Source: an uncultured Thermococci archaeon (lineage in GTDB: Archaea; Methanobacteriota_B; Thermococci; Methanofastidiosales; B48-G16). From it: a stretch of 64,000 nt of DNA. The stretch spans positions 72,809 to 136,808 of the forward strand of contig CAZQQT010000007.1 of the NCBI GenBank assembly GCA_964595645.1, given 5' to 3'. The notes beneath the pieces are model-generated. The model ran no database searches, had not been told where the DNA came from, and saw nothing but the letters and a program-made list of their open reading frames with translations. Positions 1 through 64,000 of the stretch are shown piece after piece (the stretch's first letter is position 1; every line of letters begins with the position of its first letter). Both the position numbers and the translations under genes were made by a program.

Positions 1-524
1 GTCCAAGCGAAGACGTACGTGGGCCAAAAGGGCCAGTATCCCATAACATTCGCAGCCATATACATTAGCACAGTGAGGAAAATGGCAAAGAAAATACTGT
101 ACACTACGTAAATCACTGGGATCTTTACCTTCCAAGAAGCTTTCCATAGTTTCAAATCTTTCCATATGAAAGCCATTATTGGCGCTGCAATACCGTTACC
201 AAGCCAGACCATAGGAGGGAAAGGCGTAGGGAGGCCCCCCATGATCGATATTATGAACGAAACTATGGGCCCATATGCAAATGCAGTGAAAACATAGATA
301 GCTTCTCTGATATCAATGACAAATCCAGGAACTGGCATCGGAATGACAAGCCCTAATGCTCTCCACGCAAAACACAATCCTCCAAGCGTTGCAGCAATGG
401 CAATTTGCCGTGTTGTCAAAAGGGGTCTCTTCTTCGTTGAATTTTTGTTTTTATCTACCGCTGCCCCTATGGCGGCTCCAACTACTCCACCTAGGAGCAA
501 CCCGACTAACGTTTTTTTACTCAT
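1..524 (-). CDS. 5' portion of a polytopic membrane protein. It starts at ATG 524-522, has no stop in the window and runs off the left edge.
   Basis: Minus-strand reading frame open from 524 to 1. The translation is very hydrophobic (MSKKTLVGLLLGGVVGAAIGAAV...GLVIPMPVPGFVIDI...). The annotated + ORF 316..579 is its antisense. Confidence 0.4.
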   Translation of the reverse strand, partial: MSKKTLVGLLLGGVVGAAIGAAVDKNKNSTKKRPLLTTRQIAIAATLGGLCFAWRALGLVIPMPVPGFVIDIREAIYVFTAFAYGPIVSFIISIMGGLPTPFPPMVWLGNGIAAPIMAFIWKDLKLWKASWKVKIPVIYVVYSIFFAIFLTVLMYMAANVMGYWPFWPTYVFAW

Positions 525-591
525 ATATTTCACCGGCATAAATCGTGAGGCTAATATTTTTAAACCTTTGTTGACATAGCATGTTTACAAG

Positions 592-1158
592 ATGATAAAA
601 ATGAGAAAAAAATTTAACATTTGTAACACAACACTCTATAAAGGTGAAGAATTTATTAATGAATTACTAAAAAATCCTAAACAAACGTTTTCCAAGTTGG
701 CGGAGAAATTTGATACATATAGGCAGAATATATGGCGAAAAATAAAGAGGTTAGAGAAAGAAAAAGTAATCTGGGGATACACTACAGTAATAGATGATGA
801 AAAAATAGGGTGGAAAACTTTTGTAATTCTAATGAAAGTAAAGCCATTCACCGAAGAAGTAGCAACACTTCAGATAAAGAGGCAAAAAGAGAAAATACCA
901 GAAAGGGATGGTGTCAGAATTATAGAGTGTCTTTACGTGAATGGTCCTTACCAGTGCATAAATATTTTTGCTGCAAAGGATCTGGTTACTGCGCAGAGGT
1001 ACTATGACACTCTACGTGGCATATATGCAGATGCCCTAGAAGAAAAGCCAACACTTATGGATGTAACGTTTGCATCAATAAAACACGGGAAGATAAATCC
1101 TGAAATAGAGAAACTCAAAAAATTTGTTCCAATAGAAGACCAAGAATCTGAAAAATAA
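592..1158 (+). CDS. Lrp/AsnC-family transcriptional regulator (HTH plus RAM-like C-terminal domain)
   Basis: The N-terminus matches the Lrp/AsnC HTH pattern (...FSKLAEKFDTYRQNIWRKIKRLEKEKVIWGYTTVID...) and is followed by a ~90-aa RAM-like domain. Length 188 aa. Confidence 0.55.
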   Translation: MIKMRKKFNICNTTLYKGEEFINELLKNPKQTFSKLAEKFDTYRQNIWRKIKRLEKEKVIWGYTTVIDDEKIGWKTFVILMKVKPFTEEVATLQIKRQKEKIPERDGVRIIECLYVNGPYQCINIFAAKDLVTAQRYYDTLRGIYADALEEKPTLMDVTFASIKHGKINPEIEKLKKFVPIEDQESEK

Positions 1159-1175
1159 AAGAACTATAGAACTTC

Positions 1176-1194
1176 ACTCCTTTCTGAAAGGAGT
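1176..1194 (+). terminator. 8-bp stem / 3-nt loop hairpin (actccttt-ctg-aaaggagt) 18 nt after the Lrp-like gene stop. It is not followed by an oligo-T tract.
   Basis: Perfect inverted repeat read directly from the sequence. Archaeal terminators are usually T-tracts, so its function is uncertain. Confidence 0.2.
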
Positions 1195-1396
1195 TATACG
1201 GAAGTGCTCTGGAGATTCGTAACTGTCGGAGAGAAAGACACATTTTATAATGATGGTTAATGCCTCCCTCTTACCTATTTGAGTATTTCTTTACAAGTTT
1301 TTTCATCACGTAACGAAAAGTTTATAAATAAGGATTTGCATAATACGTATATGAAACAAAAAATGTTGTTTTGTACGATCTGCCTAAGGTGAGAGA

Positions 1397-1888
1397 ATGG
1401 CAATTTTTGGACTGATAGCAGTTGGGTTCCTCGGTATCGGCTACTTTCTATACTACTCGCTGAAAGCACTGGCATGGGTTATCTCAACATTTTACAACAC
1501 GTACTCCGCATCCACTAAAGAGAAAACGGAACGGCAGAAACAGAAGTACAGGGACAAAGTCAATGAGGAGTTCGGGAAGACATCCCGACGCAAATCCACG
1601 AGAACACGATCCCACTATAAAAAGACGTATTCATCACACTCATATCATAGTACAAAATCGAGAGTTGCATCACAATCTCATCGTAGTACAAAATCGAGGG
1701 TGGCGAAGGCACTCCATCTCCTTGAAATCTCACGGAAAGCATCCATAAAAGAGATAAAACGTGCTTACAGAAAGAAAGCGAAGAAGTACCATCCCGATAC
1801 AAACGGTGGTCATACAACAAGAAAATTCATCGAACTCACCAACGCGTACAAGCTCCTCCTCACACTTAAAAAACAGGGGGCGATCTAA
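1397..1888 (+). CDS. Membrane-anchored J-domain (DnaJ-like) protein
   Basis: N-terminal TM helix (IFGLIAVGFLGIGYFLYY). C-terminal J domain with HPD motif (IKEIKRAYRKKAKKYHPDTNGG). Basic Ser/Thr/Lys-rich linker containing a tandem STKSRVA repeat. Confidence 0.6.
   Translation: MAIFGLIAVGFLGIGYFLYYSLKALAWVISTFYNTYSASTKEKTERQKQKYRDKVNEEFGKTSRRKSTRTRSHYKKTYSSHSYHSTKSRVASQSHRSTKSRVAKALHLLEISRKASIKEIKRAYRKKAKKYHPDTNGGHTTRKFIELTNAYKLLLTLKKQGAI
1645..1703 (+). repeat. Two tandem ~23-nt direct repeats (agtacaaaatcgag(a/g)g(t)tg(c)) inside the J-domain protein gene, encoding ...HSTKSRVAS.. / ..RSTKSRVAK..
   Basis: Direct visual repeat in the sequence. Confidence 0.5.
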
Positions 1889-2158
1889 ATGGGTACACTC
1901 ACGGATCTCATCGTCGACGTCATCTCACGAAACTTAATCAGATCGAAAGGAGAACGCCGGATAGAAGGGCAGACCGCTGCGATGCTTCAGGCGCTCAACG
2001 AGGAGAGAACCGCGCAGGGAAAACCACCAATTGTTGTTGAACAGCGAGAAGGATGGGTCACAAAAGTGGCGAGAGGGTTGGCAACGTTCTTCATCGTGCT
2101 GCTGTGTGTGCTGATTATTCTCCTCATGATCGCCGCCAAAGTGTTAGTCGTTCCGTGA
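1889..2158 (+). CDS. Small hypothetical protein with a C-terminal TM helix
   Basis: 89-aa ORF starting at the ATG that overlaps the preceding stop (TAAATG). The C-terminus is hydrophobic (FFIVLLCVLIILLMIAAKVLVV). Confidence 0.3.
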   Translation: MGTLTDLIVDVISRNLIRSKGERRIEGQTAAMLQALNEERTAQGKPPIVVEQREGWVTKVARGLATFFIVLLCVLIILLMIAAKVLVVP

Positions 2159-2203
2159 TCAAGAAAAATTGAGGTACAGTATGCGAGTAATGAGGTGAAA
2201 AAC

Positions 2204-2332
2204 ATGGGATGTAAATGGATAGACAACAGAGAATGTCCTCGGGAGAATCCCACCAAAGGAGAGTGTACCAACTGTCTCCTCGCCTTAGTACATGAGGATC
2301 TCTGGAAGATTGCAGGAAGTAGTATTGTATAA
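2204..2332 (+). CDS. Candidate 42-aa four-cysteine (zinc-ribbon-like) small protein, not in the supplied ORF track
   Basis: ATG at 2204 preceded by a GAGGTGA Shine-Dalgarno-like motif. Translation MGCKWIDNRECPRENPTKGECTNCLLALVHEDLWKIAGSSIV has a C-x7-C...C-x2-C spacing. Confidence 0.2.
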   Translation: MGCKWIDNRECPRENPTKGECTNCLLALVHEDLWKIAGSSIV

Positions 2333-2448
2333 GAACTGTAGTCGTAGAAATCTAATTCAGAAAATTTAATAAGTATGCAAAAAATGTGTATGTGAGTGAT
2401 AGGAATGGAAGAAAAGTATGAAATCAGGGATGTGAGAAGTGTTAAAGT

Positions 2449-5430
2449 TTGGATGACGATATCAAATTCAACCTAAATTATTTTGATGGTGGACACACAC
2501 ATCACGTTCTTAATAAAAGGGGTTATAAAGAGATTAAATTGAATCAAGACCCTCAGTTAAAGAGAAAATTTATCAATTGGTGTAAGACTAATGATTTACC
2601 CGAACTGCTTGAAAGAGTAAAAGACCTTGATAAAGGAAAAGAAAGAAAGGATATTATACTCTTAGTACCTCCAAATTACGGTCCGTCCGAAGAATATCAT
2701 TTACTGGGAGCATCCTCGTTTTCGAAGAGATACACTGAAGAAATGAATAGCAGGATAGAAACCACTGGATACATGTACTCGGGTTGGAATTACAGTATTA
2801 AAGAAGAGAAGAAAAAACATCTCTCCGTGCCCTTCCGGTTATATGTAGGTGAGAAGAAAAAGGTAAAGGGCTATTTCCGTGTAGTTGACTTTTGGACTGA
2901 TATTGAAGAAGATAAAGACTTAGAGAAGACATTAAATGATGAAAACTGGAGAGATCATTTTCGTGATGATGAACCTACTATAGATCCTACTCAGTGGAAC
3001 AGTACCCATGAAGAAATGTGGAAAACAAGAACGATCTTCAAATATGACAAAGTCGAAAGATTCTCAGAAGAAAAAGACCTAAGTGAGTTTGAAAATATTG
3101 AAGGCGAAACACCTCAATTCTATCAAAAAGGATTTGACGTAATTTGTGAAAAGAAAGAGGAGGGAAGAAAGATGGATAAAGATATGAATATTATAGGCGT
3201 AGTGGCTAAAGTTGCATGGTCTCATAACAGATGGAAGGGGTTTGATGAGGAGGGATATCGAAAAAGAGAAAATTATAACTATAAATTTGTGAGAATAAGC
3301 GGTCACGCCCATGAATGGTGGGGATTTTATGAAGATTTCGATAAAGATTACTACTATGGACATGTGGCGATGAGTGAAAGAACACCTAAGAAAAAGTTTA
3401 AAGACGCCTTAATACCTGTTATATCATATAACATTAATAATCGGGAGTTCTATCTTGTAGGTTTTTTTGGAAATGCAAAATTTACTGGAGAAAAATATAA
3501 AACAGAAACGAAAATGAAAAAACTACTCTCAGAAGACTGTATTGATAGTTTGCCACAAATTGCTGATAAATTTGATCAGGAGGATTGGAAGGATGCTGCA
3601 GAACGTATGAGAGACTTTATAAAAAACAAAATAAAGTATGACGGGAATATTAAAGCACCGAAAAAATTTTCTACAGTATTTGAAGAGGAAGCATATATTA
3701 AAATCGATCCACAGGAGGATCTAACCGTGGGGAGACTCGGACAGGCTCCCTACATGTACATCGGACATACCGAAACAGTCCCTCCAGAAAATGTTCATAA
3801 GTTACTGCTTAAAGCAAAAGAAAGACACGAGACGATCTTAAAAAATACTCAAGATGTAAATAAGGAGGAAGAAATTGAGGAGATAATTGAAAAAATTGAT
3901 CGTGTGGTAGATAAATACTTTTCCGAAGTGGAAAGAACTGCAGGACCCATAAATTATTACCTTGAAGTCTCTGCAGCGCCTTGGCAGGGTCCGATAGGAA
4001 AAATATTGGAAACAGGAGTAGATAGTAAATACAAAATGATGCAGGAATTAACTCCTGGAGACGTTGTAATTCATTATAGACCAAGCAGAGTAAGAAAGTA
4101 TCCCCAACGATTTGTTGGCTATTCGAAAGTTAAGAAGAGCGCAAAAACATTTAGTAGAGATGAATTGGTGCAATTTTTAAAGAATCGTGACATTTTGAGT
4201 GAAAAGTATAGAGAATTTGCAGAAGAAGGTGTTCTAAGCTATGATAAAGCTTGGATAGTGGAATTAAAAGATTTTAAAGAATTTAAAAATGAGAAAAAAC
4301 CAAGCTACCACACTGTAAAAGATCAACTTGGATTTAAGGTTACTGAAGGCTACCTTCATTCGTTAGATAAAGAAATTGCTGAAGGAATAATTAATCTAAG
4401 CGATCTAAAAGAACCGAACGAGAGAAAGGAAAAATGGAAAGACAAAAAACAAGATCTTGGCTACGAGATAGAGAGAAAATTCACTATCAATGGCCTATTT
4501 TTCCCCGAAGGAGAAAGGGAGACTCTTGAAAAACAGATCACTACGGCAATAAGAAACAGGAAACATATCATTCTCATTGGAGCTCCTGGAACGGGAAAAT
4601 CAAAGCTGGCAAAGGAAATTTGTGAATTCTATGTGGGGAATAAAAACTACATTATGAGTACTGCAACGTCTGACTGGTCAACGTTTGATACGATCGGTGG
4701 GTACCATCCTGACAAAGAAGGAAAACTGAATTTCAAAAGTGGTATATTCTTGCGATGTTTCAGGGACAGTGAAACTCTTAACCCTGAGGATCGATGGTTA
4801 ATAATAGATGAAATAAATCGGGCGGACATAGATAAAGCGTTCGGTTCATTATTCTCAGCCCTTACTGGAGACACCATCACACTGCCATTTGAGGTTGCAG
4901 ATGAACAGATAGAGGTCGTAGGAGATCCAAATGATGACGATGAGATTCAAGGGAACAAATTCATAATCCACCCAGACTGGCGGATTATCGCGACGATGAA
5001 CACCTATGACAAAGCTTCACTCTATGAAATGAGTTACGCATTTATGAGACGGTTTGCGTTTGTTCCTGTAGATGTCCCCAATGAAATTGACGAAGATCTA
5101 ATTCGAGAATATTTAGACATTTGGCATCTTGAAAGAGAGGAAAACGCTGAGTTAGTTGATAAAGTAACGAAGCTGTGGAAAACTATCAACAACTCCAGGA
5201 AAATAGGTCCGGCGATCATTAAAGATATCTATGAGTACCTCACTGAAGAGGATGATCTCACCAGCGCCGTGATCATGTACGTGTTGCCACAGTTTGAGGG
5301 ATTGCCAGAGGACAAAATATGCACCTTTGTGGATGAGTTAGATATTATTGAAGCAAAAGATGAACTCATAGATTTCTGCGTGGATTTCTTTGGAATTGCA
5401 CGAGAAAAATTCAAAAAATCATCTGAGTGA
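2449..5430 (+). CDS. McrB-family AAA+ GTPase with a long N-terminal extension. The specificity subunit of a McrBC-like modification-dependent restriction system.
   Basis: C-terminal third has Walker A (ILIGAPGTGKSKLAKEI) and the McrB-type signature (WLIIDEINRADIDKAFGSLFSAL). The first ~650 aa contain at least one PUA/EVE-like segment (...YYLEVSAAPWQGPIGKIL...GDVVIHYRPSRVRKYPQRFVGYSKV) and a Trp-rich segment (AWSHNRWKG...HEWWGFYEDF). TTG start. Confidence 0.6.
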   Translation: MDDDIKFNLNYFDGGHTHHVLNKRGYKEIKLNQDPQLKRKFINWCKTNDLPELLERVKDLDKGKERKDIILLVPPNYGPSEEYHLLGASSFSKRYTEEMNSRIETTGYMYSGWNYSIKEEKKKHLSVPFRLYVGEKKKVKGYFRVVDFWTDIEEDKDLEKTLNDENWRDHFRDDEPTIDPTQWNSTHEEMWKTRTIFKYDKVERFSEEKDLSEFENIEGETPQFYQKGFDVICEKKEEGRKMDKDMNIIGVVAKVAWSHNRWKGFDEEGYRKRENYNYKFVRISGHAHEWWGFYEDFDKDYYYGHVAMSERTPKKKFKDALIPVISYNINNREFYLVGFFGNAKFTGEKYKTETKMKKLLSEDCIDSLPQIADKFDQEDWKDAAERMRDFIKNKIKYDGNIKAPKKFSTVFEEEAYIKIDPQEDLTVGRLGQAPYMYIGHTETVPPENVHKLLLKAKERHETILKNTQDVNKEEEIEEIIEKIDRVVDKYFSEVERTAGPINYYLEVSAAPWQGPIGKILETGVDSKYKMMQELTPGDVVIHYRPSRVRKYPQRFVGYSKVKKSAKTFSRDELVQFLKNRDILSEKYREFAEEGVLSYDKAWIVELKDFKEFKNEKKPSYHTVKDQLGFKVTEGYLHSLDKEIAEGIINLSDLKEPNERKEKWKDKKQDLGYEIERKFTINGLFFPEGERETLEKQITTAIRNRKHIILIGAPGTGKSKLAKEICEFYVGNKNYIMSTATSDWSTFDTIGGYHPDKEGKLNFKSGIFLRCFRDSETLNPEDRWLIIDEINRADIDKAFGSLFSALTGDTITLPFEVADEQIEVVGDPNDDDEIQGNKFIIHPDWRIIATMNTYDKASLYEMSYAFMRRFAFVPVDVPNEIDEDLIREYLDIWHLEREENAELVDKVTKLWKTINNSRKIGPAIIKDIYEYLTEEDDLTSAVIMYVLPQFEGLPEDKICTFVDELDIIEAKDELIDFCVDFFGIAREKFKKSSE

Positions 5431-6263
5431 AGATAATGAAGGCAGGAGCTAAAACATTATTGGATGATATCGCTGAAGATTTCGTTCAGTATCTCAAAAG
5501 TGGTAATTTAAACATTAAATCGTTTTCTAAAAGGATAGATCCTACCCTCAACATCGATAATATTGAAAAATTGCTGAGGATACACTTTGTACTCACAGAA
5601 CAACGAGGAGAACACGGTGTTGGAGTAATTGATTTTATTGACAACCTCTCTGAAAGGATACGACGAATAAAAACGACGGTGAAAAAGACAAGAACGTTAT
5701 TCAGAGGAAAGGTGCGAGGAAAAATATGTTGGAAAGATACACTGCGGTATCGGTACAACTCAAATCCAAAGGATAGTACTCTTTTCGTCTGTGACAGACG
5801 GGAAAAAAATTACGAAATCTCAGAGAACCTAGTACTGAAAAGACTCCTTCAAATTATCCATGAGATTGTGTATACCGATCTACGAGTCGCGCTTGAAAAA
5901 GAGTACGAGTGGATCGGGGAATGGGCGTCGGAGGAAAAAAACCTAGAGAAAACGTTGAATCGGATATTCTTTAGAAATGTCTATCTGAGAAGAATTGATC
6001 TGACAGACGTGAAAGTCACTAATAGAATGATCAGTAGAGCGAAACGATCGAGACAGCCACTGTACAGAGAAGCAGCTGTGCTCCTCTCGCAGTATAGGGA
6101 GCTGATGAATTACGAGTTTGATCCGGAAGAGGCAAAAAACCTTCTGAAAAATACCTTCATCAACCCGGAGAAAACGGAGGTACTGTTTGAGCTGTACTGG
6201 ATAATTAAAATCATAAAAAAATCACTTTACCGATCCGAAGTTCCGGTTGATCGTTCCCGGTGA
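5427..6263 (+). CDS. McrC-like subunit, N-terminal fragment. Start overlaps the McrB stop.
   Basis: Position immediately 3' of the McrB-like gene with a GTGA overlap. Size and weak McrC-like features. It ends at a TGA that the next ORF (-1 frame) overlaps by 17 nt. Confidence 0.4.
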   Translation: MKIMKAGAKTLLDDIAEDFVQYLKSGNLNIKSFSKRIDPTLNIDNIEKLLRIHFVLTEQRGEHGVGVIDFIDNLSERIRRIKTTVKKTRTLFRGKVRGKICWKDTLRYRYNSNPKDSTLFVCDRREKNYEISENLVLKRLLQIIHEIVYTDLRVALEKEYEWIGEWASEEKNLEKTLNRIFFRNVYLRRIDLTDVKVTNRMISRAKRSRQPLYREAAVLLSQYRELMNYEFDPEEAKNLLKNTFINPEKTEVLFELYWIIKIIKKSLYRSEVPVDRSR

Positions 6264-6807
6264 GAATGTGGTAGCAGAATGGGTATCCGACGACTCTACA
6301 TACAGGATCTACCACGATTCCTGTGGGAGTTTTAAGTTCAAAGAGAGTATTGCATGGCTTAATGTTAATGCACAACTAAAAGACAAAGATAACTATCTTG
6401 GTCGGGAATTGCAAGTGATAGACATGCTGGAAAAAATGACGGGGAAGGGGTCGCAGGACAGTCTGTGGGGTGGCAGACCGGATATCGTACTCGAAAAATA
6501 CGATGAGAACGGTGACATTGTGTCAGTGCTAATAGGTGAGGTTAAATACACGGACAGCAAGAATTACGCGATTCAGGGCCTCAAAGAACTACTCGAATAT
6601 ATCGCATTGATCAAAGAAGGTGAGAACTACAAACTACGCTATGAGGATTTGTTCGAAAATATAGACGCAGTGAAGGGATGTTTATTCCTCGATGCGATCG
6701 CTGACTGGGAGATCGAAGAAGAAAAGAACATCTCAGTAGTGATGTTTGGTGAGGATTCTACCACGTTAAAAAACGTTATAGAGGGAGTGAAACGTGACTC
6801 GCGTTGA
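6247..6807 (+). CDS. McrC-like subunit, C-terminal PD-(D/E)xK nuclease fragment
   Basis: Nuclease core motif (GRPDIVL...VSVLIGEVKY) typical of the McrC catalytic domain. It continues the upstream ORF in another frame (278 + 186 aa, close to a normal McrC length). Confidence 0.45.
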   Translation: MIVPGENVVAEWVSDDSTYRIYHDSCGSFKFKESIAWLNVNAQLKDKDNYLGRELQVIDMLEKMTGKGSQDSLWGGRPDIVLEKYDENGDIVSVLIGEVKYTDSKNYAIQGLKELLEYIALIKEGENYKLRYEDLFENIDAVKGCLFLDAIADWEIEEEKNISVVMFGEDSTTLKNVIEGVKRDSR

Positions 6808-7186
6808 CCGTGCAAAAAACCGAAACATCATTGATATGGCACTCTCGTTTTCTGCGATGACAAGAATCTTTGAGAAAGGATCCACCGAAAAAGTACGGAA
6901 GAAGTTCTACAAGGATATTGACAAATTCTTCAGTATGCACCACGAAGAAGCTTCAACGAAAACAAACTGGACAAAAAAGTACTATATCGTTGCATTTTTA
7001 GAACTCAAGTATCCTCCAATTGATAGCACTAACTACAGAGAGTATGAAGCAGAAATCCAAAACAACATGCACTACCGCCGCGGAGATTTCGAGCGACACG
7101 ATAAAAGTTTTATCCTGAAAGGAACAAAGAACAGCGGGTGGCTTGAGAACCCAATCCGAATCGACGCGGGGGAGACGAGGAACTAA
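6794..7186 (+). CDS. Hypothetical protein (130 aa) in the defence island
   Basis: ORF overlaps the preceding stop. No recognisable motif. Confidence 0.3.
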   Translation: MTRVDRAKNRNIIDMALSFSAMTRIFEKGSTEKVRKKFYKDIDKFFSMHHEEASTKTNWTKKYYIVAFLELKYPPIDSTNYREYEAEIQNNMHYRRGDFERHDKSFILKGTKNSGWLENPIRIDAGETRN

Positions 7187-7346
7187 CTACCTCATGAAAA
7201 AAGAAATTGCGCAGTACAAACTAAAAAATAAAGAAAAACGAGGATTAAATAGGTGTTATTGTAGGTAGGTTGGAGGAATCTATAATTCCCTTGGTTCATG
7301 ATTGTAGAAAATAGTAGCTTCGTGTGGTTAGCGTATCTTTAAATTG

Positions 7347-7380
7347 AGATTTCTATTTGTTTTAATTTGTATAGAAATCT
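7347..7380. repeat. 10-bp perfect inverted repeat (agatttctat ... atagaaatct) with a 14-nt AT-rich spacer, 60 nt upstream of the 7442 gene
   Basis: Read directly from the sequence. Candidate operator or RNA hairpin. Confidence 0.3.
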
Positions 7381-7441
7381 AACTTTTATAGGTACTCTTT
7401 CGAAATGGAGAAAATATTTATAGAAAGACTTAGAAGTATAA

Positions 7442-8623
7442 TTGAAGGAAATTCCTATGAATAAAAATCTGGTTCAAAATTTGTATGGCGAATATGAAGA
7501 AAAAATAGATTCAATCATAAAAGAACATGGTGAAGAAGACGGTTTTATAACGGAAGGAAAGATGTGGTGGGACTATTACAAAGAGTTAATAGACGAAACG
7601 TTGGACAAGATTAAAAACGGCGAATTGACAGAAAAAGATGCTAAAAAGTTTTATAAAACTTTTGGATTTGGTCCCAAACTTTACGGCCGCACATTTATCG
7701 AAAATGGGTTATCTAGCATAGAAAAGTTATTTCTCTTCTTAGCCGATGGTGATATTCCTGCGGAAAGAAAAATCGCTGAAGTAGTAGAAGATCCAGAAAG
7801 TGAAAACTATTTTAGAGGCGTAGGTATCAACTTTGTTACTCTCTTCTTAACGACTTTTTTCCCTAAAAAATACGTGCAATGGAATAGGCAAACAGATGGA
7901 GCTTTGGAATTGTTAAAGATCTATCCGGAGAAGGAAAGAGGAGAGAAAAAATCTGAGTTCTATTCAAAAATAAATAGTGTCTGCAAAGAGATCGGTAGAA
8001 CTGTGGATGTCAATTTTTTACCGAAGATTGATAACTTCCTTTACTGTCTAAACAAAGGATATATTGGAACAGAAATAGTTGAACCTGAGTACGAAAAGGA
8101 AGCAAAGAAAAAGGAAGAACTTGAAGAAAAAGAACTGAAAACGGAAGAGGTAAGAACCCATACGAAAATGATGTACTATCTTATAAAAATAGGATTAAAG
8201 AAAAACTATAATGTGTGGGTTGCTAAAAATGACAGAAATAAAGAATATAGGGAAGAAAAATTTTCAGACCTCTGTTTAAGCGAAATACCAAATTTTACAG
8301 GACCCGATACATTAGCAATCGCAAAGTATATAGATGTGATATGGTTTAGAAAAAATACTTTACATCCTGTCCGTTTTTTTGAGATAGAACACACCACAAC
8401 AATTTATTCTGGATTATTGCGATTAAACGATGTTGCAGTGGATTATCCTATTGGCAAAGCAACGATTGTCATTCCGGAAGAAAGGATTAATTTATTTGAA
8501 ACACAGATAGATAGACGAACCTTCAAAGTGGGCACCGATTTATCGGATGTATGTGACTATTTAACTTACGGAGATCTAAAAAAGTGGTATGAAGCAGTAA
8601 ATATTGATTCAAAATACTCATAG
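7442..8623 (+). CDS. Hypothetical protein (393 aa). The C-terminal ~150 aa have possible restriction-endonuclease-like (Hjc/Mrr-type) features.
   Basis: C-terminal segment ...NYNVWVAKNDRN...GPDTLAIAKYIDVIWFRK(x12)FFEIEHTT... resembles a D...(D/E)x(K/H) nuclease core. The N-terminal ~240 aa are unrecognised. Confidence 0.35.
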   Translation: MKEIPMNKNLVQNLYGEYEEKIDSIIKEHGEEDGFITEGKMWWDYYKELIDETLDKIKNGELTEKDAKKFYKTFGFGPKLYGRTFIENGLSSIEKLFLFLADGDIPAERKIAEVVEDPESENYFRGVGINFVTLFLTTFFPKKYVQWNRQTDGALELLKIYPEKERGEKKSEFYSKINSVCKEIGRTVDVNFLPKIDNFLYCLNKGYIGTEIVEPEYEKEAKKKEELEEKELKTEEVRTHTKMMYYLIKIGLKKNYNVWVAKNDRNKEYREEKFSDLCLSEIPNFTGPDTLAIAKYIDVIWFRKNTLHPVRFFEIEHTTTIYSGLLRLNDVAVDYPIGKATIVIPEERINLFETQIDRRTFKVGTDLSDVCDYLTYGDLKKWYEAVNIDSKYS

Positions 8624-8783
8624 CACGATTCACTCCAAGATTTGATAACAACACTGTGTAGAGGAAAGAGTTGAATTCGTAAAACTCTAGAAAGATCCTC
8701 GCAAGAGAGGAAAGGAGGATAATATTCGCTTACCAGCCTCGTAGTTATTTTACAGTTCAAAGTAGATACTCACGAGGAAAGGA

Positions 8784-8797
8784 TAAATTTTAAATAG
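8784..8797 (+). promoter_or_regulatory. Candidate archaeal TATA box (ATAAATTTTAAATA) ~40-50 nt upstream of the hsdM start
   Basis: AT-rich box at the expected distance. An AGGAGGAGG ribosome-binding site lies at 8823-8831. Confidence 0.2.
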
Positions 8798-8836
8798 AAT
8801 CTAGTGGAATAATAACAAAGAGTAGGAGGAGGAATA

Positions 8837-10363
8837 ATGCAAAAAAAACTAGGAAAAATGACACTTGATAGGCTTGAATCACATTTATGGGAGTCTGCAA
8901 ACATTTTGAGAGGAAGTATCGACTCATCTGACTACAAGAATTATATTTTTGGTCTACTGTTTCTGAAACGGCTGAGTGATGTATTCGAAGAGAAACAAGA
9001 AGAAATCAGGAAAAATCATGGAGAAGAATTTATCGAAGATAGAGACTTCCATGAGTTTTATGTGCCTGAGAGAGCCCGCTGGGACAACATCAAAGAAAAA
9101 ACACAAGACATTGGTGCAGAACTAAACAAAGCATTTGAAGTCTTGGAGGAAGAAAACAGTCTTTTAGAGGGAGTATTAGTCAGCATTGACTATAACGATA
9201 AAGAACGGCTACCTGACAACGTGCTAGAAGAACTCATTCAACATTTCACAACATATGGGTTGGGGAACAAGGATCTGGAGGATCCCGATCTGTTAGGCAG
9301 AGCCTACGAATACCTCATCCGACAGTTTGCCGACGATGCAGGGAAAAAAGGAGGTGAGTTTTACACACCTCGAGGCGTGGTTAAACTGATAGTGGAGATA
9401 CTGGATCCGAAGGAAGGAATGAGAATCTACGACCCCTGTTGCGGATCCGGTGGAATGCTGATATACTCTGCAAAGCATTTAGAAGAGAATGGTCACAGCC
9501 CTTCGGAAATATCGCTGTACGGACAGGAACGGAATCTGAATACCTGGGCCATCTGCAAGATGAACATGTTGCTTCATGGGTTATACGATGCAAAAGTAGA
9601 GAAGGGAGATACCATGCGGGATCCAAAGTTCGTGGAGGAAGGAACATTGCAGCAGTTCGATATTGTGGTCGCAAATCCTATGTGGAACCAGAGTTCGTGG
9701 AGCAAAGAGTACCTCAAAAATGCCGAGCCGTATGGGCGCTTCTCTTATGGACTTCCACCAAAGAACTCGGCGGACTGGGCGTGGATACAACACATGCTGG
9801 CCAGCACACACAAAAAGGGGAAGGTCGGCGTTGTTTTGGATAACGGTGTGCTGTTCAGAAGCAGAAGTGAGGGTAAAATCAGGGAGAAGGTGATAAAAGA
9901 CGATCTCATTGAAGCCGTCATTGCCCTCCCACCAAATCTATTCTACAACACATCGTCTCCGGGAACGATCCTCATTCTCAACAAGGACAAACCTACCGAG
10001 CGAAAAGATAAAGTCATCTTCGTGTATGCCGAGGAGGAATACAGAGAAGGAAGTGCACAGAATTTCTTGGAAGAAGAGCACATCCAGAAGATCGTGGATG
10101 CTATCGAAGATTATGAAGATCAAGAGAGATTCTGCAGAGTCGTTGGATATGAAGAGATCGAGAAGAACGACTTTAATTTAAATGTTCCCAGGTATGTGGA
10201 TACTATTGAGCCGGAGGAACCGATAGATGTGAACGAAGCATGGGCTGAGTTGAAAGAAGTTGAGCAGGAAAGAGACGAGATTACGAGTGAGATGAACGGA
10301 TATCTGGAGGAGATCGGGTATGATTACTCTATGGTTGAGGGAAGTGGTGGGAAAGAAAAATGA
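8837..10363 (+). CDS. hsdM: Type I restriction-modification system, N6-adenine DNA methyltransferase subunit HsdM
   Basis: N-terminal HsdM_N region (LWESANILRGS...YKNYIFGLLFLKRLSD). AdoMet-binding motif I (IYDPCCGSGGML). Catalytic NPMW(N) motif IV (VVANPMWNQ). Confidence 0.9.
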   Translation: MQKKLGKMTLDRLESHLWESANILRGSIDSSDYKNYIFGLLFLKRLSDVFEEKQEEIRKNHGEEFIEDRDFHEFYVPERARWDNIKEKTQDIGAELNKAFEVLEEENSLLEGVLVSIDYNDKERLPDNVLEELIQHFTTYGLGNKDLEDPDLLGRAYEYLIRQFADDAGKKGGEFYTPRGVVKLIVEILDPKEGMRIYDPCCGSGGMLIYSAKHLEENGHSPSEISLYGQERNLNTWAICKMNMLLHGLYDAKVEKGDTMRDPKFVEEGTLQQFDIVVANPMWNQSSWSKEYLKNAEPYGRFSYGLPPKNSADWAWIQHMLASTHKKGKVGVVLDNGVLFRSRSEGKIREKVIKDDLIEAVIALPPNLFYNTSSPGTILILNKDKPTERKDKVIFVYAEEEYREGSAQNFLEEEHIQKIVDAIEDYEDQERFCRVVGYEEIEKNDFNLNVPRYVDTIEPEEPIDVNEAWAELKEVEQERDEITSEMNGYLEEIGYDYSMVEGSGGKEK

Positions 10364-11871
10364 GAATCCTCTTGGATACGAACATATTGATATATCGGGA
10401 ATCAAACCAGATTCTTTCTGAGGACATCCAAGAGCTGACAAAAATACTGAATCGAGGTGACTTTGATATTCTAATTCACCCCGCAACTTTTGATGATATT
10501 AGTAAAGACGGGTATGAAAAAAGAAAAAGGATTATGGAATCTAAGTTCAAAACATATTCTACATTAGAAAAACCTCCGAACCCATTGGAAGATCAAGAAT
10601 TTTTAGATCGCGTTGAATGGTATTCACATCCCGAGGACGAGATTGACAATAAAATTCTTTATGCAGTATGCAGAAATGCAGTTGATTTTTTAATCACTGA
10701 AGATCATGGGATACATCACAATGCTAAGGAGATTGGTATTGATGAACGTGTTCTTCTTGCACAAGACGCTTTGAAATTATTTGAACAAAAGGAAGAAAAA
10801 CCTCCGAATGTACCTCCATCGTTGGAAAAAAATTATGTTTACAATTTGGACATTTCCGATCCTATTTTCGATAGCTTAAAAAGAGATTATCCGGATTTCG
10901 AGGATTGGTTTGAGAAAATATCGAAAGAGGGAAGGAAATGTTATGTTAACCGTAGAAAAGACGGTAAAGTAGGTGCTTTGTTGATATATAAACTGGAAGA
11001 AGAAGATATGACCAACACAAGTCCACCTTTACCATTGAAAAGGAGATTAAAAATATGTACCTTAAAAGTCACTCATGTCGGTTATAAGATAGGAGAACTA
11101 TTCATTAAAACCTCAGTAGACATGGCATTGAAAAAAGGTTGTGAACAAATCTATCTCACACATTTCACAGAACCCGACGATAGATTGGTATCATTGATAA
11201 ACGATTTTGGGTTTTACAAAGGAGCGGTTAAACATTGGGATGATGGTCGAGAAGAAGACATTTTTTTGAAAGAACTATTTGCCGGAGATGACGTAGAACA
11301 ATTATCCCCGCTAGAGATCTCTGAAAAATATTATCCAACATACTATCATGGAAGAAATGTTCGCAAATTTATTGTACCAATAGTCCCAAAGTACCACGAT
11401 AGGCTATTCACCGACTGCGGGGGACGACAAACCTTTTTACATGAACATGCTGGCGAGTTCGTAACGGAGGGAAACACAATAAAAAAAGCTTATTTAAGCC
11501 ATTCAAAAACCGGAATGGTAAGACCAGGCGATATTCTGCTCTTTTATCGTTCTCATGATCAACAAAGAATAACTTCTCTCGGTGTTGTGGAAAAAGTTCA
11601 TGATGAACTTACAAATGCAGGTGAAATAGCCAGTATTGTGGGTAAACGTACTGTCTATTCGTTAAGAGAAATAGAAGAAATGTCAGAAAAAGAAACAAAG
11701 GTAATTTTGTTTAGACATCACTTTCACTTGCCTCTTCCACTAGATTATAAATTCTTGAGGAAACAATCCATAATCAAAGGGCCTACAAGGTCTATAACTA
11801 AAATCGACCACGATAACTATTTAAAAATGGTTGAAAAAGGTGGTATAGATGAACGTTTTACTGTCGATTAA
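10360..11871 (+). CDS. Three-domain fusion inserted in the hsd operon: N-terminal PIN-domain nuclease, central GNAT-like acetyltransferase fold, C-terminal PUA/ASCH-like domain
   Basis: PIN signature (MRILLDTNILIY...DFLITED). GNAT-like block (GALLIYKL...LKICTLKV...GYKIGELFIKTSVDMALKKGCEQIYL). C-terminal PUA-like block (GMVRPGDILLFYRSHDQQRITSLGVVEKV). ATGA overlap with the hsdM stop. Confidence 0.5.
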   Translation: MRILLDTNILIYRESNQILSEDIQELTKILNRGDFDILIHPATFDDISKDGYEKRKRIMESKFKTYSTLEKPPNPLEDQEFLDRVEWYSHPEDEIDNKILYAVCRNAVDFLITEDHGIHHNAKEIGIDERVLLAQDALKLFEQKEEKPPNVPPSLEKNYVYNLDISDPIFDSLKRDYPDFEDWFEKISKEGRKCYVNRRKDGKVGALLIYKLEEEDMTNTSPPLPLKRRLKICTLKVTHVGYKIGELFIKTSVDMALKKGCEQIYLTHFTEPDDRLVSLINDFGFYKGAVKHWDDGREEDIFLKELFAGDDVEQLSPLEISEKYYPTYYHGRNVRKFIVPIVPKYHDRLFTDCGGRQTFLHEHAGEFVTEGNTIKKAYLSHSKTGMVRPGDILLFYRSHDQQRITSLGVVEKVHDELTNAGEIASIVGKRTVYSLREIEEMSEKETKVILFRHHFHLPLPLDYKFLRKQSIIKGPTRSITKIDHDNYLKMVEKGGIDERFTVD

Positions 11872-12253
11872 ACCAAAATATGTTGAAAAGATCGCCGAGG
11901 GTGAGAAGAAACTGGAGTTCAGAAAGGTGATCTTCAAGGACGAGAACAGGCCGGACACCATATACATATATTGCACCTCTCCTGTCAAGAAGATAATCGG
12001 CTATTTCACCACCGGTGAGATCTTCGAGGACGACCCGGCCGAGCTCTGGGACAGGTTCCATAACCTTGCAGGTATAAGTGAAGAGGAGTTCTTCGATTAC
12101 TTCTCGGGAAAGGAAAGAGGATACGCCATCGGTATCGAGGACTTCAACCAGTTCGACAACGCTATCGACCCTTACGAAGTGATCCCGGGATTCACACCAC
12201 CCCAGTCCTTCTGCTATATGAACGACGATCTCCAGAGGTATCACGATGTCTGA
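11849..12253 (+). CDS. ASCH-domain (PUA-like superfamily) protein
   Basis: Highly typical ASCH N-terminus (MNVLLSIKPKYVEKIAEGEKKLEFRK) and core (GYFTTGEIF...PQSF). It overlaps the upstream stop and the hsdS start. Noticeably more GC-rich than the flanking genes. Confidence 0.65.
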   Translation: MNVLLSIKPKYVEKIAEGEKKLEFRKVIFKDENRPDTIYIYCTSPVKKIIGYFTTGEIFEDDPAELWDRFHNLAGISEEEFFDYFSGKERGYAIGIEDFNQFDNAIDPYEVIPGFTPPQSFCYMNDDLQRYHDV

Positions 12254-13568
12254 GTACAAGGAAGTGCAGATCGGGCCCAAGACGGTGGAGATACCTGTGG
12301 AGTGGGATAAAGTTAAAGTTGAAGGTATTTTCGAGATAATTAAAGGGCAAAGTTATAAAAGTAAATATTATGCTGATGAAGAGGATGGGTTTATATTCAT
12401 TAATTTAAAATGTATAAACAAGAAAGGAGGATTTAATAAAGAAGGTATAAAATTTTATCAGGGACCTTTTGCAGAGAAAAATTTTGTTGAACCAGGAAAT
12501 TTGATAATGGCCAATACAGATTTAAACCGTGACGCAGAAGTAGTAGGATATCCTCTTTATGTACCAGAATTTAATAATGAAAAAAAAATAGGAATATCTA
12601 TGGATGTCTCAGTGTTAAGAAAAAAGAACAGTTGTGTAATTGATAAATATTTTTATTATTTATTTAGCAATGAGATTATTCACGGTGCAGTACAAAATTT
12701 TGCTGAAGGATCAACTGTATTACATCTTGATTTAGATTCTGTAAAAAATTTAACAATCCCCCTCCCACCACTCCCCGAACAGCGCCGTATCGCAGAGATC
12801 TTATCTACCGTGGACGATGCCATCCAGAAGACGGATGAGGTCATCGAGAAGGCGGAGAGGTTGAAGAAGGGGCTGATGCAGGACCTGTTGACCAAGGGGA
12901 TAGGGCACGATGAGTTTAAGGAAGTGCAGATCGGGCCGAGATCTATTAAAATCCCCAAAGAATGGGATATTAAGAATTTACAACCGTCCAATGGGATTGT
13001 AAAAAAAGTTACTGATGGATCCCATTACTCACCACCCCAAATAGAAGAGGGTGAATATCTTTACGCAACCGTTACGAACTTTAGCGATAGGGGTATAGAT
13101 TATGGAACATGTAATAAAATAAATGAAGAAGAATATCTTAAGATGGTAGAAGGGGGTAATAAACCTCTGAAAGGAGATGTACTTTTCAGTAAAGATGGGA
13201 CTATTGGAATCACTGATGTATATGAAGATGATGAAGATGTGGTATTACTTTCGTCCATTGCAATCATTAGGCCTATACAAAATCAAGTAAATCCAATTTA
13301 TTTGAAATATTTTCTATCTTCAAAAGAAATCGAACATCAAATACGTTCTTTTAAAAGTGGAACTGCGATTCGCCGTGTAGTTCTTAGAGATATCAAAAAA
13401 TTCAAAATTCCACTACCATCTCTACCCGAACAGCGCCGCATCGCAGAGATTCTATCAAATATCGACAGTAAAATCCAAAAAGAAAAATCCTATAAACAAA
13501 ACCTCCAGAAACTCAAAAAAGGATTGATGCAGGACCTGTTGACAGGAAAAGTGAGGGTGAATACATGA
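12246..13568 (+). CDS. hsdS: Type I R-M specificity subunit HsdS with two target-recognition domains
   Basis: Two-fold internal repeat architecture. Each TRD is preceded by (E/Y)KEVQIGP(K/R) and followed by the conserved coiled-coil LP(P/S)LPEQRRIAEILS...KKGLMQDLLT(K/G). Confidence 0.85.
   Translation: MSEYKEVQIGPKTVEIPVEWDKVKVEGIFEIIKGQSYKSKYYADEEDGFIFINLKCINKKGGFNKEGIKFYQGPFAEKNFVEPGNLIMANTDLNRDAEVVGYPLYVPEFNNEKKIGISMDVSVLRKKNSCVIDKYFYYLFSNEIIHGAVQNFAEGSTVLHLDLDSVKNLTIPLPPLPEQRRIAEILSTVDDAIQKTDEVIEKAERLKKGLMQDLLTKGIGHDEFKEVQIGPRSIKIPKEWDIKNLQPSNGIVKKVTDGSHYSPPQIEEGEYLYATVTNFSDRGIDYGTCNKINEEEYLKMVEGGNKPLKGDVLFSKDGTIGITDVYEDDEDVVLLSSIAIIRPIQNQVNPIYLKYFLSSKEIEHQIRSFKSGTAIRRVVLRDIKKFKIPLPSLPEQRRIAEILSNIDSKIQKEKSYKQNLQKLKKGLMQDLLTGKVRVNT
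12771..12893 (+). repeat. hsdS central conserved region, copy A of an intragenic direct repeat (...ccgaacagcgccgtatcgcagagatc...ctgatgcaggacctgttgac...)
   Basis: Near-identical DNA to 13421..13545. Classic hsdS repeat that enables TRD shuffling. Confidence 0.7.
13421..13545 (+). repeat. hsdS distal conserved region, copy B of the intragenic direct repeat
   Basis: Matches 12771..12893 at DNA level. A second short repeat pair lies at 12249..12292 and 12912..12955 (gag t(a/t)(c/t)aaggaagtgcagatcgggcc). Confidence 0.7.
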
Positions 13569-16500
13569 CACAGGATTGGACTGAGTACCACCTGACGGAG
13601 AAACCAGCATTAGATCTTCTAGAAGAGCTGGGGTATACAGTCTACGATATCAATGAGACCTTTGAACGACCGGAACGAGACTTGTTGCGAGAGGTGCTGT
13701 TACTGAACAACGTACGGTCGGCGATTCAACGAATTAACCCATGGATCTCAGAGAATAACCTCAATAAAGCGGTGAACATGATCCGTCCCACAAGAATCCG
13801 GGCCGCTGGAATGATAGAAGCCAACGAGATCACCTACACCCGACTGGTCAAGTACATCTCAGTTCCTCAGGATCTGGGAAAAGGAAAAAAGAATCAGACG
13901 GTAAAGTACATTGATTTTGAGCATCCTGAAAACAACGAGTTCTTGGCACTGAACCAGTACAAGGTAAAAGGACACGAGAAAATAAAACCGGACATCGTGA
14001 TCTTTGTTAACGGCATTCCCATCGGCGTCATCGAGTGCAAAAACGAGACTACCTGCGATGATCCAGAGGACGATGCCATCGATCAGTTGCGACGGTATCA
14101 GAACATTCGGTACGAGAATGAGAATGAAGGTGCAGAGCAACTGTTTTATCCTAACCAAATACTTGTAGCAGCCTGGCGGGATTCTGCCTCCTCCTGTGCC
14201 ATTGGTGCACCAGCCCGACAGTTCAAAGCGTGGAAGGATCCCTATCCACACACAAAAGAAGAGATTCGATCCGTAGTCGGAAGAAACGTTACCCTCCAAG
14301 ATATACTCCTCTTCTCCCTCTTCAAAAAAGATCGTCTGCTAGATCTCATTCAGAACTTCATCGTGTTTGAACGCGCAGGAAACAAGCTCATCAAAAAACT
14401 GGCGCGGTACCAGCAGTATCGAGCAGTAACCAAAGCTGTCGAACGGATAAAGAACGCAGACACACTGATTGATCGGAGTGGTACTGTCTGGCACACTCAG
14501 GGATCGGGGAAGTCTCTCTCCATGCTCTTTTTGGCCCTCAAACTGCGACGAATGGAAGGACTGGGAAATCCCACACTTCTCGTAGTAACAGACAGAATCG
14601 ATCTCGACGACCAGATCACCGGTACCTTCGAACGGTGCGGATTTCCAAATCCAATCCAAGCGCAAGATACAGACAATCTCAAAGAGTTGCTCAGAAGAAA
14701 CGTCGGAAAAACGATTATGACGACGGTGCACAAATTCCAGGAACGTGTGAAGGAGAAATACCCTGTTCTCACTGAAGATACGAATGTGTTTGTAATGGCC
14801 GACGAGGCACACAGGACACAGTACAAAGACTTGGCGGCAAATATGCGAAGAGCCTTGCCCAACGCCTGCTACTTGGGATTCACGGGGACGCCTATCGACA
14901 AAGAAGAGAGAAGCACACTGCGGACCTTCGGATCCTATATCGACACCTACACCATCGATGAGTCCGTTGACGATGGAATGACGCTCAATATCCTTTACGA
15001 GGGAAGAATCCCTGAGTTACGAGTTGAAGGACGCGATCTCGACGATTTATTCGACAGAATATTCAAAAACTACTCCAACGAAGAGAAGAAAAAAATAAAA
15101 GAGAAGTACGCAACTGAACGAGACATTGCTGAAGCAAAATCCAGAATTGAACGGATATGTCTTGATATCATCGATCATTACGAATCAAAAATATATCCCC
15201 TCAAAGGACAGATAGTAACAGTGAGCAGAGAAGCAGCCGCCAGATACAAGGAAGCAATGGACAGGTTTAACGGACCTGAGTCTGCTGTGATCATCAGCAG
15301 TGATCAGAACGATCCGCCGCTTCTCAAGAAGTACCATACATCTGCTGGTGAACGAAAGCATCTTATTGAAACATTTAAAGATCCGGAAAGTAATCTCTGC
15401 CTCCTCATTGTCTGTGATATGCTGCTGACTGGATTTGACGCACCAGTAGAGCAGGTAATGTATTTAGACAAGCCGCTCAAAGAACATAATCTCCTGCAAG
15501 CGATTGCACGAGTGAACAGACGGTTTGAAGAGAAAAATTATGGTCTTATTGTGGACTACTATGGCGTGTTTGATTACCTCCAAGAAGCATTGGCCGTCTT
15601 CAATAAAAAGGATATAGAAAACGCTGTCACCCCCATCAAGGATGAAAAACCGAGGCTGGAGAGAACGTATAGACAGGTTATGCAGTTTTTTGAAGGAGTG
15701 GATCTTGATGACCTCGATGAGTGCATCCTAACCTTTAAAGACGAAGACAAACGACTGAAGTTCAAACGTGCTTTTAAAGCCTTTGCAAAGAGCATGGATA
15801 TCGTTATGCCCGATCCAATCGCGGATCCGTACCGTGAGGATCTCAAAACACTGGGGAAAATTTACAAAGCGGTGAGAAACCACTACCGTGACAGCTCTTT
15901 GGACATAAAGGGTGTTGGTGGGAAGGTAAAGCGGCTAATAGATGAACATATTCGCGCAACCGACATCAAAATACTCAATGAACCGGTCTCTATTCTTGAC
16001 AAAGAGGAGTTCGATCGTACTGTAGAAGAGCATGAAAATATTGAGACTAAAGCTAGTGAGATGGAACACGCAATCCGAAGTGAGATTAGTGTGAAAATGG
16101 AAGAGAACCCTGTCTTTTACCAATCGCTGAAAGAACGGTTAGAGGAAATTATCGAAAAGAGAGTCCAGGGAAGATTCACCTTTACCAAACAGTTAGAAGA
16201 AATGAGAGAGATAATCCACGAAATTCGAGATGTGAGGACAAAAGCCGAGAAGCTAGGATTGAATGAGCGAGAGTTTGCTCTCTACGAACTGCTCCTCGAC
16301 GAAAGAGAACATGAACGGGTGGAGACAGTGAGTGAGAGTACGGGAGCCTACCATCCTGGTGGTCCTGAACTGCATATTAATAAAAAGGTTAGAGATTTAT
16401 CCAAACAATTAATGGACGACCTTGAAGACATGAGAGTCGTGGATTGGAAGGAAAAGAAAATGATTCTAAAAGAAATGAGAAAAGTGATCAAACTCACGTT

Positions 16501-16579
16501 GAGTGAGTACAAAGAATTCAAGAAAAATCTGGATAGCGTCACAACGAAAGTGATCAAACTCGCGAGGAATATCCTATGA
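13565..16579 (+). CDS. hsdR: Type I R-M restriction subunit HsdR (SF2 helicase/translocase plus N-terminal PD-(D/E)xK nuclease)
   Basis: Nuclease motif (PDIVIFVNGIPIGVIECK). Helicase motif I (TQGSGKSLSM), motif II (DEAH: VMADEAHRTQ) and later motifs (TGFDAP, QAIARVNR). 1004 aa. ATGA overlaps at both ends. Confidence 0.9.
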   Translation: MTQDWTEYHLTEKPALDLLEELGYTVYDINETFERPERDLLREVLLLNNVRSAIQRINPWISENNLNKAVNMIRPTRIRAAGMIEANEITYTRLVKYISVPQDLGKGKKNQTVKYIDFEHPENNEFLALNQYKVKGHEKIKPDIVIFVNGIPIGVIECKNETTCDDPEDDAIDQLRRYQNIRYENENEGAEQLFYPNQILVAAWRDSASSCAIGAPARQFKAWKDPYPHTKEEIRSVVGRNVTLQDILLFSLFKKDRLLDLIQNFIVFERAGNKLIKKLARYQQYRAVTKAVERIKNADTLIDRSGTVWHTQGSGKSLSMLFLALKLRRMEGLGNPTLLVVTDRIDLDDQITGTFERCGFPNPIQAQDTDNLKELLRRNVGKTIMTTVHKFQERVKEKYPVLTEDTNVFVMADEAHRTQYKDLAANMRRALPNACYLGFTGTPIDKEERSTLRTFGSYIDTYTIDESVDDGMTLNILYEGRIPELRVEGRDLDDLFDRIFKNYSNEEKKKIKEKYATERDIAEAKSRIERICLDIIDHYESKIYPLKGQIVTVSREAAARYKEAMDRFNGPESAVIISSDQNDPPLLKKYHTSAGERKHLIETFKDPESNLCLLIVCDMLLTGFDAPVEQVMYLDKPLKEHNLLQAIARVNRRFEEKNYGLIVDYYGVFDYLQEALAVFNKKDIENAVTPIKDEKPRLERTYRQVMQFFEGVDLDDLDECILTFKDEDKRLKFKRAFKAFAKSMDIVMPDPIADPYREDLKTLGKIYKAVRNHYRDSSLDIKGVGGKVKRLIDEHIRATDIKILNEPVSILDKEEFDRTVEEHENIETKASEMEHAIRSEISVKMEENPVFYQSLKERLEEIIEKRVQGRFTFTKQLEEMREIIHEIRDVRTKAEKLGLNEREFALYELLLDEREHERVETVSESTGAYHPGGPELHINKKVRDLSKQLMDDLEDMRVVDWKEKKMILKEMRKVIKLTLSEYKEFKKNLDSVTTKVIKLARNIL

Positions 16580-17313
16580 AATCTACAGAAAAAGTCTCCC
16601 TTGGAAAAACAACAATTCACTACAAAATTGTTCGGAGTAAGAGAAAGACGTTGGGAATTAAAGTTGGACTTGAAGAAGGAGTAATTGTTAGAGCACCGAC
16701 TCACTTACCGGTGGACGTTATACGAAAAAAGGTACAAGAAAAGGGGGACTGGATTCTACAAAAACTTGAAAAAATGGGTGAAATTGAGCCGAAACCAGCT
16801 CCTAAAGAATTTATGAGTGGAGAAAAATTGCCGTATTTAGGAAGAAGATATAGGTTAAAGGTTAATAAGGAAAATAATAGTTCTAAAGAAGTTGATGTGA
16901 GATTATATCGTGGTAAATTTTATATTGGCCTCAGCTCTCAGATAAACGAGAGTGAGAGAAGGACGAAAATACGGCAAGCGCTAATCAAATGGTATAGATC
17001 GCACGCACAAAAAAGAATCGCAGAAAGAGTAGAGAAGTATCAATCCAAAATTGGTGTAACGCCTGCGAAAGTAAAGGTAAAGCATCAAAAGAAACGGTGG
17101 GGGAGTTGCTCCAACAAGCGCAACCTGAACTTCAACTGGAGAATTATCATGGCCCCGATATCGCTTGTTGACTACGTGGTAGTACACGAACTTACTCATC
17201 TTAAGTACCCACATCACTCAAAAGAGTTCTGGGATACTATTGCATCAATTCTTCCTGACTATAAAGAAAGACGTGAAAGGTTAAGGGTAAAGGGAAACAC
17301 GTTAGAATTTTAG
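16576..17313 (+). CDS. DUF45/YgjP-like (WLM/M48-type) zinc metallopeptidase
   Basis: HExxH motif in the typical context (DYVVVHELTHLKYPHHSKEFW). Translationally coupled to hsdR. This family recurs next to hsdR genes. Confidence 0.7.
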   Translation: MKSTEKVSLGKTTIHYKIVRSKRKTLGIKVGLEEGVIVRAPTHLPVDVIRKKVQEKGDWILQKLEKMGEIEPKPAPKEFMSGEKLPYLGRRYRLKVNKENNSSKEVDVRLYRGKFYIGLSSQINESERRTKIRQALIKWYRSHAQKRIAERVEKYQSKIGVTPAKVKVKHQKKRWGSCSNKRNLNFNWRIIMAPISLVDYVVVHELTHLKYPHHSKEFWDTIASILPDYKERRERLRVKGNTLEF

Positions 17314-17370
17314 ATAGAGAGAATAGTATAGTAGAAGATTTATAAAGATCATCTGCGAAGAGAGAGGAGG

Positions 17371-18081
17371 GTGTGTGGTATGAAAAATTCATTCACGCTT
17401 CGTGAACTGCCAGAAGAAGAAAGACCAAGAGAGCGTCTTCAAACTCTTGGAGTGAATTATCTCTCAATGCAAGAACTATTAGCCTTAGTAATTGAAAGGG
17501 GAAGTAGAGGAAAGAATGTGTTGACTATTGCCCAAGAACTCCTCGCTACGTTCGGGAACCTCTCCAAAATCAAAGAAGCTTCCATAGAACAACTTCAACA
17601 GGTCGATGGAATCGGGATTGCTACTGCATGTAAGCTAAAGGCCTCGCTAAAATTAGGTGAAAAAGCATTGATCGTGCACGAACGGTATGGACAAAAAGTG
17701 GAATCACCGGAAAATATATTCCATTTACTTAAAAATGACCTGGGAAACAAAAAGAGAGAACATTTTAAAATAATCTTATTGAACACGAAAAAACATATTA
17801 TAGCCATTGAAAATATCTCTATCGGATCTTTAAATAGTAGCATTGCACACCCACGAGAGATATTCCGTTCTGCTATTCAACATGCAGCGGATTCTGTAAT
17901 TTTGGTGCATAATCATCCTTCGGGTGATCCTAGTCCAAGTGATGACGATATTGAGCTCACTGAAAGACTCATAAAGGTGGGAGATATTTTGGGTATAAAA
18001 GTAGTAGACCATGTGATTATCGCTGGTAAGTCCTTCGTGAACCTTCGGGGGGAGGAAGAAACTGCTGGAATATGGAAATAA
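17371..18081 (+). CDS. radC: RadC-like JAB/MPN-domain protein (HhH plus JAMM metalloprotease motif)
   Basis: HhH region (LQQVDGIGIATACKL). JAMM motif (ILVHNHPSGDPSPSDDD). Confidence 0.75.
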   Translation: MCGMKNSFTLRELPEEERPRERLQTLGVNYLSMQELLALVIERGSRGKNVLTIAQELLATFGNLSKIKEASIEQLQQVDGIGIATACKLKASLKLGEKALIVHERYGQKVESPENIFHLLKNDLGNKKREHFKIILLNTKKHIIAIENISIGSLNSSIAHPREIFRSAIQHAADSVILVHNHPSGDPSPSDDDIELTERLIKVGDILGIKVVDHVIIAGKSFVNLRGEEETAGIWK

Positions 18082-18126
18082 AGTATCTTAAGCTCATATC
18101 AAATCTTTGCATAGGAGTACCACAAT

Positions 18127-18366
18127 TTACTTCTCCTCTTCTATCTCCTCAAGTCGCTCCTTGTATTTCCCCATCATGGAGAGCGAGATACCAAACGCAA
18201 TGGCCAGGATCATGAAGGGAATGAACGCTGCCAGCCACCACGTCGAGTCGAGCACCTCAAGTACCGCGGTAAGAAGCGCCGGAGGGAACAGTGCACCGCC
18301 CAAGATCTTGGTATATCGCCTCCAGTGAGCAAGCTGTGATCTGAGAGTTCGTTCGTCGTCATTCAT
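18127..18366 (-). CDS. Small two-TM membrane protein (79 aa)
   Basis: ORF with hydrophobic stretches (LGGALFPPALLTAVL...WWLAAFIPFMILAIAFGISL). Convergent with radC. Confidence 0.3.
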   Translation of the reverse strand: MNDDERTLRSQLAHWRRYTKILGGALFPPALLTAVLEVLDSTWWLAAFIPFMILAIAFGISLSMMGKYKERLEEIEEEK

Positions 18367-18453
18367 TATGGAGCGTATCTCACCACATCTTAAAGTAGAT
18401 TGTGCCCTGGGACCATCACAACGTTTTTAAAGTGATAGACTAGAATATTATAG

Positions 18454-18822
18454 GTGACTACTCAAATGTGCTCACATACCTCACACCACAAAAAACCCGT
18501 CGATAGACGGATAGAGAGACTCCAGGAGCTGGCAAAGGCCCTCCACTGTCCCACACGGTGGAAGATCATCGCAATCCTCGGATCGGAGACGGCAACGACA
18601 AGCGAGATACGTGACGAGCTCCACACCCACGGGTACGAGATCACGCAGTCCTGTCTGTACTACCACCTCGCCGAGCTAAAAAATGCAGAACTCATCGAGG
18701 TTGCAGCGTTCGTCGAGGAAGGACAGGGAGCCCCCGAGAAGACGTGGAAACTCACCAGCGAACAAATCGTTATCGATCTGATCGAGACGGCAGGTGACGC
18801 CAATGAAGATCATCCGCGCTGA
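18454..18822 (+). CDS. ArsR/SmtB-family winged-helix transcriptional regulator
   Basis: Recognition helix region (EITQSCLYYHLAELKNAELIEV). Overlaps the start of the downstream ABC ATPase gene. Confidence 0.55.
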   Translation: MTTQMCSHTSHHKKPVDRRIERLQELAKALHCPTRWKIIAILGSETATTSEIRDELHTHGYEITQSCLYYHLAELKNAELIEVAAFVEEGQGAPEKTWKLTSEQIVIDLIETAGDANEDHPR

Positions 18823-19729
18823 ACAGCTCGACAAATCCTTCGACGGGATCCACGCCGTTGACGGCGTCTCCTTCTCGGTATCCAAGGGCGAGATATTCGG
18901 GTTTCTCGGGCCCAACGGCGCCGGCAAAACAACGACGGTGAGGATCTTCACCGGGGTGATCACTCCCGATGTGGGAACCGCCTGGATCCACGGGAAGAAC
19001 GTCAGAGAAAATCCAACCGGTGCGAAGGAGAATATCGGTATCGTCCCCGAGACGGCAAACGCCTATATCGATATGACCGGCTGGCAGAACATGATGCTGA
19101 TGGGCGAGCTCTACGGTGTCCCGAAACAGCGGAGAGAAGCACGGGCAGAGACGCTGATGGACCGTTTCGGCCTTAAAGAGCGATCCCACGATATCGTCAA
19201 GGGGTACAGCAAGGGGATGAAAAAGCGGCTGCTCCTGGCCATGGCCATGATCCACGACCCCTCGATACTGTTTCTCGATGAACCCATCGCCGGACTGGAC
19301 GTGCAGAGCCAGCGGCTGATCAAGCAGCGAACCCGTGAACTCCACGCCCAGGGAAAAACAATATTTTTAACAACGCACAACATCCCCGTAGCCAATGAAC
19401 TCTGCACCCGGGTGGCAGTGATCAACCACGGAAAAATCGCCGCCATCGACACCCCCGAGACCTTAAAAAGCGAGATGAAAGGAACGCAGTCCGTCGAGGT
19501 ACGGTTCGCCTCACAGCCGCCGCAGAATATGCTGAAGGAACGCATCAGCGCAGAAAAAATCGAAATACGAGGCGATCGATACCGAATTTACACCGCCGAT
19601 CCCGTCGCCACGGTGGAAGCACTCCTCCAGCTCGCACGGAACGAAGGGAGGAAAATCCTCTCACTGCAGACGCTGGGCCCCAGCCTCGAAGACGTCTTTG
19701 TCGAGCTCACGGAGGGTGCGCGCCCATGA
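18794..19729 (+). CDS. ABC transporter ATP-binding protein (ABC-2/CcmA-type)
   Basis: Walker A (GFLGPNGAGKTTT), Q-loop, ABC signature (YSKGMKKRL), Walker B (ILFLDEP), H-loop (IFLTTHN). Confidence 0.85.
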   Translation: MTPMKIIRAEQLDKSFDGIHAVDGVSFSVSKGEIFGFLGPNGAGKTTTVRIFTGVITPDVGTAWIHGKNVRENPTGAKENIGIVPETANAYIDMTGWQNMMLMGELYGVPKQRREARAETLMDRFGLKERSHDIVKGYSKGMKKRLLLAMAMIHDPSILFLDEPIAGLDVQSQRLIKQRTRELHAQGKTIFLTTHNIPVANELCTRVAVINHGKIAAIDTPETLKSEMKGTQSVEVRFASQPPQNMLKERISAEKIEIRGDRYRIYTADPVATVEALLQLARNEGRKILSLQTLGPSLEDVFVELTEGARP

Positions 19730-20469
19730 TCCAACTGAGCAAATCCATTGCCGTCGCCAAGAAGAACCTTCGTATTTACTACGCGAAGGGACCGGTAGTC
19801 ATCTTCGGTATGTTGTTACCCTTCTTCTTTTTCCTGGCATTCTGGATGGGGAGGGAGATGCCCGCCACCATGCTGGGCACAGGACTCGTGGGAATGGCAA
19901 TCTGGTTTACCGCCACGTCCATCAGCCCGGTGATCACGCCGTGGGAAACGAGGACGAAGACGCTTGAACGGCTCGTCTCATCTCCCATCAGCCACGCCGG
20001 AATCTTACTCGGTGATGTCCTGTCCTCGGCGTTGATAGGTATCGTGATGACCGCAGCGCCGGTGCTAATCGCCCTTTTCTTTCTCGAACTGACGATTGTC
20101 CACCCGCTCCTCCTCTTCATCGGGATTCTCCTGGCAAGCCTGTGCTTCTCGACCATCGGCGTGCTGATGGCGGCCTTCCCCACCGATACGCCTGCAGACG
20201 TGATGATGCTCTCCACGTTGGTCAAGTTCCCCATGGTCTTCATCAGCGGGATTTTCATTCCGATCCACGAGCTTCCTGCGTGGGGAACGGCGGTGGCCCA
20301 TCTCTCCCCGCTGACCTACCTCACCGATCTCACCCGCCACTGTTTTGGCGGGGGTGACGCATTCTGGCCCTCACCACTCCACGATATCCTCATCCTCATG
20401 GGATTCACCGTGCTCTTCGCGGTAGTAGCTGTGGTATCCCACAGAAAAACACTGCCGGGCAGGCTGTAA
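19726..20469 (+). CDS. ABC-2 family permease (6 TM)
   Basis: Hydrophobic 247-aa ORF overlapping the ATPase stop (ATGA). Confidence 0.7.
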   Translation: MIQLSKSIAVAKKNLRIYYAKGPVVIFGMLLPFFFFLAFWMGREMPATMLGTGLVGMAIWFTATSISPVITPWETRTKTLERLVSSPISHAGILLGDVLSSALIGIVMTAAPVLIALFFLELTIVHPLLLFIGILLASLCFSTIGVLMAAFPTDTPADVMMLSTLVKFPMVFISGIFIPIHELPAWGTAVAHLSPLTYLTDLTRHCFGGGDAFWPSPLHDILILMGFTVLFAVVAVVSHRKTLPGRL

Positions 20470-20565
20470 TACTGCGCGAGTGTACCACGGAGCGACCTTG
20501 TTGACTGTTGAACGTGGAGAGAGGGTGCACACCATGAAACCGAGGTTTACTGAGCAGGTGATCAC

Positions 20566-22368
20566 ATGTCGAAAACGAAAAGGAAACATCCAAGAAAAAA
20601 AGGTAAGCGCACGAACACCCGCATGATCCCCACGTTGGGGAGGTTAGGCGGATACGCCCGACGCCACTGGCTGAAGATTGCCGGTGCCATGGTAGCCGTG
20701 GTGATCTCCACGGCCTTGGGGCTCGTTCCTCCCTGGCTCATCCGGTACGGCGTGGATACCATAATACTGAAAGGGAGGACGGATCGTCTCGTGATTATAG
20801 GGTTGGCAATGGTCGGTACCGCCGTACTGAAGGGGTTTTTTGACTTTGTAAAAAGTTATGTATCGGAGTACATCGCACAAACCATCATCCATGACATCCG
20901 CGTGAACCTGTACGAACATCTCACCACCCTCTCATTTTCCTTTTACGATGAATCGAGAACAGGCGATCTCATGTCCCGGCTCACCGCCGATGCAGACTCA
21001 CTTCGCCGTTTCCTGGGGAGAGTGAGTACCTACGTTTCTGAGAATATCCTGACCATCGCCGGTATTCTAGTGGTCATGATGATCTGGGACTACCGTCTGG
21101 GAATGCTGTACCTGTTGCTCCTTCCGTTCATGGTTTTCGGAATGACCATATACGCCACCAGAGTGAGACCGATGTTTCGGAAGGTACGGCGAACATTTGC
21201 CGCGCTGACCCATGTAGTCCAGGAAAACTTCGTTGGCATCGAGGTAATCAAGCTTTTTGGAAGAGAACGCGAGGAAGAAAAAAAGTTTCACGCACAAAAC
21301 AAGCAGTACATCGACATCAATATAGAAGCAGCTAAAGTCTCAGCGTTGTGGATGCCGTATGTCCATTTTCTTATGGGGTTGGGCACCGCGTTAGTTGTGT
21401 GGTACGGCGGTCGGCTGGTCATCACCGACGTGATTTCTCTGGGGACGTTGGCAGGGTTTATCAGCTACATTGCGATGCTGCTGCGTCCTGTGAGACAGAC
21501 GGGAATGATGATAAACTTCAGCAGCCAGGCTGTGGCTGCCGCCGAAAGAATATTTGAAGTGATGGACACCTCCTCGGAGATAGAAGACGCCCCCGATGCC
21601 TACGATCTACCCGCAGTGGAAGGTGAGGTAGAAGTTAACGATGTCAGTTTTTCCTACCGGGGAGGAACACAGGTGTTGAAGGATATCAACATCCACGTAG
21701 CGCCGGGACAGACAGTGGCGATAGTGGGCCCCACCGGCGCCGGAAAAAGCACGTTGCTCCATCTCCTCCCTCGATTTTACGATCCCGACGAGGGACAGAT
21801 CCTCATAGATGGACACGATATCAGGGAGGTCACACTCAACAGTTTGAGAAAACAGGTGGGGATTGTACTGCAACACACCTTTCTGTTCGGAGCCTCTATC
21901 AGAGAGAATATCTCCTACGGTAAGCCGGAAGCCCCCATGGACAAGATCATTGAATGTGCTAAAATTGCGCAGATCCATGAGTTCATTGAATCGTTGCCCC
22001 TCGGGTATGAGACGCCGATAGGAGAACGGGGCGTGAACTTATCCGGAGGGCAAAAACAGCGGTTGGCCATGGCCAGAGTGTTACTGACCGATCCGGCGTT
22101 ACTGATACTGGATGAACCCACCTCCAGTATCGATGCTGAGACAGAGGAGAGAATGCGGGAGGCCATGAAGGACGTGATTAAAGATAGAACAACGTTTGTG
22201 ATTGCACATAGACTGTGGACGGTAAAACATGCAGATAAAATTCTGGTAATTAAAAACGGCGAGATAGTAGAAAAAGGAACACATCACGAACTACTTTCTC
22301 GTGGCGAAGGGTTCTATACGGACGTATATCAACAGGTCCTGAAAAACGAAGAGGCAGGTGAGAAATAA
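20566..22368 (+). CDS. ABC exporter, fused permease-ATPase (MsbA/MdlA-like), first half of a heterodimer
   Basis: N-terminal 6-TM domain then NBD with Walker A (GPTGAGKST), LSGGQKQR signature, Walker B (ILDEPTSS), H-loop (AHRL). Confidence 0.85.
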   Translation: MSKTKRKHPRKKGKRTNTRMIPTLGRLGGYARRHWLKIAGAMVAVVISTALGLVPPWLIRYGVDTIILKGRTDRLVIIGLAMVGTAVLKGFFDFVKSYVSEYIAQTIIHDIRVNLYEHLTTLSFSFYDESRTGDLMSRLTADADSLRRFLGRVSTYVSENILTIAGILVVMMIWDYRLGMLYLLLLPFMVFGMTIYATRVRPMFRKVRRTFAALTHVVQENFVGIEVIKLFGREREEEKKFHAQNKQYIDINIEAAKVSALWMPYVHFLMGLGTALVVWYGGRLVITDVISLGTLAGFISYIAMLLRPVRQTGMMINFSSQAVAAAERIFEVMDTSSEIEDAPDAYDLPAVEGEVEVNDVSFSYRGGTQVLKDINIHVAPGQTVAIVGPTGAGKSTLLHLLPRFYDPDEGQILIDGHDIREVTLNSLRKQVGIVLQHTFLFGASIRENISYGKPEAPMDKIIECAKIAQIHEFIESLPLGYETPIGERGVNLSGGQKQRLAMARVLLTDPALLILDEPTSSIDAETEERMREAMKDVIKDRTTFVIAHRLWTVKHADKILVIKNGEIVEKGTHHELLSRGEGFYTDVYQQVLKNEEAGEK

Positions 22369-24158
22369 TGCGAGGCGGATTCGGTCGTAGAATTTCATCG
22401 GGTGATGAAGAAGATTTCTCCTTGAAACAGCTGGATAAACGAGCACTGAAATTTCTATTGAAATATCTCAAAAAACACACGAAGGTCCTATTGATCGCCA
22501 TCGCCTGTATGGTGATAGTCACGTTGGCCAGTCTCGCCGGTCCCTTTTTAATCAAGATAGCCGTTGATGACTACATCATGGAGGGGGATATGGCTGGACT
22601 GAACTGGGTAGTGATACTGATGGTACTCTCGTATGGGATATACTGGCTTTTTTCCTACTTTCAGACCTACCTCTCCAACTGGATAGGGCAGAAGATCGTG
22701 GGAGATATCAGAGAGGATCTTTACCGTCATCTTCAGGAACTCTCCATCGACTTTTTCCACAAGCGCAATACAGGAGACATCATGTCTCGGGTTACCCATG
22801 ATGTGAACGCCCTCTCCGATCTGGTGTCAACAGGGTTTGTCCACCTGCTCAATGATCTCCTCACCGTCACAGGGATTGTGGTAATAATGGTGGTATTAGA
22901 CGTGAAACTGGCCCTGGTAAGTTTCATTACCATCCCCTTCATTTTCTTTGTGGTATACGTTCTTGGCAAAAGGATGAGGAAAGCATACAGAGGAGTCAGA
23001 GAAAAGCTGGCCGAACTAAACGCTGATGTTGAAGAAAATTTATCTGGAATTAGACTGATTCAAGCGTTAAATAGAGAGTCAATAAACACGGGCAAATTCA
23101 GTAGGTTGAGCTGGGAAAATTTAAAGGCAAACCTGAAGGCGGCCTCCTACTTCTCCCTTTTATTCCCAGTAATGAACCTGAGCAAAGTGTTCGGAGAAGC
23201 GTTGGTACTGGGATACGGAGGCTGGGGAATTGTTGAAGGAACCATCTCGTTAGGAGTTGTAATGGCTTTTATGGAATATGTACGGAGATTTTTTGCGCCG
23301 CTGGCTGATTTAAGCCAGGTGTACAATACGTACCAATCTGCCGGTGCGGCCTTAGACCGAATCTATGAGTACACGTCCATCGAACCCACAATTGAAGAGC
23401 CGGAGACCCCCGTATCGCCGGGAACGGATGTAAAGGGACGGATCGAGTTTAACCATGTGACGTTTAATTACGGGAAAGAACCGGTGATCGATGGGTTGAA
23501 CCTGCGGATTGATCCGGGAGAGGTATTGGCCCTGGTAGGTCCTACCGGCGCAGGAAAAACAACGATTGTGAACCTTTTGACAAGACTCTACGATGTGGAT
23601 CACGGTGAAATTTTAATAGATGGAATCAACATAAAACAATACTCTATACACACTCTTCGATCCCTCATTTCAGTTGTGCCCCAGAATATATTCCTTTTTG
23701 ATACCTCCATAAAAAACAATATTCGCTACGGTAAGCCGGGAGCCAGTGACAAGGAGATAGTTGAAATAACCAAACAGGTACAGGCCCATGAGTTCATCAA
23801 GGATTTGCCTAAAGGATATGAGACCCGTGTCGGTGAAGGAGGAGTCAAGCTTTCCGGCGGTCAGAAACAGTTGGTTTCATTCGCCCGGGCAATGCTGGCC
23901 GATCCTACAATACTGATCCTTGATGAAGCCACCTCCAGTGTGGATGCCTACACAGAAGTCCTCATCCAGCGGGCCATGGAAACGTTGTTAAAAGGGAGGA
24001 CGGTACTGATGATCGCCCACCGGTTTGCTACGCTGAATAAGGCAGAGAGAATCGGTGTGGTAGAAAATGGAAGAGTGACCGACACCGGCACTCATGACGA
24101 GCTTATGGAAAGAAACAAGGTGTATCGGGATCTGTATACCACGCAAAAAAGGGGTTAA
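22368..24158 (+). CDS. ABC exporter, fused permease-ATPase, second half of the heterodimer
   Basis: Same architecture (GPTGAGKTT, LSGGQKQ, ILDEATSSVD, AHRF). Its start shares one nucleotide with the upstream stop (TAATG). Confidence 0.85.
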   Translation: MRGGFGRRISSGDEEDFSLKQLDKRALKFLLKYLKKHTKVLLIAIACMVIVTLASLAGPFLIKIAVDDYIMEGDMAGLNWVVILMVLSYGIYWLFSYFQTYLSNWIGQKIVGDIREDLYRHLQELSIDFFHKRNTGDIMSRVTHDVNALSDLVSTGFVHLLNDLLTVTGIVVIMVVLDVKLALVSFITIPFIFFVVYVLGKRMRKAYRGVREKLAELNADVEENLSGIRLIQALNRESINTGKFSRLSWENLKANLKAASYFSLLFPVMNLSKVFGEALVLGYGGWGIVEGTISLGVVMAFMEYVRRFFAPLADLSQVYNTYQSAGAALDRIYEYTSIEPTIEEPETPVSPGTDVKGRIEFNHVTFNYGKEPVIDGLNLRIDPGEVLALVGPTGAGKTTIVNLLTRLYDVDHGEILIDGINIKQYSIHTLRSLISVVPQNIFLFDTSIKNNIRYGKPGASDKEIVEITKQVQAHEFIKDLPKGYETRVGEGGVKLSGGQKQLVSFARAMLADPTILILDEATSSVDAYTEVLIQRAMETLLKGRTVLMIAHRFATLNKAERIGVVENGRVTDTGTHDELMERNKVYRDLYTTQKRG

Positions 24159-24173
24159 AAAATAGAAGATTTC

Positions 24174-24392
24174 TTGAAGAAGGTGGAGAACAGATATAAT
24201 CCGGAAAAAATCCTTGTGTTCGGCAGTAGAGCACGGGACGATCACCTCACTACCAGCGACTATGACGTGGTCACAAGTTTGAAGATATCCCCTTTCTTGA
24301 GAGAATCTCTCAACTCCCCTTCATTCATCATACGATGCATCATATTTCGCTACATGTACGTAGGTTGTAGTTCTCCTAAGTGCCTAGAATAA
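24174..24392 (+). pseudogene. Remnant of a minimal nucleotidyltransferase (MNT) antitoxin gene. Only the first ~35 codons are MNT-like.
   Basis: N-terminus (ILVFGSRARDDHLTTSDYDVV) matches the MNT GS-x9-DxD core. The rest of the ORF is low-complexity with no MNT similarity. Confidence 0.4.
24297..24313. repeat. 17-bp perfect palindrome TTGAGAGAATCTCTCAA
   Basis: Read directly from the sequence. Lies inside the MNT remnant, ~140 nt past the ABC exporter stop. Confidence 0.4.
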
Positions 24393-24437
24393 GAATATAC
24401 CATATTGGAGATATATTTAAATAATACGAAACGCTAG

Positions 24438-24788
24438 ATGTACATGGAGATGGAGAGAAAAATGAAAGAAGTAAAAGAAGTGTCGGAGGCAGTGAAAAGC
24501 ATTCTAGACGAGATGGGAGTCGAATATAGAGAAGTGATGTTATTTGGGAGTAGAGCTACAGATATGTCTGAAAAAGAGAGTGATTGGGACCTTTTGGTGG
24601 TCCTTAAGAATCCTATCAATGCAAAAGAAAAGAAAACCCTGTGGGTTGAGATACATGAAAAATTCCATGAACGGTTCCCCTTTACGTCTATCGACATTAT
24701 CGTAAAAGACGCAGACTCGTTTGAGAGGGAAAAAACAATCGCGAATACCATCTCCAATGAAGTGTATTTGGAAGGAATCCGTATATGA
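24438..24788 (+). CDS. Minimal nucleotidyltransferase (MNT) antitoxin of a HEPN/MNT pair
   Basis: Motif (LFGSRATDMSEKESDWDLLVV). Its stop overlaps the start of the downstream HEPN reading frame (ATGA). Confidence 0.7.
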   Translation: MYMEMERKMKEVKEVSEAVKSILDEMGVEYREVMLFGSRATDMSEKESDWDLLVVLKNPINAKEKKTLWVEIHEKFHERFPFTSIDIIVKDADSFEREKTIANTISNEVYLEGIRI

Positions 24789-25048
24789 AAGAAAAAATAG
24801 TACTCCGTTGGATGGAAAAGGCAAGGAATGATCTGAAAGTTGTCGAGCATTAAATAGGCGTAGACGACGCACCCACAGATATGCTCTTATTTCATTGTCA
24901 GTAAGCCGTTGAGAAATACCTAAAGGCCTACTTGACATGGTGCGATGTCCGAATTAGAAAAACACATGATCTTGAAACTATTCTCTATCACTGTATAGAA
25001 AAGGGTAAAAAATTTTATAGCCGAAAGACTAGAGAAAAAAGGATTTAA
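24785..25048 (+). pseudogene. HEPN-domain toxin gene interrupted by two in-frame TAA codons (at 24851-24853 and 24902-24904)
   Basis: A single frame reads MKEKIVLRWMEKARNDLKVVEH*IGVDDAPTDMLLFHCQ*AVEKYLKAYLTWCDVRIRKTHDLETILYHCIEKG.... This matches the HEPN helix pattern (..FHCQQAVEKyLKA.L) with stops replacing expected Q/L codons. Confidence 0.6.
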
Positions 25049-25218
25049 AGGTACTAAAAATAATGAATAGAACGAGAAGATTACTATATAATATTATTTA
25101 TTTCAAAAAGCGTTGAAAACGCACCAAGGCTCTGTATATCAAGACCCTGGTACCTGTAAGTGTACTATTCTGTGATCGGAAAGGAAAACATATTTAACGA
25201 TATACCCACAAAGAGGGT

Positions 25219-26235
25219 ATGGGATCGGTGGAGAACACACGAATTATCGTGATATCAGACACACACCTGGGACACAGCCGCGCGAATGTCACAGCGTTCA
25301 ATGCGTTTCTACAATGGCTCGCCAAGGGAGATCTCCGGGTACGAACAACAGACGGGGAACGGGAGCTGCCGTACCCCGATACGCTTCTCCTCCTCGGTGA
25401 TATCCTCGAACTCTGGGAGCCGGCGAACGACAGTTTCGGATCGGTGGGAGACCAGTCGAAAATGCTGCTGGAGAAACTGATCGAGCTCCCCTGTAAGAAG
25501 ATCTACGTTCTCGGGAACCACGACACGAGTCTCGAGGAGCTGCGGGCGAAGAAGTACCGGCTGCCCGGTGGCGACTTCGAGATATTCTACAACCATTTTC
25601 CCGCAGAGGTCACGGATACGGTGACCATCGGGGCACAGAAGTACTTCTTTATGCACGGCCACCAGTTCGACAAAGACACGCGGAAGTTCGGGAAGTGGGG
25701 TGAGATCGGTCCGTCGATCCTCCTCTCCCTACAGAAAATCAATAAGAAGATGTTTCGTCTTCACGGGTTCGGATCGCTCCTGCTCGCACTACTCTTCTAC
25801 TGTCTCCACCTGTACTTCGGCGATACCTGCCCACTCTACGGGACTGCCGCCCTCTCCCCCTTCTGGGGCACGAATCTCCTCTGGCGGATGGGACGGCCTG
25901 TGGCGAGACGGTTCTGTAAGGCGCGGGAGGAGCGTATCTACTCTATTGTGGAACATGGATGGTACGAGGCTGCACGGGACACCATCGCCGCAGACAACCT
26001 CGTGTTTGCCCACACGCACGCCCCAGGAATCGAACGGGGCGACAGGCTGGAGCGTACCACAGGGAAACGGGTAAACAAGGAGCTGCTGGTGAACAGCGGG
26101 TCGTGGTTTTCCGGGGAGACAATTGAGAACACCTTTCTCTATATCGATGCCGACGCGATCCTCCTTTTTAAATGGGGGGAGATACCGGAGCTCGTGATGA
26201 AGCACTCCGTGAGAGGAGAAGATAAATTTAAATAG
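25219..26235 (+). CDS. Calcineurin-like metallophosphoesterase with a C-terminal membrane segment
   Basis: Motifs (VISDTHLGH, LLLGDILE, GNHD, FMHGHQFD, AHTHAPG). Hydrophobic helix (LLLALLFYCLHLYF). Confidence 0.7.
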   Translation: MGSVENTRIIVISDTHLGHSRANVTAFNAFLQWLAKGDLRVRTTDGERELPYPDTLLLLGDILELWEPANDSFGSVGDQSKMLLEKLIELPCKKIYVLGNHDTSLEELRAKKYRLPGGDFEIFYNHFPAEVTDTVTIGAQKYFFMHGHQFDKDTRKFGKWGEIGPSILLSLQKINKKMFRLHGFGSLLLALLFYCLHLYFGDTCPLYGTAALSPFWGTNLLWRMGRPVARRFCKAREERIYSIVEHGWYEAARDTIAADNLVFAHTHAPGIERGDRLERTTGKRVNKELLVNSGSWFSGETIENTFLYIDADAILLFKWGEIPELVMKHSVRGEDKFK

Positions 26236-26263
26236 AAAAAGTAGAAGAGGAGTATAGAGTCCT

Positions 26264-26518
26264 ATGAAATCAGTAGATATTCCTGAGGATGTACTAGCCT
26301 CAATAAAAATACCGGAAGAAGATATGGAGAAAGTGTTAAAGGTAGAGTTGGCGATAGCTCTTTATCAGCGGGGTATTATTTCACTAGGAAAAGCAAGAAA
26401 AATGGCAGAAATGGACAAATGGGAGTTTTTGGAGGAACTTGGCAAACGAAAAATTTCGCCTCACTACACAGAGAAAGAATTGAAGGAGGATATAAACTTT
26501 GCTAGAGGTAATAAGTAA
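26264..26518 (+). CDS. UPF0175-family small protein, putative antitoxin partner of DUF3368
   Basis: 84-aa ORF (..VELAIALYQRGIISLGKARKMAEMDKWEFLEELGKRKI..) immediately upstream of, and overlapping, a DUF3368 PIN-like gene. Confidence 0.5.
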   Translation: MKSVDIPEDVLASIKIPEEDMEKVLKVELAIALYQRGIISLGKARKMAEMDKWEFLEELGKRKISPHYTEKELKEDINFARGNK

Positions 26519-26986
26519 CTCATCGCCGCTCATCCATCTTGCGAAAATAGGAAGATTAAATCTATTATCATGCTTTTTTGATGGAGTAGTTATTCCTGAA
26601 GCAGTATATAGAGAATGTGTTGTTGAAGGGGAAGATAAAAAGGACGCAAAAAGGATTAAAATGGCGGAATGGATTAGTGTAGAAAAAATAAGAAATAAAG
26701 AGCTAAAAAAAGCATTTATGATGATTTTAGATGAGGGAGAAGCAGAAACAATTGTACTAGCGCTGGAAAAGTCTGCCGATCTTCTCCTCCTAGATGAATA
26801 TGAAGCAAGAAAAGTGGCAAGAACCTACAACTTACCTATTACGGGACCATTGGTATACTGCTAAAGGCAACGTATGGAGGAAAAATACCAACACTGAAGA
26901 ATGAATTGGACAATTTAAGAGGTACGGGTTTCTGGTTGCATGAAGAATTATATAAGAAAATATTGAGAAAAGTAGACGAATTATAA
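26499..26986 (+). pseudogene. DUF3368 PIN-like nuclease gene with a -1 frameshift near 26845
   Basis: Frame 1 gives ...ARKVARTYNLPITGPLVYC*. The conserved C-terminus (LLKATYGGKIPTLKNELDNLRGTGFWLHEELYKKILRKVDEL) continues in the +1 frame. One missing A in GGA(A)CC would restore ITGTIGILLKA. Confidence 0.5.
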
Positions 26987-27003
26987 ATTTAAAACCTCTA
27001 TTC

Positions 27004-28184
27004 TTAGATCTCCGGTTTCGCTTTATACTTGAACTGTTTCTCGTACAGCTGCTCCGCCCGTTCCAGGGTATCCGCATCCTCCGGTGACTTATCGTACCGA
27101 ATACTCGTGATCCGCGCAAACCGGAGCATACCCTGACTCGTACTGCGGACTCTGCTGGATCTCATTAAACGCGACTTCCACCACAAGCTCGGGCCGAACG
27201 TAGACCGTGTACGCATCTTCATCCCGTTTCAACTCCAGCAACGTCTCCGTGAGCTCCTGGAACTGGGCGTCCGTGGGCCCCTTGAAGGTTTTCCCAGCAT
27301 ATGCCCCTTCCGGGTGGCGAGATGGTAGTTGCTCAACCAGTTCTTCCTGCGTCCATGGCCCCACTCCGCCGCGATGATGAGGAGATCCAGGGTCTCGGTG
27401 GGCTTGATCTTTTTCCACGTTTTCTCGCGTTTTCCCGGAATATACGGGCTGTCCAGCTCCTTCACCATCACTCCCTCGTGGCCGGCACTGATCGCCTCCT
27501 CCAGAAAATGACGAGTCTCCTCCTTCTCGTCGGTGATAATCCTCTTTACCATGAAGGATCCGGCGAACTCGCTGAGGAATTCCGTCCGTTTTCTATACAG
27601 TTCATCGAGGAGCGTCTCGCCATTCAAATAGAGAAGATCGAAGAGGTAGAGCTTCAGCGGAATCTCCTCGGTAGCCGCCATCACATCATGGATGCGCCGA
27701 AACCGTCGGAGGAGCTCCTGGAAGGGTAACGGTTTTCCGTCTTTCTCCGCGACGACCTCGAGAACGATCCCCTCGCTGGCACCGATTCGCATCTCTCCAA
27801 AGATCGTCTTCACGATGTGGTCTGCTCCAGCACGGAGGCCTGGCTGAGAAGGCTGGCCACAATCTGCTCCTTCCGTTTCCGCTGCGAGGTGCGCGCGATC
27901 TTGCGGAAGTACTCGGACACATCCGTGATAGTCAGCTCCTGGTCGATCAGGGTTTCCTGGTGTTTTTCCCGTGCCTTCTGGACCGTGTTCCACGAGACAT
28001 CCAGTGTCGTGCTCGACGACTCGGGAAATATCTGGCCGGTGATGAGGAGGACGGCCGGCGCGATCTCATCCTCATTCAACTGCTGCAGAAACGTAGCGAG
28101 GTACTGAATTTTCTCCAGCCGCTTTGTGGTGGACGCCACCCGCTCACAACACGCTGCCAGCGCCCGGAACTTCATGATATCCAC
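27004..28184 (-). pseudogene. Relic of an ATP-dependent DNA ligase. The N-terminal DNA-binding-domain fragment is intact. Most of the DBD and adenylation motif I are deleted. Motifs III-VI and the OB/C-terminus survive across three frames.
   Basis: Fragments: DBD (MDIMKFRALAACCERVASTTKRLEKIQYLATFL..LLITGQIFPE). Motif III-IV (EGIVLEVVAEKDGKPLPFQELLRR, LYLFDLLYLNGETL). Motif V (EGVMVKELDSPYIPGKREKTWKKIKP). OB (LDLLIIAAEWGHGRRKNWLSNYHLA). C-terminus in other frames (PELVVEVAFNEIQQSPQYESGYA; LRFARITSIRYDKSPEDADTLE). Total span ~1.2 kb versus ~1.7 kb for an intact archaeal ligase. Confidence 0.6.
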
Positions 28185-29188
28185 CTGTCCAACGACGACG
28201 TCCCGTGGAGACGGCGCATTCTCGTGGTGATCCGCTCGATGCTCGTGTCGGAGAAATCTCTGACCCGGAGGAACGCCACGAGCTCGTCCTCGCAGTACTG
28301 CGTGTACTCGAGCGTGTACTCGTCCGTGACCTTTGGATGTAAGAAAATCTCTTTGATCGCGCTATAGGTGTCCGGAAGGTTTTCGCGGATCTCCGACGGG
28401 AGATCCTCCAGATGTCCATGGGATTTGAGGAGCTTCAGGCCTGTTTTGGGACCGATACCACTGATACCCTGGGTGAAGTCGTTGCCGATGAGAATAGAGA
28501 GTTCCACGAGCTGTTCCCGTGTGATCCCATGGTGATCCAGGAACTGCTGGAGATCGATAACCTCCGGTTCGTACTTCCTGAACCGTCCTGACGACGGAAG
28601 GTGCTCCTTCCCCTGAATGGTTACGTACCGTACCTGGCGGTTCGCCCCGAATAACAGCGTGTCGTAGTCCCGGCTGGCCGCAGCGTAGACATCCTTCGTC
28701 ATGTACGCCGCCTGTACCTCCGCCTCCGACGGCGCTTGCACATACGGGATGCCGAGATACGTCAACAGTTGTTTCGCCTCCTCCACCATCTCGTTGGTGA
28801 GAGACGAGGTCATGGTTGATTTTGAGTACGCGGTGGCGTAATCCTCCTTTTCCAGTGCCTCCTTCCACTCCTCCCATGCCTTCTTCTTTACCTCCCGCCG
28901 TTTTTCGATCTCCGCTTGTTTGAGCTGAGGTGGTGTGCCATCGAACACGTAGACCAGCCGGAGATGGTGATCGCTGAGCAGTCGGGTAGCCCTGGAGGCG
29001 AGTCCGATCAGATGAGAAGTGACGTTGCCTCGGCTATCGGTGAGAGATCTCCCGCTGCGTGTCCTGATTAACGCGAGAAACTGGTAGAGCACGTTGTTCG
29101 CATCGACCGCAAGTGTCGTGCCCGAGAGCGCGGAGAGACTCACGACTTTTTTCGTGATAATCGGGGTGAAGTTCACGCCCATACCCAT
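28172..29188 (-). CDS. fen: Flap endonuclease 1 (FEN-1)
   Basis: XPG-N/XPG-I architecture (MGVNFTPII..LAVDANNVLYQFL, ...YVQAPSEAEVQAAYM). H3TH (ILIGNDFTQGISGIGPKTGLKLL). 338 aa. Confidence 0.85.
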   Translation of the reverse strand: MGMGVNFTPIITKKVVSLSALSGTTLAVDANNVLYQFLALIRTRSGRSLTDSRGNVTSHLIGLASRATRLLSDHHLRLVYVFDGTPPQLKQAEIEKRREVKKKAWEEWKEALEKEDYATAYSKSTMTSSLTNEMVEEAKQLLTYLGIPYVQAPSEAEVQAAYMTKDVYAAASRDYDTLLFGANRQVRYVTIQGKEHLPSSGRFRKYEPEVIDLQQFLDHHGITREQLVELSILIGNDFTQGISGIGPKTGLKLLKSHGHLEDLPSEIRENLPDTYSAIKEIFLHPKVTDEYTLEYTQYCEDELVAFLRVRDFSDTSIERITTRMRRLHGTSSLDRWIS

Positions 29189-29212
29189 AAGAGGGAACGA
29201 AAGTATAAAAGT

Positions 29213-30355
29213 TTACTCAAAAAGGTACGCGTACTCGTTGAACAGCGGATCGTCCATGAACGCTTTCTCCGCCTCCTGGAGACTCATGGGGAGTGAGGTC
29301 ACGCCGTTTTTTTCCCGTGCAGCCTCATCGTACTCGTAAACGTTATCTTTCACAGGATTGGGAAGCGTGCCATCGCCGGAGAGCCCTGCCTTCAACAGGA
29401 AGAAAAAGGCGAGATAGGGGTTGCATGTCGGATCGGGAGAACGTATTTCTATTCGTCCTGAAGGCGGCACACGGATCAGCGCAGAACGGTTGGAGTGTCC
29501 CCAGCAGACGTACTTCGGTGCTTCCTGCTCACCGAACCGCTTGTAGGAGTTCTTCACCGGGTTCGTCACGCGGGTTAACCCCCGGATATGGTAGAGCTGT
29601 CCCGCGATAAACCGTTTCCCACGATCCGTCAGTTTACCGTTATAGAAAAGGTTCTTTCCATTCTTTCGCAGTTCTTGGTGAACGTGCATCCCGGAGCCGG
29701 CCTCATTTTCAAACGGTTTTGGGAGGAACGATACTTCGACACCGTACTGCGTACAGAGCCGCTTTAATGTTTCTCTACAGAAAAGAATGCTATCTGCCAC
29801 GCGCAACGCAGCGGTAGGAAGAAACTCCAGCTCGTACTGGCCTCTTCCGTTCTCATGGTGAAACTTCTCCACAGAAATTCCTTCTCTCTCCAGAACCACA
29901 ACGAGATCGTCGAGGATTCGGTGGCCGAGCGTATCGGCAGTGGTGAGGTACGAGTCTTCATCTATCGGGTCTCCTCCTTGTGTCAGGAAAAACTCCAGCT
30001 CCGGTTTGAGGGTATACGCCGCGTCCTCTTCAGCTAACGCTGTCTTCAGCAGTGAACGTGTGCACTTCTTGTACGGTTTTCCGTCGGGATGGACGATATC
30101 ACACATAAGCCATCCCTCTGTTCTCTCTCCATTCACTATTTTTAAAGAGGCGAGATCCGGTTTGAGCCGCATATCGCTTCGGAAAATGCTGCCGAATCGG
30201 GGAATGGATGAACTGTCAAATCCAATGCCCTCCTCCCTCGCTTTCTCAAACACGGACGGCGTGATGGAAAGTGTGTAGATCCTCCCGGGTACATCGACAA
30301 ATTTCAACCGGATAATCGCAATTTCCTGTACGACATCCTCTATCTCATGATTCAT
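29213..30355 (-). CDS. glnA: Glutamine synthetase-family protein (short GS / GlnA-like, 380 aa)
   Basis: GS catalytic-domain motifs (KPELEFFL, HVHQEL, NPYLAF..). Shorter than canonical GSI, so it could be a gamma-glutamyl-amine ligase paralogue. Confidence 0.7.
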   Translation of the reverse strand: MNHEIEDVVQEIAIIRLKFVDVPGRIYTLSITPSVFEKAREEGIGFDSSSIPRFGSIFRSDMRLKPDLASLKIVNGERTEGWLMCDIVHPDGKPYKKCTRSLLKTALAEEDAAYTLKPELEFFLTQGGDPIDEDSYLTTADTLGHRILDDLVVVLEREGISVEKFHHENGRGQYELEFLPTAALRVADSILFCRETLKRLCTQYGVEVSFLPKPFENEAGSGMHVHQELRKNGKNLFYNGKLTDRGKRFIAGQLYHIRGLTRVTNPVKNSYKRFGEQEAPKYVCWGHSNRSALIRVPPSGRIEIRSPDPTCNPYLAFFFLLKAGLSGDGTLPNPVKDNVYEYDEAAREKNGVTSLPMSLQEAEKAFMDDPLFNEYAYLFE

Positions 30356-30942
30356 GTAATTTATTAGGAGGAAATCTATAAAAAACTTACGAAATAGGTT
30401 TTATAAACATTTGGAGAACTTCAATACGAAAAATGTAGATTTTGTTTATCTTTTATCCAATTTTTTGTGATAGTATGTACCTAACTTAGCAAGAAAAGAA
30501 CATGTGTGAAAAACACCGAGAGTGTCTTGATCACTTTTGCGAAAGGGAAAATGTTTTAGTAAAAAGGCGAAAATATAAGCTTATTTGTGTAAAAAAGCTT
30601 ATAAATAGGCTTATATCAGTAATAGTAGTGATAAAAATGAGAAAAGAAGAAATAACAAAAATCAAAAAATTACGAGGTGAGAACCATGGAAGGATTTGAG
30701 CTTGTGTACATACTGGAACACGAGATGAGACAGAAGAAGAAATAATTATTTTTTTCTCTTTTTTTCTGATCACATTTTTACATCCGCTATCCTGTGATCG
30801 TTTGCCCATCACCTTATGTCATCTTCCGTGTACCTCTATCCTGGTATGATGGACGATCGATGGAGAAGGAAAACCATCTGACATTCATATACTCCCTCAC
30901 TTCAGCGATAAAGTTTTAAATGCTACCATATACGGAATTGTA

Positions 30943-31893
30943 ATGAATAAAAGAGAAAAGAAACCAAGTTTTTGGGAGATGGTACGGTTACCCTTCCTAT
31001 TCGCTATAATAGTTCCTCTAATCTCTGGTACTGTAGTTTCAATTTCTATCTCTGGTTCTTTTAACTTTTTTGGATTTGCACTTGTATCTATTATTGGAAT
31101 CAGTCTCCACATCACAACGAACGTGTACAACGATATATACGATACAAAACAGGGGGCAGACAATGAAAAATCGAAGAAGAGTGAATTTAGTGGTGGATCG
31201 GGGATACTCGTTGAACATCCAGATCTCCTTCCACAGATGTATACGATCGCCAGAAGTGGAATCGTCGTGGGACTGATATGCACCTTCTTACTCATGTTCT
31301 TTATCGATCCGCATCTATGGGTCCCTCTCTGGGCAATCATCGGTATCTCAGTGTTTTTTAGTAAATATTACACGGCTGAACCCATCAAGTTCGCGTATCG
31401 AGGAGTGGGTGAGATCGTCGTATGGATCGGTTTCGGTCCTCTCGCTGTATTACTCGCTGGGCTCGGCCAAAATATAGGTTTTCATCCCACCTTGGTATCC
31501 ATCTCCCCTATCACCGGGTTTGCCACTCTTTTCATCGTGTGGATGGGTGAGATGGTCGATCTCCCGACGGACATTGAGGGGGGGAAGCGAGGGTTGGTGG
31601 TCCGGCTGGGATTTAAAAAGTCGAGGTACGGCTTGATTGCAGTCCATATACTCGCTCTAACCAATAGTGCGCTTGTAGCATTTCTCATTTTTAACCCGGG
31701 CTGGCCTCTCTTGATCACCCTCGTTCCCTATGCTGTATTTTGGCCAAAGATATGGTCTGGGATGAAAGGGATGAATAGATACGAGGAAAAAATAAAAAAT
31801 ATCTCTAAACTGAATTTTGGATTGTATGCTTCATTTTCTTTTTTTCTAATGGGTGGATATGGAATTGATCTGTTGTTAAAAACATATTTTTAG
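30943..31893 (+). CDS. UbiA-family aromatic/isoprenoid prenyltransferase (polytopic membrane)
   Basis: Asp-rich motif (NVYNDIYDTKQGAD) and 8-9 TM helices. Confidence 0.7.
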   Translation: MNKREKKPSFWEMVRLPFLFAIIVPLISGTVVSISISGSFNFFGFALVSIIGISLHITTNVYNDIYDTKQGADNEKSKKSEFSGGSGILVEHPDLLPQMYTIARSGIVVGLICTFLLMFFIDPHLWVPLWAIIGISVFFSKYYTAEPIKFAYRGVGEIVVWIGFGPLAVLLAGLGQNIGFHPTLVSISPITGFATLFIVWMGEMVDLPTDIEGGKRGLVVRLGFKKSRYGLIAVHILALTNSALVAFLIFNPGWPLLITLVPYAVFWPKIWSGMKGMNRYEEKIKNISKLNFGLYASFSFFLMGGYGIDLLLKTYF

Positions 31894-31894
31894 A

Positions 31895-32926
31895 TCATAA
31901 TCTCAAAAGTGCTCCTTTTTCCAATAGGTATTTGATTAAGGCAGGAATTGGACCGGGTATGCCCACAGGACTGAAGGAGATCAACCCGTTGATATCACCG
32001 AGACTTATCACCAAGGGTGTCTTCAATTTCCTATACGTCCTTAAGGATCGGCCTTCTCGGCTCCTTACAATATTTTCCGATATTATTCGAGAATGGGAAT
32101 CTGCATTATGTCCTGTTTTCTCTTCGTCTATGTCGGTTATATCGCCACCGGCAAAAATGGTAGAATAACCTTTCACTTGGAGGTGTTTGTTGACCTTTAA
32201 CGATCCATTTTCAGCGAACGATGACTCATCAAACCTTTGAAATATCCCCGTGTCGTAGCCCAGCCCAGCACTCCATATGCATACATTCGCATCGATCTCT
32301 CTGCCGTTATCAGTTTCAAATTTACCGTGTTCACGATCGATGACCTTCTCACCAAATATCAGTTTAACGCCGTTCTTCCTGAGATATCTCTCTGCAAAGA
32401 AAGAAGCCATCGGGGGATTCCTCTCGATCAGTCTCTTGTGGGAATGAACCAACACTATCTTTTTATCAGTCTTCGATGCCAGTTCCGCAGCAGCTTCAGT
32501 GCCTATCAGGCCGCCACCCACTATCAGTATAGTATCTGCCTTTTTGACCCTTCTTGACAGCTTTTTTACGTCTTTTCCTGAGTTGAGTGTGAAAACATCG
32601 CGCGTATCATCCAGATAGATCGGGTATCGAGCGCCCAACGCTACCACTAAGATATCGAACTCTGATCTCCTTTCGTCCGTAGAAAAGTATTCCGGAGTGA
32701 TCGTGACCACTCTCTCGCTGATGATCTCAGCGTTATCTAAAAATTGAGAATAGCGTTTGATAATCTTTTCGTGATACTCAGGATCGGTAATTAATTTAGG
32801 TAAAGAGGGGTAGTACTCGAAATACTCCTTTTCATCAATCAGAAACACCTCGAGATCCTTCTTCCGATCCAGTCTTTTTGCGACCATCGACCCGCAGAAC
32901 CCTCCTCCTAGGATCGCTACTTTCAT
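31895..32926 (-). CDS. Type II NADH dehydrogenase / FAD-dependent pyridine nucleotide-disulfide oxidoreductase
   Basis: N-terminal FAD GxGxxG (KVAILGGGFCGS) and second dinucleotide fold (TILIVGGGLIGTEAAAEL). Confidence 0.7.
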   Translation of the reverse strand: MKVAILGGGFCGSMVAKRLDRKKDLEVFLIDEKEYFEYYPSLPKLITDPEYHEKIIKRYSQFLDNAEIISERVVTITPEYFSTDERRSEFDILVVALGARYPIYLDDTRDVFTLNSGKDVKKLSRRVKKADTILIVGGGLIGTEAAAELASKTDKKIVLVHSHKRLIERNPPMASFFAERYLRKNGVKLIFGEKVIDREHGKFETDNGREIDANVCIWSAGLGYDTGIFQRFDESSFAENGSLKVNKHLQVKGYSTIFAGGDITDIDEEKTGHNADSHSRIISENIVRSREGRSLRTYRKLKTPLVISLGDINGLISFSPVGIPGPIPALIKYLLEKGALLRL

Positions 32927-33150
32927 ATTTGTATAGAATTTTAGATAGATAAATAGTTTATGTTTGTTTTTTATCCAGATAGAACGATGGAAAAGATACT
33001 TCGGATGTCCTCCCCATCCTGCTCTTTATTTTAAAATTTCTTACAGAAATTATCGTTGCAATATTTTATCTTTTATATAAACCGAGAATAGAAATAAATT
33101 AAAAAAACATTTTTCTATACCAACTGAGAAAGTATGAAGAGGAGTAACAA

Positions 33151-33789
33151 ATGCTGAATGCTGTAGTAGAAACCTTGAAAGAGGGTATAGACCTAGAAAA
33201 TCTTCGAATCCACGGAAAAAGCTTTAAAAAGGGGAGAATGGCGCACCACGAGTATTTTTTTCTCACTGTTGAGACGGACGAGGAAAGTAAACGGTTGATG
33301 CGTGTGAGTCTGTACCACGGAGACCCTCCTCATTACCATCCCTGGATAGAACTCTTTGGTATCACCCCCGAGCTCACCATCGGTGATAAGAAGATTGATT
33401 TTTTCGATTCGGAACTCGAGGACGCGATTCTAGATCTCTTCTCTCGTCCACTCGGGAAGGGAGGAAGAATTTTCATCGAGTACTACGATGATCCGGAAAC
33501 GAGAAACATGTTATCCGTTGGTGTTCCGAAAAGCTGTACCCGACTCGGATTCAAACTTTTTGAGCGAGGGGTTACCTGGTTTAAGGATTGGTACTTTGCT
33601 GAAGGGTTCCGTGAAGGGGGACAGAAACTGCAGGCTGAAAAACCCATAGATAAAGAACACAGGAAAAAACATCTGCGATCGATCAAACGTAACGCGATGG
33701 ACTTCCTAAAAAGAAAAGAAGAAAACAAAGATAAATTTAATAAAAGAGCAAGATCACTAATAAACCAGCTAGACGTGGATGGTGAGTAG
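33151..33789 (+). CDS. Conserved hypothetical protein (212 aa)
   Basis: ORF with a good AAGAGGAG-type upstream context. No recognisable catalytic motif. Confidence 0.4.
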   Translation: MLNAVVETLKEGIDLENLRIHGKSFKKGRMAHHEYFFLTVETDEESKRLMRVSLYHGDPPHYHPWIELFGITPELTIGDKKIDFFDSELEDAILDLFSRPLGKGGRIFIEYYDDPETRNMLSVGVPKSCTRLGFKLFERGVTWFKDWYFAEGFREGGQKLQAEKPIDKEHRKKHLRSIKRNAMDFLKRKEENKDKFNKRARSLINQLDVDGE

Positions 33790-33874
33790 ATGAACCAAGC
33801 GTGATAACTCGCAACTCTCATCGCCATGCGAAGATACCGATCAAACAAAGGTTATTAACCATTAAAATCAATGA

Positions 33875-34216
33875 GTGTATATGGAAAAACGACGGGTGAC
33901 TATTTCGATTCTCACCGGCGCAGTACTCGGCGTATTGTGCATTATCGGCGTAGGTACGAGGATCGGGTTCGAGGAGAACGAACTCTTCCTGTTCGCCATG
34001 TGGTACAACAGAGTGCTCATGGGGCTGGTGGTTGGGTTCGCCGGCGATATCACGATCATCGATGCTGATACGAACTGTATTGTTCGGGGACTGCTACTCG
34101 GTCTACTGGTCACATCGGCGATAACACTCACCAGCGGTTTCATGGATTGGCCCAGTTTTTTCGCCGGTATCGCGTACGGTGTCATCATCGATGGAGTGGC
34201 AACGAAGTGGGGATAA
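33875..34216 (+). CDS. Small polytopic membrane protein (113 aa)
   Basis: Three or four hydrophobic helices (ILTGAVLGVLCIIGV.., LMGLVVGFAG.., LLLGLLVTSAITL..). Confidence 0.4.
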   Translation: MYMEKRRVTISILTGAVLGVLCIIGVGTRIGFEENELFLFAMWYNRVLMGLVVGFAGDITIIDADTNCIVRGLLLGLLVTSAITLTSGFMDWPSFFAGIAYGVIIDGVATKWG

Positions 34217-34352
34217 CAGGACTACGATCGTTATCTTGTAGTATGTTCTATTATAAACTACCTCCGTAAGTCTGTATCCTTTTTCAGAATGCAAAATATT
34301 AATTGTCAATTTGAAATGCATTTTTGTAGTTTAAAAGTCTCTAGAAAAGAGT

Positions 34353-35711
34353 TTATAGGCTATTTATCTTGTCCACGTAGACATCTGCATCAAATTTTCG
34401 CTTCAGTCCGCTCGCGCTCATATACCGCACCTTCCCATATATCGGTCGCTCCTTCCACGCCCGATCATGCTTCCCAAAACACCACGCGACACCGGCATAC
34501 CCATTCGGATCCCGTCCATCGAGCTCGTACGTATCGTTGAGTGTGACAGCTATCCGGTACGCCTCCTTCGGCGTCTCTGCCCACTCGAGAATCTTCTTGC
34601 CCCAGTACATCCGCATGTAGCTATGCATCTTTCCCGTTTTCACCATCTCCATCTGGGCGGCATTCCAGTACGGATCATGTGTCTCTGCACGGTCGAGCTG
34701 CTCGCATGTGTACGTGTACTCTCGTGGATCCTTTTCATGTGCCATGAGCGTCTCTCTCGCCCAGCCGGTGACCGCATCGAACCTATCGTAGTGGTCATTG
34801 TAGGAGACGAAGTTTATCGCAAGCTCCCTCCGGACGATCAGCTGCTCGAGGAAGGCATCCTGCGCCTCTTTTTCTACTTCCGCGTTCCGCACACTCAGTG
34901 CGATCTGAATAGGCGAGATCTGTCCAAAATGAAGGTAGGGACTGAGATCGGAGATACACGCTGCCGTCGGATCATTACTGCACGTAGGATATTGCTCCAG
35001 CCGATCCCTGATGAACGTGCGCATTCGCGTTTCCGCGGGGGAATACCCACCGGTAAACTGCGATGATGGACCAACACTCGTATCGATATCGAGATCGTCC
35101 AGCAGTTTCTCCGTGTGCTCAACAGATATCTCAGCGAGATCGTAGTCACGCGAAGATACCTTCACCTTTCGCTGTGGCACCGGCGTCAACAATCGGGGGA
35201 GATTGGTGGTGATCTTCTTTCTGATGGTGTAGGCAGCGTACTCCTCCTTCTCTGATGCCTGCTCAACAGGAACCGCGACATCGGTTTCCACCTGTACTAC
35301 ACGACAGTCCAGATGGACGAGTTGCTGCCGCCATGCTCTGAGATGTCGAAGGTAACCGCGGTCCGTGACGACAAGTGCCGCATCCTCGCCGAGATCGGCG
35401 GCTCCTTTCCATGGAACCGTTTTCTCCACAACAAAATGGATTCCTCGTTTCTTCAGTGCGTTCTTCACTTCTTTCAATCCCTCGAGCATGAACATGTAAT
35501 GTCGGAGATTCGCCGCAGGGTATCTATCAGTCAGGCCGAAGTAGACGAGTACGGGCAGTCCCATCCCATTGGCTCGCTCAATCGCATACTCCAGTGCATG
35601 GTTATAGACCGTTCGCTGTGCGTGCTGCATCCAGTAGAGCACATACTCCTTCCCAGGCCGCTCATTGTACTCATTTAACTCCTGAATCCTCGCTCTATCG
35701 ATCTCTCCCAT
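34353..35711 (-). CDS. phr: Deoxyribodipyrimidine photolyase, class II CPD type
   Basis: N-terminal class II signature (YVLYWMQHAQRTVYNHALEYA). C-terminal FAD-binding region (WNAAQMEMVKTGKMHSYMRMYWGKKILEW). Confidence 0.85.
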   Translation of the reverse strand: MGEIDRARIQELNEYNERPGKEYVLYWMQHAQRTVYNHALEYAIERANGMGLPVLVYFGLTDRYPAANLRHYMFMLEGLKEVKNALKKRGIHFVVEKTVPWKGAADLGEDAALVVTDRGYLRHLRAWRQQLVHLDCRVVQVETDVAVPVEQASEKEEYAAYTIRKKITTNLPRLLTPVPQRKVKVSSRDYDLAEISVEHTEKLLDDLDIDTSVGPSSQFTGGYSPAETRMRTFIRDRLEQYPTCSNDPTAACISDLSPYLHFGQISPIQIALSVRNAEVEKEAQDAFLEQLIVRRELAINFVSYNDHYDRFDAVTGWARETLMAHEKDPREYTYTCEQLDRAETHDPYWNAAQMEMVKTGKMHSYMRMYWGKKILEWAETPKEAYRIAVTLNDTYELDGRDPNGYAGVAWCFGKHDRAWKERPIYGKVRYMSASGLKRKFDADVYVDKINSL

Positions 35712-35801
35712 GCGTGTTCCTCAGTATGCTCTTCTCATTGAAAAATAAAAGTGTGTCGTTTGAACCGAAATATATTTTACGCTGGGGAACGAGAGACAGT
35801 A

Positions 35802-37373
35802 ATGAAAACGAAATACCTACTCATCATCTCGTTGCTCTTCCTCATTGTCGGCGCCGCTGGGTTACAGTACGTCCCATCTCATATCCCGAGGGACACATAC
35901 ACTGTTCGTACACCCGACAATGTCACTATTTCTTACACGCTTTACCGACCTGCATCTCTCCCTGCACCAGTAGTGGTCATCGGGCACGGCGTGAGTGTCA
36001 ACAAGGAGATGATGGAAGGGTTTGCGGTGGATCTCGCGGCGAACGGATACATCGTGGCAGTCTTAGACTGGCGTGGCCATGGAAGAAGTACCGGCGAGCT
36101 CAGGAATCGAGCGGATCTCTTAGTGGATCTTGACTCAGTTATCAACGATATTCCATCGCATGTCAATGCCAAGATGGAAGATCTCGTACTCATGGGGTAC
36201 TCCATGGGCGGATCTCCCACGTACCAGTACGCATCTACACATAACACAGCGGCGTGGATAGGACTCGGTACCGGAATTCCTGAAGACATTGAAACACCGG
36301 ACAATACGTTAGTCGTCATCGGGAAATACGACGAGGCGTTCTCGCCGGAGACAGTGAGAGCATCGATGGGAAGTATAGTCAGAGGGACTATCGAGTACAA
36401 TACACGCTACGGATCCTTCACCGATGGCTCCGCCAGAAAGGTCCATCTCATTGGCACTGCAGATCATCTTATCGTTCCATGGCACCCCAACGCGATTACC
36501 AGCGTAACCCGGTGGGTAGCACGCACATTTGGAGAGGAGAAACCAGCATCAACATTTCTTCCGCGGATGGTACTGCTTGTCCTCGGTACGCTCGGGTTCC
36601 TCGGACTCCTCTACAGCGTATCCTTTCTCCTCACGAAAATTCTGGGAGTGGAATGGCACAGTGATACTCCTTCTCTCTCGGTATCATCGTTTCTAGGACG
36701 GTACTACGAATTCACGCTACTATTGGTTCCTTCGATGATTCTGTTCGTCCCGCTTTTCTTCACACCTCTCCCCTTCACCGCGCTTATCACCATGTTCACA
36801 GGCGGGTTTGGGGTAGGTGTGGGTGTATGTACATGGAGAATCCTGAAAAAGAAGGAGCAATCCATACGAACAATCCTTTCACGATCACTCTCGCAGAAAA
36901 AAATGTGGCTACTCTCGCTTGTCATCACCGTTCTTGCACTGGTGAGCGTGTATCTACTCATTGGGCGGCATTTCCTCGGGATGGTTCCCTCAATGCCAAA
37001 ACTACCGTACCTCCCACTCTACATACTCGTGCTCTTCGTTGTGTTCCTGTTCTACACACTATTTATCCAAAAAATCGCTCTCCCGATCCTTGTACCGCAT
37101 ACCGGATGGCTCGGTGCCCCACTCCTCATCTTTCTCCTGATCTACTCGTGGTTTGCGGGTGTCATCCTCGGACTCTGTCTCCTCCAGGGCAGCTTCTTCC
37201 TGGTCACGGTATTGATCATGATGGCGCCTATCTTCCTCTTCATGAGTTGGTTCAGTGCTGTGATGGAACGCCTCACCGGATCGATACTGCCGTCTACCGT
37301 ACTTCACGCGGTGCTGCTCGGAACTATTGTCACCGCAATCACGCCTTTCACGCACACACTGAACTTTTTATGA
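35802..37373 (+). CDS. Alpha/beta-hydrolase domain fused to a C-terminal polytopic membrane domain
   Basis: Signal/TM, then hydrolase core (VVVIGHGVSVNKEMMEGFA..VLDWRGHGRST, nucleophile elbow GYSMGG), then ~9 TM helices. An upstream GTG at 35751 is an alternative start. Confidence 0.6.
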   Translation: MKTKYLLIISLLFLIVGAAGLQYVPSHIPRDTYTVRTPDNVTISYTLYRPASLPAPVVVIGHGVSVNKEMMEGFAVDLAANGYIVAVLDWRGHGRSTGELRNRADLLVDLDSVINDIPSHVNAKMEDLVLMGYSMGGSPTYQYASTHNTAAWIGLGTGIPEDIETPDNTLVVIGKYDEAFSPETVRASMGSIVRGTIEYNTRYGSFTDGSARKVHLIGTADHLIVPWHPNAITSVTRWVARTFGEEKPASTFLPRMVLLVLGTLGFLGLLYSVSFLLTKILGVEWHSDTPSLSVSSFLGRYYEFTLLLVPSMILFVPLFFTPLPFTALITMFTGGFGVGVGVCTWRILKKKEQSIRTILSRSLSQKKMWLLSLVITVLALVSVYLLIGRHFLGMVPSMPKLPYLPLYILVLFVVFLFYTLFIQKIALPILVPHTGWLGAPLLIFLLIYSWFAGVILGLCLLQGSFFLVTVLIMMAPIFLFMSWFSAVMERLTGSILPSTVLHAVLLGTIVTAITPFTHTLNFL

Positions 37374-37375
37374 TG

Positions 37376-38017
37376 CTAGTGGGGCTCCACCGTTTTTGCA
37401 ATGTGTTCCCCGCCTTTTTCCGGCACGATCCTGAGGAAGAACTGCACTACAGGTCCAATAGCGAGGGCGAAGGCCACCGTCCCCACACCAACTGGTCCCC
37501 CAAGGAAAAACCCGGTAACGAGGACCGAGATCTCGATGGAGTTCCGGACGAACCGGATACTTCTCCCTGTTTTCTTACTCAGTCCCAGCATCAGGCTGTC
37601 CCGTGGACCGGCACCGAGGTTTGAGTTGATGTATAGTCCCGAGCCGATCCCCACGAAAATCACGCCCCCTGCTAACATGGCAGCCTGCGAGACATAGCCA
37701 TTCATGTAGGGAACGTAGGGATTGATAATATCGATGAAGAACCCGATGAAGAACATATTGAGCAGCGTCCCGATCCCCGGATAGATACCGAGGAAACATG
37801 AGAGAATAATGATAATAAGCCCGACGAGCTGTGAGATTCTTCCCAGTGTTAACGGCACGTGGTGCGTTACACCGACATGGAACACCCCCCACGGACTCAT
37901 TCCCAGATCCGCCTTGAGCATGAAGACAATACCCGCAGCAAACATGAAAAACCCTGCCATGATCTGCACGTAGGCGAGGGGATCTCTGTTATCGAGGTGA
38001 AACTTATCCGTGTCCAT
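37376..38017 (-). CDS. YczE/YitT-like (DUF161-type) membrane protein
   Basis: 213-aa hydrophobic ORF (..MKADLGMSPWGVFHVGV..). Confidence 0.45.
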   Translation of the reverse strand: MDTDKFHLDNRDPLAYVQIMAGFFMFAAGIVFMLKADLGMSPWGVFHVGVTHHVPLTLGRISQLVGLIIIILSCFLGIYPGIGTLLNMFFIGFFIDIINPYVPYMNGYVSQAAMLAGGVIFVGIGSGLYINSNLGAGPRDSLMLGLSKKTGRSIRFVRNSIEISVLVTGFFLGGPVGVGTVAFALAIGPVVQFFLRIVPEKGGEHIAKTVEPH

Positions 38018-38310
38018 ACCTCACTTGCAGAGTATATACATTTAAGAGGGTTTGCCCTATCAGTACAGTGAATACTTCTCCTAGTCTATAGTGTAATTTC
38101 CCTTCAGATGGTCCTGGTGCTGAGTACCAACGCTCTCCTTTTTCACGCTTCCAGAGAATATCCTCCATATCAACATTTGAACAAAGAGATGGGTTTTGCT
38201 TTTAAATCTATATAATTCTACTATTCTATATTTGGAGAAAAATAAACAGCTACCACCCAATAGGATGATTCATCAGTACTTTATTTTTGCACTATTTTAT
38301 TACCGTACCT

Positions 38311-38565
38311 TCACCTATCTAATCCATGATAGATATCCTTTCTGTGCCCTACTGTCACTATAAACACTTTTTTCTCTTCTTTATCTATTTCAAAAATCAC
38401 TCTGTACTTTCCCACTCTCAAACTCCATAGATCGATGCCCTTCAAATGTTTTCCAAAGGACTGAGGAGTTTTTCCTCACTTTTTTTATCTTATTCTGTTC
38501 TCATTTTCTTTATCTACCCTGATAAGAATTTTTACCGCTTCGTCTGAGAGGAACATCTCATGCAT
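38311..38565 (-). pseudogene. RelE/ParE-family toxin gene disrupted by two frameshifts at homopolymer runs (A7 and T5 on the coding strand)
   Basis: Three frames concatenate to MHEMFLSDEAVKILIRVDKENENRIR / KKVRKNSSVLWKTFEGHRSMEFESGK / YRVIFEIDKEEKKVFIVTVGHRKDIYHGLDR, matching the RelE pattern (..yRiiYeid.e.k.v.il.vghRkdvY). It begins 1 nt after the stop of the upstream antitoxin-like gene. Confidence 0.5.
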
Positions 38566-38566
38566 T

Positions 38567-38752
38567 TTAACACTTATCAGCTATTTTCTCATATTCCTCT
38601 AACGAAACAACATCTCCTTTCTCAATATCTCTCTTACCTCGCCCCACACTCTCCATTAACTCTTTGTCAAAGAGTATACTCAGAATTTCTTCCATCTCCT
38701 CGACTTTCATTTTCAATTCTTTGAACTCTTCTTTTGTAACCTGTACAGACAT
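38567..38752 (-). CDS. Small antitoxin-like protein (61 aa) paired with the RelE relic
   Basis: Acidic helical 61-aa ORF (..EEFKELKMKVEEMEEIL..DIEKGDVVSLEEYEKI..) directly upstream of the RelE-like relic. Confidence 0.45.
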   Translation of the reverse strand: MSVQVTKEEFKELKMKVEEMEEILSILFDKELMESVGRGKRDIEKGDVVSLEEYEKIADKC

Positions 38753-38977
38753 GCTTCCTCCTTACTACAACACTATTCAAATTTATTTATCATTAGATCC
38801 ACTCCTCAATAAAAAAATCTTTTTCCTTCTCGCAGACAGGCTTCTTTCATGTCTCCCACTAATAATTCTTCGCGTCTGTATCTTCTACTAGGTCGTTTTA
38901 CCCTCTAAAGAGCAATAATACTGATTGGGGAATCTCCACAACCGTCGTGTTTCAAAAGAAAAGTAAAAAAGAAAAAA

Positions 38978-40003
38978 TTAAAACCGTCGGTGAATCTCGA
39001 GCATATCGGTGAGCATGGCGTACCCAGCAGTGGACGCACCTGCACCGGGTCCTACAACGGTGACGTCACCGGTGACATCGGTCTCAAAGGAAATCGCGTT
39101 CAGCACGCCCATGACATTTGCCAGCGGATCGGTGAGCGGGATCGGCTCCGGTTTCACCTGTGCTTTTACCTCACCGTCCTCTCGCCACGCCTTGCCGATG
39201 AGTTTTATTCGTTTTCCATCGTTTTTCGCCTGGTTCACATCGTCCAGATTGATATTCGTAATACCTTCACACGGGACATCGTCTAGTTTGACGTTGCCGT
39301 CCATGACGGCATTGGCGAGGATCACGATTTTCGCGAGGGGATCGTGGCCCTCCACATCCGCGGTAGGGTCCGTCTCGGCGTAGCCCTTCTCCTGCGCCTC
39401 TGTGAGGACCTCATCGTACGCTCGTCCCTCCTCCATGTTGGTGAGGATGTAGTTGGTCGTGCCGTTGAGAATCCCTCTGATACTTCTGATATCGCAGCCC
39501 GCAAGATCCCTCGTGCCGAGGTTGATGGCCGGGGTACCGGAGAGTACCGTCCCTTCGATTCCCATGTACGCGTTGTGTTCCTTAGCGATCTCCATCAGCT
39601 CATGGTACTGTAAGGCGGCGGGGCCTTTGTTCGTGGAGACGATGTGTTTCCCATTTTCCAACGCCGTTCGGTAGTGGGTGAGGCCCGGCTCGCCCGTCTC
39701 GATGTTCGTAGGCGTCGCCTCTACCACGATATCCACATCGGGCTTTTTGATCATCTCAACGCTTTTCAATCCTGTCTGTTCCGCCGGATAATCCTTGATT
39801 TTTCCTTTCTCCTCGTTCATCTTCAGTACCTTACCGAGATCGAGTCCGCTATCATCGTAGATACTCCCTTTCACCACATCGCACACACCGACAACATCGT
39901 ACTCAAAGCCGTACTTCTTCGCCAAGTGCGCTTTCTTCCTGTGCATGATCTCGGCCAGTCCTGTCCCAACAATGCCGAGTCCTATAAAAACTACGTTATA
40001 CAT
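38978..40003 (-). CDS. hom: Homoserine dehydrogenase
   Basis: NAD-binding N-terminus (VVFIGLGIVGTGLAEI) and catalytic region similarity. 341 aa. Overlaps the upstream aminotransferase gene. Confidence 0.8.
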   Translation of the reverse strand: MYNVVFIGLGIVGTGLAEIMHRKKAHLAKKYGFEYDVVGVCDVVKGSIYDDSGLDLGKVLKMNEEKGKIKDYPAEQTGLKSVEMIKKPDVDIVVEATPTNIETGEPGLTHYRTALENGKHIVSTNKGPAALQYHELMEIAKEHNAYMGIEGTVLSGTPAINLGTRDLAGCDIRSIRGILNGTTNYILTNMEEGRAYDEVLTEAQEKGYAETDPTADVEGHDPLAKIVILANAVMDGNVKLDDVPCEGITNINLDDVNQAKNDGKRIKLIGKAWREDGEVKAQVKPEPIPLTDPLANVMGVLNAISFETDVTGDVTVVGPGAGASTAGYAMLTDMLEIHRRF

Positions 40004-41147
40004 TTTTTATCACCTCTTCTATGTTATCCATCGCCTTTTCTATATTCTCCATTGAGTTTGCGTAAGAAAGGCGTAAATACCCTTCGCCGTAGGTACCAAA
40101 AGCCGTTCCAGGTGTGACAGACACATTCGCTTCCTCCAGGAACCGTTTCCATACCTCTTCACTGGTGCCGTACTGTGAGATATTGGGGAACACGTAGAAC
40201 GCTCCCTTCGGCATGACCGTCGGGATACCCATCTCGTTGAGTCGTTTCACCAGGTACTGCCGTCGTGTATCGTACTCCTTTCTCATTTCCTCTACGCAAC
40301 TCTGATCACCTTCCAATGCAGCCAGCGCGGCTCTCTGAGAAACGGCAGGAGCACAGATACTGGTGTAGACGCCGATCATCCCCATGGAGTGAATGATCTC
40401 CTTTTTTCCAGCAGCGTAGCCAATTCGCCATCCCGTCATGGCGTACGCCTTGGAAAACCCATTGATCAGAACACAGCGTTCCTTCATCTCCGGGATGGAC
40501 GCAATGGAGAAGTGTTTTTCTCCGTAGATAAGTTTCTCGTAAATTTCGTCGGTAAGTACGAGAAGATCGTTCTCTATCACGATATCAGCAATTTTTCGTA
40601 GGTTTTTTTCCGAGATCACGCTTCCCGTCGGGTTCGCCGGAGAGTTGAGGATCAAGAGCTTCGTGTTCTCCGTGATTTTTTCCTCGAGATCGTCGGGGGT
40701 CAGCGCGAACTTGTTCTTCTCCTTCACCTGTACCGGCACCACACTAGCATTGAGAAATGCACCGACGTAGATATAGTTGAAGTATCCTGGATCCTGGACG
40801 AGCACCTCATCTCCCGGATCGAGCACCGCCCGCATGAGGAGATCGATGGCATTACCGGCGCCACACGTCACCATGACCTCTTCCTCTGGATCCACGTTCA
40901 CATTGTTTTCCCGTGTGAGTTTCTCCGCAATGGCATTTCTCAGCTCGGAGAGTCCAAAGTTCGAGGTGTAGTGTGTGTACTCCGATTCCAGTGCTTCTTT
41001 CCCGGCCTCAATAATGTGATCCGGCGTATCGAAGTCCGGTTCGCCAATAGAGAGGCTTGTGACCCCCTCGTACTCAGATGCAATGTTGAGAATTTCCTCG
41101 AGCATGGAAGGAGGAGCGTTCTTTATCCGTTCTGCCGTCCATTTCAT
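39996..41147 (-). CDS. Class I/II pyridoxal-phosphate aminotransferase (aspartate/aromatic type)
   Basis: PLP lysine region (NGFSKAYAMTGWRIGY) and typical length (383 aa). Confidence 0.8.
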   Translation of the reverse strand: MKWTAERIKNAPPSMLEEILNIASEYEGVTSLSIGEPDFDTPDHIIEAGKEALESEYTHYTSNFGLSELRNAIAEKLTRENNVNVDPEEEVMVTCGAGNAIDLLMRAVLDPGDEVLVQDPGYFNYIYVGAFLNASVVPVQVKEKNKFALTPDDLEEKITENTKLLILNSPANPTGSVISEKNLRKIADIVIENDLLVLTDEIYEKLIYGEKHFSIASIPEMKERCVLINGFSKAYAMTGWRIGYAAGKKEIIHSMGMIGVYTSICAPAVSQRAALAALEGDQSCVEEMRKEYDTRRQYLVKRLNEMGIPTVMPKGAFYVFPNISQYGTSEEVWKRFLEEANVSVTPGTAFGTYGEGYLRLSYANSMENIEKAMDNIEEVIKNV

Positions 41148-41152
41148 TCAAA

Positions 41153-42931
41153 TCACTCCAGTCCCAGCTCTTTCAGTTTTTTCTTGGTGGGATGGCCGTT
41201 CTCATCCCAGCCGCGCAGCTCGTAGTACTGAGAAAGCATCTTCTCAAATCGTTCTTTTCCTATTCTCGCCTCGTCGAGCTCCAGGCTTTCCTCCATAATA
41301 CGCTGTGGAACCGTCTCATCCTTTCGCGTCACGCCGTTCTTGATATTGAAGAGTTTTGTGAGATTCCAGATCCGTTCTCCGGTTTGTAAATATTCTTCCT
41401 TCGTATAATCAAAGCCTGTGGCTGTGTTCAGCATCTCTACAAATGTCTCAACGTCCAGTGGTGCAAAATCACAGAGCACAAGCGAGTAGCAACACGCCCG
41501 TTCATCCTGTCCCTCTTTCACGAACTCCGCTCGCCCATCGATACCGTACCGGGGGGTCAAATCTCCTTGTATCTCCGCATTCACAGTCCAGACCCGTTGG
41601 TGGCACGCACCGCGGTCGCTCGTAGCATAGGCCAGTCCCATACCAAAGGCACCACGAGGATCGTAGCCCGGGAACTCCAGTCCTTTGGACTGTATGGCAT
41701 ACTCCGTGCCGCCGTACTTCTCTGACATTCGCTTCACGCCCTCGGCGAGATCGTCGCCGATACCTTCACGGTACGCGATCTTCCGTATCAACTCCTTCTG
41801 GGATTTTGGATCGCTGAACGTAATATCCGCATCGATAAGACCATTTTTCGCTGCCTCTATGGCAAATGCCACCGCATTCCCGGCAGAGATGGTATCAAGT
41901 CCAAGATCGTCACAGAGATACGAGAGATACGCAACATCTTCGATACTTCCATTGCCACAGTTACTGCCCAGAAGTGCGATGGTCTCGTACTCTGGACCTT
42001 CCAGCTCGTACTCTTCACCATCAAACTCGAATTTTGTCCATTTGCCGCAGGCAATGGGACAGTTGAAACATGATTTATTCTCCTTGACAATTGTATCGTG
42101 CATCGTCTCTCCGGAGATATCCTCCGCATGTTCAAAATTTCCCTGCGAGAAATTGCGGGTCGGGAGCAGCTTATTTTCGTTCACTGGATTGACCCATATG
42201 GGTGTCCCGTACTTCCTCCGCTGGGGAATAAATGAATTTTCATTGATCATGGTGATTGCTTTTTTTACGGCAGCCTTGTATTTCTCCTCATCCGCGTACT
42301 TCAGCTTTTTCGTCCCGTTGATCACGACAGCCTTCAGGTTCTTCGATCCCATCACAGCTCCTGCACCACCTCGTCCGGCGTTGCCGCCTCTGCCACCGTG
42401 GACCTGGAGATCCGTATTGATACACGCAAACTTCACCTGGTTCTCACCGGCCACACCGATGGAGAGTACTCGTCCTTCCTCCTGTAACAGATGTTCTGTA
42501 TCAAAACAGTTCTTCCCCCAGAGATGTCCTGCATCCTTTATTTCCACATCATCATCGTTAATCGCAATGTACACTGGATTTTCTGCCTTTCCTTTTATCA
42601 CAACAAAATCATATCCTGCTTTTTTCATTTCTGCACCGAAATACCCACCCACATGTGAATCAAGATACAGCGAGGTGAGCGGTGACTTCGTAACCACACA
42701 CCAGCGTCCTGAGGTAGGCGTGAGTGTACCGGTCAATGGCCCTGTGGCAAGAATGAGTACGTTCTCTGGAGAGAGGGGATCCACGACGGGATCGATCTCG
42801 TCAAAGAGCATTTTTGCACCGAGACCTTTCCCACCAATAAACTTTCGAGCGTCCTCTTCATTCAGCTGTTCCCTAGAGACCGTCTCATTCGAGAGGTCTA
42901 TCGTGAGAATTGTTCCTGTGTAGCCATACAT
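41153..42931 (-). CDS. aor: Tungsten-containing aldehyde:ferredoxin oxidoreductase (AOR family)
   Basis: AOR_N and AOR C-terminal domains with the [4Fe-4S] cysteine pattern (CFNCPIACG). 592 aa. Confidence 0.85.
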   Translation of the reverse strand: MYGYTGTILTIDLSNETVSREQLNEEDARKFIGGKGLGAKMLFDEIDPVVDPLSPENVLILATGPLTGTLTPTSGRWCVVTKSPLTSLYLDSHVGGYFGAEMKKAGYDFVVIKGKAENPVYIAINDDDVEIKDAGHLWGKNCFDTEHLLQEEGRVLSIGVAGENQVKFACINTDLQVHGGRGGNAGRGGAGAVMGSKNLKAVVINGTKKLKYADEEKYKAAVKKAITMINENSFIPQRRKYGTPIWVNPVNENKLLPTRNFSQGNFEHAEDISGETMHDTIVKENKSCFNCPIACGKWTKFEFDGEEYELEGPEYETIALLGSNCGNGSIEDVAYLSYLCDDLGLDTISAGNAVAFAIEAAKNGLIDADITFSDPKSQKELIRKIAYREGIGDDLAEGVKRMSEKYGGTEYAIQSKGLEFPGYDPRGAFGMGLAYATSDRGACHQRVWTVNAEIQGDLTPRYGIDGRAEFVKEGQDERACCYSLVLCDFAPLDVETFVEMLNTATGFDYTKEEYLQTGERIWNLTKLFNIKNGVTRKDETVPQRIMEESLELDEARIGKERFEKMLSQYYELRGWDENGHPTKKKLKELGLE

Positions 42932-42935
42932 TCAA

Positions 42936-43880
42936 TCACTTGGGTATTGCTAGATCTGCTGGACCCTGCTCCGACAGTGTAAGCTCGGGGTTAATTTTGT
43001 TGATGAAATCCCGTATAAGCTGTGCATACTTCACTTTGTCCCGTGCCATATTCGCGAGGAAATCCTCTGAGGTCCACGGCTTGTAGATACCTCCGCCGGC
43101 AGCAAGGGTTGTTCCAGGCTCAATTTTGAAGTAACAGGGAGAAGAAACACGTGCGAGTTCTGCACCTTCCCACATTCTATTAAATCCTCCAAAAGACTCC
43201 GAAAGCATTATATGAACGTCTAATGGCATTTTTGTTGCTTTTCGTATCGATGCAAACATCTGAAGTGGGAGATCGCCCAATGGATTGAATGTGTTCGCTC
43301 CTAACTGCTCAAGCACCTTCGCACCGGCTGCACTGGCATGTCCAGCGTATATCGATACCTTGAAGACAGTATCTTTCGGGATAATACCATCTTCCCGTAG
43401 TTTGGAGAGCAGCCAGAGAGCTCCTTCATCAGTGGCAAGGAATCCTCTGAATCCAAGCTCGGTACATCGCACAATATCTGCGATGAGGTATGAGAGGTTA
43501 TCGCTCCCCCGGGTCCGCATACCAGAGAGAGAACCTTCTGGTGTTGCCAGCTGTCGTCCAATATCCCAGCCCCGGCGTGGTCCGGGTGTAATAATCACTT
43601 CCATTTCCTTCTCTTTTGCCAGTGCCGCAAACTCTTCCAGTTCCTCATCGTCTAGATATGTGGAACCCATCACCGTACTGATCAGTCTGTGCACTGGCAC
43701 ATTACGTTCTTCCATCTCGTCTACCAATGCTTCAAGAGTAGAGAGCCGTTCGACTCCAGAGATCTCTATTCGGTAGTTCGCACCATCTGGAAAGGTCAAA
43801 GAAGAGGTTGGCAGTTCGTACAGGTCTCTTCCCGGTACTCCATGTTTCTCCATGGCACTCCTAATTTTCTCTATGTCCAT
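42936..43880 (-). CDS. Conserved hypothetical protein (314 aa), possibly a TIM-barrel enzyme, co-directional with and immediately upstream of aor
   Basis: ORF with a 4-nt gap to aor. No diagnostic motif recognised. Confidence 0.4.
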   Translation of the reverse strand: MDIEKIRSAMEKHGVPGRDLYELPTSSLTFPDGANYRIEISGVERLSTLEALVDEMEERNVPVHRLISTVMGSTYLDDEELEEFAALAKEKEMEVIITPGPRRGWDIGRQLATPEGSLSGMRTRGSDNLSYLIADIVRCTELGFRGFLATDEGALWLLSKLREDGIIPKDTVFKVSIYAGHASAAGAKVLEQLGANTFNPLGDLPLQMFASIRKATKMPLDVHIMLSESFGGFNRMWEGAELARVSSPCYFKIEPGTTLAAGGGIYKPWTSEDFLANMARDKVKYAQLIRDFINKINPELTLSEQGPADLAIPK

Positions 43881-44129
43881 GTATATTCCTCCAAGTTATT
43901 TTTCTAAAATTTTTTATTCTTTACTCCTTTCAATGATATATATGTCTTCTTTGTTTAAATATTTATCCCTTTACTTAACAAACTGAGAAAAAAGCTTTAA
44001 AAATCCATAATATATAGAAAAGGATTGGATAAGTGCAGTGTTGTCTCTGACTAAAGTAGAAAAATAGAGGGGCATGCTCTCGTTTCATCTATACTTAACG
44101 CTTAAATAGACGCAAATCAATTTTCAACA

Positions 44130-45047
44130 ATGAAACGGCAAAACTGGGCATACCTTTATGCAGCCGGTGCAGTGCTGGCATGGTCAACGGTGGCTTCTGC
44201 CTTCAAGATCTCACTGCGGTACGTGGATGTGCTCCACCTCCTCCTGTACTCCACGCTGGTATCGAGTACCGTTCTTTTCCTCATTCTCACCGCACAGAGA
44301 AAACTCTCCGTGTTGAAAACCTACACAAGAGAAGAATACGTCCGCTCCGCACTGCTCAGTTTTTTAAGTCCCTTCCTCTACTACATGATCCTTTTCAAAG
44401 CGTATTCACTTCTTCCTGCGCAGGTAGCGCAGCCACTAAACTGTATCTGGCCCATCACCCTTGTGTTACTTTCGATCCCTCTCCTTGGACAGAAGATAGG
44501 ATTGAAAAGCATCACTGCCGTTCTCATAAGCTTCTTTGGCGTGGTGATCGTCGGCACCCGGGGAAACTTCACATCTCCCCAAGGATCGGATCCTCTCGGT
44601 GTCTCTCTGGCTGTGGGATCCTCTGTGATATGGTCCCTTTTCTGGATCTGTAACATGCGAGATTCCCGTGATGAAGTGGCAAAACTCTTCTTAAACTTTT
44701 CATTCAGCTTTGTGTTCGTGATACTCACTATTTTCATCGTGTCGGAGCCTACACTGCCACAGTTCGAGGGACTCATAGGGGTGACGTACGTGGGCATATT
44801 CGAGATGGGTGTTACCTTTGTCATGTGGTTAAAGGCACTCACCCTCTCAGAAACAACGGCGCAGGTGAGCAACCTCGTATTCCTCTTTCCATTTATCTCG
44901 TTGATCTTCATCCGTCAGATAGTTGGGGAATCAATACTCATCTCAACGGTAGTAGGGCTCATCTTCATCGTCACAGGGATCCTCATCCAACAGTACGCCG
45001 GAGTCTCCCAATCGACTCTCCGAGAATCTGTTGAAACGGAGAAATAG
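44130..45047 (+). CDS. EamA/DMT-family transporter (10 TM)
   Basis: Two EamA-like halves with hydrophobic periodicity. 305 aa. Confidence 0.65.
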   Translation: MKRQNWAYLYAAGAVLAWSTVASAFKISLRYVDVLHLLLYSTLVSSTVLFLILTAQRKLSVLKTYTREEYVRSALLSFLSPFLYYMILFKAYSLLPAQVAQPLNCIWPITLVLLSIPLLGQKIGLKSITAVLISFFGVVIVGTRGNFTSPQGSDPLGVSLAVGSSVIWSLFWICNMRDSRDEVAKLFLNFSFSFVFVILTIFIVSEPTLPQFEGLIGVTYVGIFEMGVTFVMWLKALTLSETTAQVSNLVFLFPFISLIFIRQIVGESILISTVVGLIFIVTGILIQQYAGVSQSTLRESVETEK

Positions 45048-45068
45048 GAACAGTCCACGTTTTATATA

Positions 45069-45461
45069 GTGAAGAAAGTAAGGTCTACCATGGACATAAA
45101 AGAGACACTTTCTCAATACCTGAGAGCACTGGAACATGGAAAGTACGATGAGATTACAGCATTGTTCGCAGAGGATGCCACCGTCACCTCTCCTCTGTAT
45201 GGAGAGATGGACGCCGCAACATTCTACAAGGCACTGTTTGAAGATACGCAACAATCGACAATTGCACCGCTACACTTCTTCACCAACGAGAATGCAGGGG
45301 CTGCACACTTCCGTTACGAGTGGATATTGGAGGATGGAACTCCCACTTCGTTCGAATGCGTAGACGTCGTGAAACTTTCTGAAAACGGTAAAATAGTGCA
45401 CTTAACGATTATTTACGATACATATACGATCCGTCAGCAGTTTGAGAAAATGAAAGAGTGA
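45069..45461 (+). CDS. SnoaL/NTF2-like fold protein
   Basis: 130 aa (..FAEDATVTSPLYGEM...FRYEWILEDGTPTSFECVDVVKLSENGKIVHL..), typical of ketosteroid-isomerase-like proteins. Confidence 0.45.
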   Translation: MKKVRSTMDIKETLSQYLRALEHGKYDEITALFAEDATVTSPLYGEMDAATFYKALFEDTQQSTIAPLHFFTNENAGAAHFRYEWILEDGTPTSFECVDVVKLSENGKIVHLTIIYDTYTIRQQFEKMKE

Positions 45462-45766
45462 TCGTTTCTGCGAAACCCTTATATACACAGAAAAGAAATA
45501 TACTACTGTAGGGATTATTAGAAACATGGGGCCTCCCCAACTAAAATATACTTCAATAGGTGGATAAAAGTGGCGAAGAAAAGAAGAACACCTTTTTGGG
45601 AGATAGCCACGTCGGTATGGCAAATAACTGGATTTATTGCCTTCATAATTCTTCAAATATGCATCCCTGTGTTCTACTTCCTTCTCGTCTTCTATTTTAA
45701 GAAATTTTTTATAGGCTAAGAGTATACGAGATGAAGAAAGTTACAAAATAAGAAAAGAAAGAAAAA

Positions 45767-47095
45767 TTACGAGCACGTGATGCCCAAGTTCTCCGCGATC
45801 TCTTCACAAAGTTCGAGCGCTTTCAAGAGTTCATTGTTCGCGTAGATCGTATTCTGTGTCGTGTTCGCGTTATCGAGGTGAGTCTGCATCTCGTCCAGTA
45901 ACGCTTCGACGTCATCTGGTATGTCCTCCGGCAAGTTCTCCTCGATACACGCGTGGTATGTATTCACCTGCGCGAGATGGTAGTTTTTCACCGGCATGAA
46001 GGACACAATGGGGTTGATGAATAGCTCCTCTCCAAGCATTGCGCCGTAGATATCATTTGGATAATTCCTGGCATCCATCCAGACAACGATGTTCTCATAG
46101 ATTGCTGGATGCCGTTGAAGATTGTTAGGATAGGTGGCTATGGGAAAGACTGTATACGTTGAGAGATCACGACCGTACAGATCATAATTACTCAACAACC
46201 CCGCAGGACCATCCATCCAGACGACGATGTCACCATAGATATCCGGATTGTAATGACACATTCCTCCTGTCGTTATCGGAAACTCTGTATGTGTTGAGAT
46301 GGTATAGCCATAGATATCGGAGACCATTGGTCCATTTCTGTGATCCTGCCAGACGACAATATTTCCGTAGATTGCTGGATAGACTTGACCATTCGGATCT
46401 GTCGTTATCGGAAACTCGCCGACATCATCTCCTGTTCCGATCCTGCCGTCCGGCCCCATGTCGTAGCCGTAGATATCGGGGTTAGCTGACCCATTTCTTT
46501 CATCCATCCAGACGACGATGGATCCGTAGATTGCTGGATGCCTCTGATGAGATCCACATACTATGCAGAGGGGAATTTCACCGCCATCGTCTCCTGTTCC
46601 GAAGAGACCGTCCGGCCCCATGTCGTAGCCGTAGATATCATCATCTGATGGACCATTTCTATCATCCGCCCACACAATGGTCTTCCCGTAGATCACCGGA
46701 TGGTACTGACCGCTCGTATGTGTTGTTACCTGAAACTCCGTATGAGTTGAGAAATTATAGCCGTAAATATTGCAATCTGTCCAGCTACCGGTATCGTCTC
46801 TGTAATCTTCCCAGACAACGATGTTCTCATGAATTGATGGATTCTGTTGCACACTCGCAGCCGTGCATATGGGGAACTCTGTATTCGTTGAGAGGTTGTA
46901 TCCGTAGATGTCCTCATTCGATGGACCATTTCTGTCGTCATACCAGACGACAATATCACCATAGATATCCGGGTCTCTTTGATCGTTTGGATCTGTACAT
47001 ATAGGAAACTCTTGTACCGTATAGCTCGCCGAAACGATACCAACTAGTGAAATCAACAATAATACTACCAATATTCCTCCTTTTATTTTTCTCAT
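45767..47095 (-). CDS. Secreted tandem-repeat protein. About eight ~46-aa repeats with a (D/N)IYG(Y/D)-x-IVVW-x-D-x-RNG consensus. Predicted beta-propeller.
   Basis: Signal peptide (MRKIKGGILVVLLLISLVGIVSASYT). Repeats visible in the protein (DIYGDIVVWYDDRNGPSNEDIYGYNLST.., PAIYGSIVVWMDERNGSANPDIYGYDMGPDG.. and so on). Confidence 0.6.
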   Translation of the reverse strand: MRKIKGGILVVLLLISLVGIVSASYTVQEFPICTDPNDQRDPDIYGDIVVWYDDRNGPSNEDIYGYNLSTNTEFPICTAASVQQNPSIHENIVVWEDYRDDTGSWTDCNIYGYNFSTHTEFQVTTHTSGQYHPVIYGKTIVWADDRNGPSDDDIYGYDMGPDGLFGTGDDGGEIPLCIVCGSHQRHPAIYGSIVVWMDERNGSANPDIYGYDMGPDGRIGTGDDVGEFPITTDPNGQVYPAIYGNIVVWQDHRNGPMVSDIYGYTISTHTEFPITTGGMCHYNPDIYGDIVVWMDGPAGLLSNYDLYGRDLSTYTVFPIATYPNNLQRHPAIYENIVVWMDARNYPNDIYGAMLGEELFINPIVSFMPVKNYHLAQVNTYHACIEENLPEDIPDDVEALLDEMQTHLDNANTTQNTIYANNELLKALELCEEIAENLGITCS

Positions 47096-47258
47096 TTGAT
47101 CACTCTCGAGTATGAAAATTTAGTATCTTCTATAATTTAATATATAAAAAGATTTCGGTTAATATTGGGTATCTCGCTCTCTGTGGGAAAAAACGATGAG
47201 AAAAATATCCTCCCAAAATCCTTTCCTCCAAAATGTGTCAGTAAAAGACAGCAAGAAC

Positions 47259-48524
47259 TCATTTCTCCATTCGTCGTTTGAGCGATCGTGCATGCCCATA
47301 TAACCCTTCCGTCTCTGCAAGCATCCTCGCTATACTACCTATCTTTTCAATTCCCGTTTTCGTCACGCGGAGAGTTGTCTGAAGCTTAACGAAATCTATG
47401 GCACTCAAGCCGCCGGTATACCGCGCACCGGTATTAGTAGGGAGTGTATGGTTGAGTCCGCTGCTGTAATCACCGAGAGCTTCGGCAGCGAAGGATCCGA
47501 CAAAGAGCGATCCGTAGTTTCGTAGGCATGGGATGTACTGGTCGGGATCGCGTAGCTGAAGTTCCAGATGTTCAGGTGCCCTTTTGTTCGCAATTTTAAC
47601 TGCTTCGTCTATTCCCTCGGTAAGAATCATCGCCCCGTGCGCTATCGCCTTCTCAGCAGTGGATCGTGTGGGGAGCCCCTCGAGCTGGTGTTGAAGCTCC
47701 GTTGCAACCCGCTCCGCCAAGGTTACCGATGGTGTAACTAAGAGTGGTAATGCATTGTCATCGTGTTCCGCTTGCGCAAGCAAATCGGCTGCAACGATCG
47801 CCGGATCCGCTGTCTCATCGGCAATGATCATGAGCTCGGTGGGGCCTGCGAGGAAATCGATGCCTACAGCACCAAGCACCTGTTTTTTTGCCGCTGTGAC
47901 GTACGTATTTCCAGGTCCCACGATTTTATCCACCTTTTTGATAGATTCTGTTCCGTAGGCCATAGCCCCTATCGCCTGGACACCTCCCACTTTATACAGT
48001 TCGTCCACGCCGACACGGGCTGCTGCGGTGAGAAGTGCTGGATGGATGGTACCCTCATAGGTTGGGGGTGAGCAGACAGCGATCTCCTTCACTCCTGCAA
48101 CAACAGCTGGAATGCAGCACATAAGCAGTGTAGAGAGAAGCGGTGCCTGCCCGCCGGGAACGTAGACACCCACACGATCTATCGGGATAATTTGCTGGCC
48201 GGCGAAGACCCCAGGGGCGATCTCCATTTCAAATGCGGTGAGCTGGGAGAACTGACGTTCGGCGAACTGTGTGATGTTCCTCGCAGCTGCATCGATTGCG
48301 TCCGCCACAGACGTATCTGTCACGTGAACTGCCTCTCTGAACTCGTGACCCTCTACTCGAAGTTTTTCCAAGACCACATGGTCAAACTCGAGGGTATAGC
48401 GCTTCACTGCCCTATCTCCTTTCTCTCGTACCTCTTGGAGTATTGTTCTCACTGTATCCAATTCCTCAGGCTCCTTGTACGTAAAGAACTCATCCGTGAG
48501 TTCATCTGCAGTAACAATCCTCAT
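47259..48524 (-). CDS. hisD: Histidinol dehydrogenase
   Basis: 421 aa. Conserved HisD regions (..GGQAPLLSTLLMC.., ..AEHDDNA..). Overlaps the upstream gene by 4 nt. Confidence 0.9.
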   Translation of the reverse strand: MRIVTADELTDEFFTYKEPEELDTVRTILQEVREKGDRAVKRYTLEFDHVVLEKLRVEGHEFREAVHVTDTSVADAIDAAARNITQFAERQFSQLTAFEMEIAPGVFAGQQIIPIDRVGVYVPGGQAPLLSTLLMCCIPAVVAGVKEIAVCSPPTYEGTIHPALLTAAARVGVDELYKVGGVQAIGAMAYGTESIKKVDKIVGPGNTYVTAAKKQVLGAVGIDFLAGPTELMIIADETADPAIVAADLLAQAEHDDNALPLLVTPSVTLAERVATELQHQLEGLPTRSTAEKAIAHGAMILTEGIDEAVKIANKRAPEHLELQLRDPDQYIPCLRNYGSLFVGSFAAEALGDYSSGLNHTLPTNTGARYTGGLSAIDFVKLQTTLRVTKTGIEKIGSIARMLAETEGLYGHARSLKRRMEK

Positions 48525-49774
48525 TCTTTTCTCCTCCGTGCAAGCTCATAAAATACCTCATCAAGGGGTATCCCTCGTTTTGCCAGCAAAACAGTAGAAA
48601 AGTATAGGAGATCGGCAATTTCCCATATCACCCCTTCGTCTGTTTCTGCCTCTACTACCTCCTGCGCTTCCTCCAGAATCTTCTCTCTGAGGAGAGGATC
48701 AGTTAGTGTGGCAGTATACGATCCCTGCTGTGGGCTGTTCAGCCTGTCCTGGACTATCTCGTAGAGCTCATACAACTCGTAGTCTCTCTCGCCGAAACAG
48801 GAGTACGATCCCGTATGGCAGGCGACACCTTCCTGCGCTACAGTAGCAAGAATCGTGTCGCCATCGCAGTCTGCCCTCATCCGTATAAGCTCCTGCGTAT
48901 TCCCCGAGGTTTCTCCTTTCTGCCACAGACTATCCCGGGATCGAGAGAAGTACCACATCTTTTCCGTCTCAAACGCTTTTCGAAGCGACTCTTTACTGCT
49001 GTACGCGAGCATGAGCACCTGTCCTGTGGTATCCTGTGTGATTGTTGGAATGAGGTCACTATCCCATCTCAGCGAAGCAATGAAGGCTTCTGTAAGATCT
49101 ATTTTTCCTGTATAGAGTGCCATGCCGAGTTGAATATCCACTCCCATCCGTGAGAGCTCCCGTATCTCCTTCATCGTGCTCACTCCTCCAGCAACGGTGA
49201 TCGGGTTCTCTGTGGTGTGTACCAGCGCTTCCACTACGTCCATGTCAGTTCCCTTCATTGTGCCTTCACGTTCCACGCAGGTAAAGAGGAACTCGGCAGC
49301 GTATGTCTCCAGATGCGAGACTGTCTCAAGGAGATCGAGTCCTGTAGTGTGTCGCCATGCGTCGGTCACGATCTCTCTGTGGAGAGCATCAATGGCAATG
49401 ATCACTCTGTCTCTTCCCACCGCCGAGACCAACGCTTCAAGAAAACCGTCGTTGATCCTGCCGCTATCAAAGGCTTTCGATCCGACGATGATCTTTTTCG
49501 CGCCGAGAGAAATGAGCTCCCGTGCATGTTCCGGTGTCCGTACTCCACCACCCACACGACAGTCCCCAATTCTCAGGATCTTTTTTACTGTCTCAGCATT
49601 ATCGCCTTTGTTCATGGCGGCATCGAGATCGATGACTGCGATCTCACCGTATCTATCAAACTCTCTGGCAAGAGAAAACACATCCTCACGTTCAAGCATC
49701 TTTTTCCTTCCCTGTTGTAACTGCACCGCCTTTCCCTCTTTGAGGTCGATGGAAGGGATGATCATCGTACGCAC
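48521..49774 (-). CDS. hisA/hisIE: Trifunctional fusion HisA-HisI-HisE: ProFAR isomerase, PR-AMP cyclohydrolase and PR-ATP pyrophosphohydrolase in one 417-aa polypeptide
   Basis: HisA barrel (MIIPSIDLKEGKAVQLQQG...GGGVRT...VAGGVST). HisI (SRSRDSLWQKGETSGNTQELIRMRADCDGDTILATVAQEGVACHTGSYSCF). HisE (GSYTATLTDPLLREKILEEAQEVVEA...IWEIADLLYFSTVLL). Confidence 0.8.
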   Translation of the reverse strand: MRTMIIPSIDLKEGKAVQLQQGRKKMLEREDVFSLAREFDRYGEIAVIDLDAAMNKGDNAETVKKILRIGDCRVGGGVRTPEHARELISLGAKKIIVGSKAFDSGRINDGFLEALVSAVGRDRVIIAIDALHREIVTDAWRHTTGLDLLETVSHLETYAAEFLFTCVEREGTMKGTDMDVVEALVHTTENPITVAGGVSTMKEIRELSRMGVDIQLGMALYTGKIDLTEAFIASLRWDSDLIPTITQDTTGQVLMLAYSSKESLRKAFETEKMWYFSRSRDSLWQKGETSGNTQELIRMRADCDGDTILATVAQEGVACHTGSYSCFGERDYELYELYEIVQDRLNSPQQGSYTATLTDPLLREKILEEAQEVVEAETDEGVIWEIADLLYFSTVLLAKRGIPLDEVFYELARRRKE

Positions 49775-50514
49775 ACTCCTCTTTTCTTTAGATACGTCTT
49801 GATCTCCTGTACTGTGTACTCACCGTCGTGAAGAAGGGATGCCAGGAGAACGGCATCTGTCTTTCCGTTTTCCACTACCTCGTATATTTGTTCGAGGGTT
49901 CCAGCCCCACCTGATGCAATAACTGGGATGTTCACGCTCTCAGAGACTGTCCTCGTGAGCTCAAGATCGTAGCCTTGCTGCGTTCCGTCTCTATCCATAG
50001 AGTTGAGCAGGATCTCGCCTGCACCAAGCGCTTCGCCTTTTTTTGCCCAGGAAATAACATCAACCCCCGAATTATTCCGTCCACCATGGGTATAGGCGTA
50101 CCATCGGGTCCCTCGTTTTTTCGCGTCGACAGAGAGTACGATACATTGGGATCCAAAAGTCTGTGCCCCGCGAGAGAGAAGATCGGGGTTGTGGAGGGCG
50201 GAAGTGCATAGTGCAACTTTATCAGCGCCTGCATTCAGAACAGCACGCATATCCTCAACAGTTCGCAATCCTCCACCAACTGTGAGCGGAATGAAGACCT
50301 CTCTCGACACGCCCCTCACTACATCGATAAGGATCTCTCTACTTTTATAGGAGGCTCCAATATCGAGAAAGATGAGTTCATCGGCTCCTTGATCATTGTA
50401 CCGTCTCGCAAATTCCATTGGATCGCCTACATCGCGGAGTTCCTTAAATCTTACACCCTTTCTCACTCTTCCCTCGTCTACATCGAGACAGGGAATAATC
50501 CGTGTTGTTAACAT
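49762..50514 (-). CDS. hisF: Imidazole glycerol phosphate synthase cyclase subunit
   Basis: IIPCLDV...GADELIFLDI...GGGLRT...ASGGAG motifs. Confidence 0.9.
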   Translation of the reverse strand: MLTTRIIPCLDVDEGRVRKGVRFKELRDVGDPMEFARRYNDQGADELIFLDIGASYKSREILIDVVRGVSREVFIPLTVGGGLRTVEDMRAVLNAGADKVALCTSALHNPDLLSRGAQTFGSQCIVLSVDAKKRGTRWYAYTHGGRNNSGVDVISWAKKGEALGAGEILLNSMDRDGTQQGYDLELTRTVSESVNIPVIASGGAGTLEQIYEVVENGKTDAVLLASLLHDGEYTVQEIKTYLKKRGVCVR

Positions 50515-51104
50515 TGTCTCACCCAGTTTTTCAGGAGGTTAAGCCCAATTTTTCCGCTCTTTTCCGGGTGAAACTGCACAGCGTAGATCTTACCCTTTCC
50601 AATCACAGAAGGGTAGGAGACACCATACTCGGTGGTGCCGATCACAATGGACTCCTCTGTACGAACGTAGTACCCGTGCAAAAAGTAAAAAAAGGAACTA
50701 TCATCGATTCCTTCCATTAACGGCGAGTTCCGTTTTATAGAAACGTTGTTCCACCCTATCTGTGGTACTTTATACCTTTCAAACTCAACGACATTGCCGC
50801 GGAAAATGCCAAACCCCCTCGTATCCTCCGCCTCTTCACTTGTTTCAAAAAGGAGCTGCATGCCGAGGCAGATCCCTAAAAACGGCCTATCCGCGCGTAT
50901 CCAGTCATCAATATGCTCATACATGCCTGAAAACACTAGCCGGAGAATCGCAGAACGGAATGCACCGACACCTGGAAGAATCAGGCCATCTATCCCTCTA
51001 AAATCTTTTTTCGATTCGACAACTTTGTATTGTGTTCCCAAGTATTCTAGCGCTTTTTTTACTGAAAGGAGATTTCCAGCTCCATAATCTACTATTCCAA
51101 TCAT
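50508..51104 (-). CDS. hisH: Imidazole glycerol phosphate synthase glutaminase subunit
   Basis: Class I GATase (MIGIVDYGAGNL..LPGVGAF..GICLGMQLL..HPE). Confidence 0.9.
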   Translation of the reverse strand: MIGIVDYGAGNLLSVKKALEYLGTQYKVVESKKDFRGIDGLILPGVGAFRSAILRLVFSGMYEHIDDWIRADRPFLGICLGMQLLFETSEEAEDTRGFGIFRGNVVEFERYKVPQIGWNNVSIKRNSPLMEGIDDSSFFYFLHGYYVRTEESIVIGTTEYGVSYPSVIGKGKIYAVQFHPEKSGKIGLNLLKNWVRQC

Positions 51105-51688
51105 ACTATCCCCTTTGTGCTTGGTATAGCGTTTTTTCGCCGTTTTTCAATAGTGCACGCCCTCTTCAACGAATGTCCGAAGGCTTTAAAGATTGCCTCG
51201 ATCTTGTGGTGATCGGAACGGCCGTAATACACGTGCACATGAAGTGTGGCCCCCAACGATCCAACAATCCCCTGAAAAAAATCGTTTAACAACTCAGTAG
51301 AGAGATCACCAACTCTCTTGTTTTCAAAGGTTGCATGCATGGTGAGATGGGTTCTGTTGGATATATCGACGGCAGTCATTGCCAACGCGTCATCCATGGG
51401 GCAGACAAAGAACCCCGTCCTACAAATGCCTCTTTTATCACGCAATGCTTTCCTAAAAGCTTCGCCCAGTACAATTCCTGTATCTTCGACAGTGTGGTGC
51501 TGATCCACCGCTGTATCACCGTGTACTTCCATTTCCAGATCAAAGACTCCATGCTTCGCAAAGGTCTCCAACATGTGCGTTAAAAACCCTATAGGTGTTT
51601 TTACAGTGCTCTCTCCCGTTCCATCAAGGTTGAGCTCTATTCGTATCTGTGTCTCCTTTGTGTTTCTCTCAACAACAGCAGTTCTCAT
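51101..51688 (-). CDS. hisB: Imidazoleglycerol-phosphate dehydratase
   Basis: IGPD motifs (RNTKETQIRIELNLDG, HMLE..HG.FDL, HHTVEDTGI). Confidence 0.85.
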   Translation of the reverse strand: MRTAVVERNTKETQIRIELNLDGTGESTVKTPIGFLTHMLETFAKHGVFDLEMEVHGDTAVDQHHTVEDTGIVLGEAFRKALRDKRGICRTGFFVCPMDDALAMTAVDISNRTHLTMHATFENKRVGDLSTELLNDFFQGIVGSLGATLHVHVYYGRSDHHKIEAIFKAFGHSLKRACTIEKRRKNAIPSTKGIV

Positions 51689-52752
51689 ATTGACACATCT
51701 CCCATTCCTTTTTCCTCTCGGGGTAGAATATCTCTCAGTACGCTAAGAAACGCGGTATTTTCGCTGCGGGTACCGACAGTTACTCGAAGATATCCGTCCA
51801 TTACTGGCAATGAGCTGAGATCCTTCACCAGTATTCCCCTTTTCTCTAAGGCGTTTTTGATACACTCGGCATCCTGTCCCACATTGACCAAGATGAAATT
51901 TGTAGCCGTAGTACGCGTGTTAACGCCCAGTTTTCTCAATGCACTGGAAAGAAACGCCTTTTCCTTCTGTATATGGTTGACCATGCGACCTATATAGGCA
52001 GTATCGGCAAGTGCTGCTCTCCCTGCAGCAACAGCTGCAGCATTAACAGAAAAAGGAGAAACCACCTTTCGAAGCTCGTCAATGATCTCTTCACTCGCTA
52101 CGGCCATACCCAGCCGCAGACCGGCCAGCCCAAATGCCTTGGAAAAGCTGTGGACTGTAATGAGGTTTTCGAACTCCTCGACGAGATCGACGTACGACTC
52201 ACCGGCAAAGTGGTAGTAGGTTTCATCCAGCACGACCAGTGAGTTGCTCATTTCCTCCATGATGTCAACGAACTCATCTTTGTCGATGCACGTGCCGGTG
52301 GGGCTTCCTGGATTCACAACAACCACAAGCTTCCCTGACTGTGATACGAGGCGTTTCGTTGGAAAGGAAAGATCCTCATTGTACATCACAGGTACCACCT
52401 GTGCTCCTCGTATCTGTGCCAAGATTTCGTACATGGGAAATGTCGGAGAGGGGAGTATCGCCCTATCTCCCTTTCCAATGTACGCGTTCATCGCCGCTTG
52501 AATCGCTCCATTGGCACCATTGGTGAGAAGAATATTTTCAGGGGGTACTGCTAAATACGTTGAAATTTCCTCAACTAACTGAGAATAATCCGGGTATAAG
52601 CTTATATCATTGGAATCCAGAGCGTGAAGAGCTTCTAGTGCCTTCGATGAGCAGCCTCTAGTATTCTCGTTGAGGTTCAGCCGTATAGCAGATTTTCGTA
52701 ATTTAGGTGGTAGATACGGTGAAACCTCAGCCAGTTCCTCACGAGCTCTCAC
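51685..52752 (-). CDS. hisC: Histidinol-phosphate aminotransferase
   Basis: Class II aminotransferase, 355 aa, PLP-lysine region (HSFSKAFGLAGLRLG). Operon context. Confidence 0.85.
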   Translation of the reverse strand: MRAREELAEVSPYLPPKLRKSAIRLNLNENTRGCSSKALEALHALDSNDISLYPDYSQLVEEISTYLAVPPENILLTNGANGAIQAAMNAYIGKGDRAILPSPTFPMYEILAQIRGAQVVPVMYNEDLSFPTKRLVSQSGKLVVVVNPGSPTGTCIDKDEFVDIMEEMSNSLVVLDETYYHFAGESYVDLVEEFENLITVHSFSKAFGLAGLRLGMAVASEEIIDELRKVVSPFSVNAAAVAAGRAALADTAYIGRMVNHIQKEKAFLSSALRKLGVNTRTTATNFILVNVGQDAECIKNALEKRGILVKDLSSLPVMDGYLRVTVGTRSENTAFLSVLRDILPREEKGMGDVSI

Positions 52753-53603
52753 AGGACCACCTTCCGCAACTCGTACTCCAGAATGTCGGTCGCACCGAGG
52801 TTTTTGAGTTGTGGTATCAGTTTTGCTGTTTCCGTCCGTTTCACCGCAATTTTTACCGCGTACCCTTTCTCCCCATAGAGTGGTGCCATAGTTGGAGATC
52901 GCATGCAGGGGAGACTCTGAATGATTTCATCGGCTCTCTCTTGAGGAACGTTCATCTCAAGCATGACCCGTTCCCGGGCGTCAAGTACCGCCTCAAACAG
53001 CGTCGTTAATTCGTCGATCTTCTCTCGTTTCCAGGGATCCTCCAACGCCTTTCTACTTCCGATAAATCGAGTGGATGAGTTCAAAAGTGTGCTGACAACG
53101 TGGAGGTTGTGCTTCTCGAGTGTCCGTCCAGTGGAGGTGTTATCAACGATCATATCAGCATCGTCAGGAGGAAAAACCTCTGTTGCACCGTGGGTCCGTA
53201 AAAATACGTAGTCGTATCCTTCTTTCTTAAGAAAATTCGTGGTGATTCTCTCGTACTCAGACGCAACGACGATCCTTCTCTCATGGAGATTTTCGTGCAG
53301 AAGATCCTCCGGTACCGCCGCCACAATTTGTACGGGATCGAACCCGAGATCCAGTACCTCCACCACATCCGCACCTGTTTCAAGTACCCAATCATGTCCA
53401 GTAACCCCGACATCGTGCGATCCCAGCTCGAGAAGTGTTGGGATATTCTGCGGTTTCATTATTTTCATTTCAAGCTCTGTGTCACTGACAGTAGGTCTGT
53501 ACGTTCGCTCCTTTACCTCTATCCGTATGCCTGCCTCGTTCAGAAGGCCGATCACATTCCCATGAATCCTACCCTTCGGTATAACAATTCGTAATGTTGT
53601 CAC
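52749..53603 (-). CDS. hisG: ATP phosphoribosyltransferase (long form)
   Basis: MTTLRIVIPKGRIHG..., 284 aa with a C-terminal regulatory domain. First gene of the minus-strand operon. Confidence 0.85.
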   Translation of the reverse strand: MTTLRIVIPKGRIHGNVIGLLNEAGIRIEVKERTYRPTVSDTELEMKIMKPQNIPTLLELGSHDVGVTGHDWVLETGADVVEVLDLGFDPVQIVAAVPEDLLHENLHERRIVVASEYERITTNFLKKEGYDYVFLRTHGATEVFPPDDADMIVDNTSTGRTLEKHNLHVVSTLLNSSTRFIGSRKALEDPWKREKIDELTTLFEAVLDARERVMLEMNVPQERADEIIQSLPCMRSPTMAPLYGEKGYAVKIAVKRTETAKLIPQLKNLGATDILEYELRKVVL

Positions 53604-53909
53604 AAAAGCACCTCCCCTCTTAAAAAGGAGATTAGTTATCGATGGTGATGCAGTCCCGACACTACCTTAGAAATACCAATGTTCGTAGGTGTACATTGTT
53701 GGTCAGGATACATCACGCCTCTTTCTCTTTGTCCCTTTATAAATGTTTTCCCAGCATAAAGTTTTAAAGGATGTACCTATTCTCATTCGCATGCTCCGTT
53801 GAAGAAAAAAGAGAGCGTTTTTTCTACATTTTTATTACTTTAATAAACTATTTCTGAATTAGAACGCGACGAAGTATTTTTCAGTGCTTTTGAGGCATAT
53901 AAGAGAAAA

Positions 53910-54746
53910 TTGGAAAAAACACAACAGCTTCTGAGAATGAGAAAATCTTTTAAAGACATATATGCAGAAGAGAATAAAGAGAGTACTATGAAAATCTTTA
54001 TTATAGCAGCTGCACTGACTCTTACTGTTGTTGCGATCTTTGTGTATACTCAGGAGGAACCACCCATGGAAGAGAAAAACATGACTCATAAAATAGAAAT
54101 GCCTCCCATCGACCTCGATACGCCAGCTGAGACGAAAACGGCAACCTTCGCCCTCGGCTGCTTTTGGGGTGCTGAGTCCACCTTTGGCTGCGTTCCGGGT
54201 GTGATCAGAACTCGTGTCGGATATGCGGGAGGCACCACCGAGAATCCAACCTATCGTAATATCGACGATCATATTGAAACCGTCCAGATCGAGTACGATC
54301 CCACGATGGTATCCTACGAAGAACTCCTCGAGATCTTCTGGAACGCGCATACCCCCACGTCACAACCGTGGAAACGGCAGTACATGTCTGTAATATTCAC
54401 TCATACAAACGAGCAAAGAGAACTGGCTTCTTCAACACGAAATCGCGAGGCGAAAATCCAGAGAGAGATCGCGACAGAAATCATAGCCTTCTCGAAATTT
54501 TATCCTGCTGAGGACTACCACCAAAAGTACCATCTCCAGCAGTATACGAAGCTTATGAACGAGTTTACAACTGTCTACCCAAATTCTAAGGATTTTATCA
54601 ACTCTACCGCCGTAACACGAACGAATGGATATGTGGGTGGGTGTGGCACCCTGGCAGATCTCCAAGAAGAGATAGACCAGCTCGGACTCTCAAAAGAGGG
54701 GAAGAAGTATCTGTTAGAGATTGTGAGTGGAAGAAAATACCGTTAA
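53910..54746 (+). CDS. msrA: Peptide methionine sulfoxide reductase MsrA with an N-terminal TM/signal segment and a ~75-aa C-terminal extension
   Basis: Catalytic GCFWG motif (ATFALGCFWGAESTFG). The physiological start may be the internal Met at 53988 (MKIFIIAAALTLTVVAIFVY). Confidence 0.75.
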   Translation: MEKTQQLLRMRKSFKDIYAEENKESTMKIFIIAAALTLTVVAIFVYTQEEPPMEEKNMTHKIEMPPIDLDTPAETKTATFALGCFWGAESTFGCVPGVIRTRVGYAGGTTENPTYRNIDDHIETVQIEYDPTMVSYEELLEIFWNAHTPTSQPWKRQYMSVIFTHTNEQRELASSTRNREAKIQREIATEIIAFSKFYPAEDYHQKYHLQQYTKLMNEFTTVYPNSKDFINSTAVTRTNGYVGGCGTLADLQEEIDQLGLSKEGKKYLLEIVSGRKYR

Positions 54747-54840
54747 ATAAGATGAAAAAAAAGAATAGAGAGGAGAGAGCACGGCACGGTATGAAAAAAA
54801 CACGAAGGGGGGCGATACGATAGAAAAGGAACGAGGAGCC

Positions 54841-55326
54841 ATGGACAGTCAGTTGAAATGGAGATGGGGTATCGGCATGACCTTAATGATCGTGGAAATC
54901 CTCCTTTTTATCATCTACCATAGACCAGCCATCGTCTGGCTCGGCAATCTCGGCTGGATACTCCTCTGGATTGCAGCATTTTTGGCAGTAATTCCTGTTT
55001 TCACTCTCCGCAAACGAGGAGGAGTGACAGAGGGGAAAAGTTATATTGAGACCACGACACTCGTGGATACTGGACTCTACGGGGTGGTACGACATCCGCA
55101 ATATCTCTCCTTTATGCTCATCTGTGTCGGCATTATCCTCGCGGCTCAGGGATGGATAGTGACAGCTGTTGGCATTCCTGCTACGCTCGCGATCTATCTC
55201 GTCATTCGCAGTCAGGATCGGTTCCTCGTTACGCAGTTTGGTGATGCGTACACAGACTATATGGAACGGGTACCGCGGGTAAACATTCTACTCGGTATTA
55301 TCCGCTGGTTGCAGAGGAAAAAATAA
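54841..55326 (+). CDS. Isoprenylcysteine carboxyl methyltransferase-like (ICMT/PEMT family) membrane methyltransferase
   Basis: Family motif (GLYGVVRHPQYLSFMLICVG) and 4 TM helices. Confidence 0.6.
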   Translation: MDSQLKWRWGIGMTLMIVEILLFIIYHRPAIVWLGNLGWILLWIAAFLAVIPVFTLRKRGGVTEGKSYIETTTLVDTGLYGVVRHPQYLSFMLICVGIILAAQGWIVTAVGIPATLAIYLVIRSQDRFLVTQFGDAYTDYMERVPRVNILLGIIRWLQRKK

Positions 55327-55453
55327 ATAGAGAAATAAAGAGCATGCATAAAAACCGCATTCTTGTTACCAATATCCTGAATTACATTATCGGTATCCTT
55401 TTCCTCGTTTAAAAGCTCTCTCAATCTATACAGTACCTTCTTCAACAAAATAC

Positions 55454-55642
55454 TCAAATCGATGATCCCCCCCCTCTCAGTCGATACAAATCGTGTTTCT
55501 TCCCCTTTACTTTTTTTATATCTGCTCCACTTCTCGACGTATAGGGATCGTTCATGAGCTCTTTTAATCGTTCTTTGAGCCTCTCCTTCTCATTGGTTCT
55601 ATCAAGATACGTTTTTACTCGTGGATGTACCCGTATCTCCAT
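55454..55642 (-). pseudogene. RelE/ParE-like toxin gene truncated at a C8/G8 homopolymer (55467..55474)
   Basis: N-terminal 55 aa are RelE-like (MEIRVHPRVKTYLDRTNEKERLKERLKELMNDPY...KKVKGKKHDLYRLR), then GGGSSI*. Removing one G gives ...LYRLRGGDHRFEYFVEEGTV, closer to the RelE core (RvGdyRiiY). Confidence 0.4.
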
Positions 55643-55840
55643 TCATATCTCATCCAAAGGTATATACGTCTCTTTCTCCTTTTGAAGTCGTTCCCACCGT
55701 GCTTCGATTAGATCTTCGACATTAATATCCTCACAGTACTTCATCAATCGATTAATAATATCATCATAAGTTTCTCCTTTATATCCAAATCGTTTTAATT
55801 TCTCCCTCGTGTTCTTTTTAATCTGGATAGTAGTCGCCAT
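55643..55840 (-). CDS. Archaeal RelB-like antitoxin (65 aa)
   Basis: MATTIQIKKNTREKLKRFGYKGETYDDIINRLM.. resembles short archaeal RelB/RHH-type antitoxins. Directly upstream of, and abutting, the RelE-like gene. Confidence 0.4.
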   Translation of the reverse strand: MATTIQIKKNTREKLKRFGYKGETYDDIINRLMKYCEDINVEDLIEARWERLQKEKETYIPLDEI

Positions 55841-55935
55841 GATCTATAATTGTTATACGTACTTTATAAATTTTATGTATAGTATCTAGAAATTATTTGT
55901 ATATATGAAATGTATACAAAAAATCTATCTGTCGT

Positions 55936-57672
55936 TCACTCCACCGTCACGCTCTTCGCCAGGTTTCGCGGCTTGTCGATGGGGAGCCCCTTCTCCTTAG
56001 CAATGTAGTAGGCGAGCAGCTGGCCTATCGTCGTAGCGGTGATGGCAACCTTCTCATCCTTGGACGTGGTGAGGAGGAAGTCGGGCGAGAGCGAGTCATC
56101 ATTGGAAATGGTAATGACCCTTGCACCCCGCGCCTCCACCTCCTTCGTGTTGGAGATCATCTCGCCATCCCCCCGAGGAATCAACGAGATGACCGGTGTG
56201 CCGTCCTCTATCAACGCAAGGGTCCCGTGCTTTAACTCGCCGCCCATCATTCCCTCGCCATGAAGGTATGGAATTTCCTTCAGTTTCAAGGCGATTTCTC
56301 TGGCAATCGGGTAGGTAAGCCCTCTGCCCAGCACGTAGATATCACGTTTCGAGGAGAGTTCCTTCGCGAGTGTCTGTATCTTCTCTTCGTTGAGATCGAT
56401 GGTCTCCCGGATTCGTTGTGAGAGTGTGGTGAGATTGACACTGAGATCATTGAGTGCAGCCAGATAGAGGAGGAGAGAGATCTGGTTGATGAATGTCTTC
56501 GTGGCGGCAACACAGATCTCCTGTCCCGCCAGTATCTCCATAGAAAGATCGGCGATCCGCTGGATACTGGAGTGAGGAACGTTCACGATGGAAGCAATGG
56601 TTGCTCCCTTCTTTTTTGCAAACTTCAATGCTTTGAGTACGTCCATCGTTTCGCCCGATTGTGAAATAGCGATTACGAGAGTCTCGTCATCCACATGAAT
56701 AAAATGTCTGAACTCTGAAGCGATAATGGCCTGTGATTCGATATTCACCTTGTTCAAAAAGTAGACGCCGAGGAGACTGGCAAAGTAGCTTGTGCCTGAT
56801 GCCACAAAACAGACCCTTTTCGCCGAGTGGATCATCTCATTGAAATCGAGGATTTTTTGGTGCTGTTCGTTGTTCAGAGAGTGGATAATCCGCTCCACAG
56901 CCTGTGGTTCCTCCTTAATCTCCTTGATCATGTAGTGATCGTACTCCTCCTTTTTTTCCTCGGAGAATCCCCATTCGAACTCCTGAACCTCCTTCTCTAT
57001 CGGATTCGCATCCTTATCATAGAATGTGTAATCGTCTCCTATCACCGCGAACTCATCATCCTCGAAGAACACCGCTCTCGTTGTTGTATCCGAAAACCCG
57101 TAGATATCGGAGGAGAGGTAGAGTGTACTGTCACCAACACCGAGTACCAACGGAGAATCCCGTTTGAAGGCGTAGATCTTGTTCTCTCCCTTTCGCATCA
57201 ACAAAACGGCAAATGTTCCCTCGGCTTCCTCGATGAACTCTGCAATGGCCCGCGTCACTCCCATACCATTTTTTTCTCTCTCCTCGATGTAGTGGGCGAT
57301 GACCTCTGAGTCGGTGTCCGAGCGAAATGTATGCCCCTTTTCACGGAGTTTTTCTTTGATAGGAAGGTAGTTTTCGATGATACCGTTATGCACAATCATA
57401 AACTCGCCGGTACAGTCGGTGTGAGGGTGTGCGTTCTCCTTGCTCACTCCACCATGGGTTGCCCACCGGGTGTGTGCAATCCCCGTGGTGAACATATGCT
57501 CCTCGATTCTCTCTAAAAAATCTGATATTTCTCCTGTGTCTTTTTCTATCGTCCCGTCATTTGAGGCATACCCCACAGAGTCATATCCTCGGTACTCCAG
57601 CCGCCTCAATGCCTGCAACATCTCTTTCGATGAAATATAACCCTGAGATACAATACCAATTATACCGCACAT
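55936..57672 (-). CDS. glmS: Glutamine--fructose-6-phosphate aminotransferase (isomerising)
   Basis: N-terminal nucleophile (MCGIIGIV), GATase type 2 domain, two SIS domains. 578 aa. Confidence 0.9.
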   Translation of the reverse strand: MCGIIGIVSQGYISSKEMLQALRRLEYRGYDSVGYASNDGTIEKDTGEISDFLERIEEHMFTTGIAHTRWATHGGVSKENAHPHTDCTGEFMIVHNGIIENYLPIKEKLREKGHTFRSDTDSEVIAHYIEEREKNGMGVTRAIAEFIEEAEGTFAVLLMRKGENKIYAFKRDSPLVLGVGDSTLYLSSDIYGFSDTTTRAVFFEDDEFAVIGDDYTFYDKDANPIEKEVQEFEWGFSEEKKEEYDHYMIKEIKEEPQAVERIIHSLNNEQHQKILDFNEMIHSAKRVCFVASGTSYFASLLGVYFLNKVNIESQAIIASEFRHFIHVDDETLVIAISQSGETMDVLKALKFAKKKGATIASIVNVPHSSIQRIADLSMEILAGQEICVAATKTFINQISLLLYLAALNDLSVNLTTLSQRIRETIDLNEEKIQTLAKELSSKRDIYVLGRGLTYPIAREIALKLKEIPYLHGEGMMGGELKHGTLALIEDGTPVISLIPRGDGEMISNTKEVEARGARVITISNDDSLSPDFLLTTSKDEKVAITATTIGQLLAYYIAKEKGLPIDKPRNLAKSVTVE

Positions 57673-57798
57673 ACGATATCAATAAAATACAGACTATATA
57701 AAATTTTCTTTCGAAATCATTTCTTTCTTTTTATTTTTACAGCAGAAAAATAAATTTTTGGAAAAATAAAGATATATATTGTTTCAAAAAGCTTTTTT

Positions 57799-58692
57799 CT
57801 AATAAAAAAAAGATAAGATAATCGCCAATACACCGAAAAGAGCCGAAATGGTCCATAAGAGTACCAAAAGTTTCTTTTCGTTAAGTTGAAAGGTAGACGT
57901 GAGAATATTCGCTACAGAAAGATACTCTGGAGGAACGAGGATTCCGTTCTCTATTTGTGTAGGCCCATATGATTTTCCAGAGAATCCAACTCGAATTTTC
58001 AGGAAAAATTCGATTATCTGAGGAACGATACATACTGCCGCAATAAACTCCATGTTGTACAGAATTCCTACTCCTGCAATAACCGTTCCTATCGAGAGTG
58101 TCCCCACATCACCGGGAAACACCCACGAGGGGTAGATATTGAACACGAGGAAGGCGCCCAATGCAGTGATAAAGGGGAGGAGGATCGCGGGATCCTTTCC
58201 TGTGATCACCATTGACACCGCCAGTGCAGTGCTGGCAATAATGCCACTTCCTACAGCCTCTCCGTTAAATCCTGCGAGGATGTTCGTAGCATTCGCCGCT
58301 GCAGTGATCCCAATAGGCACCAGCAGATAGTAGAGATACGAGAAGTCGATTGTGAAAAACACGAAGTTAATTGTTTCACTCTGTATAGAAAACACAAGTG
58401 GAATTCCGGCGAAAAGACACAAAAAAACCTTTTTTAATTGTGAAATGCCTTTAAAGTCGTCTATCAGCCCTATTAGTACAACGAGTCCGAGAGTAATGGA
58501 AAAGTAATACTTTCCCATATAGAGTAAAAACACAAAGTAGGGAGCAACGAAGGCAATACCACAGGATTCCGGCAAGTATCGCTCATAGGGCTTATGGAGA
58601 TCCCGTCCCACGTTTCCTATAGATTCCATATACTGGGAGACGAGATAGGTAAGTACAAGCGTTGCCACGAGTACGATCAACGGCGCTACCAT
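57799..58692 (-). CDS. Glycosyltransferase family 4 polyprenyl-phosphate sugar-1-phosphate transferase (AglH/WecA/MraY-like)
   Basis: Polytopic 297 aa with conserved blocks (LIGLIDDFKG, NATNILAGFNGEAVG). Confidence 0.65.
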   Translation of the reverse strand: MVAPLIVLVATLVLTYLVSQYMESIGNVGRDLHKPYERYLPESCGIAFVAPYFVFLLYMGKYYFSITLGLVVLIGLIDDFKGISQLKKVFLCLFAGIPLVFSIQSETINFVFFTIDFSYLYYLLVPIGITAAANATNILAGFNGEAVGSGIIASTALAVSMVITGKDPAILLPFITALGAFLVFNIYPSWVFPGDVGTLSIGTVIAGVGILYNMEFIAAVCIVPQIIEFFLKIRVGFSGKSYGPTQIENGILVPPEYLSVANILTSTFQLNEKKLLVLLWTISALFGVLAIILSFFY

Positions 58693-58831
58693 AGTAGTTG
58701 TAGGAAGGAATCCTTAAAAAATTTGTTGAGTTTTTGATTGACCTCTATCCTTTACTTTCGCCTTGTCTCCATAATGATATACAAACAAAGATGAAACAAA
58801 AAGGTATTTCATGCTTTGGAATTCACGTACA

Positions 58832-59407
58832 TTAATATTTACTTCTGTTTCCAAAAAATAGCCCCTTCAGCATGCTCTTTCCATCATCAAGCACTATTTT
58901 TCTTGTAAAATCTCTCGTTTCTTCCAGAGAAAGCTTCTTTACATCCTCCAATATGCCTTCACGCCATTTTATCGTGCTCTCATTTACTTTTATTGTATAA
59001 ATACTCTTTTCTAGATCGTCAGCATATTCCATTACCTTCCACACACTCACAGTGTATTTTTCTTCAAGAGCAAGTCCCACCACGATATCCATGTCCTCTA
59101 TGTCTTCTTTCCAGCTTCTTATTTCCTCTTTGGATAGATTGGAGGGGCCCATGATATCCAAATCCCCCTCAAGTTTCGAGTTCATCAGATTTTCACAGCG
59201 TCTCTCCGTACGTGAATGGTATGTTATCGAAGGGTGGATAAAGTATACTTTTTTCTCAGGCATACATACACTAACGGTCGAAGAAATAAAAATGTACTGG
59301 TTACGCTGTCCCAAAAAATTTATATACTTTCTAAAACAATAATGCTTTATGAAAAGAAAAGCTGTGACATTTTTCCTCATTGCCCTTTTCGCGGCCTCAT
59401 TCAGCAC
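58832..59407 (-). CDS. Hypothetical protein. The true start is possibly an internal Met.
   Basis: ORF only. No motif. Overlaps the 5' end of the divergent/overlapping + gene at 59349. Confidence 0.3.
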   Translation of the reverse strand: MLNEAAKRAMRKNVTAFLFIKHYCFRKYINFLGQRNQYIFISSTVSVCMPEKKVYFIHPSITYHSRTERRCENLMNSKLEGDLDIMGPSNLSKEEIRSWKEDIEDMDIVVGLALEEKYTVSVWKVMEYADDLEKSIYTIKVNESTIKWREGILEDVKKLSLEETRDFTRKIVLDDGKSMLKGLFFGNRSKY

Positions 59408-60638
59408 ATATAGAGCTCAAGAAAATCTCCCACTGGAACCTACAATCACGATAAGGGCGATACCTGAGATTGTTTCCCCAGGACAGGAGGTCACAATCAG
59501 GGTGACCGTACTCAACGATATCGGCACGTACATGTGGAATACAGAGGTATATATTGATAAGTTGATGATTCCGGAGGAGCTCCAGGACCACGTAGAAATC
59601 ATCGTGGGGAACAAAGGGGATCTGAAACTGCCGTCCCCTATGTCTACAGGAGATAAAGAGACCGTGGAACTGAAAATCAGGATAACTGAACAGATCCCTG
59701 CGGATGAACTTGATGTCCCCATCATTGTCAGTACCGAGGAGGGAATATGTGAAGGTCATGGATGTATTCCCTTCCGTACAGACCCTCCGAAGTACGCGCA
59801 TATAGAGATACTCAGGACGAAGCCTTCTGTACTACTCACCTTGGATATCAAATCCTTTTTACTCCAGGCGGAGGACTGTGGTATTATCACCACGACATTA
59901 GATGTCCCTTTTAGAATAAAGAACGTCGGTAACACCTCTGTCTACAATATTTCGTTTTATCTCGCCTCGGAGAAGCTCTACTTTGATTACGATGTAGAAA
60001 CACCTAAAAACCTCAATGAACTGAGAGAAAACGAAGAGGTCTCCGGAACATTCAAGCTGTATCTCAATGAAGTGGGAGTCAATGTGTATACTATCGTAAT
60101 CAGGGCGACGTACTACGATCGGTACAATAAAAAATTTACTATCGAGGATCAAATTACGATAGAGGTACGAAATGAAGCGTATTCCTTCTACGCGAAAGCG
60201 GAGGAGTACTACAACAACTGTAACTACACGAAAGCGGAGGAGTACTATACAAACGCAAAAAATAAATATGAAGAAGCTGGTAATACCAATATGGCACTCA
60301 AGATCGAGAGGAAGATCTACGCAATTCGAGGTAACGAGAGTTTTGAGAGTGCACAGCAATATTACTTCTCGGGTGAAGTAACGAGAGCAAAGGAACAGTA
60401 CCAACAAGCAAAAGATTACTATGACAGAGCAAAATACTGTATCATGGCAGACATCTGTCAGACCGCACTGAACAGTATAGAAGAAGGAAAAACACCGCCA
60501 CCGACATCTCCATCCAATGGAGAAACAAAGAAACCTTCTATTGGAGGGGACATAGGACGCCTCATATCAACGACGAATCTCATTTTTTACGCAATCATCG
60601 TATTCCTCACTTTAATAATAATTTATCAGAGGAGGTAA
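59349..60638 (+). CDS. Secreted, C-terminally membrane-anchored surface protein with helical (A/K)EEYY repeats
   Basis: Signal peptide (MKRKAVTFFLIALFAASFSTYRAQE). Internal repeats (YYNNCNYTKAEEYYTNAKNKYEEAG; AQQYYFSGEVTRAKEQYQQAKDYYDRAK). C-terminal TM plus basic tail (LIFYAIIVFLTLIIIYQRR). Confidence 0.5.
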   Translation: MKRKAVTFFLIALFAASFSTYRAQENLPLEPTITIRAIPEIVSPGQEVTIRVTVLNDIGTYMWNTEVYIDKLMIPEELQDHVEIIVGNKGDLKLPSPMSTGDKETVELKIRITEQIPADELDVPIIVSTEEGICEGHGCIPFRTDPPKYAHIEILRTKPSVLLTLDIKSFLLQAEDCGIITTTLDVPFRIKNVGNTSVYNISFYLASEKLYFDYDVETPKNLNELRENEEVSGTFKLYLNEVGVNVYTIVIRATYYDRYNKKFTIEDQITIEVRNEAYSFYAKAEEYYNNCNYTKAEEYYTNAKNKYEEAGNTNMALKIERKIYAIRGNESFESAQQYYFSGEVTRAKEQYQQAKDYYDRAKYCIMADICQTALNSIEEGKTPPPTSPSNGETKKPSIGGDIGRLISTTNLIFYAIIVFLTLIIIYQRR

Positions 60639-60642
60639 TGTT

Positions 60643-61047
60643 ATGCCACGATTAAAAGATATTTTTGGCGATAGAAAGCTAAAAAAGGTTAAAAAAGAAA
60701 AAGAAAGAGATAAAGAGAGAGATGAGGATCTAGAGGACATTGAAGGGATAGAGTACGAAGAGGACATTCTCACAGGCGAGGGTTTTATGGAGTTTGGACT
60801 TACCTACGTGAAACCCATGACCGTGAGAGGTGAATCCGATATCCAAAGAATCACGAAGGAACTCAACGATGGAAATATCGTCCTCGGAAACGTGGAAAAA
60901 TTAGGTGAAAGAGACCCCAACGAGCTTCGAAGACTCGTAGAACAGCTTAAAGGTATCTGTAAAGGTATTGGGGGAGATATTGTTGGTGTAGGAGACTCAC
61001 GGATCCTCGTCACCCCCTCGAATATCAAGGTGTACCGGGAAGAATGA
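60643..61047 (+). CDS. sepF: Archaeal SepF-like cell-division protein (DUF552)
   Basis: Charged N-terminal linker then a SepF core (..ITKELNDGNIVLGNVEKLGERDPNELRRLVEQLKGICKGIGGDIVGVGDSRILVTPSNIKV). Confidence 0.55.
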   Translation: MPRLKDIFGDRKLKKVKKEKERDKERDEDLEDIEGIEYEEDILTGEGFMEFGLTYVKPMTVRGESDIQRITKELNDGNIVLGNVEKLGERDPNELRRLVEQLKGICKGIGGDIVGVGDSRILVTPSNIKVYREE

Positions 61048-61054
61048 CCCAGTA

Positions 61055-61456
61055 TCAATATATAGAAATACTTACTGTCATCCGTTCCCCGCCCTTCAAC
61101 GCCTGAACGAGTGGACGCTCTAGCTCTGCGGCAGCCTTATCGGCGTGTACCATCAGCGTCCTATCACATATGTAAGAACTTTTCCTGATCACGATATCCT
61201 TTCCGTCACGAAAGGTCAGCCGCGGATCAAGGTATCCTTTCACTCGTTCAGTCAGATCCCCAACGACAAATGTAACCACGATCTCCTGCTTCTTATTCTC
61301 CTCAAGAAAATTCTTGAGATCTCGTAGTCCTTTTGTCGCGCTCACGCCGATGATACAGTCTCCTCTCTTCGTAAGATGCGTATCCTTCGTTACTTCAATT
61401 GTGGTCTCGTGAGTAGCCGTGATATTCGGGTGGCCGTACGCGTGAAAGGAGATCAT
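61055..61456 (-). CDS. DUF371-family archaeal protein
   Basis: 133 aa (MISFHAYGHPNITATHETTIEVTKD..GDCIIGVSA..) typical of the DUF371 family. Confidence 0.45.
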   Translation of the reverse strand: MISFHAYGHPNITATHETTIEVTKDTHLTKRGDCIIGVSATKGLRDLKNFLEENKKQEIVVTFVVGDLTERVKGYLDPRLTFRDGKDIVIRKSSYICDRTLMVHADKAAAELERPLVQALKGGERMTVSISIY

Positions 61457-62709
61457 AGTATCTTCTGTCTGAGCCTCTGCAAAGAGAGCTTGGCGGTCAG
61501 TACCCGTTCGGTACTGAATATCTTCACGATGATCCAGATAAGCACTATCGAGAGGATCAGCACATATCCAATGCCGCCCAGGACGAGGCTGTAGTTATCG
61601 AACATGAGCGACCGCATGGCCATCATGGGGTGGGAGAAGGGTATCGCAAACACCACAATCTTCAGTGCCATAGGAAGTGTGCTGAAATCCTTCATCATTG
61701 TCACGAACATAGGCACGAGTGCGAGAGCAACGACAGGGAGATTGAGCATTTGCGCGCTCTTGTAGTTCTCTGCGAAGGTACCGAGGATCATGCAGAGTGA
61801 GAGTGCTGCCAAGAGTGTAATGAACACAGAGAGACCAACCAAAAGGTAATCTTTCATTCCCAGCGTTAACCCGTACTGTGCCATGTCTATCTGAGAGGAC
61901 ATCCCCAGGGAGGTCATATAGTAGCCGAGTCCTGCCATATATACTACTGCCATTAGAAGTCCCACAGCGGCGCTTCCCACAATCTTTCCGAGCACGATGT
62001 AACTCCGTTTCACAGGAAGTGTGAGCAGTGTTTCCAGGGTTTTGTTCTCCTTCTCCATCCCCATTGATGAGATGACCGTCCCACCAGCCATGATAATGAT
62101 CATCATCATAATGATGGGTACAATTGACGATTGCGAGGACAGCATACCGCTTATCGTGCTGGGAGAGATTCCCTTCATTGTTTTATCTTTGAAGATGGTG
62201 GTCTCCTTCCGCACTGTCGGGTTGAGCACGATCTCCGAGGTCTCCTTATTTTCTATCAGTTTTTCAGAAATCCCCTGGCTCACCGAATGAACGAGCCCAT
62301 TCACTACCTCCGAGGAGATAGTATCTAACACGCCGGCACCGCTCATCACCCAGTAGATCTCTATCTCTCCTTGTTCGTTTTTGTGAATGTTCTCGCTAAA
62401 GCCTGATGGCAGTATGAGGAGTGCTGTACCGCCCTCTTCCTTTATTGTCTCTATGCCCTCCTCCACACTCGTTCCTGTATACACCACTTTCGCATTGTTA
62501 TTGAGAATATCAATGACAATTTCGGAAAAATCTCCGCTATCCTCATCAATCACACCAATCGTCGGTTTCTCTCCTAATTCTTCCTCAATGCCACCCATCA
62601 TGTTTCCCATTGATCCGAATATCACCGCCATGATCACGATGGGAAGAATCGTGGAGGGTGTGAGCATCTCCCGTATCTCCTTCACAATGATCGTGGTGAG
62701 CCCACTCAT
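61453..62709 (-). CDS. ABC-2 family permease with a large extracytoplasmic loop
   Basis: 418 aa. N-terminal TM, ~180-aa soluble loop, then 5 TM. Overlaps the ATPase gene stop. Confidence 0.65.
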   Translation of the reverse strand: MSGLTTIIVKEIREMLTPSTILPIVIMAVIFGSMGNMMGGIEEELGEKPTIGVIDEDSGDFSEIVIDILNNNAKVVYTGTSVEEGIETIKEEGGTALLILPSGFSENIHKNEQGEIEIYWVMSGAGVLDTISSEVVNGLVHSVSQGISEKLIENKETSEIVLNPTVRKETTIFKDKTMKGISPSTISGMLSSQSSIVPIIMMMIIIMAGGTVISSMGMEKENKTLETLLTLPVKRSYIVLGKIVGSAAVGLLMAVVYMAGLGYYMTSLGMSSQIDMAQYGLTLGMKDYLLVGLSVFITLLAALSLCMILGTFAENYKSAQMLNLPVVALALVPMFVTMMKDFSTLPMALKIVVFAIPFSHPMMAMRSLMFDNYSLVLGGIGYVLILSIVLIWIIVKIFSTERVLTAKLSLQRLRQKIL

Positions 62710-63455
62710 TGTACCACCGCCGTGAATACTTCTTCTATGTTACTAGCCGTATATTTATTCTTTAACTCAGAAGGACTGCCCTTCTCAACAATCCGTCCTT
62801 CATTGATCAGTGCGACTGTATCGCACAGAAACTCTACCTCCAACATGTTGTGGGATGAAACGAGGGCTGTAGTCCCTTCTCTCACAGAACGTTTGATAAT
62901 TCTCCGTACCTCCTGGGCATTTATCACATCCAACCCGGAGGTCGGTTCATCGAGTATGGCGAGTTTGGGATCGATCATTAAGGCCCTCCCTACCAGGAGA
63001 CGGCGCATCATTCCCTTACTATACGTATCAACTTTATCGTCAATTCTTTCCTCAAGATCCGCAATAGCAACTCCCTTTCTCACGATTTCGTTGACTTCTC
63101 TCCCCTTGCCAAAAAATTTCGCAATAAATGTGAGATAGCCTCTACCTGTAAGATTTTTGTACGCGCCCGCATCCTCAGGGAGGTAGCTGATGAGTTTTCT
63201 CACCTCCGATGCCTCTTTCTCCACATCGTGATCAAACACTTTTACTGTTCCGGATGTTGCATCCAGTAATGTCGAGATGATTCGCAGTGTCGTCGTTTTG
63301 CCGGCACCATTTGGCCCGATAAGCCCGAATATCTCTCCTTCAGGTATTGAGAAGGACGCTCCATCCACTGCGATAACATTCGCAAAGGTTTTTACTAGAT
63401 CGATAATCTCTACTGCATTGTTCATGTGATCGCTCTCTATATTACACATGGTCAT
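62706..63455 (-). CDS. ABC transporter ATP-binding protein
   Basis: Walker A (GLIGPNGAGKTTT), signature (YSKGMMRRL), Walker B (LAILDEPTSGLD), H-loop (SSHNM). Confidence 0.85.
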   Translation of the reverse strand: MTMCNIESDHMNNAVEIIDLVKTFANVIAVDGASFSIPEGEIFGLIGPNGAGKTTTLRIISTLLDATSGTVKVFDHDVEKEASEVRKLISYLPEDAGAYKNLTGRGYLTFIAKFFGKGREVNEIVRKGVAIADLEERIDDKVDTYSKGMMRRLLVGRALMIDPKLAILDEPTSGLDVINAQEVRRIIKRSVREGTTALVSSHNMLEVEFLCDTVALINEGRIVEKGSPSELKNKYTASNIEEVFTAVVQ

Positions 63456-63708
63456 CTCTTCACTTTAAAAAAGTTGCGATACGTTAAATTATCTGAAAAC
63501 AGAGCAAACGTTGATTGCACATATGATGTTCCATATCGTATGGTATCCTCTTGATGTGCGATTTTCGGATACGTAAAAAACATTTTACTAAAATTTTCTT
63601 CACATATACGTATTTAAATCGCTCAATGGCTAGTATCTATAGGTGATTAAATGGAAAAAAACGGTAATGAAACTTTGAAGAGGAGGTGTTTAAAGCACTG
63701 GACCATCA

Positions 63709-64000
63709 GATGAGGAGGGATATTCTGCGATATATTGGTGAAGAGAAACAGAGCACTTTCACAGCAATAATGAATACATTAAAAGTGGACAGTCCTACAC
63801 TCTCTTATCATCTGAGAACACTCTCACCATTCATCGAACAGAAGGATAGCAAATATTCACTCACACCCCTTGGAAAAGACGCATACGGTCTTTTATCGAA
63901 AACCTCCTCCACTGTCACGTCTACTATACTCATCGCCTCGTTAAAAAAAGAAATTTCTTGCGTGATGATAACAAATGCAATTTTGTGGGAATGTGCGTTA
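63709..64000 (+). CDS. ArsR-like winged-helix regulator, partial. It runs off the right edge, and the start may be an upstream GTG at 63691.
   Basis: ..RRDILRYIGEEKQSTFTAIMNTLKVDSPTLSYHLRTL.. matches the ArsR recognition-helix pattern. It is divergent from the ABC pair, so it may regulate it. Confidence 0.45.

Follow-up and report, generated by a model that had tools for sequence, protein, structure and literature searches.

The locus and its surroundings

The window analysed here is a stretch of 64,000 nucleotides, and the locus of interest within it is a spacer of 1.06 kb between the genes of an ABC exporter and a metallophosphoesterase. The spacer houses a fragment of a minimal nucleotidyltransferase (MNT) gene, an intact MNT gene preceded by a TATA-box-like element, and a HEPN pseudogene that overlaps the end of the intact MNT gene (Table 1). 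The GC content of the spacer (34-40%) is low against that of its flanks (47-58%: 47% in the ABC gene, 56-58% in the metallophosphoesterase and other core genes), which points to horizontally acquired DNA. Upstream lie HsdR, the R subunit of a type I restriction enzyme, and ABC transporters; downstream follow the metallophosphoesterase, a UPF0175/DUF3368 pair, DNA ligase, FEN1 and glutamine synthetase. HsdR and the toxin-antitoxin remnants further along give this region the look of a defence or mobile-gene island. No tRNA or Rfam family was detected within the 64-kb window. Two antisense open reading frames (ORFs), at 24434-24850 and 24540-24938, lack any Pfam match and were taken as spurious.

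The neighbourhood is partly common to related loci: L001 has the ligase and FEN1, and L002 has a metallophosphoesterase and GlnA. The GlnA of L002 is 66% identical to that of the window. The FEN1 proteins of the window and L001 share 71% identity, and the nearest named relatives of the window FEN1 are in Theionarchaea (65%) and Methanofastidiosia (64%) MAGs, which places the host as an uncultured archaeon in that part of the tree. A contig scan with FEN1 returned three loci of 42-45% identity in Thermoproteota, with no useful synteny, and an exact-sequence look-up of the intact MNT (with two starts), the metallophosphoesterase and FEN1 in a contig index returned no record. In the window as in L002, a metallophosphoesterase gene adjoins the MNT/HEPN module, on its downstream side in the former and on its upstream side in the latter (L002:1321-2160); the two proteins share only 25% identity, and the species-representative genome collection contains no close relative of the 338-aa window protein. 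The ATP-dependent DNA ligase next to FEN1 looks like a pseudogene in its own right: its frame segments hold N-terminal, adenylation and C-terminal domains, and the adenylation domain lacks roughly its first 50-78 positions, the part expected to include the KxDG active-site lysine. L001 likewise has only a 186-aa ligase fragment beside FEN1.

Table 1. Features of the window discussed in the text (positions counted from the first nucleotide of the window; aa, amino acids)
Feature	Position	Strand or frame	Remarks
HsdR, 1004 aa	13565-16579	+	PF18766 SWI2_SNF2, E 2e-83; PF04313 HSDR_N, E 1e-38
MNT 1 remnant (stub)	24159-24343	+	Putative antitoxin of a HEPN-then-MNT type module
TATA-box-like element ATATATTTAAATAAT	24412-24426	+	~36-50 nt 5' of the MNT 2 start codons
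MNT 2, intact nucleotidyltransferase, putative antitoxin	24438-24788	+	116-codon ORF
HEPN pseudogene (PF05168/COG2250 type)	24785-25070	+	Overlaps MNT 2 stop by ATGA
HEPN head, codons 1-77	24785-25015	+	
In-frame TAA, HEPN codon 23	24851-24853	+	Leu in homologues (TTA in L001, CTA in L002)
In-frame TAA, HEPN codon 40	24902-24904	+	Nearly invariant Gln (CAA) in homologues; TAG in independent locus L023
Junction of 134-nt deletion	25005-25015	+	Microhomology GTAAAAAATTT
HEPN tail, last 21 codons and ancestral TAG	25005-25070	+1 frame	
Metallophosphoesterase, 338 aa	25219-26235	+	Directly downstream of the module
UPF0175 antitoxin, intact	26264-26518	+	PF03683, E 4e-28
PIN-like DUF3368 partner, frameshifted	26499-26986	+	PF11848, E 1e-14 across the junction (reconstructed protein)
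ATP-dependent DNA ligase, apparent pseudogene	26990-28175	-	At least four frame segments
ParE/RelE-family toxin frame	38565 down to 38313	-	PF05016, E 2e-8; stops TAA 38487 and TGA 38478
Putative antitoxin ORF, 61 aa	38567-38752	-	In a 960-nt AT-rich gap, 36% GC
RelE-like frame (tentative)	within 55389-55840	-	After the DUF7557 ORF
DUF7557 antitoxin-like ORF	55643-55840	-	E 8e-12; in a 609-nt AT-rich gap, 35% GC

A HEPN gene disabled by three lesions

The frame that opens at 24785 translates as MKEKIVLRWMEKARNDLKVVEH*IGVDDAPTDMLLFHCQ*AVEKYLKAYLTWCDVRIRKTHDLETILYHCIEKGKKFYSRKTREKRI* (asterisks mark stops), the two internal stops standing in the context MKEKIVLRWMEKARNDLKVVEH*IGVDD...FHCQ*AVEKYLKAYL.... 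Read with X at both stops, it matches PF05168 with E 5.2e-12 and 46.4 bits (cut-off 22), and covers only positions 3-74 of the 117 in that profile. A search of 5.8 billion proteins retrieved 19 HEPN proteins, the closest intact homologue being a metagenomic protein of 127 aa (P0001; 82% identical, E 3e-31). An alignment of 17 homologues places Leu at the first stop and a nearly invariant Gln at the second, and the nearest locus, L001, has TTA and CAA at the two sites. The Rx4H motif is present as R56-I-R-K-T-H61, its Arg and His being conserved across the 17 aligned homologues. The profile match, the alignment, the codons of L001 and the motif together make the observation real and far beyond chance. 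The original prediction, of a HEPN frame that overlaps an intact MNT gene and runs through two TAA codons where homologues have Leu and Gln, is thereby confirmed in each of these points: the ORF table and translation give an unbroken MNT, the genes overlap at 24785, and the stops lie at 24851 and 24902.

The third lesion is a deletion. Past F77 the window frame departs from every aligned homologue, and it is the +1 frame that reads VKNFIAERLEKKGFKGTKNNE*, similar to homologue C-termini such as KVKKFVVKRLKKKGYKDIL in P0001, and that ends at the ancestral HEPN stop, a TAG at 25068-70. DNA alignment to L001 and L002 follows the head of the gene up to 25015 and the tail from 25005; in place of the 11 nt common to head and tail, L001 and L002 each have two direct repeats, at a distance of exactly 134 nt in either locus. 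The repeats bounding the deletion read TAAAAAATTT, the two copies in L001 and L002 being TAAAAA(A)TTT, and the deletion was apparently mediated by microhomology, or slippage, between these short direct repeats. It takes out ~44 codons (...LSKLTIYATAIRYPEE...), including the conserved RYPEE segment, and so a third of the HEPN domain, and shifts the frame by 2. Because of this shift, the last 11 codons of the frame as it was first read (25016-25048) are out-of-frame read-through. Nowhere does a single uninterrupted frame hold the complete domain of a functional member: the HEPN gene is a pseudogene with three independent disabling lesions, two TAA codons and a frameshifting deletion of 134 nt. 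The proposal that the toxin had been inactivated by nonsense mutation is correct as to both TAA codons; that these were the whole of the damage is not.

Could the stops be read through? Programmed recoding, in which TAA is read through or reassigned to give full-length HEPN at a low, regulated level, would fit the location of the stops at sense positions of the homologues, and in-frame stops do recur in the HEPN genes of relatives. However, of the window's 52 long open frames 14 end in TAA, that of the neighbouring ABC gene among them, and the stops in relatives are TAG, TGA or TAA at varied codons, mixed with frameshifts and deletions. Even under read-through, moreover, the frameshifting deletion would cost the protein a third of its domain. 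Given that TAA serves as an ordinary stop, that the window has neither a tRNA nor an Rfam element and that the deletion shifts the frame, recoding can be taken as excluded, and both reassignment and read-through were rejected.

An artefact of sequencing, assembly or binning would instead leave the true genome with an intact HEPN gene, the stops and the deletion being errors or a chimeric consensus. The window does probably derive from a MAG (the identical FEN1, P0100, is recorded only on NCBI/Logan contigs), and the nearest named relatives of its FEN1 are MAGs as well. Against an artefact, three lesions of different kinds and three radical missense changes are confined to one gene of 400 nt, whereas the overlapping MNT and the flanking genes of 596 and 338 aa are clean and the window is otherwise dense with long uninterrupted ORFs. 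In addition, the 11-nt repeat is too short for assembly collapse, and the independent assemblies of relatives carry the same class of lesion. An artefact is therefore very improbable.

The intact MNT gene and its upstream element

The stop codon of MNT 2, a TGA, overlaps the HEPN ATG in the sequence ATGA (24785-24788), an arrangement also found in L001 and L002. The likely start of MNT 2 is at 24450 or 24462, both ATG codons preceded by GGAG. The catalytic GS...DxD motif is retained (FGSRATDMSEKESDWD; FGS...DWD), and the protein matches PF18765 (36.9 bits, cut-off 26.9, E 4e-9) and PF01909 (32.9 bits, cut-off 21, E 9e-8), as well as the PADLOC candidate family PDC-S09 (E 9e-11). The NCBIfam MntA equivalog NF047752 scores 30.4 bits, under its cut-off of 60, so that MNT 2 is an MNT, yet by NF047752 not an MntA of the HepT/MntA type. 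The core TATTTAAATAAT of the TATA-box-like element recurs 5' of the MNT gene in L006, L008, L011 and L012 when the upstream regions are aligned. The element ATATATTTAAATAAT is accordingly named here as a putative promoter of the MNT 2/HEPN pair (module 2), and the orphan MNT may still be expressed.

Comparison with L001 gives an indication of when the HEPN gene was lost. At the nucleotide level, the first 231 nt of HEPN are 85% identical to L001, and MNT 2 is 86% identical; dN/dS is 0.07 for the HEPN head, at a dS of 0.86 (75 comparable codons), and 0.16 for MNT 2. Such a low ratio at such a dS implies that HEPN was under purifying selection over most of the divergence, and hence that its inactivation is recent. 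Changes in both genes were assigned to branches with five or six outgroups. Those of HEPN on the window branch are L23*, Q40*, N68Y, L69H and D74G, the last three being radical and at positions almost invariant in the family, as against four conservative changes on the L001 branch. The replacements in MNT 2 are symmetric, with six on the window branch and six on the L001 branch, mostly conservative.

A remnant of a second module

The upstream stub begins one codon past the TAA of the ABC exporter and in the same frame. It is without a proper start codon, ~4-8 N-terminal codons and ~30-45 C-terminal codons, and is frameshifted near 24272, after SDYDVV, the other frame continuing as KFEDIPFLERISQL. 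The stub matches PF01909 with E 3e-6 and 28 bits (cut-off 21), with FGS...DYD present, and a family profile made from its top hits aligns over positions 5-45 (E 1e-19) and, in the other frame, 49-72 (E 3e-4), of 103. An exhaustive HMMER search with the spliced stub found 80 MNT proteins (best E 9e-11), the alignments crossing the splice; a word-indexed protein search with the reconstructed stub gave no match.

The stub had been described as a truncated duplicate of the intact MNT, extending from 24174. Its MNT identity and its truncation stand; the ORF noted at 24174 is open back to 24159, and the frameshift is an addition. A recent duplication was rejected, as the stub shares 25% identity with MNT 2 and belongs to a different MNT subfamily. 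In L047 and L048, the two closest relatives of the stub among those with contigs retrieved, a PF05168 HEPN gene lies 5' of the MNT gene and overlaps its start. The identity of 25% and this order, HEPN then MNT, mark the stub as the remnant of a second, independent module. A HEPN remnant to go with it was sought in every frame of 24080-24480 and none was detected.

Repeated loss of the HEPN gene in related loci

A metagenome scan with the MNT 2 protein returned 41 loci. Loci were merged into one lineage where the final 270 nt of their MNT genes were 97% identical or more, and a lineage was kept if its MNT ORF was complete and followed by 400 nt or more, giving 25 with the window, L001 and L002 included. 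The HEPN gene is intact in 10 of these independent lineages (L001, L002, L006, L007-10, L013, L015, L017, L021, L027, L037/38), disrupted in 10 and deleted in 5, so that a complete MNT stands beside a dead or missing HEPN in 15 of the 25 (60%). Intact copies, suggested earlier as something to look for in relatives, thus exist, L001 and L002 being examples; and the view of toxin-first decay as a typical route agrees with the 15 lineages in which only the MNT is whole.

The disruptions are varied. Nonsense codons occur in L023 (6426; Q40*, a TAG at the same codon as the second stop of the window), L024 (1126; W52*, TAG), L028 (811; W9*, TGA) and L031 (6447; K47*, TAG). Frameshifts are found in L030/L039 and in L016, a deletion plus frameshift in L014, an internal deletion in L026 and an in-frame loss of ~75 residues, including Rx4H, in L034/36; the window is the tenth. 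L030/L039 lacks K47* even though its MNT is 97% identical to that of L031, so its lesion is an independent hit. Among the five deletions, up to 15 N-terminal HEPN codons are left in L012, L019 and L032, and no HEPN remnant was seen in L018 or L022; near-complete deletions across all the relatives leave 8-17 such codons. As the HEPN lesion is different in every lineage, the losses are independent and recent.

The MNT genes of these loci have fared otherwise: none carries a nonsense codon and the only frameshift is in L042/43. In L044-L046, which are late remnants, the MNT too is fragmentary, and L044 is a further locus with a disabled HEPN gene. Between loci without a working toxin, dN/dS of MNT is 0.12-0.48, values that, with every lesion independent, do not allow the time before toxin loss to be told apart from the time after it.

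Other broken toxin genes in the window

Besides HEPN, two and possibly three toxin genes of the window are broken next to intact antitoxins. In the PIN-like partner of the UPF0175 antitoxin, 1 nt has been lost near 26840 (ACGGGACCATT against the expected ACGGGAACCATT); the first frame ends at 26864 and the DUF3368 C-terminal domain runs on in another frame to 26986. The ParE/RelE-family frame that follows the 61-aa ORF has two in-frame stops (Table 1). The RelE-like frame (...KKHDLYRLR / GDHRFEYFVEEGTV*IERAFKRGKGY) has two lesions, a frameshift in a G8 run near 55465 and an in-frame TAG at 55428. This last toxin frame has no Pfam match, for which reason the RelE-like reading is tentative, and 55389-55840 may be a fourth toxin-antitoxin pair.

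The tally for the window is 8 lesions in four toxin genes and 0 in antitoxins (length-weighted P ~0.015). If the first lesion of each toxin is set aside, it becomes 4 against 0 (P ~0.12). For module 2 alone, the chance that three lesions spread over two genes of similar size would all miss the MNT is ~0.1.

Such an imbalance might mean that the orphan MNT is selected for a role of its own, whether in anti-addiction or immunity against HEPN toxins that arrive with mobile elements and viruses, or as a regulator. Several observations would suit this: the ORF is intact, with its catalytic motif and the conserved TATA-like element upstream; replacements are not in excess on the window branch; the MNT is complete beside a dead or missing HEPN in those 15 of 25 lineages; and none of the window's four antitoxin ORFs is broken, as against the 8 toxin lesions. 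Orphan antitoxins are, furthermore, common, and those of Klebsiella have been proposed to serve in anti-addiction (PMC7192599). However, a toxin can be lost at any time, whereas its antitoxin cannot be lost while the toxin works, so that decay beginning with the toxin is the expected route and some asymmetry is expected anyway. The count with first lesions removed is non-significant, the low dN/dS of MNT mostly reflects the time before recent, independent toxin losses, and late remnants with a decayed MNT do exist (the window stub, L042-L046). Given the obligatory order and the non-significant remainder, retention of the MNT needs no function of its own, and an intact MNT ORF does not prove MNT function. 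Selection for a separate role is thus rather doubtful. A degree more doubtful still is the broader idea that toxin loss in this lineage is systematic and selected, with orphan MNTs kept as immunity against the HEPN toxins of mobile elements or viruses; it starts from the three, possibly four, toxins of the window disabled beside an intact antitoxin ORF (HEPN, DUF3368/PIN, ParE-like and, tentatively, RelE-like) and from the 60% of lineages in the MNT clade with a dead or deleted HEPN.

A model for the decay of the two modules

The spacer is best explained as the decayed remains of two HEPN/MNT toxin-antitoxin modules, the toxin of module 2 being dead and its antitoxin ORF whole (probability about 0.9). 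The decaying cluster with a retained antitoxin ORF that the original prediction described is in this respect upheld by profile searches, homologue alignments and related loci. Two modules would have been acquired horizontally and would now be at different stages of decay. In module 2 (MNT then HEPN), a HEPN toxin of the RNase type with an Rx4H motif would once have been kept harmless by the MNT nucleotidyltransferase. The HEPN gene is now dead through a change of TTA to TAA in codon 23, another of CAA to TAA in codon 40, and the frameshifting loss of 134 nt by slippage or microhomology; the MNT persists as an unbroken ORF downstream of the conserved TATA-like element. Module 1 (HEPN then MNT) would represent a later stage of decay: HEPN and the first MNT codons were presumably deleted flush with the ABC stop codon, and what remained of the MNT would then be the frameshifted, 3'-truncated stub.

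The repeated loss of HEPN with the MNT kept whole supports, indirectly, the assignment of HEPN as toxin and MNT as antitoxin in the COG2250 subfamily, roles that remain predicted for the genes described here. A fitting annotation of the locus is a HEPN pseudogene, an orphan MNT and an MNT fragment; it is neither a working toxin-antitoxin system nor evidence of recoding. The repeated independent HEPN losses also show a rapid turnover of these archaeal modules, which are very abundant, a point of modest interest.

Comparison with known systems

'Thermophile-type' HEPN/MNT modules, which combine COG2250/PF05168 with a minimal nucleotidyltransferase, are predicted toxin-antitoxin systems of archaea and thermophilic bacteria (PMC2701414, PMC3710099). 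The window modules resemble them in having the same two domains, a tight gene overlap, Rx4H and small genes, in forming a mobile AT-rich insert in an archaeal chromosome, and in that both gene orders occur. They differ in that the HEPN gene here is a pseudogene with three lesions and the second module is an MNT fragment only. The literature searched contained no experimental test of the toxicity of COG2250-type HEPN proteins or of their neutralisation by MNT, and neither the HEPN family profile nor the MNT had a PDB sequence match at E <=0.01. The polarity of HEPN and MNT was originally guessed to be the opposite by Makarova et al. 2009 (PMC2701414); later work on HepT/MntA established HEPN as the toxin (PMC4621449, PMC7641770).

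As in type VII HepT/MntA and in the HEPN-MNT of Legionella (PMC7641770, PMC11586414), the gene of an MNT-fold enzyme adjoins that of a HEPN RNase-fold protein. By analogy, the window module probably worked in the same way as type VII HepT/MntA, a nucleotidyltransferase neutralising a HEPN toxin. By the tests run here, it is nevertheless not a member of the HepT/MntA family. HepT belongs to the DUF86 (PF01934) branch, and its AMPylated Tyr lies two residues after the motif His. For the window HEPN, in contrast, PF05168 is the sole Pfam family past the cut-off, with no DUF86 match at E <=1, and a counterpart of the Tyr is absent (H61-D-L). Likewise, MNT 2 differs from MntA in its score against NF047752 (30.4 bits against the 60-bit cut-off).

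Cases of a toxin pseudogene beside a retained antitoxin are already well known, and a single such locus is routine. In the Klebsiella pneumoniae complex, orphan antitoxins and degrading toxin-antitoxin pairs have been described (Horesh et al. 2020, PMC7192599). The window shares with these the antitoxin ORF that is kept by a disrupted or missing toxin in its original genomic context. Unlike the Klebsiella case, the antitoxin here is an archaeal and enzymatic one, an MNT, and the comparison extends across metagenomic lineages rather than the strains of one species.

What the first reader, a model, noticed from the sequence alone, without database searches (positions are those of the whole stretch)
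24785..55642. Every toxin or effector gene in the window is interrupted; several lesions sit in homopolymers
Six independent lesions:
- HEPN: two nonsense codons.
- RelE at 38311-38565: frameshifts at an A7 run and a T5 run.
- RelE-like at 55454-55642: truncated at a C8 run.
- DUF3368 PIN: 1-nt deletion.
- McrC: frameshift in a CCC/GG context.
- DNA ligase: large deletion.

There are two explanations. One is systematic homopolymer miscalls, as in pyrosequencing or nanopore data, which would also affect other genes. The other is genuine selection against toxin activity, or slipped-strand phase variation of toxins, for example at the C8 tract. The HEPN and ligase lesions cannot be homopolymer artefacts.
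Basis: seen in the sequence. Interest (0 to 1): 0.55.

Follow-up and report, generated by a model that had tools for sequence, protein, structure and literature searches.

The report
Decayed toxin genes beside intact antitoxins
In this piece of an uncultured archaeon's genome, all four small toxin genes are mutationally dead while their partner antitoxin genes are intact, which is the ordinary, already described way toxin-antitoxin pairs erode and not a sequencing fault or a genetic switch.

Summary
All six lesions exist, but several details and the headline are wrong.

**What is broken.** The window is a Theionarchaea/Methanofastidiosia-like contig. All four toxin-antitoxin toxins are broken and all four partner antitoxins are intact:
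- HEPN
- a RelE/ParE toxin at 38311-38565
- a second RelE/ParE toxin at 55387-55642
- a PIN-DUF3368 toxin

An McrC-like nuclease (5436-6807, outside the stated range), the DNA ligase and an unreported nucleotidyltransferase remnant are also pseudogenes.

**What is not broken.** "Every effector" is false. HsdR, a restriction-enzyme-like gene, a PIN_3 defence protein and the McrB-like ATPase are intact.

**Lesion types.**
- There are five in-frame stop codons.
- The ligase carries a 342-nt deletion plus three small deletions.
- Only two lesions sit in long homopolymers: the C8 run and an A7 run in the McrC-like gene.
- The 36 long homopolymers inside intact genes are all in frame.
- The truncated reading frames are on record from two sources (NCBI and Logan).

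**The C8 tract cannot be a working switch.** The same gene also has Trp72→TAG and a Val57→Gly change that created the run.

**Best reading.** This is genuine toxin-first erosion of mobile toxin-antitoxin cassettes, a known process. The one surprising item is the dead ligase at the conserved FEN1-ligase locus.

The parts
24785..25048 (+). HEPN toxin pseudogene. It has in-frame TAA codons at 24851-24853 and 24902-24904, and the C-terminal third of the domain is absent. The Rx4H motif (RIRKTH) is still recognisable.
   Evidence: sequence and coordinates. Pfam HEPN E=5e-12, profile positions 3-74 of 117; no remainder found downstream.
24438..24788 (+). Intact MNT-type nucleotidyltransferase, the antitoxin partner of the HEPN gene. 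Its stop codon overlaps the HEPN start (ATGA).
   Evidence: Polbeta and NTP_transf_2. (weak MntA_antitoxin match)..
24159..24392 (+). Remnant of a second nucleotidyltransferase gene. It has no start codon and a frameshift near 24264-24284.
   Evidence: frames. (NTP_transf_2, profile positions 2-43 of 93 only).
26264..26518 (+). Intact UPF0175 (COG2886) antitoxin.
   Evidence: UPF0175 E=4e-28, profile positions 1-73 of 75. PMC2701414 describes this as a PIN-associated antitoxin family.
26499..26986 (+). PIN-DUF3368 toxin pseudogene. It has a single 1-nt deletion in ACGGG^ACC (26843-26845).
   Evidence: (DUF3368 1-46 of 46 lies in the second frame); homologue L013 matches the repaired protein over residues 1-159 and reads ...ITGTIG... 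across the site.
27004..28175 (-). ATP-dependent DNA ligase pseudogene. Lesions: -1 at about 27819-27820, an in-frame loss of 114 codons (junction about 27757-27762, taking out the start of the adenylation domain), -1 at about 27286-27295, and -2 at about 27124-27125.
   Evidence: in relatives the intact 506-aa ligase sits immediately after FEN1.
38311..38565 (-). RelE/ParE toxin pseudogene. It has in-frame TAA (38485-38487) and TGA (38476-38478) codons, and the reading frame is unchanged on both sides.
   Evidence: (ParE_toxin E=2e-8). (intact 88-aa homologue P0184 on L012). (changing the run lengths cannot reopen the frame).
38567..38752 (-). Intact 61-aa antitoxin gene upstream of the RelE/ParE pseudogene. 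It matches no Pfam family.
   Evidence: 74% identical to the gene upstream of the intact toxin on L012.
55387..55642 (-). Second RelE/ParE-family toxin pseudogene. It carries Val57 to Gly, a +1 G giving the G8/C8 run (55467-55474), and Trp72 to TAG (55426-55428).
   Evidence: nearly all listed homologues, and all ten full-length ones aligned, are 84 aa..
55643..55840 (-). Intact DUF7557 antitoxin.
   Evidence: DUF7557 E=8e-12.
5436..6807 (+). McrC-like nuclease pseudogene. It has a single frameshift on the A7 run at 6215-6221. It lies outside the finding's coordinates.
   Evidence: most full-length homologues are about 420-500 aa and match only up to query residues 259-274. (junction 6218-6238). 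(the model of homologue P0187 hits McrC chains).
2449..5430 (+). Intact McrB-like AAA+ protein, partner of the McrC-like gene.
   Evidence: AAA_5, profile positions 1-139 of 139. (McrB model 173-393 of 459, E=1e-18). (TTG start).
7457..17313 (+). Intact defence genes that contradict 'every effector is interrupted': a REase_II-like gene, HsdM, PDC-M11A (PIN_3), PDC-M11B (ASCH), HsdS, HsdR and a YgjP-like protease.

Best explanation
These are real, inherited inactivating mutations, not errors or a regulatory device.

Four small, low-G+C toxin-antitoxin cassettes were acquired by this archaeon and are now eroding in the usual order:
- MNT-HEPN
- two antitoxin-RelE/ParE pairs
- UPF0175-PIN

A cell tolerates or benefits from losing a toxin, so toxins collect stop codons and small indels. 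The antitoxin cannot be lost while the toxin still works, so it outlasts the toxin. The result is dead toxins next to intact antitoxins.

The McrC-like nuclease and the ligase are separate cases of ordinary gene decay in the same genome. The homopolymer context of two lesions (C8, A7) reflects the normal tendency of replication slippage to make indels at runs. The C8 run itself was created by a substitution in an already dispensable gene.

Shown: the lesions, their types, their restriction to these genes, and the intact partners. Inferred: the order of events, and that the antitoxins are still functional.
For: - All four toxins are broken and all four antitoxins are intact. Toxins against all other genes gives Fisher p = 5e-5.
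- Lesions per gene: HEPN at least 3, RelE at 38 kb 2, RelE at 55 kb 3, ligase 4.
- Five lesions are substitutions to TAA, TGA or TAG. All three stop codons are used as normal terminators in the window (26 TGA, 22 TAA, 8 TAG).
- The ligase lesions are all deletions.
- 36 long homopolymers in 55 kb of intact genes are in frame.
- About 45 housekeeping genes give near-full-length Pfam matches.
- The truncated ligase, PIN, McrC-like and RelE reading frames are recorded from both an NCBI genome and a Logan assembly, several of them on two contigs.
- The cassettes have 35-42% G+C against 45-57% for core genes, as expected for mobile modules.
- The only close PIN relative found (L013) has an independent frameshift in the toxin and an intact antitoxin.
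- Toxin-first erosion is documented in Photorhabdus: toxin alone pseudogenised in 185 copies, both genes in 186, antitoxin absent or defective beside an apparently intact toxin in only 8 (PMC13617665).
Against: - No read-level data were available, so the two single-lesion genes (McrC-like at A7, PIN at G3) could still be errors or very recent mutations.
- The NCBI and Logan assemblies may derive from the same reads.
- The nucleotidyltransferase remnant at 24159-24392 is a decayed antitoxin-type gene, so decay is not strictly limited to toxins.
- The available homologues are too distant (synonymous sites saturated) to show relaxed selection on the toxins or continuing constraint on the antitoxins.
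- A dead replicative ligase is unexpected for a viable archaeon unless another ligase exists outside the window.
Confidence: 0.8

Rival explanations
1. The lesions are systematic homopolymer miscalls from pyrosequencing, ion-semiconductor or nanopore data, so the genes are really intact.
For: Two lesions sit on the longest kind of run: C8 in the RelE gene at 55 kb (the only G/C run of 8 in the window) and A7 in the McrC-like gene. The PIN gene and two ligase indels sit in short runs of 3-5 bases.
Against: - Five lesions are base substitutions to stop codons and one is a 342-nt deletion.
- The TAA in the RelE gene at 38 kb survives any length change of the adjacent runs.
- 36 runs of at least 7 A/T or at least 6 G/C in intact genes, including A9, three A8 and G7, are all in frame. 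Runs carrying lesions: 2 of 7 in broken genes against 0 of 36 in intact genes, p = 0.02.
- The same truncated reading frames are recorded from two sources.
Confidence: 0.06
2. This is slipped-strand phase variation. The C8 tract, and perhaps the A7 tract, switches the toxin or nuclease on and off in the population.
For: C8 is the longest G/C run in the window, and removing one base restores the frame. The McrC-like gene is restored by A7 to A6. In bacteria, restriction systems are classic phase-variable loci (general knowledge).
Against: - With the frame restored, the RelE gene still ends at a TAG that replaces a Trp invariant in the aligned full-length homologues, and it carries Gly at a position where ten of eleven aligned full-length homologues have Val and one has Ile.
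- Every homologue has GTx-GGx there, with no tract, so the run is a recent by-product and not a conserved device.
- A7 runs are common: there are 38 A/T runs of exactly 7 in the window.
- No length variant was found in JGI metagenomes, although nothing from this organism matched at all.
Confidence: 0.04
3. This is programmed recoding: the stops and frameshifts are read through (stop-codon reassignment, pyrrolysine at TAG, ribosomal frameshifting), so full-length proteins are made.
For: One of the stops is a TAG, and some archaea decode TAG as pyrrolysine (general knowledge).
Against: - The interrupting codons are a mixture of TAA (3), TGA (1) and TAG (1). All three also terminate ordinary genes in the window.
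- The TAG replaces Trp, not a pyrrolysine site.
- The frameshifts are of different sign and context.
- The ligase lacks the start of its adenylation domain outright.
Confidence: 0.02
4. This is active disarmament rather than neutral decay. Toxin loss was selected because the toxins were costly, and the antitoxins are kept by selection as protection against incoming related toxins ('anti-addiction').
For: All four antitoxins are intact, with full-length family matches where a family exists. The UPF0175 antitoxin has the lowest non-synonymous divergence of the four genes compared (dN 0.08 against 0.18 for its toxin). The anti-addiction idea exists in the toxin-antitoxin literature (general knowledge; selective reasons for loss are discussed in PMC13617665).
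Against: - The same pattern is expected from neutral toxin-first decay, because the antitoxin simply has had less time to decay.
- One antitoxin-type gene (24159-24392) has decayed.
- The divergence estimates are saturated and cannot separate the two models.
Confidence: 0.25

Closest known systems
Toxin-first erosion of chromosomal type II toxin-antitoxin systems (Photorhabdus survey, PMC13617665; the ccdO157 decay study, Mine et al. 2009, is cited in that paper)
   Same: The toxin is pseudogenised by truncations, stop codons and small indels while the antitoxin reading frame persists. The modules sit in variable, low-G+C spots.
   Different: Here the host is an uncultured archaeon of the Theionarchaea/Methanofastidiosia group. 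All four modules in 64 kb are at the toxin-dead, antitoxin-intact stage. No functional assays exist.
HEPN-MNT toxin-antitoxin pairs (Shewanella SO_3166/SO_3165, PMC4621449; abundant in archaea, PMC2701414)
   Same: An MNT gene is followed by an overlapping HEPN gene with an Rx4H motif.
   Different: The HEPN copy has two stop codons and lacks its C-terminal third, so it cannot be an active RNase.
RelE/ParE-family mRNA interferase toxins with upstream small antitoxins
   Same: Both genes have the size (84-88 aa), gene order and conserved RLRVGD-YR core of the family.
   Different: Both are interrupted. The 55-kb gene matches no Pfam model and is recognised only through 84-aa homologues that NCBI names RelE/ParE.
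UPF0175 (COG2886) - PIN pairs of archaea and cyanobacteria (PMC2701414)
   Same: A UPF0175 antitoxin overlaps a PIN protein that ends in a DUF3368 domain.
   Different: The PIN gene has a 1-nt deletion. The nearest relative found has its own, different frameshift.
McrBC restriction system
   Same: An AAA_5/McrB-like NTPase gene is followed after a 5-nt gap by a gene whose family folds like McrC and carries a conserved D...EVK nuclease motif.
   Different: The McrB-like protein has a long unrelated N-terminus of about 690 aa. The McrC-like family misses the Pfam, NCBIfam and PADLOC McrC models. The window's copy is frameshifted.
Homopolymer contingency loci (phase-variable genes of Neisseria, Haemophilus, Campylobacter)
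   Same: A poly-G/C run inside a reading frame sets the frame.
   Different: The run is not conserved in homologues, and the gene carries a further stop codon, so changing the tract length cannot give a working protein.

Membership tests
RelE/ParE toxin (gene at 38311-38565) | Match to the ParE_toxin/RelE profile and full-length similarity to an intact family member | tested here: met
   Pfam PF05016 E=2e-8, above the cut-off. 71% identity over 95% of the length to the intact 88-aa P0184, which JGI names RelE.
RelE/ParE toxin (gene at 38311-38565) | Uninterrupted reading frame of about 85-90 codons | tested here: not met
   TAA at codon 27 and TGA at codon 30.
RelE/ParE toxin (gene at 55387-55642) | Profile match to RelE/ParE models | tested here: not met
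   No Pfam hit. Only a sub-threshold YoeB match in NCBIfam.
RelE/ParE toxin (gene at 55387-55642) | Full-length homology to proteins annotated as the family, with the conserved YRLRVGD-RF core | tested here: met
   63 homologues, nearly all 84 aa, up to 83% identical. Several are named RelE/ParE by NCBI or JGI.
RelE/ParE toxin (gene at 55387-55642) | Uninterrupted reading frame | tested here: not met
   +1 in the G8 run and TAG at the Trp72 position.
HEPN-MNT toxin-antitoxin pair | An MNT nucleotidyltransferase gene adjacent to a HEPN gene with an Rx4-6H motif | tested here: met
   Polbeta/NTP_transf_2 and HEPN matches. The genes share a 4-nt overlap and RIRKTH is present.
HEPN-MNT toxin-antitoxin pair | Complete HEPN domain | tested here: not met
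   Two TAA codons. Only profile positions 3-74 of 117 are present.
UPF0175-PIN(DUF3368) toxin-antitoxin pair | A UPF0175 antitoxin followed by a PIN protein ending in DUF3368 | tested here: met
   UPF0175 E=4e-28. DUF3368 E=1e-14 on the repaired protein. The same architecture is seen on L013.
UPF0175-PIN(DUF3368) toxin-antitoxin pair | PIN domain recognisable by profile in the N-terminal part | tested here: inconclusive
   Only a weak PIN-TPR-GreABC match (E=0.01, below the cut-off).
McrC (nuclease subunit of McrBC) | Match to McrC sequence models | tested here: not met
   No hit in Pfam, PADLOC or NCBIfam for the repaired gene or for the intact homologue P0187. A family profile finds nothing in PDB sequences.
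McrC (nuclease subunit of McrBC) | McrC fold | tested here: met
   The AlphaFold model of P0187 (52% identical to the window's gene; pLDDT 89.9) has McrC chains as its top four Foldseek hits: 6hz4_M, 6ut6_G, 6ut7_G and 6ut5_G (E from 8e-8 to 1e-2, probability 0.98-1.0). TM-scores are low, 0.21-0.29.
McrC (nuclease subunit of McrBC) | Encoded directly downstream of an McrB-type AAA+ NTPase, with a PD-(D/E)xK-type motif in the C-terminal domain | tested here: met
   AAA_5 and the McrB model match the upstream gene. Invariant P348-D349 and nearly invariant E369-V370-K371 in the family alignment.
ATP-dependent DNA ligase | N-terminal DNA-binding, adenylation and OB-fold domains in one frame, including the adenylation core | tested here: not met
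   Homologues are 503-509 aa with all three domains. The window lacks residues 141-254 and changes frame three times.
Phase-variable contingency locus | The repeat tract is conserved in the gene family, and an in-frame tract length yields a functional protein | tested here: not met
   No tract in any of 11 aligned homologues. The in-frame version still ends at the TAG.
Phase-variable contingency locus | Tract-length polymorphism in the population | not testable with these tools
   No reads were available. An exact-flank scan of JGI metagenomes found no copy of the locus at all.

The most novel reading that the evidence does not exclude
The canonical replicative ATP-dependent DNA ligase, at its conserved position directly after FEN1, is dead in this archaeon. 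The lineage would then join Okazaki fragments with a different, possibly acquired or unrecognised, ligase. Together with four dead toxins and a dead McrC-like gene, about 11% of the genes in the window are pseudogenes, which could mark a lineage undergoing unusual genome decay.
Probability: 0.12. Interest if true: 0.6.

Novelty: new member of a known kind. Interest (0 to 1): 0.25.

Why it matters
The finding mainly serves as a clean archaeal example of a process described in bacteria: chromosomal toxin-antitoxin cassettes die toxin first and leave orphan antitoxins.

Practical consequences:
- Counts of 'toxin-antitoxin systems' or defence genes made from domain hits in such metagenome-derived genomes will overstate functional capacity.
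- Homopolymer context alone is a poor guide to whether a frameshift is an artefact.

The dead ligase deserves a look at the rest of the genome, because losing the canonical replicative ligase would be unusual.

Tried and rejected
**Searches that found nothing or little**
- Exact look-ups of window proteins in the contig index, intended to find the source record and other strains. Five look-ups found nothing. The proteins are nevertheless listed in the protein collection from NCBI and Logan.
- A genome-contig scan with FEN1 found only distant Thermoprotei relatives, at 42-45% identity.
- A metagenome scan for the C8 flanks with a variable gap gave no match, so there are no population data.
- A viral-contig scan with the MNT antitoxin found nothing.
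- PDB sequence searches with the HEPN gene and with the McrC-like family profile found nothing.
- Six-frame Pfam scans of four of the larger intergenic stretches, looking for hidden toxin remnants and the missing HEPN C-terminus, found nothing.
- There are no Rfam families or tRNAs in the window.
- The HEPN, MNT and PIN genes have no relatives in the ligase-linked loci L004-L011.

**Analyses without enough power**
- dN/dS between the window and L012 or L013: synonymous sites are saturated (pS 0.6-0.7), so the estimates cannot show relaxed selection.

**Ideas rejected**
- Pyrrolysine or stop-codon reassignment.
- The apparent absence of hsdS, an ABC ATPase gene and hisG in my first crude gene map. 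This was an artefact of my overlap filter, and all three genes are intact.

Full report
**What the window is**

The repaired ligase sequence finds its best relatives (70-75% identity, 503-509 aa) in genomes labelled Theionarchaea or Methanofastidiosia. The window is therefore from an uncultured euryarchaeon of that group.

The window's own reading frames are held in the protein collection from an NCBI genome and a Logan assembly, on a contig of 143,122 bases.

I drew up a gene map of 65 genes from open reading frames and profile searches:
- The first 18 kb is a low-G+C defence island. It holds McrB-like and McrC-like genes, a REase_II-like gene, a type I restriction-modification operon with embedded PDC-M11A/B candidate genes, a YgjP-like protease and RadC.
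- The rest is core metabolism: ABC transporters, FEN1, glutamine synthetase, photolyase, aldehyde:ferredoxin oxidoreductase, a complete his operon and GlmS. Four small two-gene cassettes are scattered through it.

**Checking the six lesions**

*HEPN (24785-25048).* The gene overlaps the stop codon of an intact MNT nucleotidyltransferase gene. It has TAA at codons 23 and 40. With the stops masked it matches Pfam HEPN at E=5e-12, but only profile positions 3-74 of 117. Nothing resembling the rest is found downstream in any frame. Both stops are TAA, so pyrrolysine is not an issue.

*RelE at 38311-38565.* This gene matches ParE_toxin and is 71% identical to an intact 88-aa protein, P0184.
- The reading frame is the same before and after the lesion.
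- The lesion is TAA...TGA four codons apart.
- Relative to the homologue's DNA there is also an in-frame 6-nt difference.
- I tried every combination of lengths 5-9 for the A7 run and 3-7 for the A5 run. The TAA, which sits at the 5' edge of the run, survives all of them.
At least one base substitution is required. TGA differs by one base from the Leu codon TTA of the homologue.

*RelE-like at 55 kb.* This gene has no Pfam match. Once one G is removed, however, it aligns end to end with 84-aa proteins that NCBI and JGI name RelE/ParE, at up to 83% identity. The alignment shows three lesions:
- Val57 (Val in ten and Ile in one of the eleven aligned full-length homologues) is Gly. This turns GTG-GGG into a G run.
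- The run carries one extra G (G8, which is C8 on the + strand).
- Trp72, invariant in those homologues, is TAG.

*PIN-DUF3368.* The first frame ends at 26864, and the DUF3368 domain lies entirely in the next frame. A metagenome relative (L013) matches the repaired protein over residues 1-159 and reads ACA-GGT-ACT where the window has ACG-GG-ACC, so one base is missing. L013 has its own frameshift elsewhere in the toxin, at an A6 run, and an intact UPF0175 gene.

*'McrC'.* This gene is at 5436-6807, outside the stated coordinates.
- Its 275-aa first fragment finds 359 relatives. Most of the full-length ones are about 420-500 aa, and they match only up to query residues 259-274.
- tblastn places the frame change between 6218 and 6238, on the A7 run at 6215-6221. 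The CCC/GG context is 35 bases further on.
- Sequence models do not call the family McrC.
- A confident AlphaFold model of an intact relative has McrC chains of the E. coli and Thermococcus McrBC structures as its top four hits.
- The upstream gene matches AAA_5 and the McrB model.
- I accept 'McrC-like'.

*Ligase.* Aligned to 506-aa homologues, the gene shows four lesions:
- it lacks residues 141-254 in frame (the start of the adenylation domain)
- it changes frame at about 27819 (CC, -1)
- it changes frame at about 27290 (GGGAAAA, -1)
- it changes frame at about 27124 (GCTC, -2)

In eight loci from relatives, an intact ligase follows FEN1 with overlapping stop and start codons, exactly as here. 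This is the conserved locus, not an obvious extra copy.

**What is not interrupted**

The following give full-length matches:
- HsdR (1004 aa, all domains), HsdM and HsdS
- the REase_II-like gene
- PDC-M11A (PIN_3; model positions 1-500 of 501)
- PDC-M11B
- the McrB-like ATPase

'Every toxin or effector' is therefore wrong. The defensible statement is narrower and stronger: all four toxin-antitoxin toxins are dead and all four partner antitoxins are intact.

**Artefact or real?**

- Of roughly fourteen lesions, only two lie in runs of 7 or more bases. Five are substitutions to stop codons, and one is a 342-nt deletion.
- Intact genes contain 36 long runs (at least 7 A/T or at least 6 G/C), among them A9, three A8 and G7. 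All are in frame.
- About 45 housekeeping genes match their Pfam models essentially end to end.
- TAA, TGA and TAG all terminate normal genes, so no codon is reassigned.
- The truncated ligase, PIN, McrC-like and RelE reading frames are on record from two sources, several of them on two contigs.
- Gene-level enrichment: 4 of 4 toxins against 3 of 61 other genes, p = 5e-5. Toxins against antitoxins gives p = 0.03.

Systematic miscalling is rejected. It remains possible only for the two single-lesion genes.

**Phase variation**

The C8 tract cannot switch a functional toxin on. The in-frame version still lacks the last 13 residues because of Trp72 to TAG. The tract itself is a lineage-specific accident that no homologue shares. 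No population data could be obtained.

**Best explanation**

- The cassettes have 35-42% G+C against 45-57% for core genes. This fits mobile modules that were acquired and are now eroding.
- The pattern of a toxin dead with several hits beside an intact antitoxin is the two-step decay described for bacterial chromosomes. In Photorhabdus, toxin-only pseudogenes (185) vastly outnumber cases of a defective or absent antitoxin beside an intact toxin (8) (PMC13617665).
- UPF0175-PIN and MNT-HEPN are established or predicted toxin-antitoxin pairs (PMC2701414). The abstract of PMC4621449, listed, reports that a HEPN protein inhibits growth.
- Whether toxin loss was selected or neutral cannot be told. 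The only homologues available are too distant.

**What remains odd**

A dead replicative ligase at the conserved FEN1-ligase locus requires another ligase somewhere outside the window. The neighbouring glutamine synthetase lacks about 39 C-terminal residues relative to solved archaeal enzymes. These two points, not the toxins, are where a surprise could still hide.

**Verdict**

The artefact and phase-variation readings are not supported. Genuine toxin-first decay is supported. This is an ordinary instance of a known process in a little-studied archaeal lineage.

Noticed in passing
window 24159-24392 (+): A second, decayed nucleotidyltransferase (MNT-type) gene lies directly after the stop codon of the ABC transporter gene. 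It has no start codon and a frameshift near 24270. It is an antitoxin-type gene that has decayed, unlike the other four.
   Followed up: partly
window 29213-30355 (-): The glutamine synthetase is only 380 aa. It aligns to solved archaeal enzymes up to their residue 403 of 442, so about 39 C-terminal residues are missing. Its stop codon lies 24 nt from the FEN1 start. It may be a truncated gene or a naturally short paralogue.
   Followed up: partly
L013 446-926 (metagenome contig Ga0190349_1011782): The only close relative of the PIN toxin found elsewhere is also frameshifted, at a different place (an A6 run where the window has A5). Its UPF0175 antitoxin is intact. This is an independent example of the same pattern, or an error in that contig.
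   Followed up: partly
window 10360-12253 (+): Two genes matching the PADLOC candidate defence system PDC-M11 sit between hsdM and hsdS inside the type I restriction operon. They are M11A (503 aa with an N-terminal PIN_3 domain) and M11B (ASCH domain).
   Followed up: no
window 48521-49774 (-): A single gene fuses a HisA-like barrel with PRA-CH and PRA-PH (HisI and HisE). It lies inside a contiguous his operon, hisG-C-B-H-F-(A/IE)-D, at 47259-53603.
   Followed up: no
window 45767-47095 (-): A 442-aa secreted-looking protein is built of about eight repeats of a motif like '...IVVW.D.RNG....DIYGY...'. It has no Pfam match.
   Followed up: no
window 1-18000 versus the rest: The defence island has about 38-40% G+C with strong positive GC and AT skew on the coding strand. 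Core genes range from 45 to 57% G+C (third-position G+C up to 0.8). The four toxin-antitoxin cassettes have 35-42%. Relatives' FEN1-ligase loci are about 39-40% G+C, so this lineage is markedly richer in G+C than its nearest sequenced relatives.
   Followed up: partly
window 27745-27771 (-): The 342-nt ligase deletion joins ...EGIVLE to VVAEKDG.... In homologues the left edge reads IVLEAIAKASG and the right edge EVVAEKDG. The similarity of the two edges suggests a deletion between short similar sequences.
   Followed up: no

Follow-up and report, generated by a model that had tools for sequence, protein, structure and literature searches.

Can an archaeon lose the DNA ligase gene that stands directly behind its FEN-1 gene (fen) and, if so, which enzyme would then seal its Okazaki fragments? 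The question arises from a 64-kb stretch of DNA (hereafter the window) in which the remains of an ATP-dependent DNA ligase gene (lig) lie beside fen. We consider, at a probability of roughly 0.8, that these remains are a young and genuine pseudogene of a canonical Lig1-type ligase at the ancestral position of a fen-lig pair, and that another ligase would be encoded outside the region that could be read. The remains are colinear and occupy 27004-28175 on the minus strand, in four segments (A to D, the second divided into B1 and B2) and three reading frames. Their parts are as follows, with residues numbered on an intact 506-aa reference ligase (P0001):

27004..28175, minus strand: whole ligase pseudogene (tblastn with P0001 and protein and DNA alignments in agreement)
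27819..28175, minus strand: segment A, N-terminal part of the DNA-binding domain, reference residues 1-119 (DNA_ligase_A_N; 62% identical to P0001 1-119)
27761..27819, minus strand: segment B1, DNA-binding domain residues 120-139, HIVKTIFGEMRIGASEGIVL (tblastn, alignment and frame mapping)
27289..27760, minus strand: segment B2, C-terminal half of the adenylation domain and start of the OB fold, residues 255-411 (DNA_ligase_A_M and alignment)
27125..27288, minus strand: segment C, OB-fold domain, reference residues 412-466 (DNA_ligase_A_C and alignment)
27004..27126, minus strand: segment D, motif VI (LRFARI) and C-terminus, residues 467-506 (tblastn and alignment)

A mechanical list of open reading frames renders this region as four overlapping minus-strand ORFs. 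The most upstream, 27810-28184, has a mechanical start at a GTG (28184) and matches the Pfam family DNA_ligase_A_N (E 2.7e-16); read on alone, segment A runs into a stop at 27810-27812 and yields a product of 121 aa. The next, 27229-27993, matches DNA_ligase_A_M (E 1.1e-29) over profile positions 79-204 of 204 only, and 27089-27418 matches DNA_ligase_A_C (E 1.1e-07). ORF 27004-27222 has no Pfam match and owes its identity as ligase to alignment with orthologues. All three domains that mark the Lig1/archaeal type (PF04675, PF01068 and PF04679) are thus present and colinear along the minus strand, in different frames, and a tblastn search of the window with P0001 recovered residues 1-119, 120-139 and 255-506 and nothing beyond. 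A continuous frame of ~506 codons is not found; the largest product (187 aa) scores 140 bits on TIGR00574, whose cut-off is 217.8. Plus-strand ORFs that overlap the relic match no family and were treated as spurious.

Segment B2 carries EVVA, which ends motif III, as well as LYLFD (motif IIIa), EGVMVK (motif IV) and WKKIK (motif V). Motifs IIIa, IV, V and VI align with those of the orthologues, motif VI in a different frame, and segment D keeps the original stop codon (27004-27006) after last residues, KQFKYKAKPEI, that align with orthologue C-termini. Motif I (KxDG), with the adenylated lysine, is absent. The first-pass annotation, made from the letters alone, had described a decayed ATP-dependent ligase in three frames (27004-28184) beside an intact fen, and this description holds well beyond chance: the Pfam matches and the aligned C-terminal stretch (27004-27126) account for the pieces, the Pfam and TIGR profiles assign them to the Lig1-type family and not to another family of nucleotidyltransferases, and its neighbour is a full-length FEN-1 on TIGR03674. 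The same annotation listed as surviving the N-terminal domain, motifs III, IV and V, the OB fold and the C-terminus, which is correct except that only the end of motif III is left; it also rightly reported the loss of KxDG, since K208LDG of the reference lies among the deleted residues 140-254.

When protein collections were searched with the stitched fragments, ATP-dependent DNA ligases came back in their thousands. The closest of them are intact, 505-509 aa long and about 70-75% identical to the relic, with local identity of up to 75%; several of these best matches are labelled as from a Theionarchaea or Methanofastidiosia archaeon. The best 120 matches are all 503-553 aa in length, and over 390 shared alignment columns the relic is 0.65-0.72 identical to its orthologues. 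No intact allele more than 75% identical was present among the proteins searched, and a scan of GTDB species genomes, the source genome not being one of them, gave a best locus at 72% identity. Nor do the collections hold close relatives, the 90%-identity clusters of both fragments being singletons. The relic is orthologous to the fen-linked ligases of Theionarchaea and Methanofastidiosia (P0001, P0006 and the gene at 8348-9877 of JACVGW010000040.1, our locus L001), with which it shares the order of domains and the position directly after fen; it differs from them in the absence of residues 140-254 including motif I, in its three frameshifts and in a different downstream neighbourhood. P0001 in turn aligns over the DNA-binding, adenylation and OB domains with the solved enzymes of Thermococcus sp. 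1519 (3RR5), Pyrococcus furiosus (2CFM) and Archaeoglobus (3GDE) at E values of 1e-100 to 1e-105, and this alignment fixes the identity of the motifs that the relic has kept and lost. The solved archaeal Lig1-type enzymes are 553-571 aa long, with a longer N-terminal domain, as against 506 aa for the Theionarchaea-type reference. A literature search on Theionarchaea ligases found nothing relevant.

Two neighbouring features frame the relic:

28172..29188, minus strand: FEN-1, intact, 338 aa (Pfam XPG_N and XPG_I; TIGR03674)
26264..26864, plus strand: low-GC toxin-antitoxin pair, UPF0175 antitoxin and PIN-like/DUF3368 protein (Pfam and Logan annotation)

FEN-1 scores 377.3 bits on the archaeal equivalog profile TIGR03674 (fen_arch; cut-off 351.95), over positions 1-338 of 338, and is 66-69% identical to the FEN-1 encoded upstream of intact lig in three related loci (L001, L009 and L010). 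As read from the sequence, fen and the relic overlap by 4 nt, ATGA at 28175-28172, the stop TGA of fen occupying 28174-28172 and the ATG of the ligase 28175-28173; the same 4-nt overlap was read in L009 and L010. The first-pass remark that fen and lig are often neighbours is borne out in relatives, with intact lig directly after fen in eight related loci, six of them Theionarchaea-like (L001 and L007-L011) and two from Bathyarchaeia (L003 and L004); in one Brockarchaeota locus and one Asgard locus the two genes are not adjacent. Because intact lig follows fen in these eight loci, the relic sits, by gene order, in the ancestral slot of its lineage's canonical ligase.

Synteny with the relatives ends at the fen-lig pair. 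In relatives an MJ0043_C-like gene comes after lig; its place is taken here by the toxin-antitoxin pair, which is convergent on the 3' end of the relic and has a GC3 of 0.28-0.35 as against 0.75 for the relic. The relatives' genes downstream of lig were not found in the window. Some 19 kb from the relic, the window encodes an internally repetitive protein of 442 aa (45767-47095, minus strand) that has no Pfam match and resembles one encoded two genes downstream of lig in relatives (L009 11249-13612; L001 11428-12655); this would point to insertions or a rearrangement behind lig, unless the resemblance is simply that of paralogous repeat proteins. Directly upstream of fen there is a glutamine-synthetase-like gene (29213-30355, minus strand) of only 380 aa. 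Of the 462 positions of the GlnA model it reaches to about 421, and its scores lie under every NCBIfam cut-off (GlnA, 279 against 429; type III, 190 against 470); the protein is a short and divergent paralogue or else one that has lost its C-terminal end.

Protein and DNA alignment with the intact lig genes of L001 and L007 accounts for the state of the relic by exactly four lesions, all of them deletions:

27818/27819, minus strand: frameshift 1, -1 nt (DNA alignment with L001 and L007; frame mapping)
27760/27761, minus strand: in-frame deletion of 345 nt, junction GIVLE/VVAEKDG (DNA alignment)
within 27289-27300, minus strand: frameshift 2, -1 nt (DNA alignment and frame mapping)
27124-27127, minus strand: frameshift 3, -2 nt (DNA alignment and frame mapping)

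At frameshift 1 the relic reads CAGACC-ACATCG where the orthologues have ..CCTACAT.... Frameshift 2 is most parsimoniously placed in an A4 run at 27289-27292 (GGGAAAACC), the exact base being not resolvable; frame B ends there with GHMLGK and frame C resumes with TFKGPTD, where orthologues read GNMIGKTFKGLTD. Frameshift 3 leaves TATG--CTCCGG in the relic as against TATGCACTGCGG in the orthologues. Measured against L001 the large deletion is 345 nt long, and against L007 342 nt. The 115 aa that it took away (reference residues 140-254) comprise what remained of the DNA-binding domain, the linker, motif I (EYK208LDGARIQ) and the adenylation domain's first half, as far as motif III. A tblastn search of the window at E<=1 for the missing 115-aa part gave chance-level matches only, as did a search for repeats at the deletion junction, where a microhomology of 4-5 nt (GAGG) is possible, depending on the ancestral sequence that is assumed.

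The extent of decay is accordingly about half of what had been supposed. The first-pass annotation had put the loss at about 250 aa from an expected ~560 and called the gene heavily degraded, but the loss comes to 115 aa in one in-frame deletion together with 4 nt in the three small frameshifts, the nearest intact orthologues are only 505-509 aa long (reference, 506 aa), and outside the four lesions the relic is ~70% identical to orthologues with no in-frame stop. The overestimate arose because the solved Thermococcales-type enzymes (553-571 aa) are longer than the Theionarchaea-type reference.

Consistent with this, the signs of age are slight. The 390 restored codons contain no stop, which by simulation places neutral divergence below ~0.07 substitutions per site at 95%, and GC3 is 0.754 in the relic and 0.732 in fen. 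In a leave-one-out comparison the relic has three unique changes (D to E, L to P and K to Q) at 136 otherwise invariant columns, and intact orthologues have 0-4. Synonymous sites are saturated at this level of amino-acid divergence (~30%). Given the absence of stops in the restored frames, the fen-like GC3 and the lack of a clear excess of changes at invariant sites, the ligase pseudogene is, as judged from its sequence, young and recently inactivated. No significant relaxation of constraint is seen, and this fits a young pseudogene and equally a lesion that is not fixed in the population.

We propose that the relic is what is left of the canonical ligase gene of an archaeon related to Theionarchaea and Methanofastidiosia, where lig stood second in a translationally coupled fen-lig pair. 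Its frame was broken three times by four independent deletions (-1, -345, -1 and -2 nt), the longest of which took away motif I with its catalytic lysine and one half of the adenylation domain. No product of the locus can self-adenylate or seal nicks, since the lysine that is adenylated and half of the nucleotidyltransferase domain are missing; translation via the ATGA overlap is likely to yield no more than a 121-aa piece from the DNA-binding domain. Loss of a sole replicative ligase is lethal. Four lesions have accumulated where one would have been lethal in a cell with a single ligase, and the gene would therefore have been dispensable already, with another ligase covering its function. We infer that such an enzyme, encoded elsewhere in the genome, seals the Okazaki fragments; candidates are a paralogue, an ATP-dependent ligase gained by horizontal transfer and an NAD+-dependent one of bacterial type. 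The first-pass annotation had likewise expected a second ligase, ATP- or NAD-dependent, or a recent replacement, and on this argument the expectation of a second ligase is sound.

The search for another ligase covered the 64-kb window and a flank of ~9 kb from the Logan assembly, ~73 kb in all. For a second ATP ligase in the window, tblastn at E<=1 returned chance-level matches only; no NAD+ ligase, RNA ligase or other ligase occurs among the window ORFs scanned with Pfam, and there is none in the 9.2 kb of Logan sequence left of the window (L014 1-9800, SRR7048220_850). That left flank encodes an MFS transporter, a second AOR, an Asp/Glu racemase, an M19 dipeptidase, a PGA_cap protein and components of ECF/ABC transporters.

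It must be asked whether the lesions are real and, if real, whether they are fixed. The first-pass annotation had allowed that reads or a corrected assembly might restore one open frame, and a sequencing or assembly artefact hiding an intact gene could draw on frameshift 2, which may fall in a short A run (27289-27292). A second assembly instead reproduces every lesion and every base: Logan contig SRR7048220_21234 matches window positions 21895-34622 over 12,728 nt at 100.000% identity with no gaps, the whole relic included, and both the 121-aa product (ended by frameshift 1) and the 187-aa product (running across the deletion junction and ended by frameshift 2) are recorded from NCBI and from Logan alike. 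None of the ~55 other window ORFs in the Pfam scan is split, among them a complete his operon, two ABC half-transporter pairs, AOR, GlmS and HsdR with the type I restriction-modification genes; three frameshifts within 1.2 kb are therefore specific to the ligase gene. Two of the three small lesions lie outside homopolymers, one of these small lesions is a 2-nt loss, and a clean in-frame loss of 345 nt without a junction repeat is atypical of misassembly, so that an artefact seems very improbable indeed. A somewhat different matter is a real lesion confined to some cells, or to some chromosome copies of a polyploid archaeon, with an intact allele in the others. The two assemblies probably share the same reads and come from the same run, metagenome assemblies collapse population variants, and both assemblers would then have followed the deleted path; moreover, a relic without measurable relaxation of constraint is what one would expect if the lesion were very recent or balanced by an intact copy. 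Against this, four lesions on one haplotype require prolonged neutrality and not a transient variant, two different assemblers took the identical path, and the proteins searched, Logan gene calls included, contain no near-identical intact ligase (best, 75%). We think an unfixed allele unlikely.

If the lesions are both real and fixed, the pair as a whole might be surplus, a redundant second copy arisen by duplication or received from a related archaeon, with the primary pair elsewhere and the superfluous ligase now decaying. The GC3 of fen and the relic, the highest in the window at 0.73-0.75 against 0.5-0.68 for most other genes, would agree with this, as would the low-GC toxin-antitoxin flank and the synteny that stops at the pair. 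Yet FEN-1 is intact and above its equivalog cut-off, the window has other housekeeping genes of high GC3 (homoserine dehydrogenase, 0.675; metallophosphoesterase, 0.714), and no second fen or lig occurs in the ~73 kb read; we hold a redundant pair to be improbable, if not quite negligible. It is in any event a special case of another ligase elsewhere and not a true alternative to it. There remains the notion that the fragments are not debris at all and serve some non-catalytic purpose, as a DNA-binding-domain peptide or an OB-fold protein, or that translational recoding rejoins them. The first fragment is still translationally coupled to fen and codon composition is preserved, but recoding is unable to restore a catalytic lysine that has been deleted, related loci hold no split or shortened ligase (the best 120 matches being all of full length, as above), the downstream fragments are without conserved starts, and each fragment stands alone in its 90%-identity cluster; a retained function is thus very hard to credit. 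The reading that we prefer is still that of a young pseudogene of the canonical ligase, with another ligase at work elsewhere in the genome.

To our knowledge, the replicative ligase of archaea is regarded as universally of the ATP-dependent Lig1 type, and the documented exceptions of which we are aware involve a laterally acquired second ligase. It is tempting to go further and to suppose that a free-living, Theionarchaea-related archaeon has very recently lost its canonical Lig1-type ligase and that its Okazaki fragments are sealed by a non-orthologous ligase, such as a bacterial LigA that uses NAD+ or an ATP ligase derived from a virus or plasmid; this we offer tentatively, at somewhat less than even odds. 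If true, the replacement of a core replication enzyme would have been caught with the displaced gene still recognisable at its ancestral fen-lig position. There are precedents for ligases that have become redundant or have been displaced. In Haloferax volcanii, LigA or LigN can be deleted individually and not together, so that with its laterally acquired NAD+ ligase in place the species can do without the native ATP ligase (PMC1684257); a published table lists MG-II archaea as having a bacterial NAD+ ligase and no ATP ligase (PMC4153887, Table 3); and in high-light Prochlorococcus partial genes of the displaced ligase type persist, although catalytically dead (bioRxiv 10.1101/2020.05.11.089284). 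Unlike in these three cases, it is the decaying gene alone that is seen here, and displacement is inferred from it.

A well-verified recent pseudogene is an ordinary kind of object, if in this instance an unusual gene, and implies no new mechanism; its main interest is as a pointer to a probable replacement of the ligase. A young pseudogene at the conserved fen-lig position would mark a lineage in which the canonical ligase has just become dispensable, and the replacing ligase, if identified in the full genome, would provide an example, with a date and a direction, of a core replication gene displaced by a non-orthologous one.

The window as a whole is strongly mosaic in composition, with GC between 34% and 57% per kb and GC3 from 0.28 in the toxin-antitoxin genes to 0.75 in fen and the lig relic; fen, the relic and a metallophosphoesterase gene (25219-26235) are the genes of highest GC3. 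A defence island of low GC (34-43%) extends over 2449-18081 and encodes a 993-aa AAA_5 (McrB-like) protein, an NmeDI_C-like protein, a YgjP-like metallopeptidase, RadC and a type I restriction-modification system (hsdM/hsdS/hsdR) in which a 503-aa PIN-domain ORF is inserted between hsdM and hsdS. Scans for Rfam families and tRNAs found nothing in the window. Its HisD has best matches of only 60-62% identity and of mixed affiliation, too little to place the host taxonomically. Two further remnants are of toxin-antitoxin type: a 72-aa nucleotidyltransferase remnant (24174-24392), comprising the first 42 of 93 profile positions and adjoining an intact 116-aa gene of MNT type (24438-24788), and a 44-aa ParE toxin remnant (38311-38445) whose match is confined to positions 56-89 of an 89-position profile. 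A class II photolyase gene (34353-35711, minus strand; TIGR00591, 534 bits against a cut-off of 550) is unexpected in a sediment-type archaeon, the window being otherwise anaerobe-like in its AOR genes. Finally, the his operon includes a 417-aa fusion (48521-49774, minus strand) of a HisA-type barrel with HisI (PRA-CH) and HisE (PRA-PH), a three-part arrangement that is uncommon and for which the Logan assembly calls a product with the same three domains.

Follow-up and report, generated by a model that had tools for sequence, protein, structure and literature searches.

Whether one reading frame in this archaeal histidine locus encodes three working enzymes, and in particular whether the barrel at its N-terminus is a genuine HisA (ProFAR isomerase), is the question raised by a DNA stretch of 64,000 nucleotides from an uncultured Thermococci archaeon, hereafter called the window. 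The first-pass annotation had read a single ORF as a fusion of HisA, HisI and HisE, embedded in an operon of the order hisG-C-B-H-F-(A/I/E)-D. The ORF list together with Pfam assignments reproduced this order and yielded the following features, given from the first to the last operon gene with the three domains placed below the fused gene:

52749 to 53603, minus strand: hisG, long form with HisG_C regulatory domain (PF01634 and PF08029); first operon gene
51685 to 52752, minus strand: hisC, histidinol-phosphate aminotransferase (PF00155, E 4e-54)
51101 to 51688, minus strand: hisB, IGP dehydratase only, without phosphatase domain (PF00475, E 8e-59)
50508 to 51104, minus strand: hisH, glutamine amidotransferase subunit (PF00117, E 2e-22)
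49762 to 50514, minus strand: hisF, IGP synthase cyclase subunit (TIGR00735, 352.8 vs. cut-off 294.55)
48521 to 49765, minus strand: fused hisA-hisI-hisE gene, 414 aa from the ATG at 49765, TGA stop at 48521-48523
49082 to 49765, minus strand: HisA (ProFAR isomerase) domain, residues 1-228 (PF00977)
48782 to 49081, minus strand: HisI (PR-AMP cyclohydrolase) domain, residues about 229-328 (PF01502)
48524 to 48781, minus strand: HisE (PR-ATP pyrophosphohydrolase) domain, residues about 329-414 (PF01503)
47259 to 48524, minus strand: hisD, histidinol dehydrogenase (PF00815, E 5e-154); last operon gene

The description of this arrangement as atypical also held, the E. coli genes being ordered G-D-C-B-H-A-F-IE. 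The operon is complete in its other genes and tightly, translationally coupled, with most neighbouring genes overlapping by ATGA, and the fused gene shows such overlaps at both ends: the stop codon of hisF, located directly upstream, overlaps its ATG, and the ATG of hisD overlaps its TGA. hisG passed the cut-offs of both TIGR00070 and TIGR03455. Unlike its counterparts in relatives (compared: L036 and L041), hisC lacks a HAD extension, and no histidinol-phosphatase of HAD or HisB-N type was detected in the window. An Rfam search for leader or riboswitch elements ahead of the operon gave no match anywhere in the window. Likewise, the window contained no second hisA, hisI or hisE, hisF being the only HisA/HisI/HisE-like sequence besides the fusion.

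The longest ORF (48521 to 49774, minus strand) comprises 417 aa and begins with a GTG at 49774. The ATG at 49765, however, is preceded by a GGAG motif 10 nt upstream, whereas the GTG is only 1 nt away from the same motif. In addition, gene callers assigned 414 aa to an identical protein in public data (P0001) as well as to most of the listed homologues. Spacing, ATGA overlap and gene-caller lengths thus favour the ATG, which is the likely true start of a predicted 414-aa product, and render the GTG start less likely. Pfam analysis of the 417-aa ORF revealed three full-length domains with scores far beyond chance, namely His_biosynth (PF00977; residues 4-226, profile 1-228 of 228, E 4e-48), PRA-CH (PF01502; residues 255-327, 111.8 bits, E 1e-32) and PRA-PH (PF01503; residues 334-414, 69.5 bits, E 3e-19). 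The proposal of a single ORF carrying HisA, HisI and HisE was thereby borne out.

The C-terminal half of the protein was readily assigned. Residues 229-416 matched the bifunctional HisIE model NF002747 (profile 4-206 of 208) with a score of 191.5 (cut-off 187), and the individual models for HisI (NF000768, 135.6 vs. cut-off 126) and HisE (TIGR03188, 68.2 vs. cut-off 42.7) were passed as well. Alignment to references found the catalytic residues of both domains intact. The metal-binding and catalytic motif of HisI, D299-C300-D301-x-D303 ... C316-H317 ... C323, aligned to 1zps and 6j2l, and its residues were invariant or nearly so when 32 close fused relatives were aligned; we take the ligand roles of the DCDxD...CH...C residues to be those of the M. 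thermautotrophicus HisI. The acidic, metal-binding helix cluster expected of HisE is represented by E365, E366, E369, E382 and D385, and all five residues were invariant in the same relatives apart from E369, which was conserved in at least 90%.

Assignment of the N-terminal barrel was less straightforward. The AF2 model of this domain showed eight strands forming a complete (βα)8 barrel, and Foldseek superimposed it on HisA/PriA structures with TM scores of 0.83-0.86 (3zs4, 0.83). Among the barrel models of NCBIfam, those for HisA scored best, far above the HisF, WbuZ and PriA profiles, and yet the domain missed the cut-off of every HisA equivalog: TIGR00007, the best of them, gave 166.5 bits (cut-off 228.95) and NF010112 gave 154.7 (cut-off 243). 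On the scores for HisF (TIGR00735, 61.3 vs. cut-off 294.55) and PriA (TIGR01919, 90 vs. cut-off 306.45), an assignment to either of these was rejected. The failure of the NCBI HisA models to reach their cut-offs, and the naming of the fused proteins as 'HisIE' only by PGAP, are probably explained by divergence of the HisA domain.

This divergence extends to the active site. Residues were mapped by alignment to the E. coli HisA and to PriA structures, and their codons were checked by translation. D7 (codon 49745-49747) corresponds to the general-base Asp of strand β1 (D7 in E. coli and Salmonella) and D126 (codon 49388-49390) to the Asp of β5 (E. coli D129), both being invariant in the 32 relatives. 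The position of the β6 general-acid Asp (Asp176 in E. coli and Salmonella, D175 in MtPriA), however, is occupied by Glu167 (codon 49265-49267), the β6 segment reading VEREGT in place of the ISRDGT or TKDGT of the references. Of the catalytic Asp residues on which the first-pass annotation had made its HisA assignment depend, two are therefore present and the third is a Glu. Glu167 was equally invariant in the 32 relatives, as were the glycines G72-74, G193-194 and G214, which were taken to be phosphate-binding loop positions. Of 122 close fused proteins, 121 had the complete D-D-E triad, as did 43 of 57 distant ones and free-standing HisA genes such as P0201. Fused proteins of the Asp type exist as well (P0229, P0232, P0245 and P0262). 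Characterised HisA, PriA and HisF proteins carry Asp at β6; we found no characterised HisA with a Glu at this position, and in the displayed β6-β7 alignments no solved HisA-family chain had one, all showing Asp except for one engineered Val variant. The exchange is conservative and would lower strict HisA membership but probably not activity. As a conservative exchange that does not vary within the family, Glu167 cannot be taken to refute function, yet it marks a real departure from canonical HisA. Taken over all three domains, the invariance of these residues indicates that each of the three active sites is under purifying selection.

A low score against HisA models, a replaced general acid and a database name that mentions HisIE only could also be expected if the barrel no longer worked as a ProFAR isomerase, the protein being a HisIE with a structural or regulatory appendage, or with a barrel acting on another substrate, and the real hisA residing elsewhere. 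That degenerate paralogues of the fused family do occur outside his operons lends this reading some further weight. On the other hand, the Asp to Glu exchange retains the carboxylate, D7, D126, E167 and the loop glycines do not vary among the close relatives, the triad is widespread in fused proteins and is shared by free-standing HisA genes, and neither the operon in the window nor related, otherwise complete operons contained another hisA. We thus consider a non-working isomerase improbable. Slightly less probable still is a PriA-like enzyme with dual substrates (HisA and TrpF activity) that also serves tryptophan synthesis. The best PDB matches by sequence and fold are indeed actinobacterial PriA/HisAp proteins (4wd0, 4u28, 2y85 and 3zs4), but they lead the HisA and HisF structures by little (about 75 vs. 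60 bits), the PriA equivalog score falls far short of its cut-off, and trp genes are absent from the window.

That separate hisA and hisIE genes had been merged by an assembly join was a concern of the first-pass annotation. A frameshift in sequencing could have the same effect, and with ATGA overlaps between operon neighbours a single indel would in principle suffice. Against this speaks that an independently assembled Logan contig encodes the identical protein (P0001, 414 aa). Moreover, 122 relatives with all three domains in full length were found at 58–100% identity, and the same A-I-E architecture recurred in 57 additional cluster representatives (50% identity level), amounting to 179 independent full-length fused homologues from many samples. 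Complete genomes carry the fusion too, on contigs of 5.2-7.3 Mb that encode P0015, P0059 and P0105. The junction itself, in which HisA is joined to HisI without a linker, has a conserved sequence and a nearly constant length, 173 of 181 fused proteins having 30-35 residues in the span of positions 215-245, and was modelled by AF2 with a pLDDT above 90. Together with the conserved operon context, this homologue distribution rules out an artefact, the chance of which we regard as negligible. The preferred reading therefore remains that of a genuine fusion of HisA, HisI and HisE.

The fused family is large, deep and barely described and extends over many uncultivated archaea and bacteria, its taxonomy resting on a small number of source names (Euryarchaeota, Planctomycetes, KSB1, Ca. 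Vecturithrix and others). The description of the fusion as rare hence applies to cultured, classically reviewed organisms and fails for metagenomic data. A scan of a genome collection with exact-peptide patterns returned one close fused relative among the matches listed (KSB1, 61%); the other full-span matches measured 1.34-1.54 kb instead of the expected ~1.24 kb and are probably adjacent separate genes. Two MAGs, one of Euryarchaeota and one planctomycete, contained the same operon with 58–69% identity for six of the seven genes, which suggests its transfer between bacteria and archaea. The order H-F-AIE was kept in these two MAGs, in Ca. Vecturithrix and in one A-I-E-D super-fusion. Some lineages carry larger fusions, namely A·I·E·D (e.g., P0145, with a C-terminal HisD), A·I·E·G and A·I·E·D·C·HAD. 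Conversely, a few distant family members lack the catalytic residues of HisA and HisI, which would mean that the fold can be repurposed.

We assign a probability of roughly 85% to the reading that the fused protein is a functional trifunctional enzyme of histidine biosynthesis. According to this proposal, the C-terminal HisE domain would hydrolyse PR-ATP to PR-AMP and PPi (step 2), HisI in the centre would produce ProFAR by opening the adenine ring of PR-AMP (step 3), and the N-terminal barrel would convert ProFAR to PRFAR by an Amadori rearrangement (step 4), with D7 as putative general base and E167 as putative general acid in place of the usual Asp. The reaction of characterised HisI enzymes requires Zn and Mg. 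PRFAR would then be passed to HisH/HisF, whose genes lie just upstream of the fusion. Catalytic competence of the Glu-variant HisA is presumed here. The first-pass annotation had contradicted itself in stating that HisA is not a consecutive step and that three consecutive reactions are channelled; the reactions are in fact consecutive, and along the protein (A-I-E) the domains run opposite to the pathway. The likely benefit would be a fixed 1:1:1 stoichiometry and co-localisation of the three steps. The substrate channelling that the first-pass annotation had stated outright may occur, and the protein is presumably dimeric via HisI/HisE, with the barrels predicted at the periphery.

Most likely, the family originated from a single old fusion in a lineage with Glu-type HisA. 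Adjacent or overlapping genes for HisA and HisIE would have become one by loss of the intervening stop codon, and the fused gene may then have travelled with its own operon, including between bacteria and archaea. More speculatively, Glu-type HisA, including that of the window protein, could represent an old uncharacterised clade that was fused to HisIE once, whereupon an operon of the type G-C-HAD-B-H-F-AIE-D moved among bacterial phyla and into Euryarchaeota and nucleated progressive fusion up to A-I-E-D-C-HAD, a protein with domains for seven his activities. We offer this wider scenario tentatively and consider it less likely than not.

The use of the finding lies in correcting annotation; it is no surprise and leaves current understanding in place. 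Automated pathway reconstructions for the carrier lineages will probably score hisA as missing, a gap that is closed if the barrel is HisA. Furthermore, hisA joins the list of his genes known from fusions, along with a nested fusion series and a likely inter-domain operon transfer. Both the natural Asp to Glu swap of the HisA general acid and the linker-less three-enzyme junction are cheap to test; should the rigid HisA-HisI junction bring the active sites together, it would offer a natural test system for channelling of the labile ProFAR.

Reviews of his fusions list five cases, none of which links hisA to another his gene (PMC1963479, PMC10138114). A literature search for named HisA–HisIE fusions gave irrelevant matches only. 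One sentence in a 2024 mSystems article mentions 'HisA/F fusions with HisIE' in four archaeal metagenomic assemblies (cluster 787.1; PMC11237513). These proteins share a HisA/HisF-type barrel, HisI and HisE and likewise stem from uncultivated archaea, and the window protein is very probably another member of this kind. In that sentence the fusion is called scarce (DPANN, unclassified Archaea) and the choice between HisA and HisF is left undecided; the bacterial distribution, operon context, Glu variant and larger fusions all come from the present analysis. Compared with the HisA of E. coli, Salmonella and T. maritima and with actinobacterial PriA, the fused barrel shares the (βα)8 fold, D7, D126 and the glycine loops, but differs in its low identity (22-27% only), in Glu167 and in the attached HisIE. 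Bacterial HisIE (E. coli HisI; 6j2l, 6j22) aligns over its whole chain to residues about 226-411 and has all its HisI and HisE motifs in common with the fused protein, which extends this enzyme of about 200 aa by an N-terminal HisA barrel of 228 residues. Fungal HIS4 (HisI-HisE-HisD) and plant HISN2 (HisI-HisE) are multi-domain enzymes built on a HisIE core too (PMC1963479, PMC8102479), but neither contains HisA. HIS4 joins the non-consecutive steps 2, 3 and 9/10, whereas the fusion described here joins the consecutive steps 2-4; the C-terminal HisD of HIS4 nevertheless has its counterpart in A-I-E-D relatives of the window protein.

The open reading frame described in the first-pass annotation as a HisA-HisI-HisE fusion of 417 residues is indeed present, counting from a GTG, and three complete Pfam domains share its single reading frame (residues of the 417-aa form):

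48521..49774, minus strand: hisA·I·E, longest form, 417 aa from GTG
residues 4-226: His_biosynth, E 4e-48, full profile
residues 255-327: PRA-CH, E 1e-32
residues 334-414: PRA-PH, E 3e-19

The GTG is probably not the true start. An ATG at 49765, three codons downstream, overlaps the hisF stop as ATGA and lies 10 nt from an upstream GGAG that is only 1 nt from the GTG, and gene callers assigned 414 aa to the identical public protein (P0001) and to most listed homologues; the ATG is therefore favoured, and the residues discussed below follow the 414-residue form. At the other end, the TGA stop overlaps the hisD ATG, again as ATGA. The protein passed the NCBIfam cut-offs for HisIE (NF002747, 191.5 vs 187), HisI (NF000768) and HisE (TIGR03188). 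The top models for the barrel were HisA models (TIGR00007, 166.5 bits; NF010112, 154.7), far above PriA (90) and hisF (61.3), and no HisA model reached its equivalog cut-off on this barrel.

Open reading frames and Pfam domains bore out the proposed operon order hisG, hisC, hisB (dehydratase only), hisH, hisF, hisA·I·E, hisD. Neighbouring genes overlap throughout, by 7 nt between hisH and hisF and by 4 nt at the other five junctions. The window contains no further HisA-, HisI- or HisE-like sequence, nor does it encode a HAD- or HisB-N-type histidinol-phosphatase, and Rfam revealed no leader or riboswitch. In relatives, a likely histidinol-phosphatase HAD domain is fused to hisC (L036, a Euryarchaeota MAG, 4408-6081, 557 aa; L041, a locus of homologue P0145, 1858-3810, 650 aa), and a planctomycete MAG (L037, 4280-5047) has a separate gene for such a HAD hydrolase between hisC and hisB. 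The hisB-hisC region of the window (51101-52752) has neither a HAD gene nor a hisC-HAD fusion.

An assembly join of two genes was ruled out by the many fused homologues and by an independent Logan contig carrying the identical protein within the same operon. A word-indexed search returned at least 120 matches; those listed are all of about 414 aa, each with the three Pfam domains, 99% query coverage and 58 to 100% identity. HMMER, run exhaustively against 1.84 billion cluster representatives (50% identity), gave 13,103 matches at E ≤ 1e-3; among the best 150, 57 spanned all three domains, measuring 393-464 aa, some longer, with identity down to ~32%. The three Pfam domains and these full-length homologues thus establish a single-polypeptide fusion, and its supposed rarity was overstated once metagenomes are counted. 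The junction is constant as well: query positions 215-245 span 30-35 residues in 173 of 181 aligned fused proteins; 35 or more of the 57 distant representatives have the majority residue at each of A227, L232, L238 and P240, and F228 and W234 do not vary among close relatives. Since the HisA profile stops near residue 228 and the alignment to HisIE chains starts at residue 226 (6j2l position 3), there is effectively no linker. Such a conserved junction of fixed length would favour one ancient fusion over many independent ones.

The AlphaFold2 model (32-sequence alignment; mean pLDDT 87.2, pTM 0.71) contains a complete barrel, with β-strands at 2-9, 42-46, 69-72, 91-94, 121-128, 158-163, 189-192 and 210-213. 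Helix 224-231 leads directly into the HisI sheet, with a junction pLDDT above 90, and beyond it lies the helical HisE. The one poorly modelled stretch is the HisI Cys/His loop (residues 316-328), which in solved HisI structures supplies the missing part of the metal site from across the dimer. Foldseek placed the barrel onto M. tuberculosis PriA (3zs4) and Salmonella HisA with TM 0.83-0.86; every PDB entry matched covers at most about half the query.

Work on Salmonella HisA and M. tuberculosis PriA gives the roles of general base (D7) and general acid (D176), as reflected in the PDB titles D7N/D176A and D11N. Alignment to E. coli HisA and HisF (from NC_000913) and to PriA/HisA structures placed D7 at the β1 Asp, D126 at E. 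coli D129, and E167 at E. coli/Salmonella D176 (MtPriA D175), with all three codons verified by translation. Two of the expected catalytic Asp residues are hence in place and the third position is a Glu. PDB chains carry Asp there in the β6-β7 alignments shown, bar one engineered Val variant. An alignment of 32 fused proteins shows no variation at D7, D126, E167-G168, G72-G74, G193-G194 and G214. Among fused proteins, 121 of the 122 close ones and 43 of the 57 distant ones have the D-D-E triad; four distant ones have D-D-D. Because D-D-E also occurs in 12 short proteins (217-267 aa) matching the HisA domain only, including P0201, a genuine solitary gene adjoining riboflavin genes, the Glu is, as judged by these alignments, the mark of a HisA subfamily and not of fusion as such. 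The HisI motif D299-C300-D301-G-D303 ... C316-H317 ... C323 matches that of 1zps and is conserved among relatives, as is the HisE acidic cluster (E365, E366, E369, E382, D385). On balance, the trifunctional fusion is genuine and, by predicted activity, almost certainly works in steps 2-4, at a confidence of roughly 85%. The main uncertainty would lie in the Glu-type HisA, whose activity is predicted. The first-pass annotation contradicted itself in calling the reactions consecutive and HisA not a consecutive step: steps 2-4 are consecutive. Whether the fusion channels substrates, as proposed there, is hypothetical.

Pfam scans of longer cluster representatives revealed extended architectures (letters denote His domains):

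A-I-E-D: P0145 (860 aa) and P0167 (both ~860 aa)
A-I-E-G: P0152, P0226
A-I-E-D-C-HAD: P0154 (1501 aa), P0175 (1586 aa), predicted proteins with domains for seven his activities
A-I-C: P0144
H-barrel-barrel-I-E: P0177

Since six contigs carry P0145 within the gene order G, C·HAD, B, H, F, [A·I·E·D] (L041/L042, 6001-8583), at least the A-I-E-D extension is real and was formed by merging with the next operon gene. Six distant fused representatives (P0163, P0184, P0192, P0199, P0213, P0244) have lost HisA and/or HisI catalytic residues and kept the HisE cluster. Such degenerate copies sit outside his operons (L043, 2024-3268; L044, 7001-8314); P0213 adjoins a UbiB/ABC1 kinase gene and P0184 has a GGDEF gene on one side and a histidinol-dehydrogenase-like gene on the other. 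These copies are probably repurposed paralogues, or else pseudoenzymes.

The order G-C-(HAD)-B-H-F-AIE-D is common to Euryarchaeota MAG GCA_034659995.1 and a planctomycete MAG, and Ca. Vecturithrix has H-F-AIE. Window and planctomycete proteins share 68% (HisG), 63% (HisB), 60% (HisH), 69% (HisF), 63% (AIE) and 58% (HisD) identity; window his proteins share 30-51% with those of E. coli. With 58-69% identity across six of seven proteins, the operon was probably transferred between archaeon and bacterium, if the MAG labels are right. HisC, at 35%, is the exception, which suggests a replacement of hisC, or a separate history for it, inside an otherwise co-transferred operon (48521-53603 vs L037). 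The window itself is archaeal DNA, given a FEN-1-type flap endonuclease (XPG_N/XPG_I, 28172-29188), a DUF1122 protein, and synteny with the Euryarchaeota MAG extending beyond the operon (SnoaL, EamA, a 314-aa protein, AOR, aminotransferase, homoserine dehydrogenase). Further features of the window are:

45767-47095, minus strand: 442-aa protein, no Pfam match, N-terminal hydrophobic segment
42936-43880, minus strand (12946-13890 in L036): 314-aa protein, no Pfam match
2449-18081, plus strand: low-GC block, GC 0.37-0.40 vs 0.45-0.55 elsewhere
8837-10363 and 13565-16579, plus strand: HsdM and HsdR (type I restriction-modification), within that block

The 442-aa protein repeats a '...IYG..VVW.D.RNG....DIYGY' unit about nine times and may be secreted and β-propeller-like; its gene separates hisD from the SnoaL-like gene, and at this place the syntenic Euryarchaeota MAG has a small asparaginase-family gene instead. 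The 314-aa gene directly adjoins the aldehyde:ferredoxin oxidoreductase (AOR) gene in both genomes, and its product may be an uncharacterised AOR partner. The low-GC block, with strong plus-strand purine skew, a 993-aa AAA_5 (McrB-like) protein and further ORFs, probably represents a defence island gained by horizontal transfer.

Of note are the annotation blind spot, A·I·E proteins being publicly annotated as HisIE only, and the natural Asp-to-Glu general-acid variant, along with the probable inter-domain operon transfer and the series of nested super-fusions. A 2007 survey listed five his fusions (hisA/hisF elongation, hisIE, hisNB, hisHF, hisIED) and stated that none was known in Archaea besides hisIE (PMC1963479), and a 2023 review named hisD, N, B, H, F, I and E, not hisA, as fusion-involved (PMC10138114). 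The architecture had already been seen in a 2024 archaeal fusion survey, in one sentence on 'HisA/F fusions with HisIE' from four metagenomic assemblies (PMC11237513). Given this single mention, its absence from the reviews and the HisIE-only annotations, the architecture has been seen before yet is essentially undescribed, and the fusion is a member of a known, little-studied kind.
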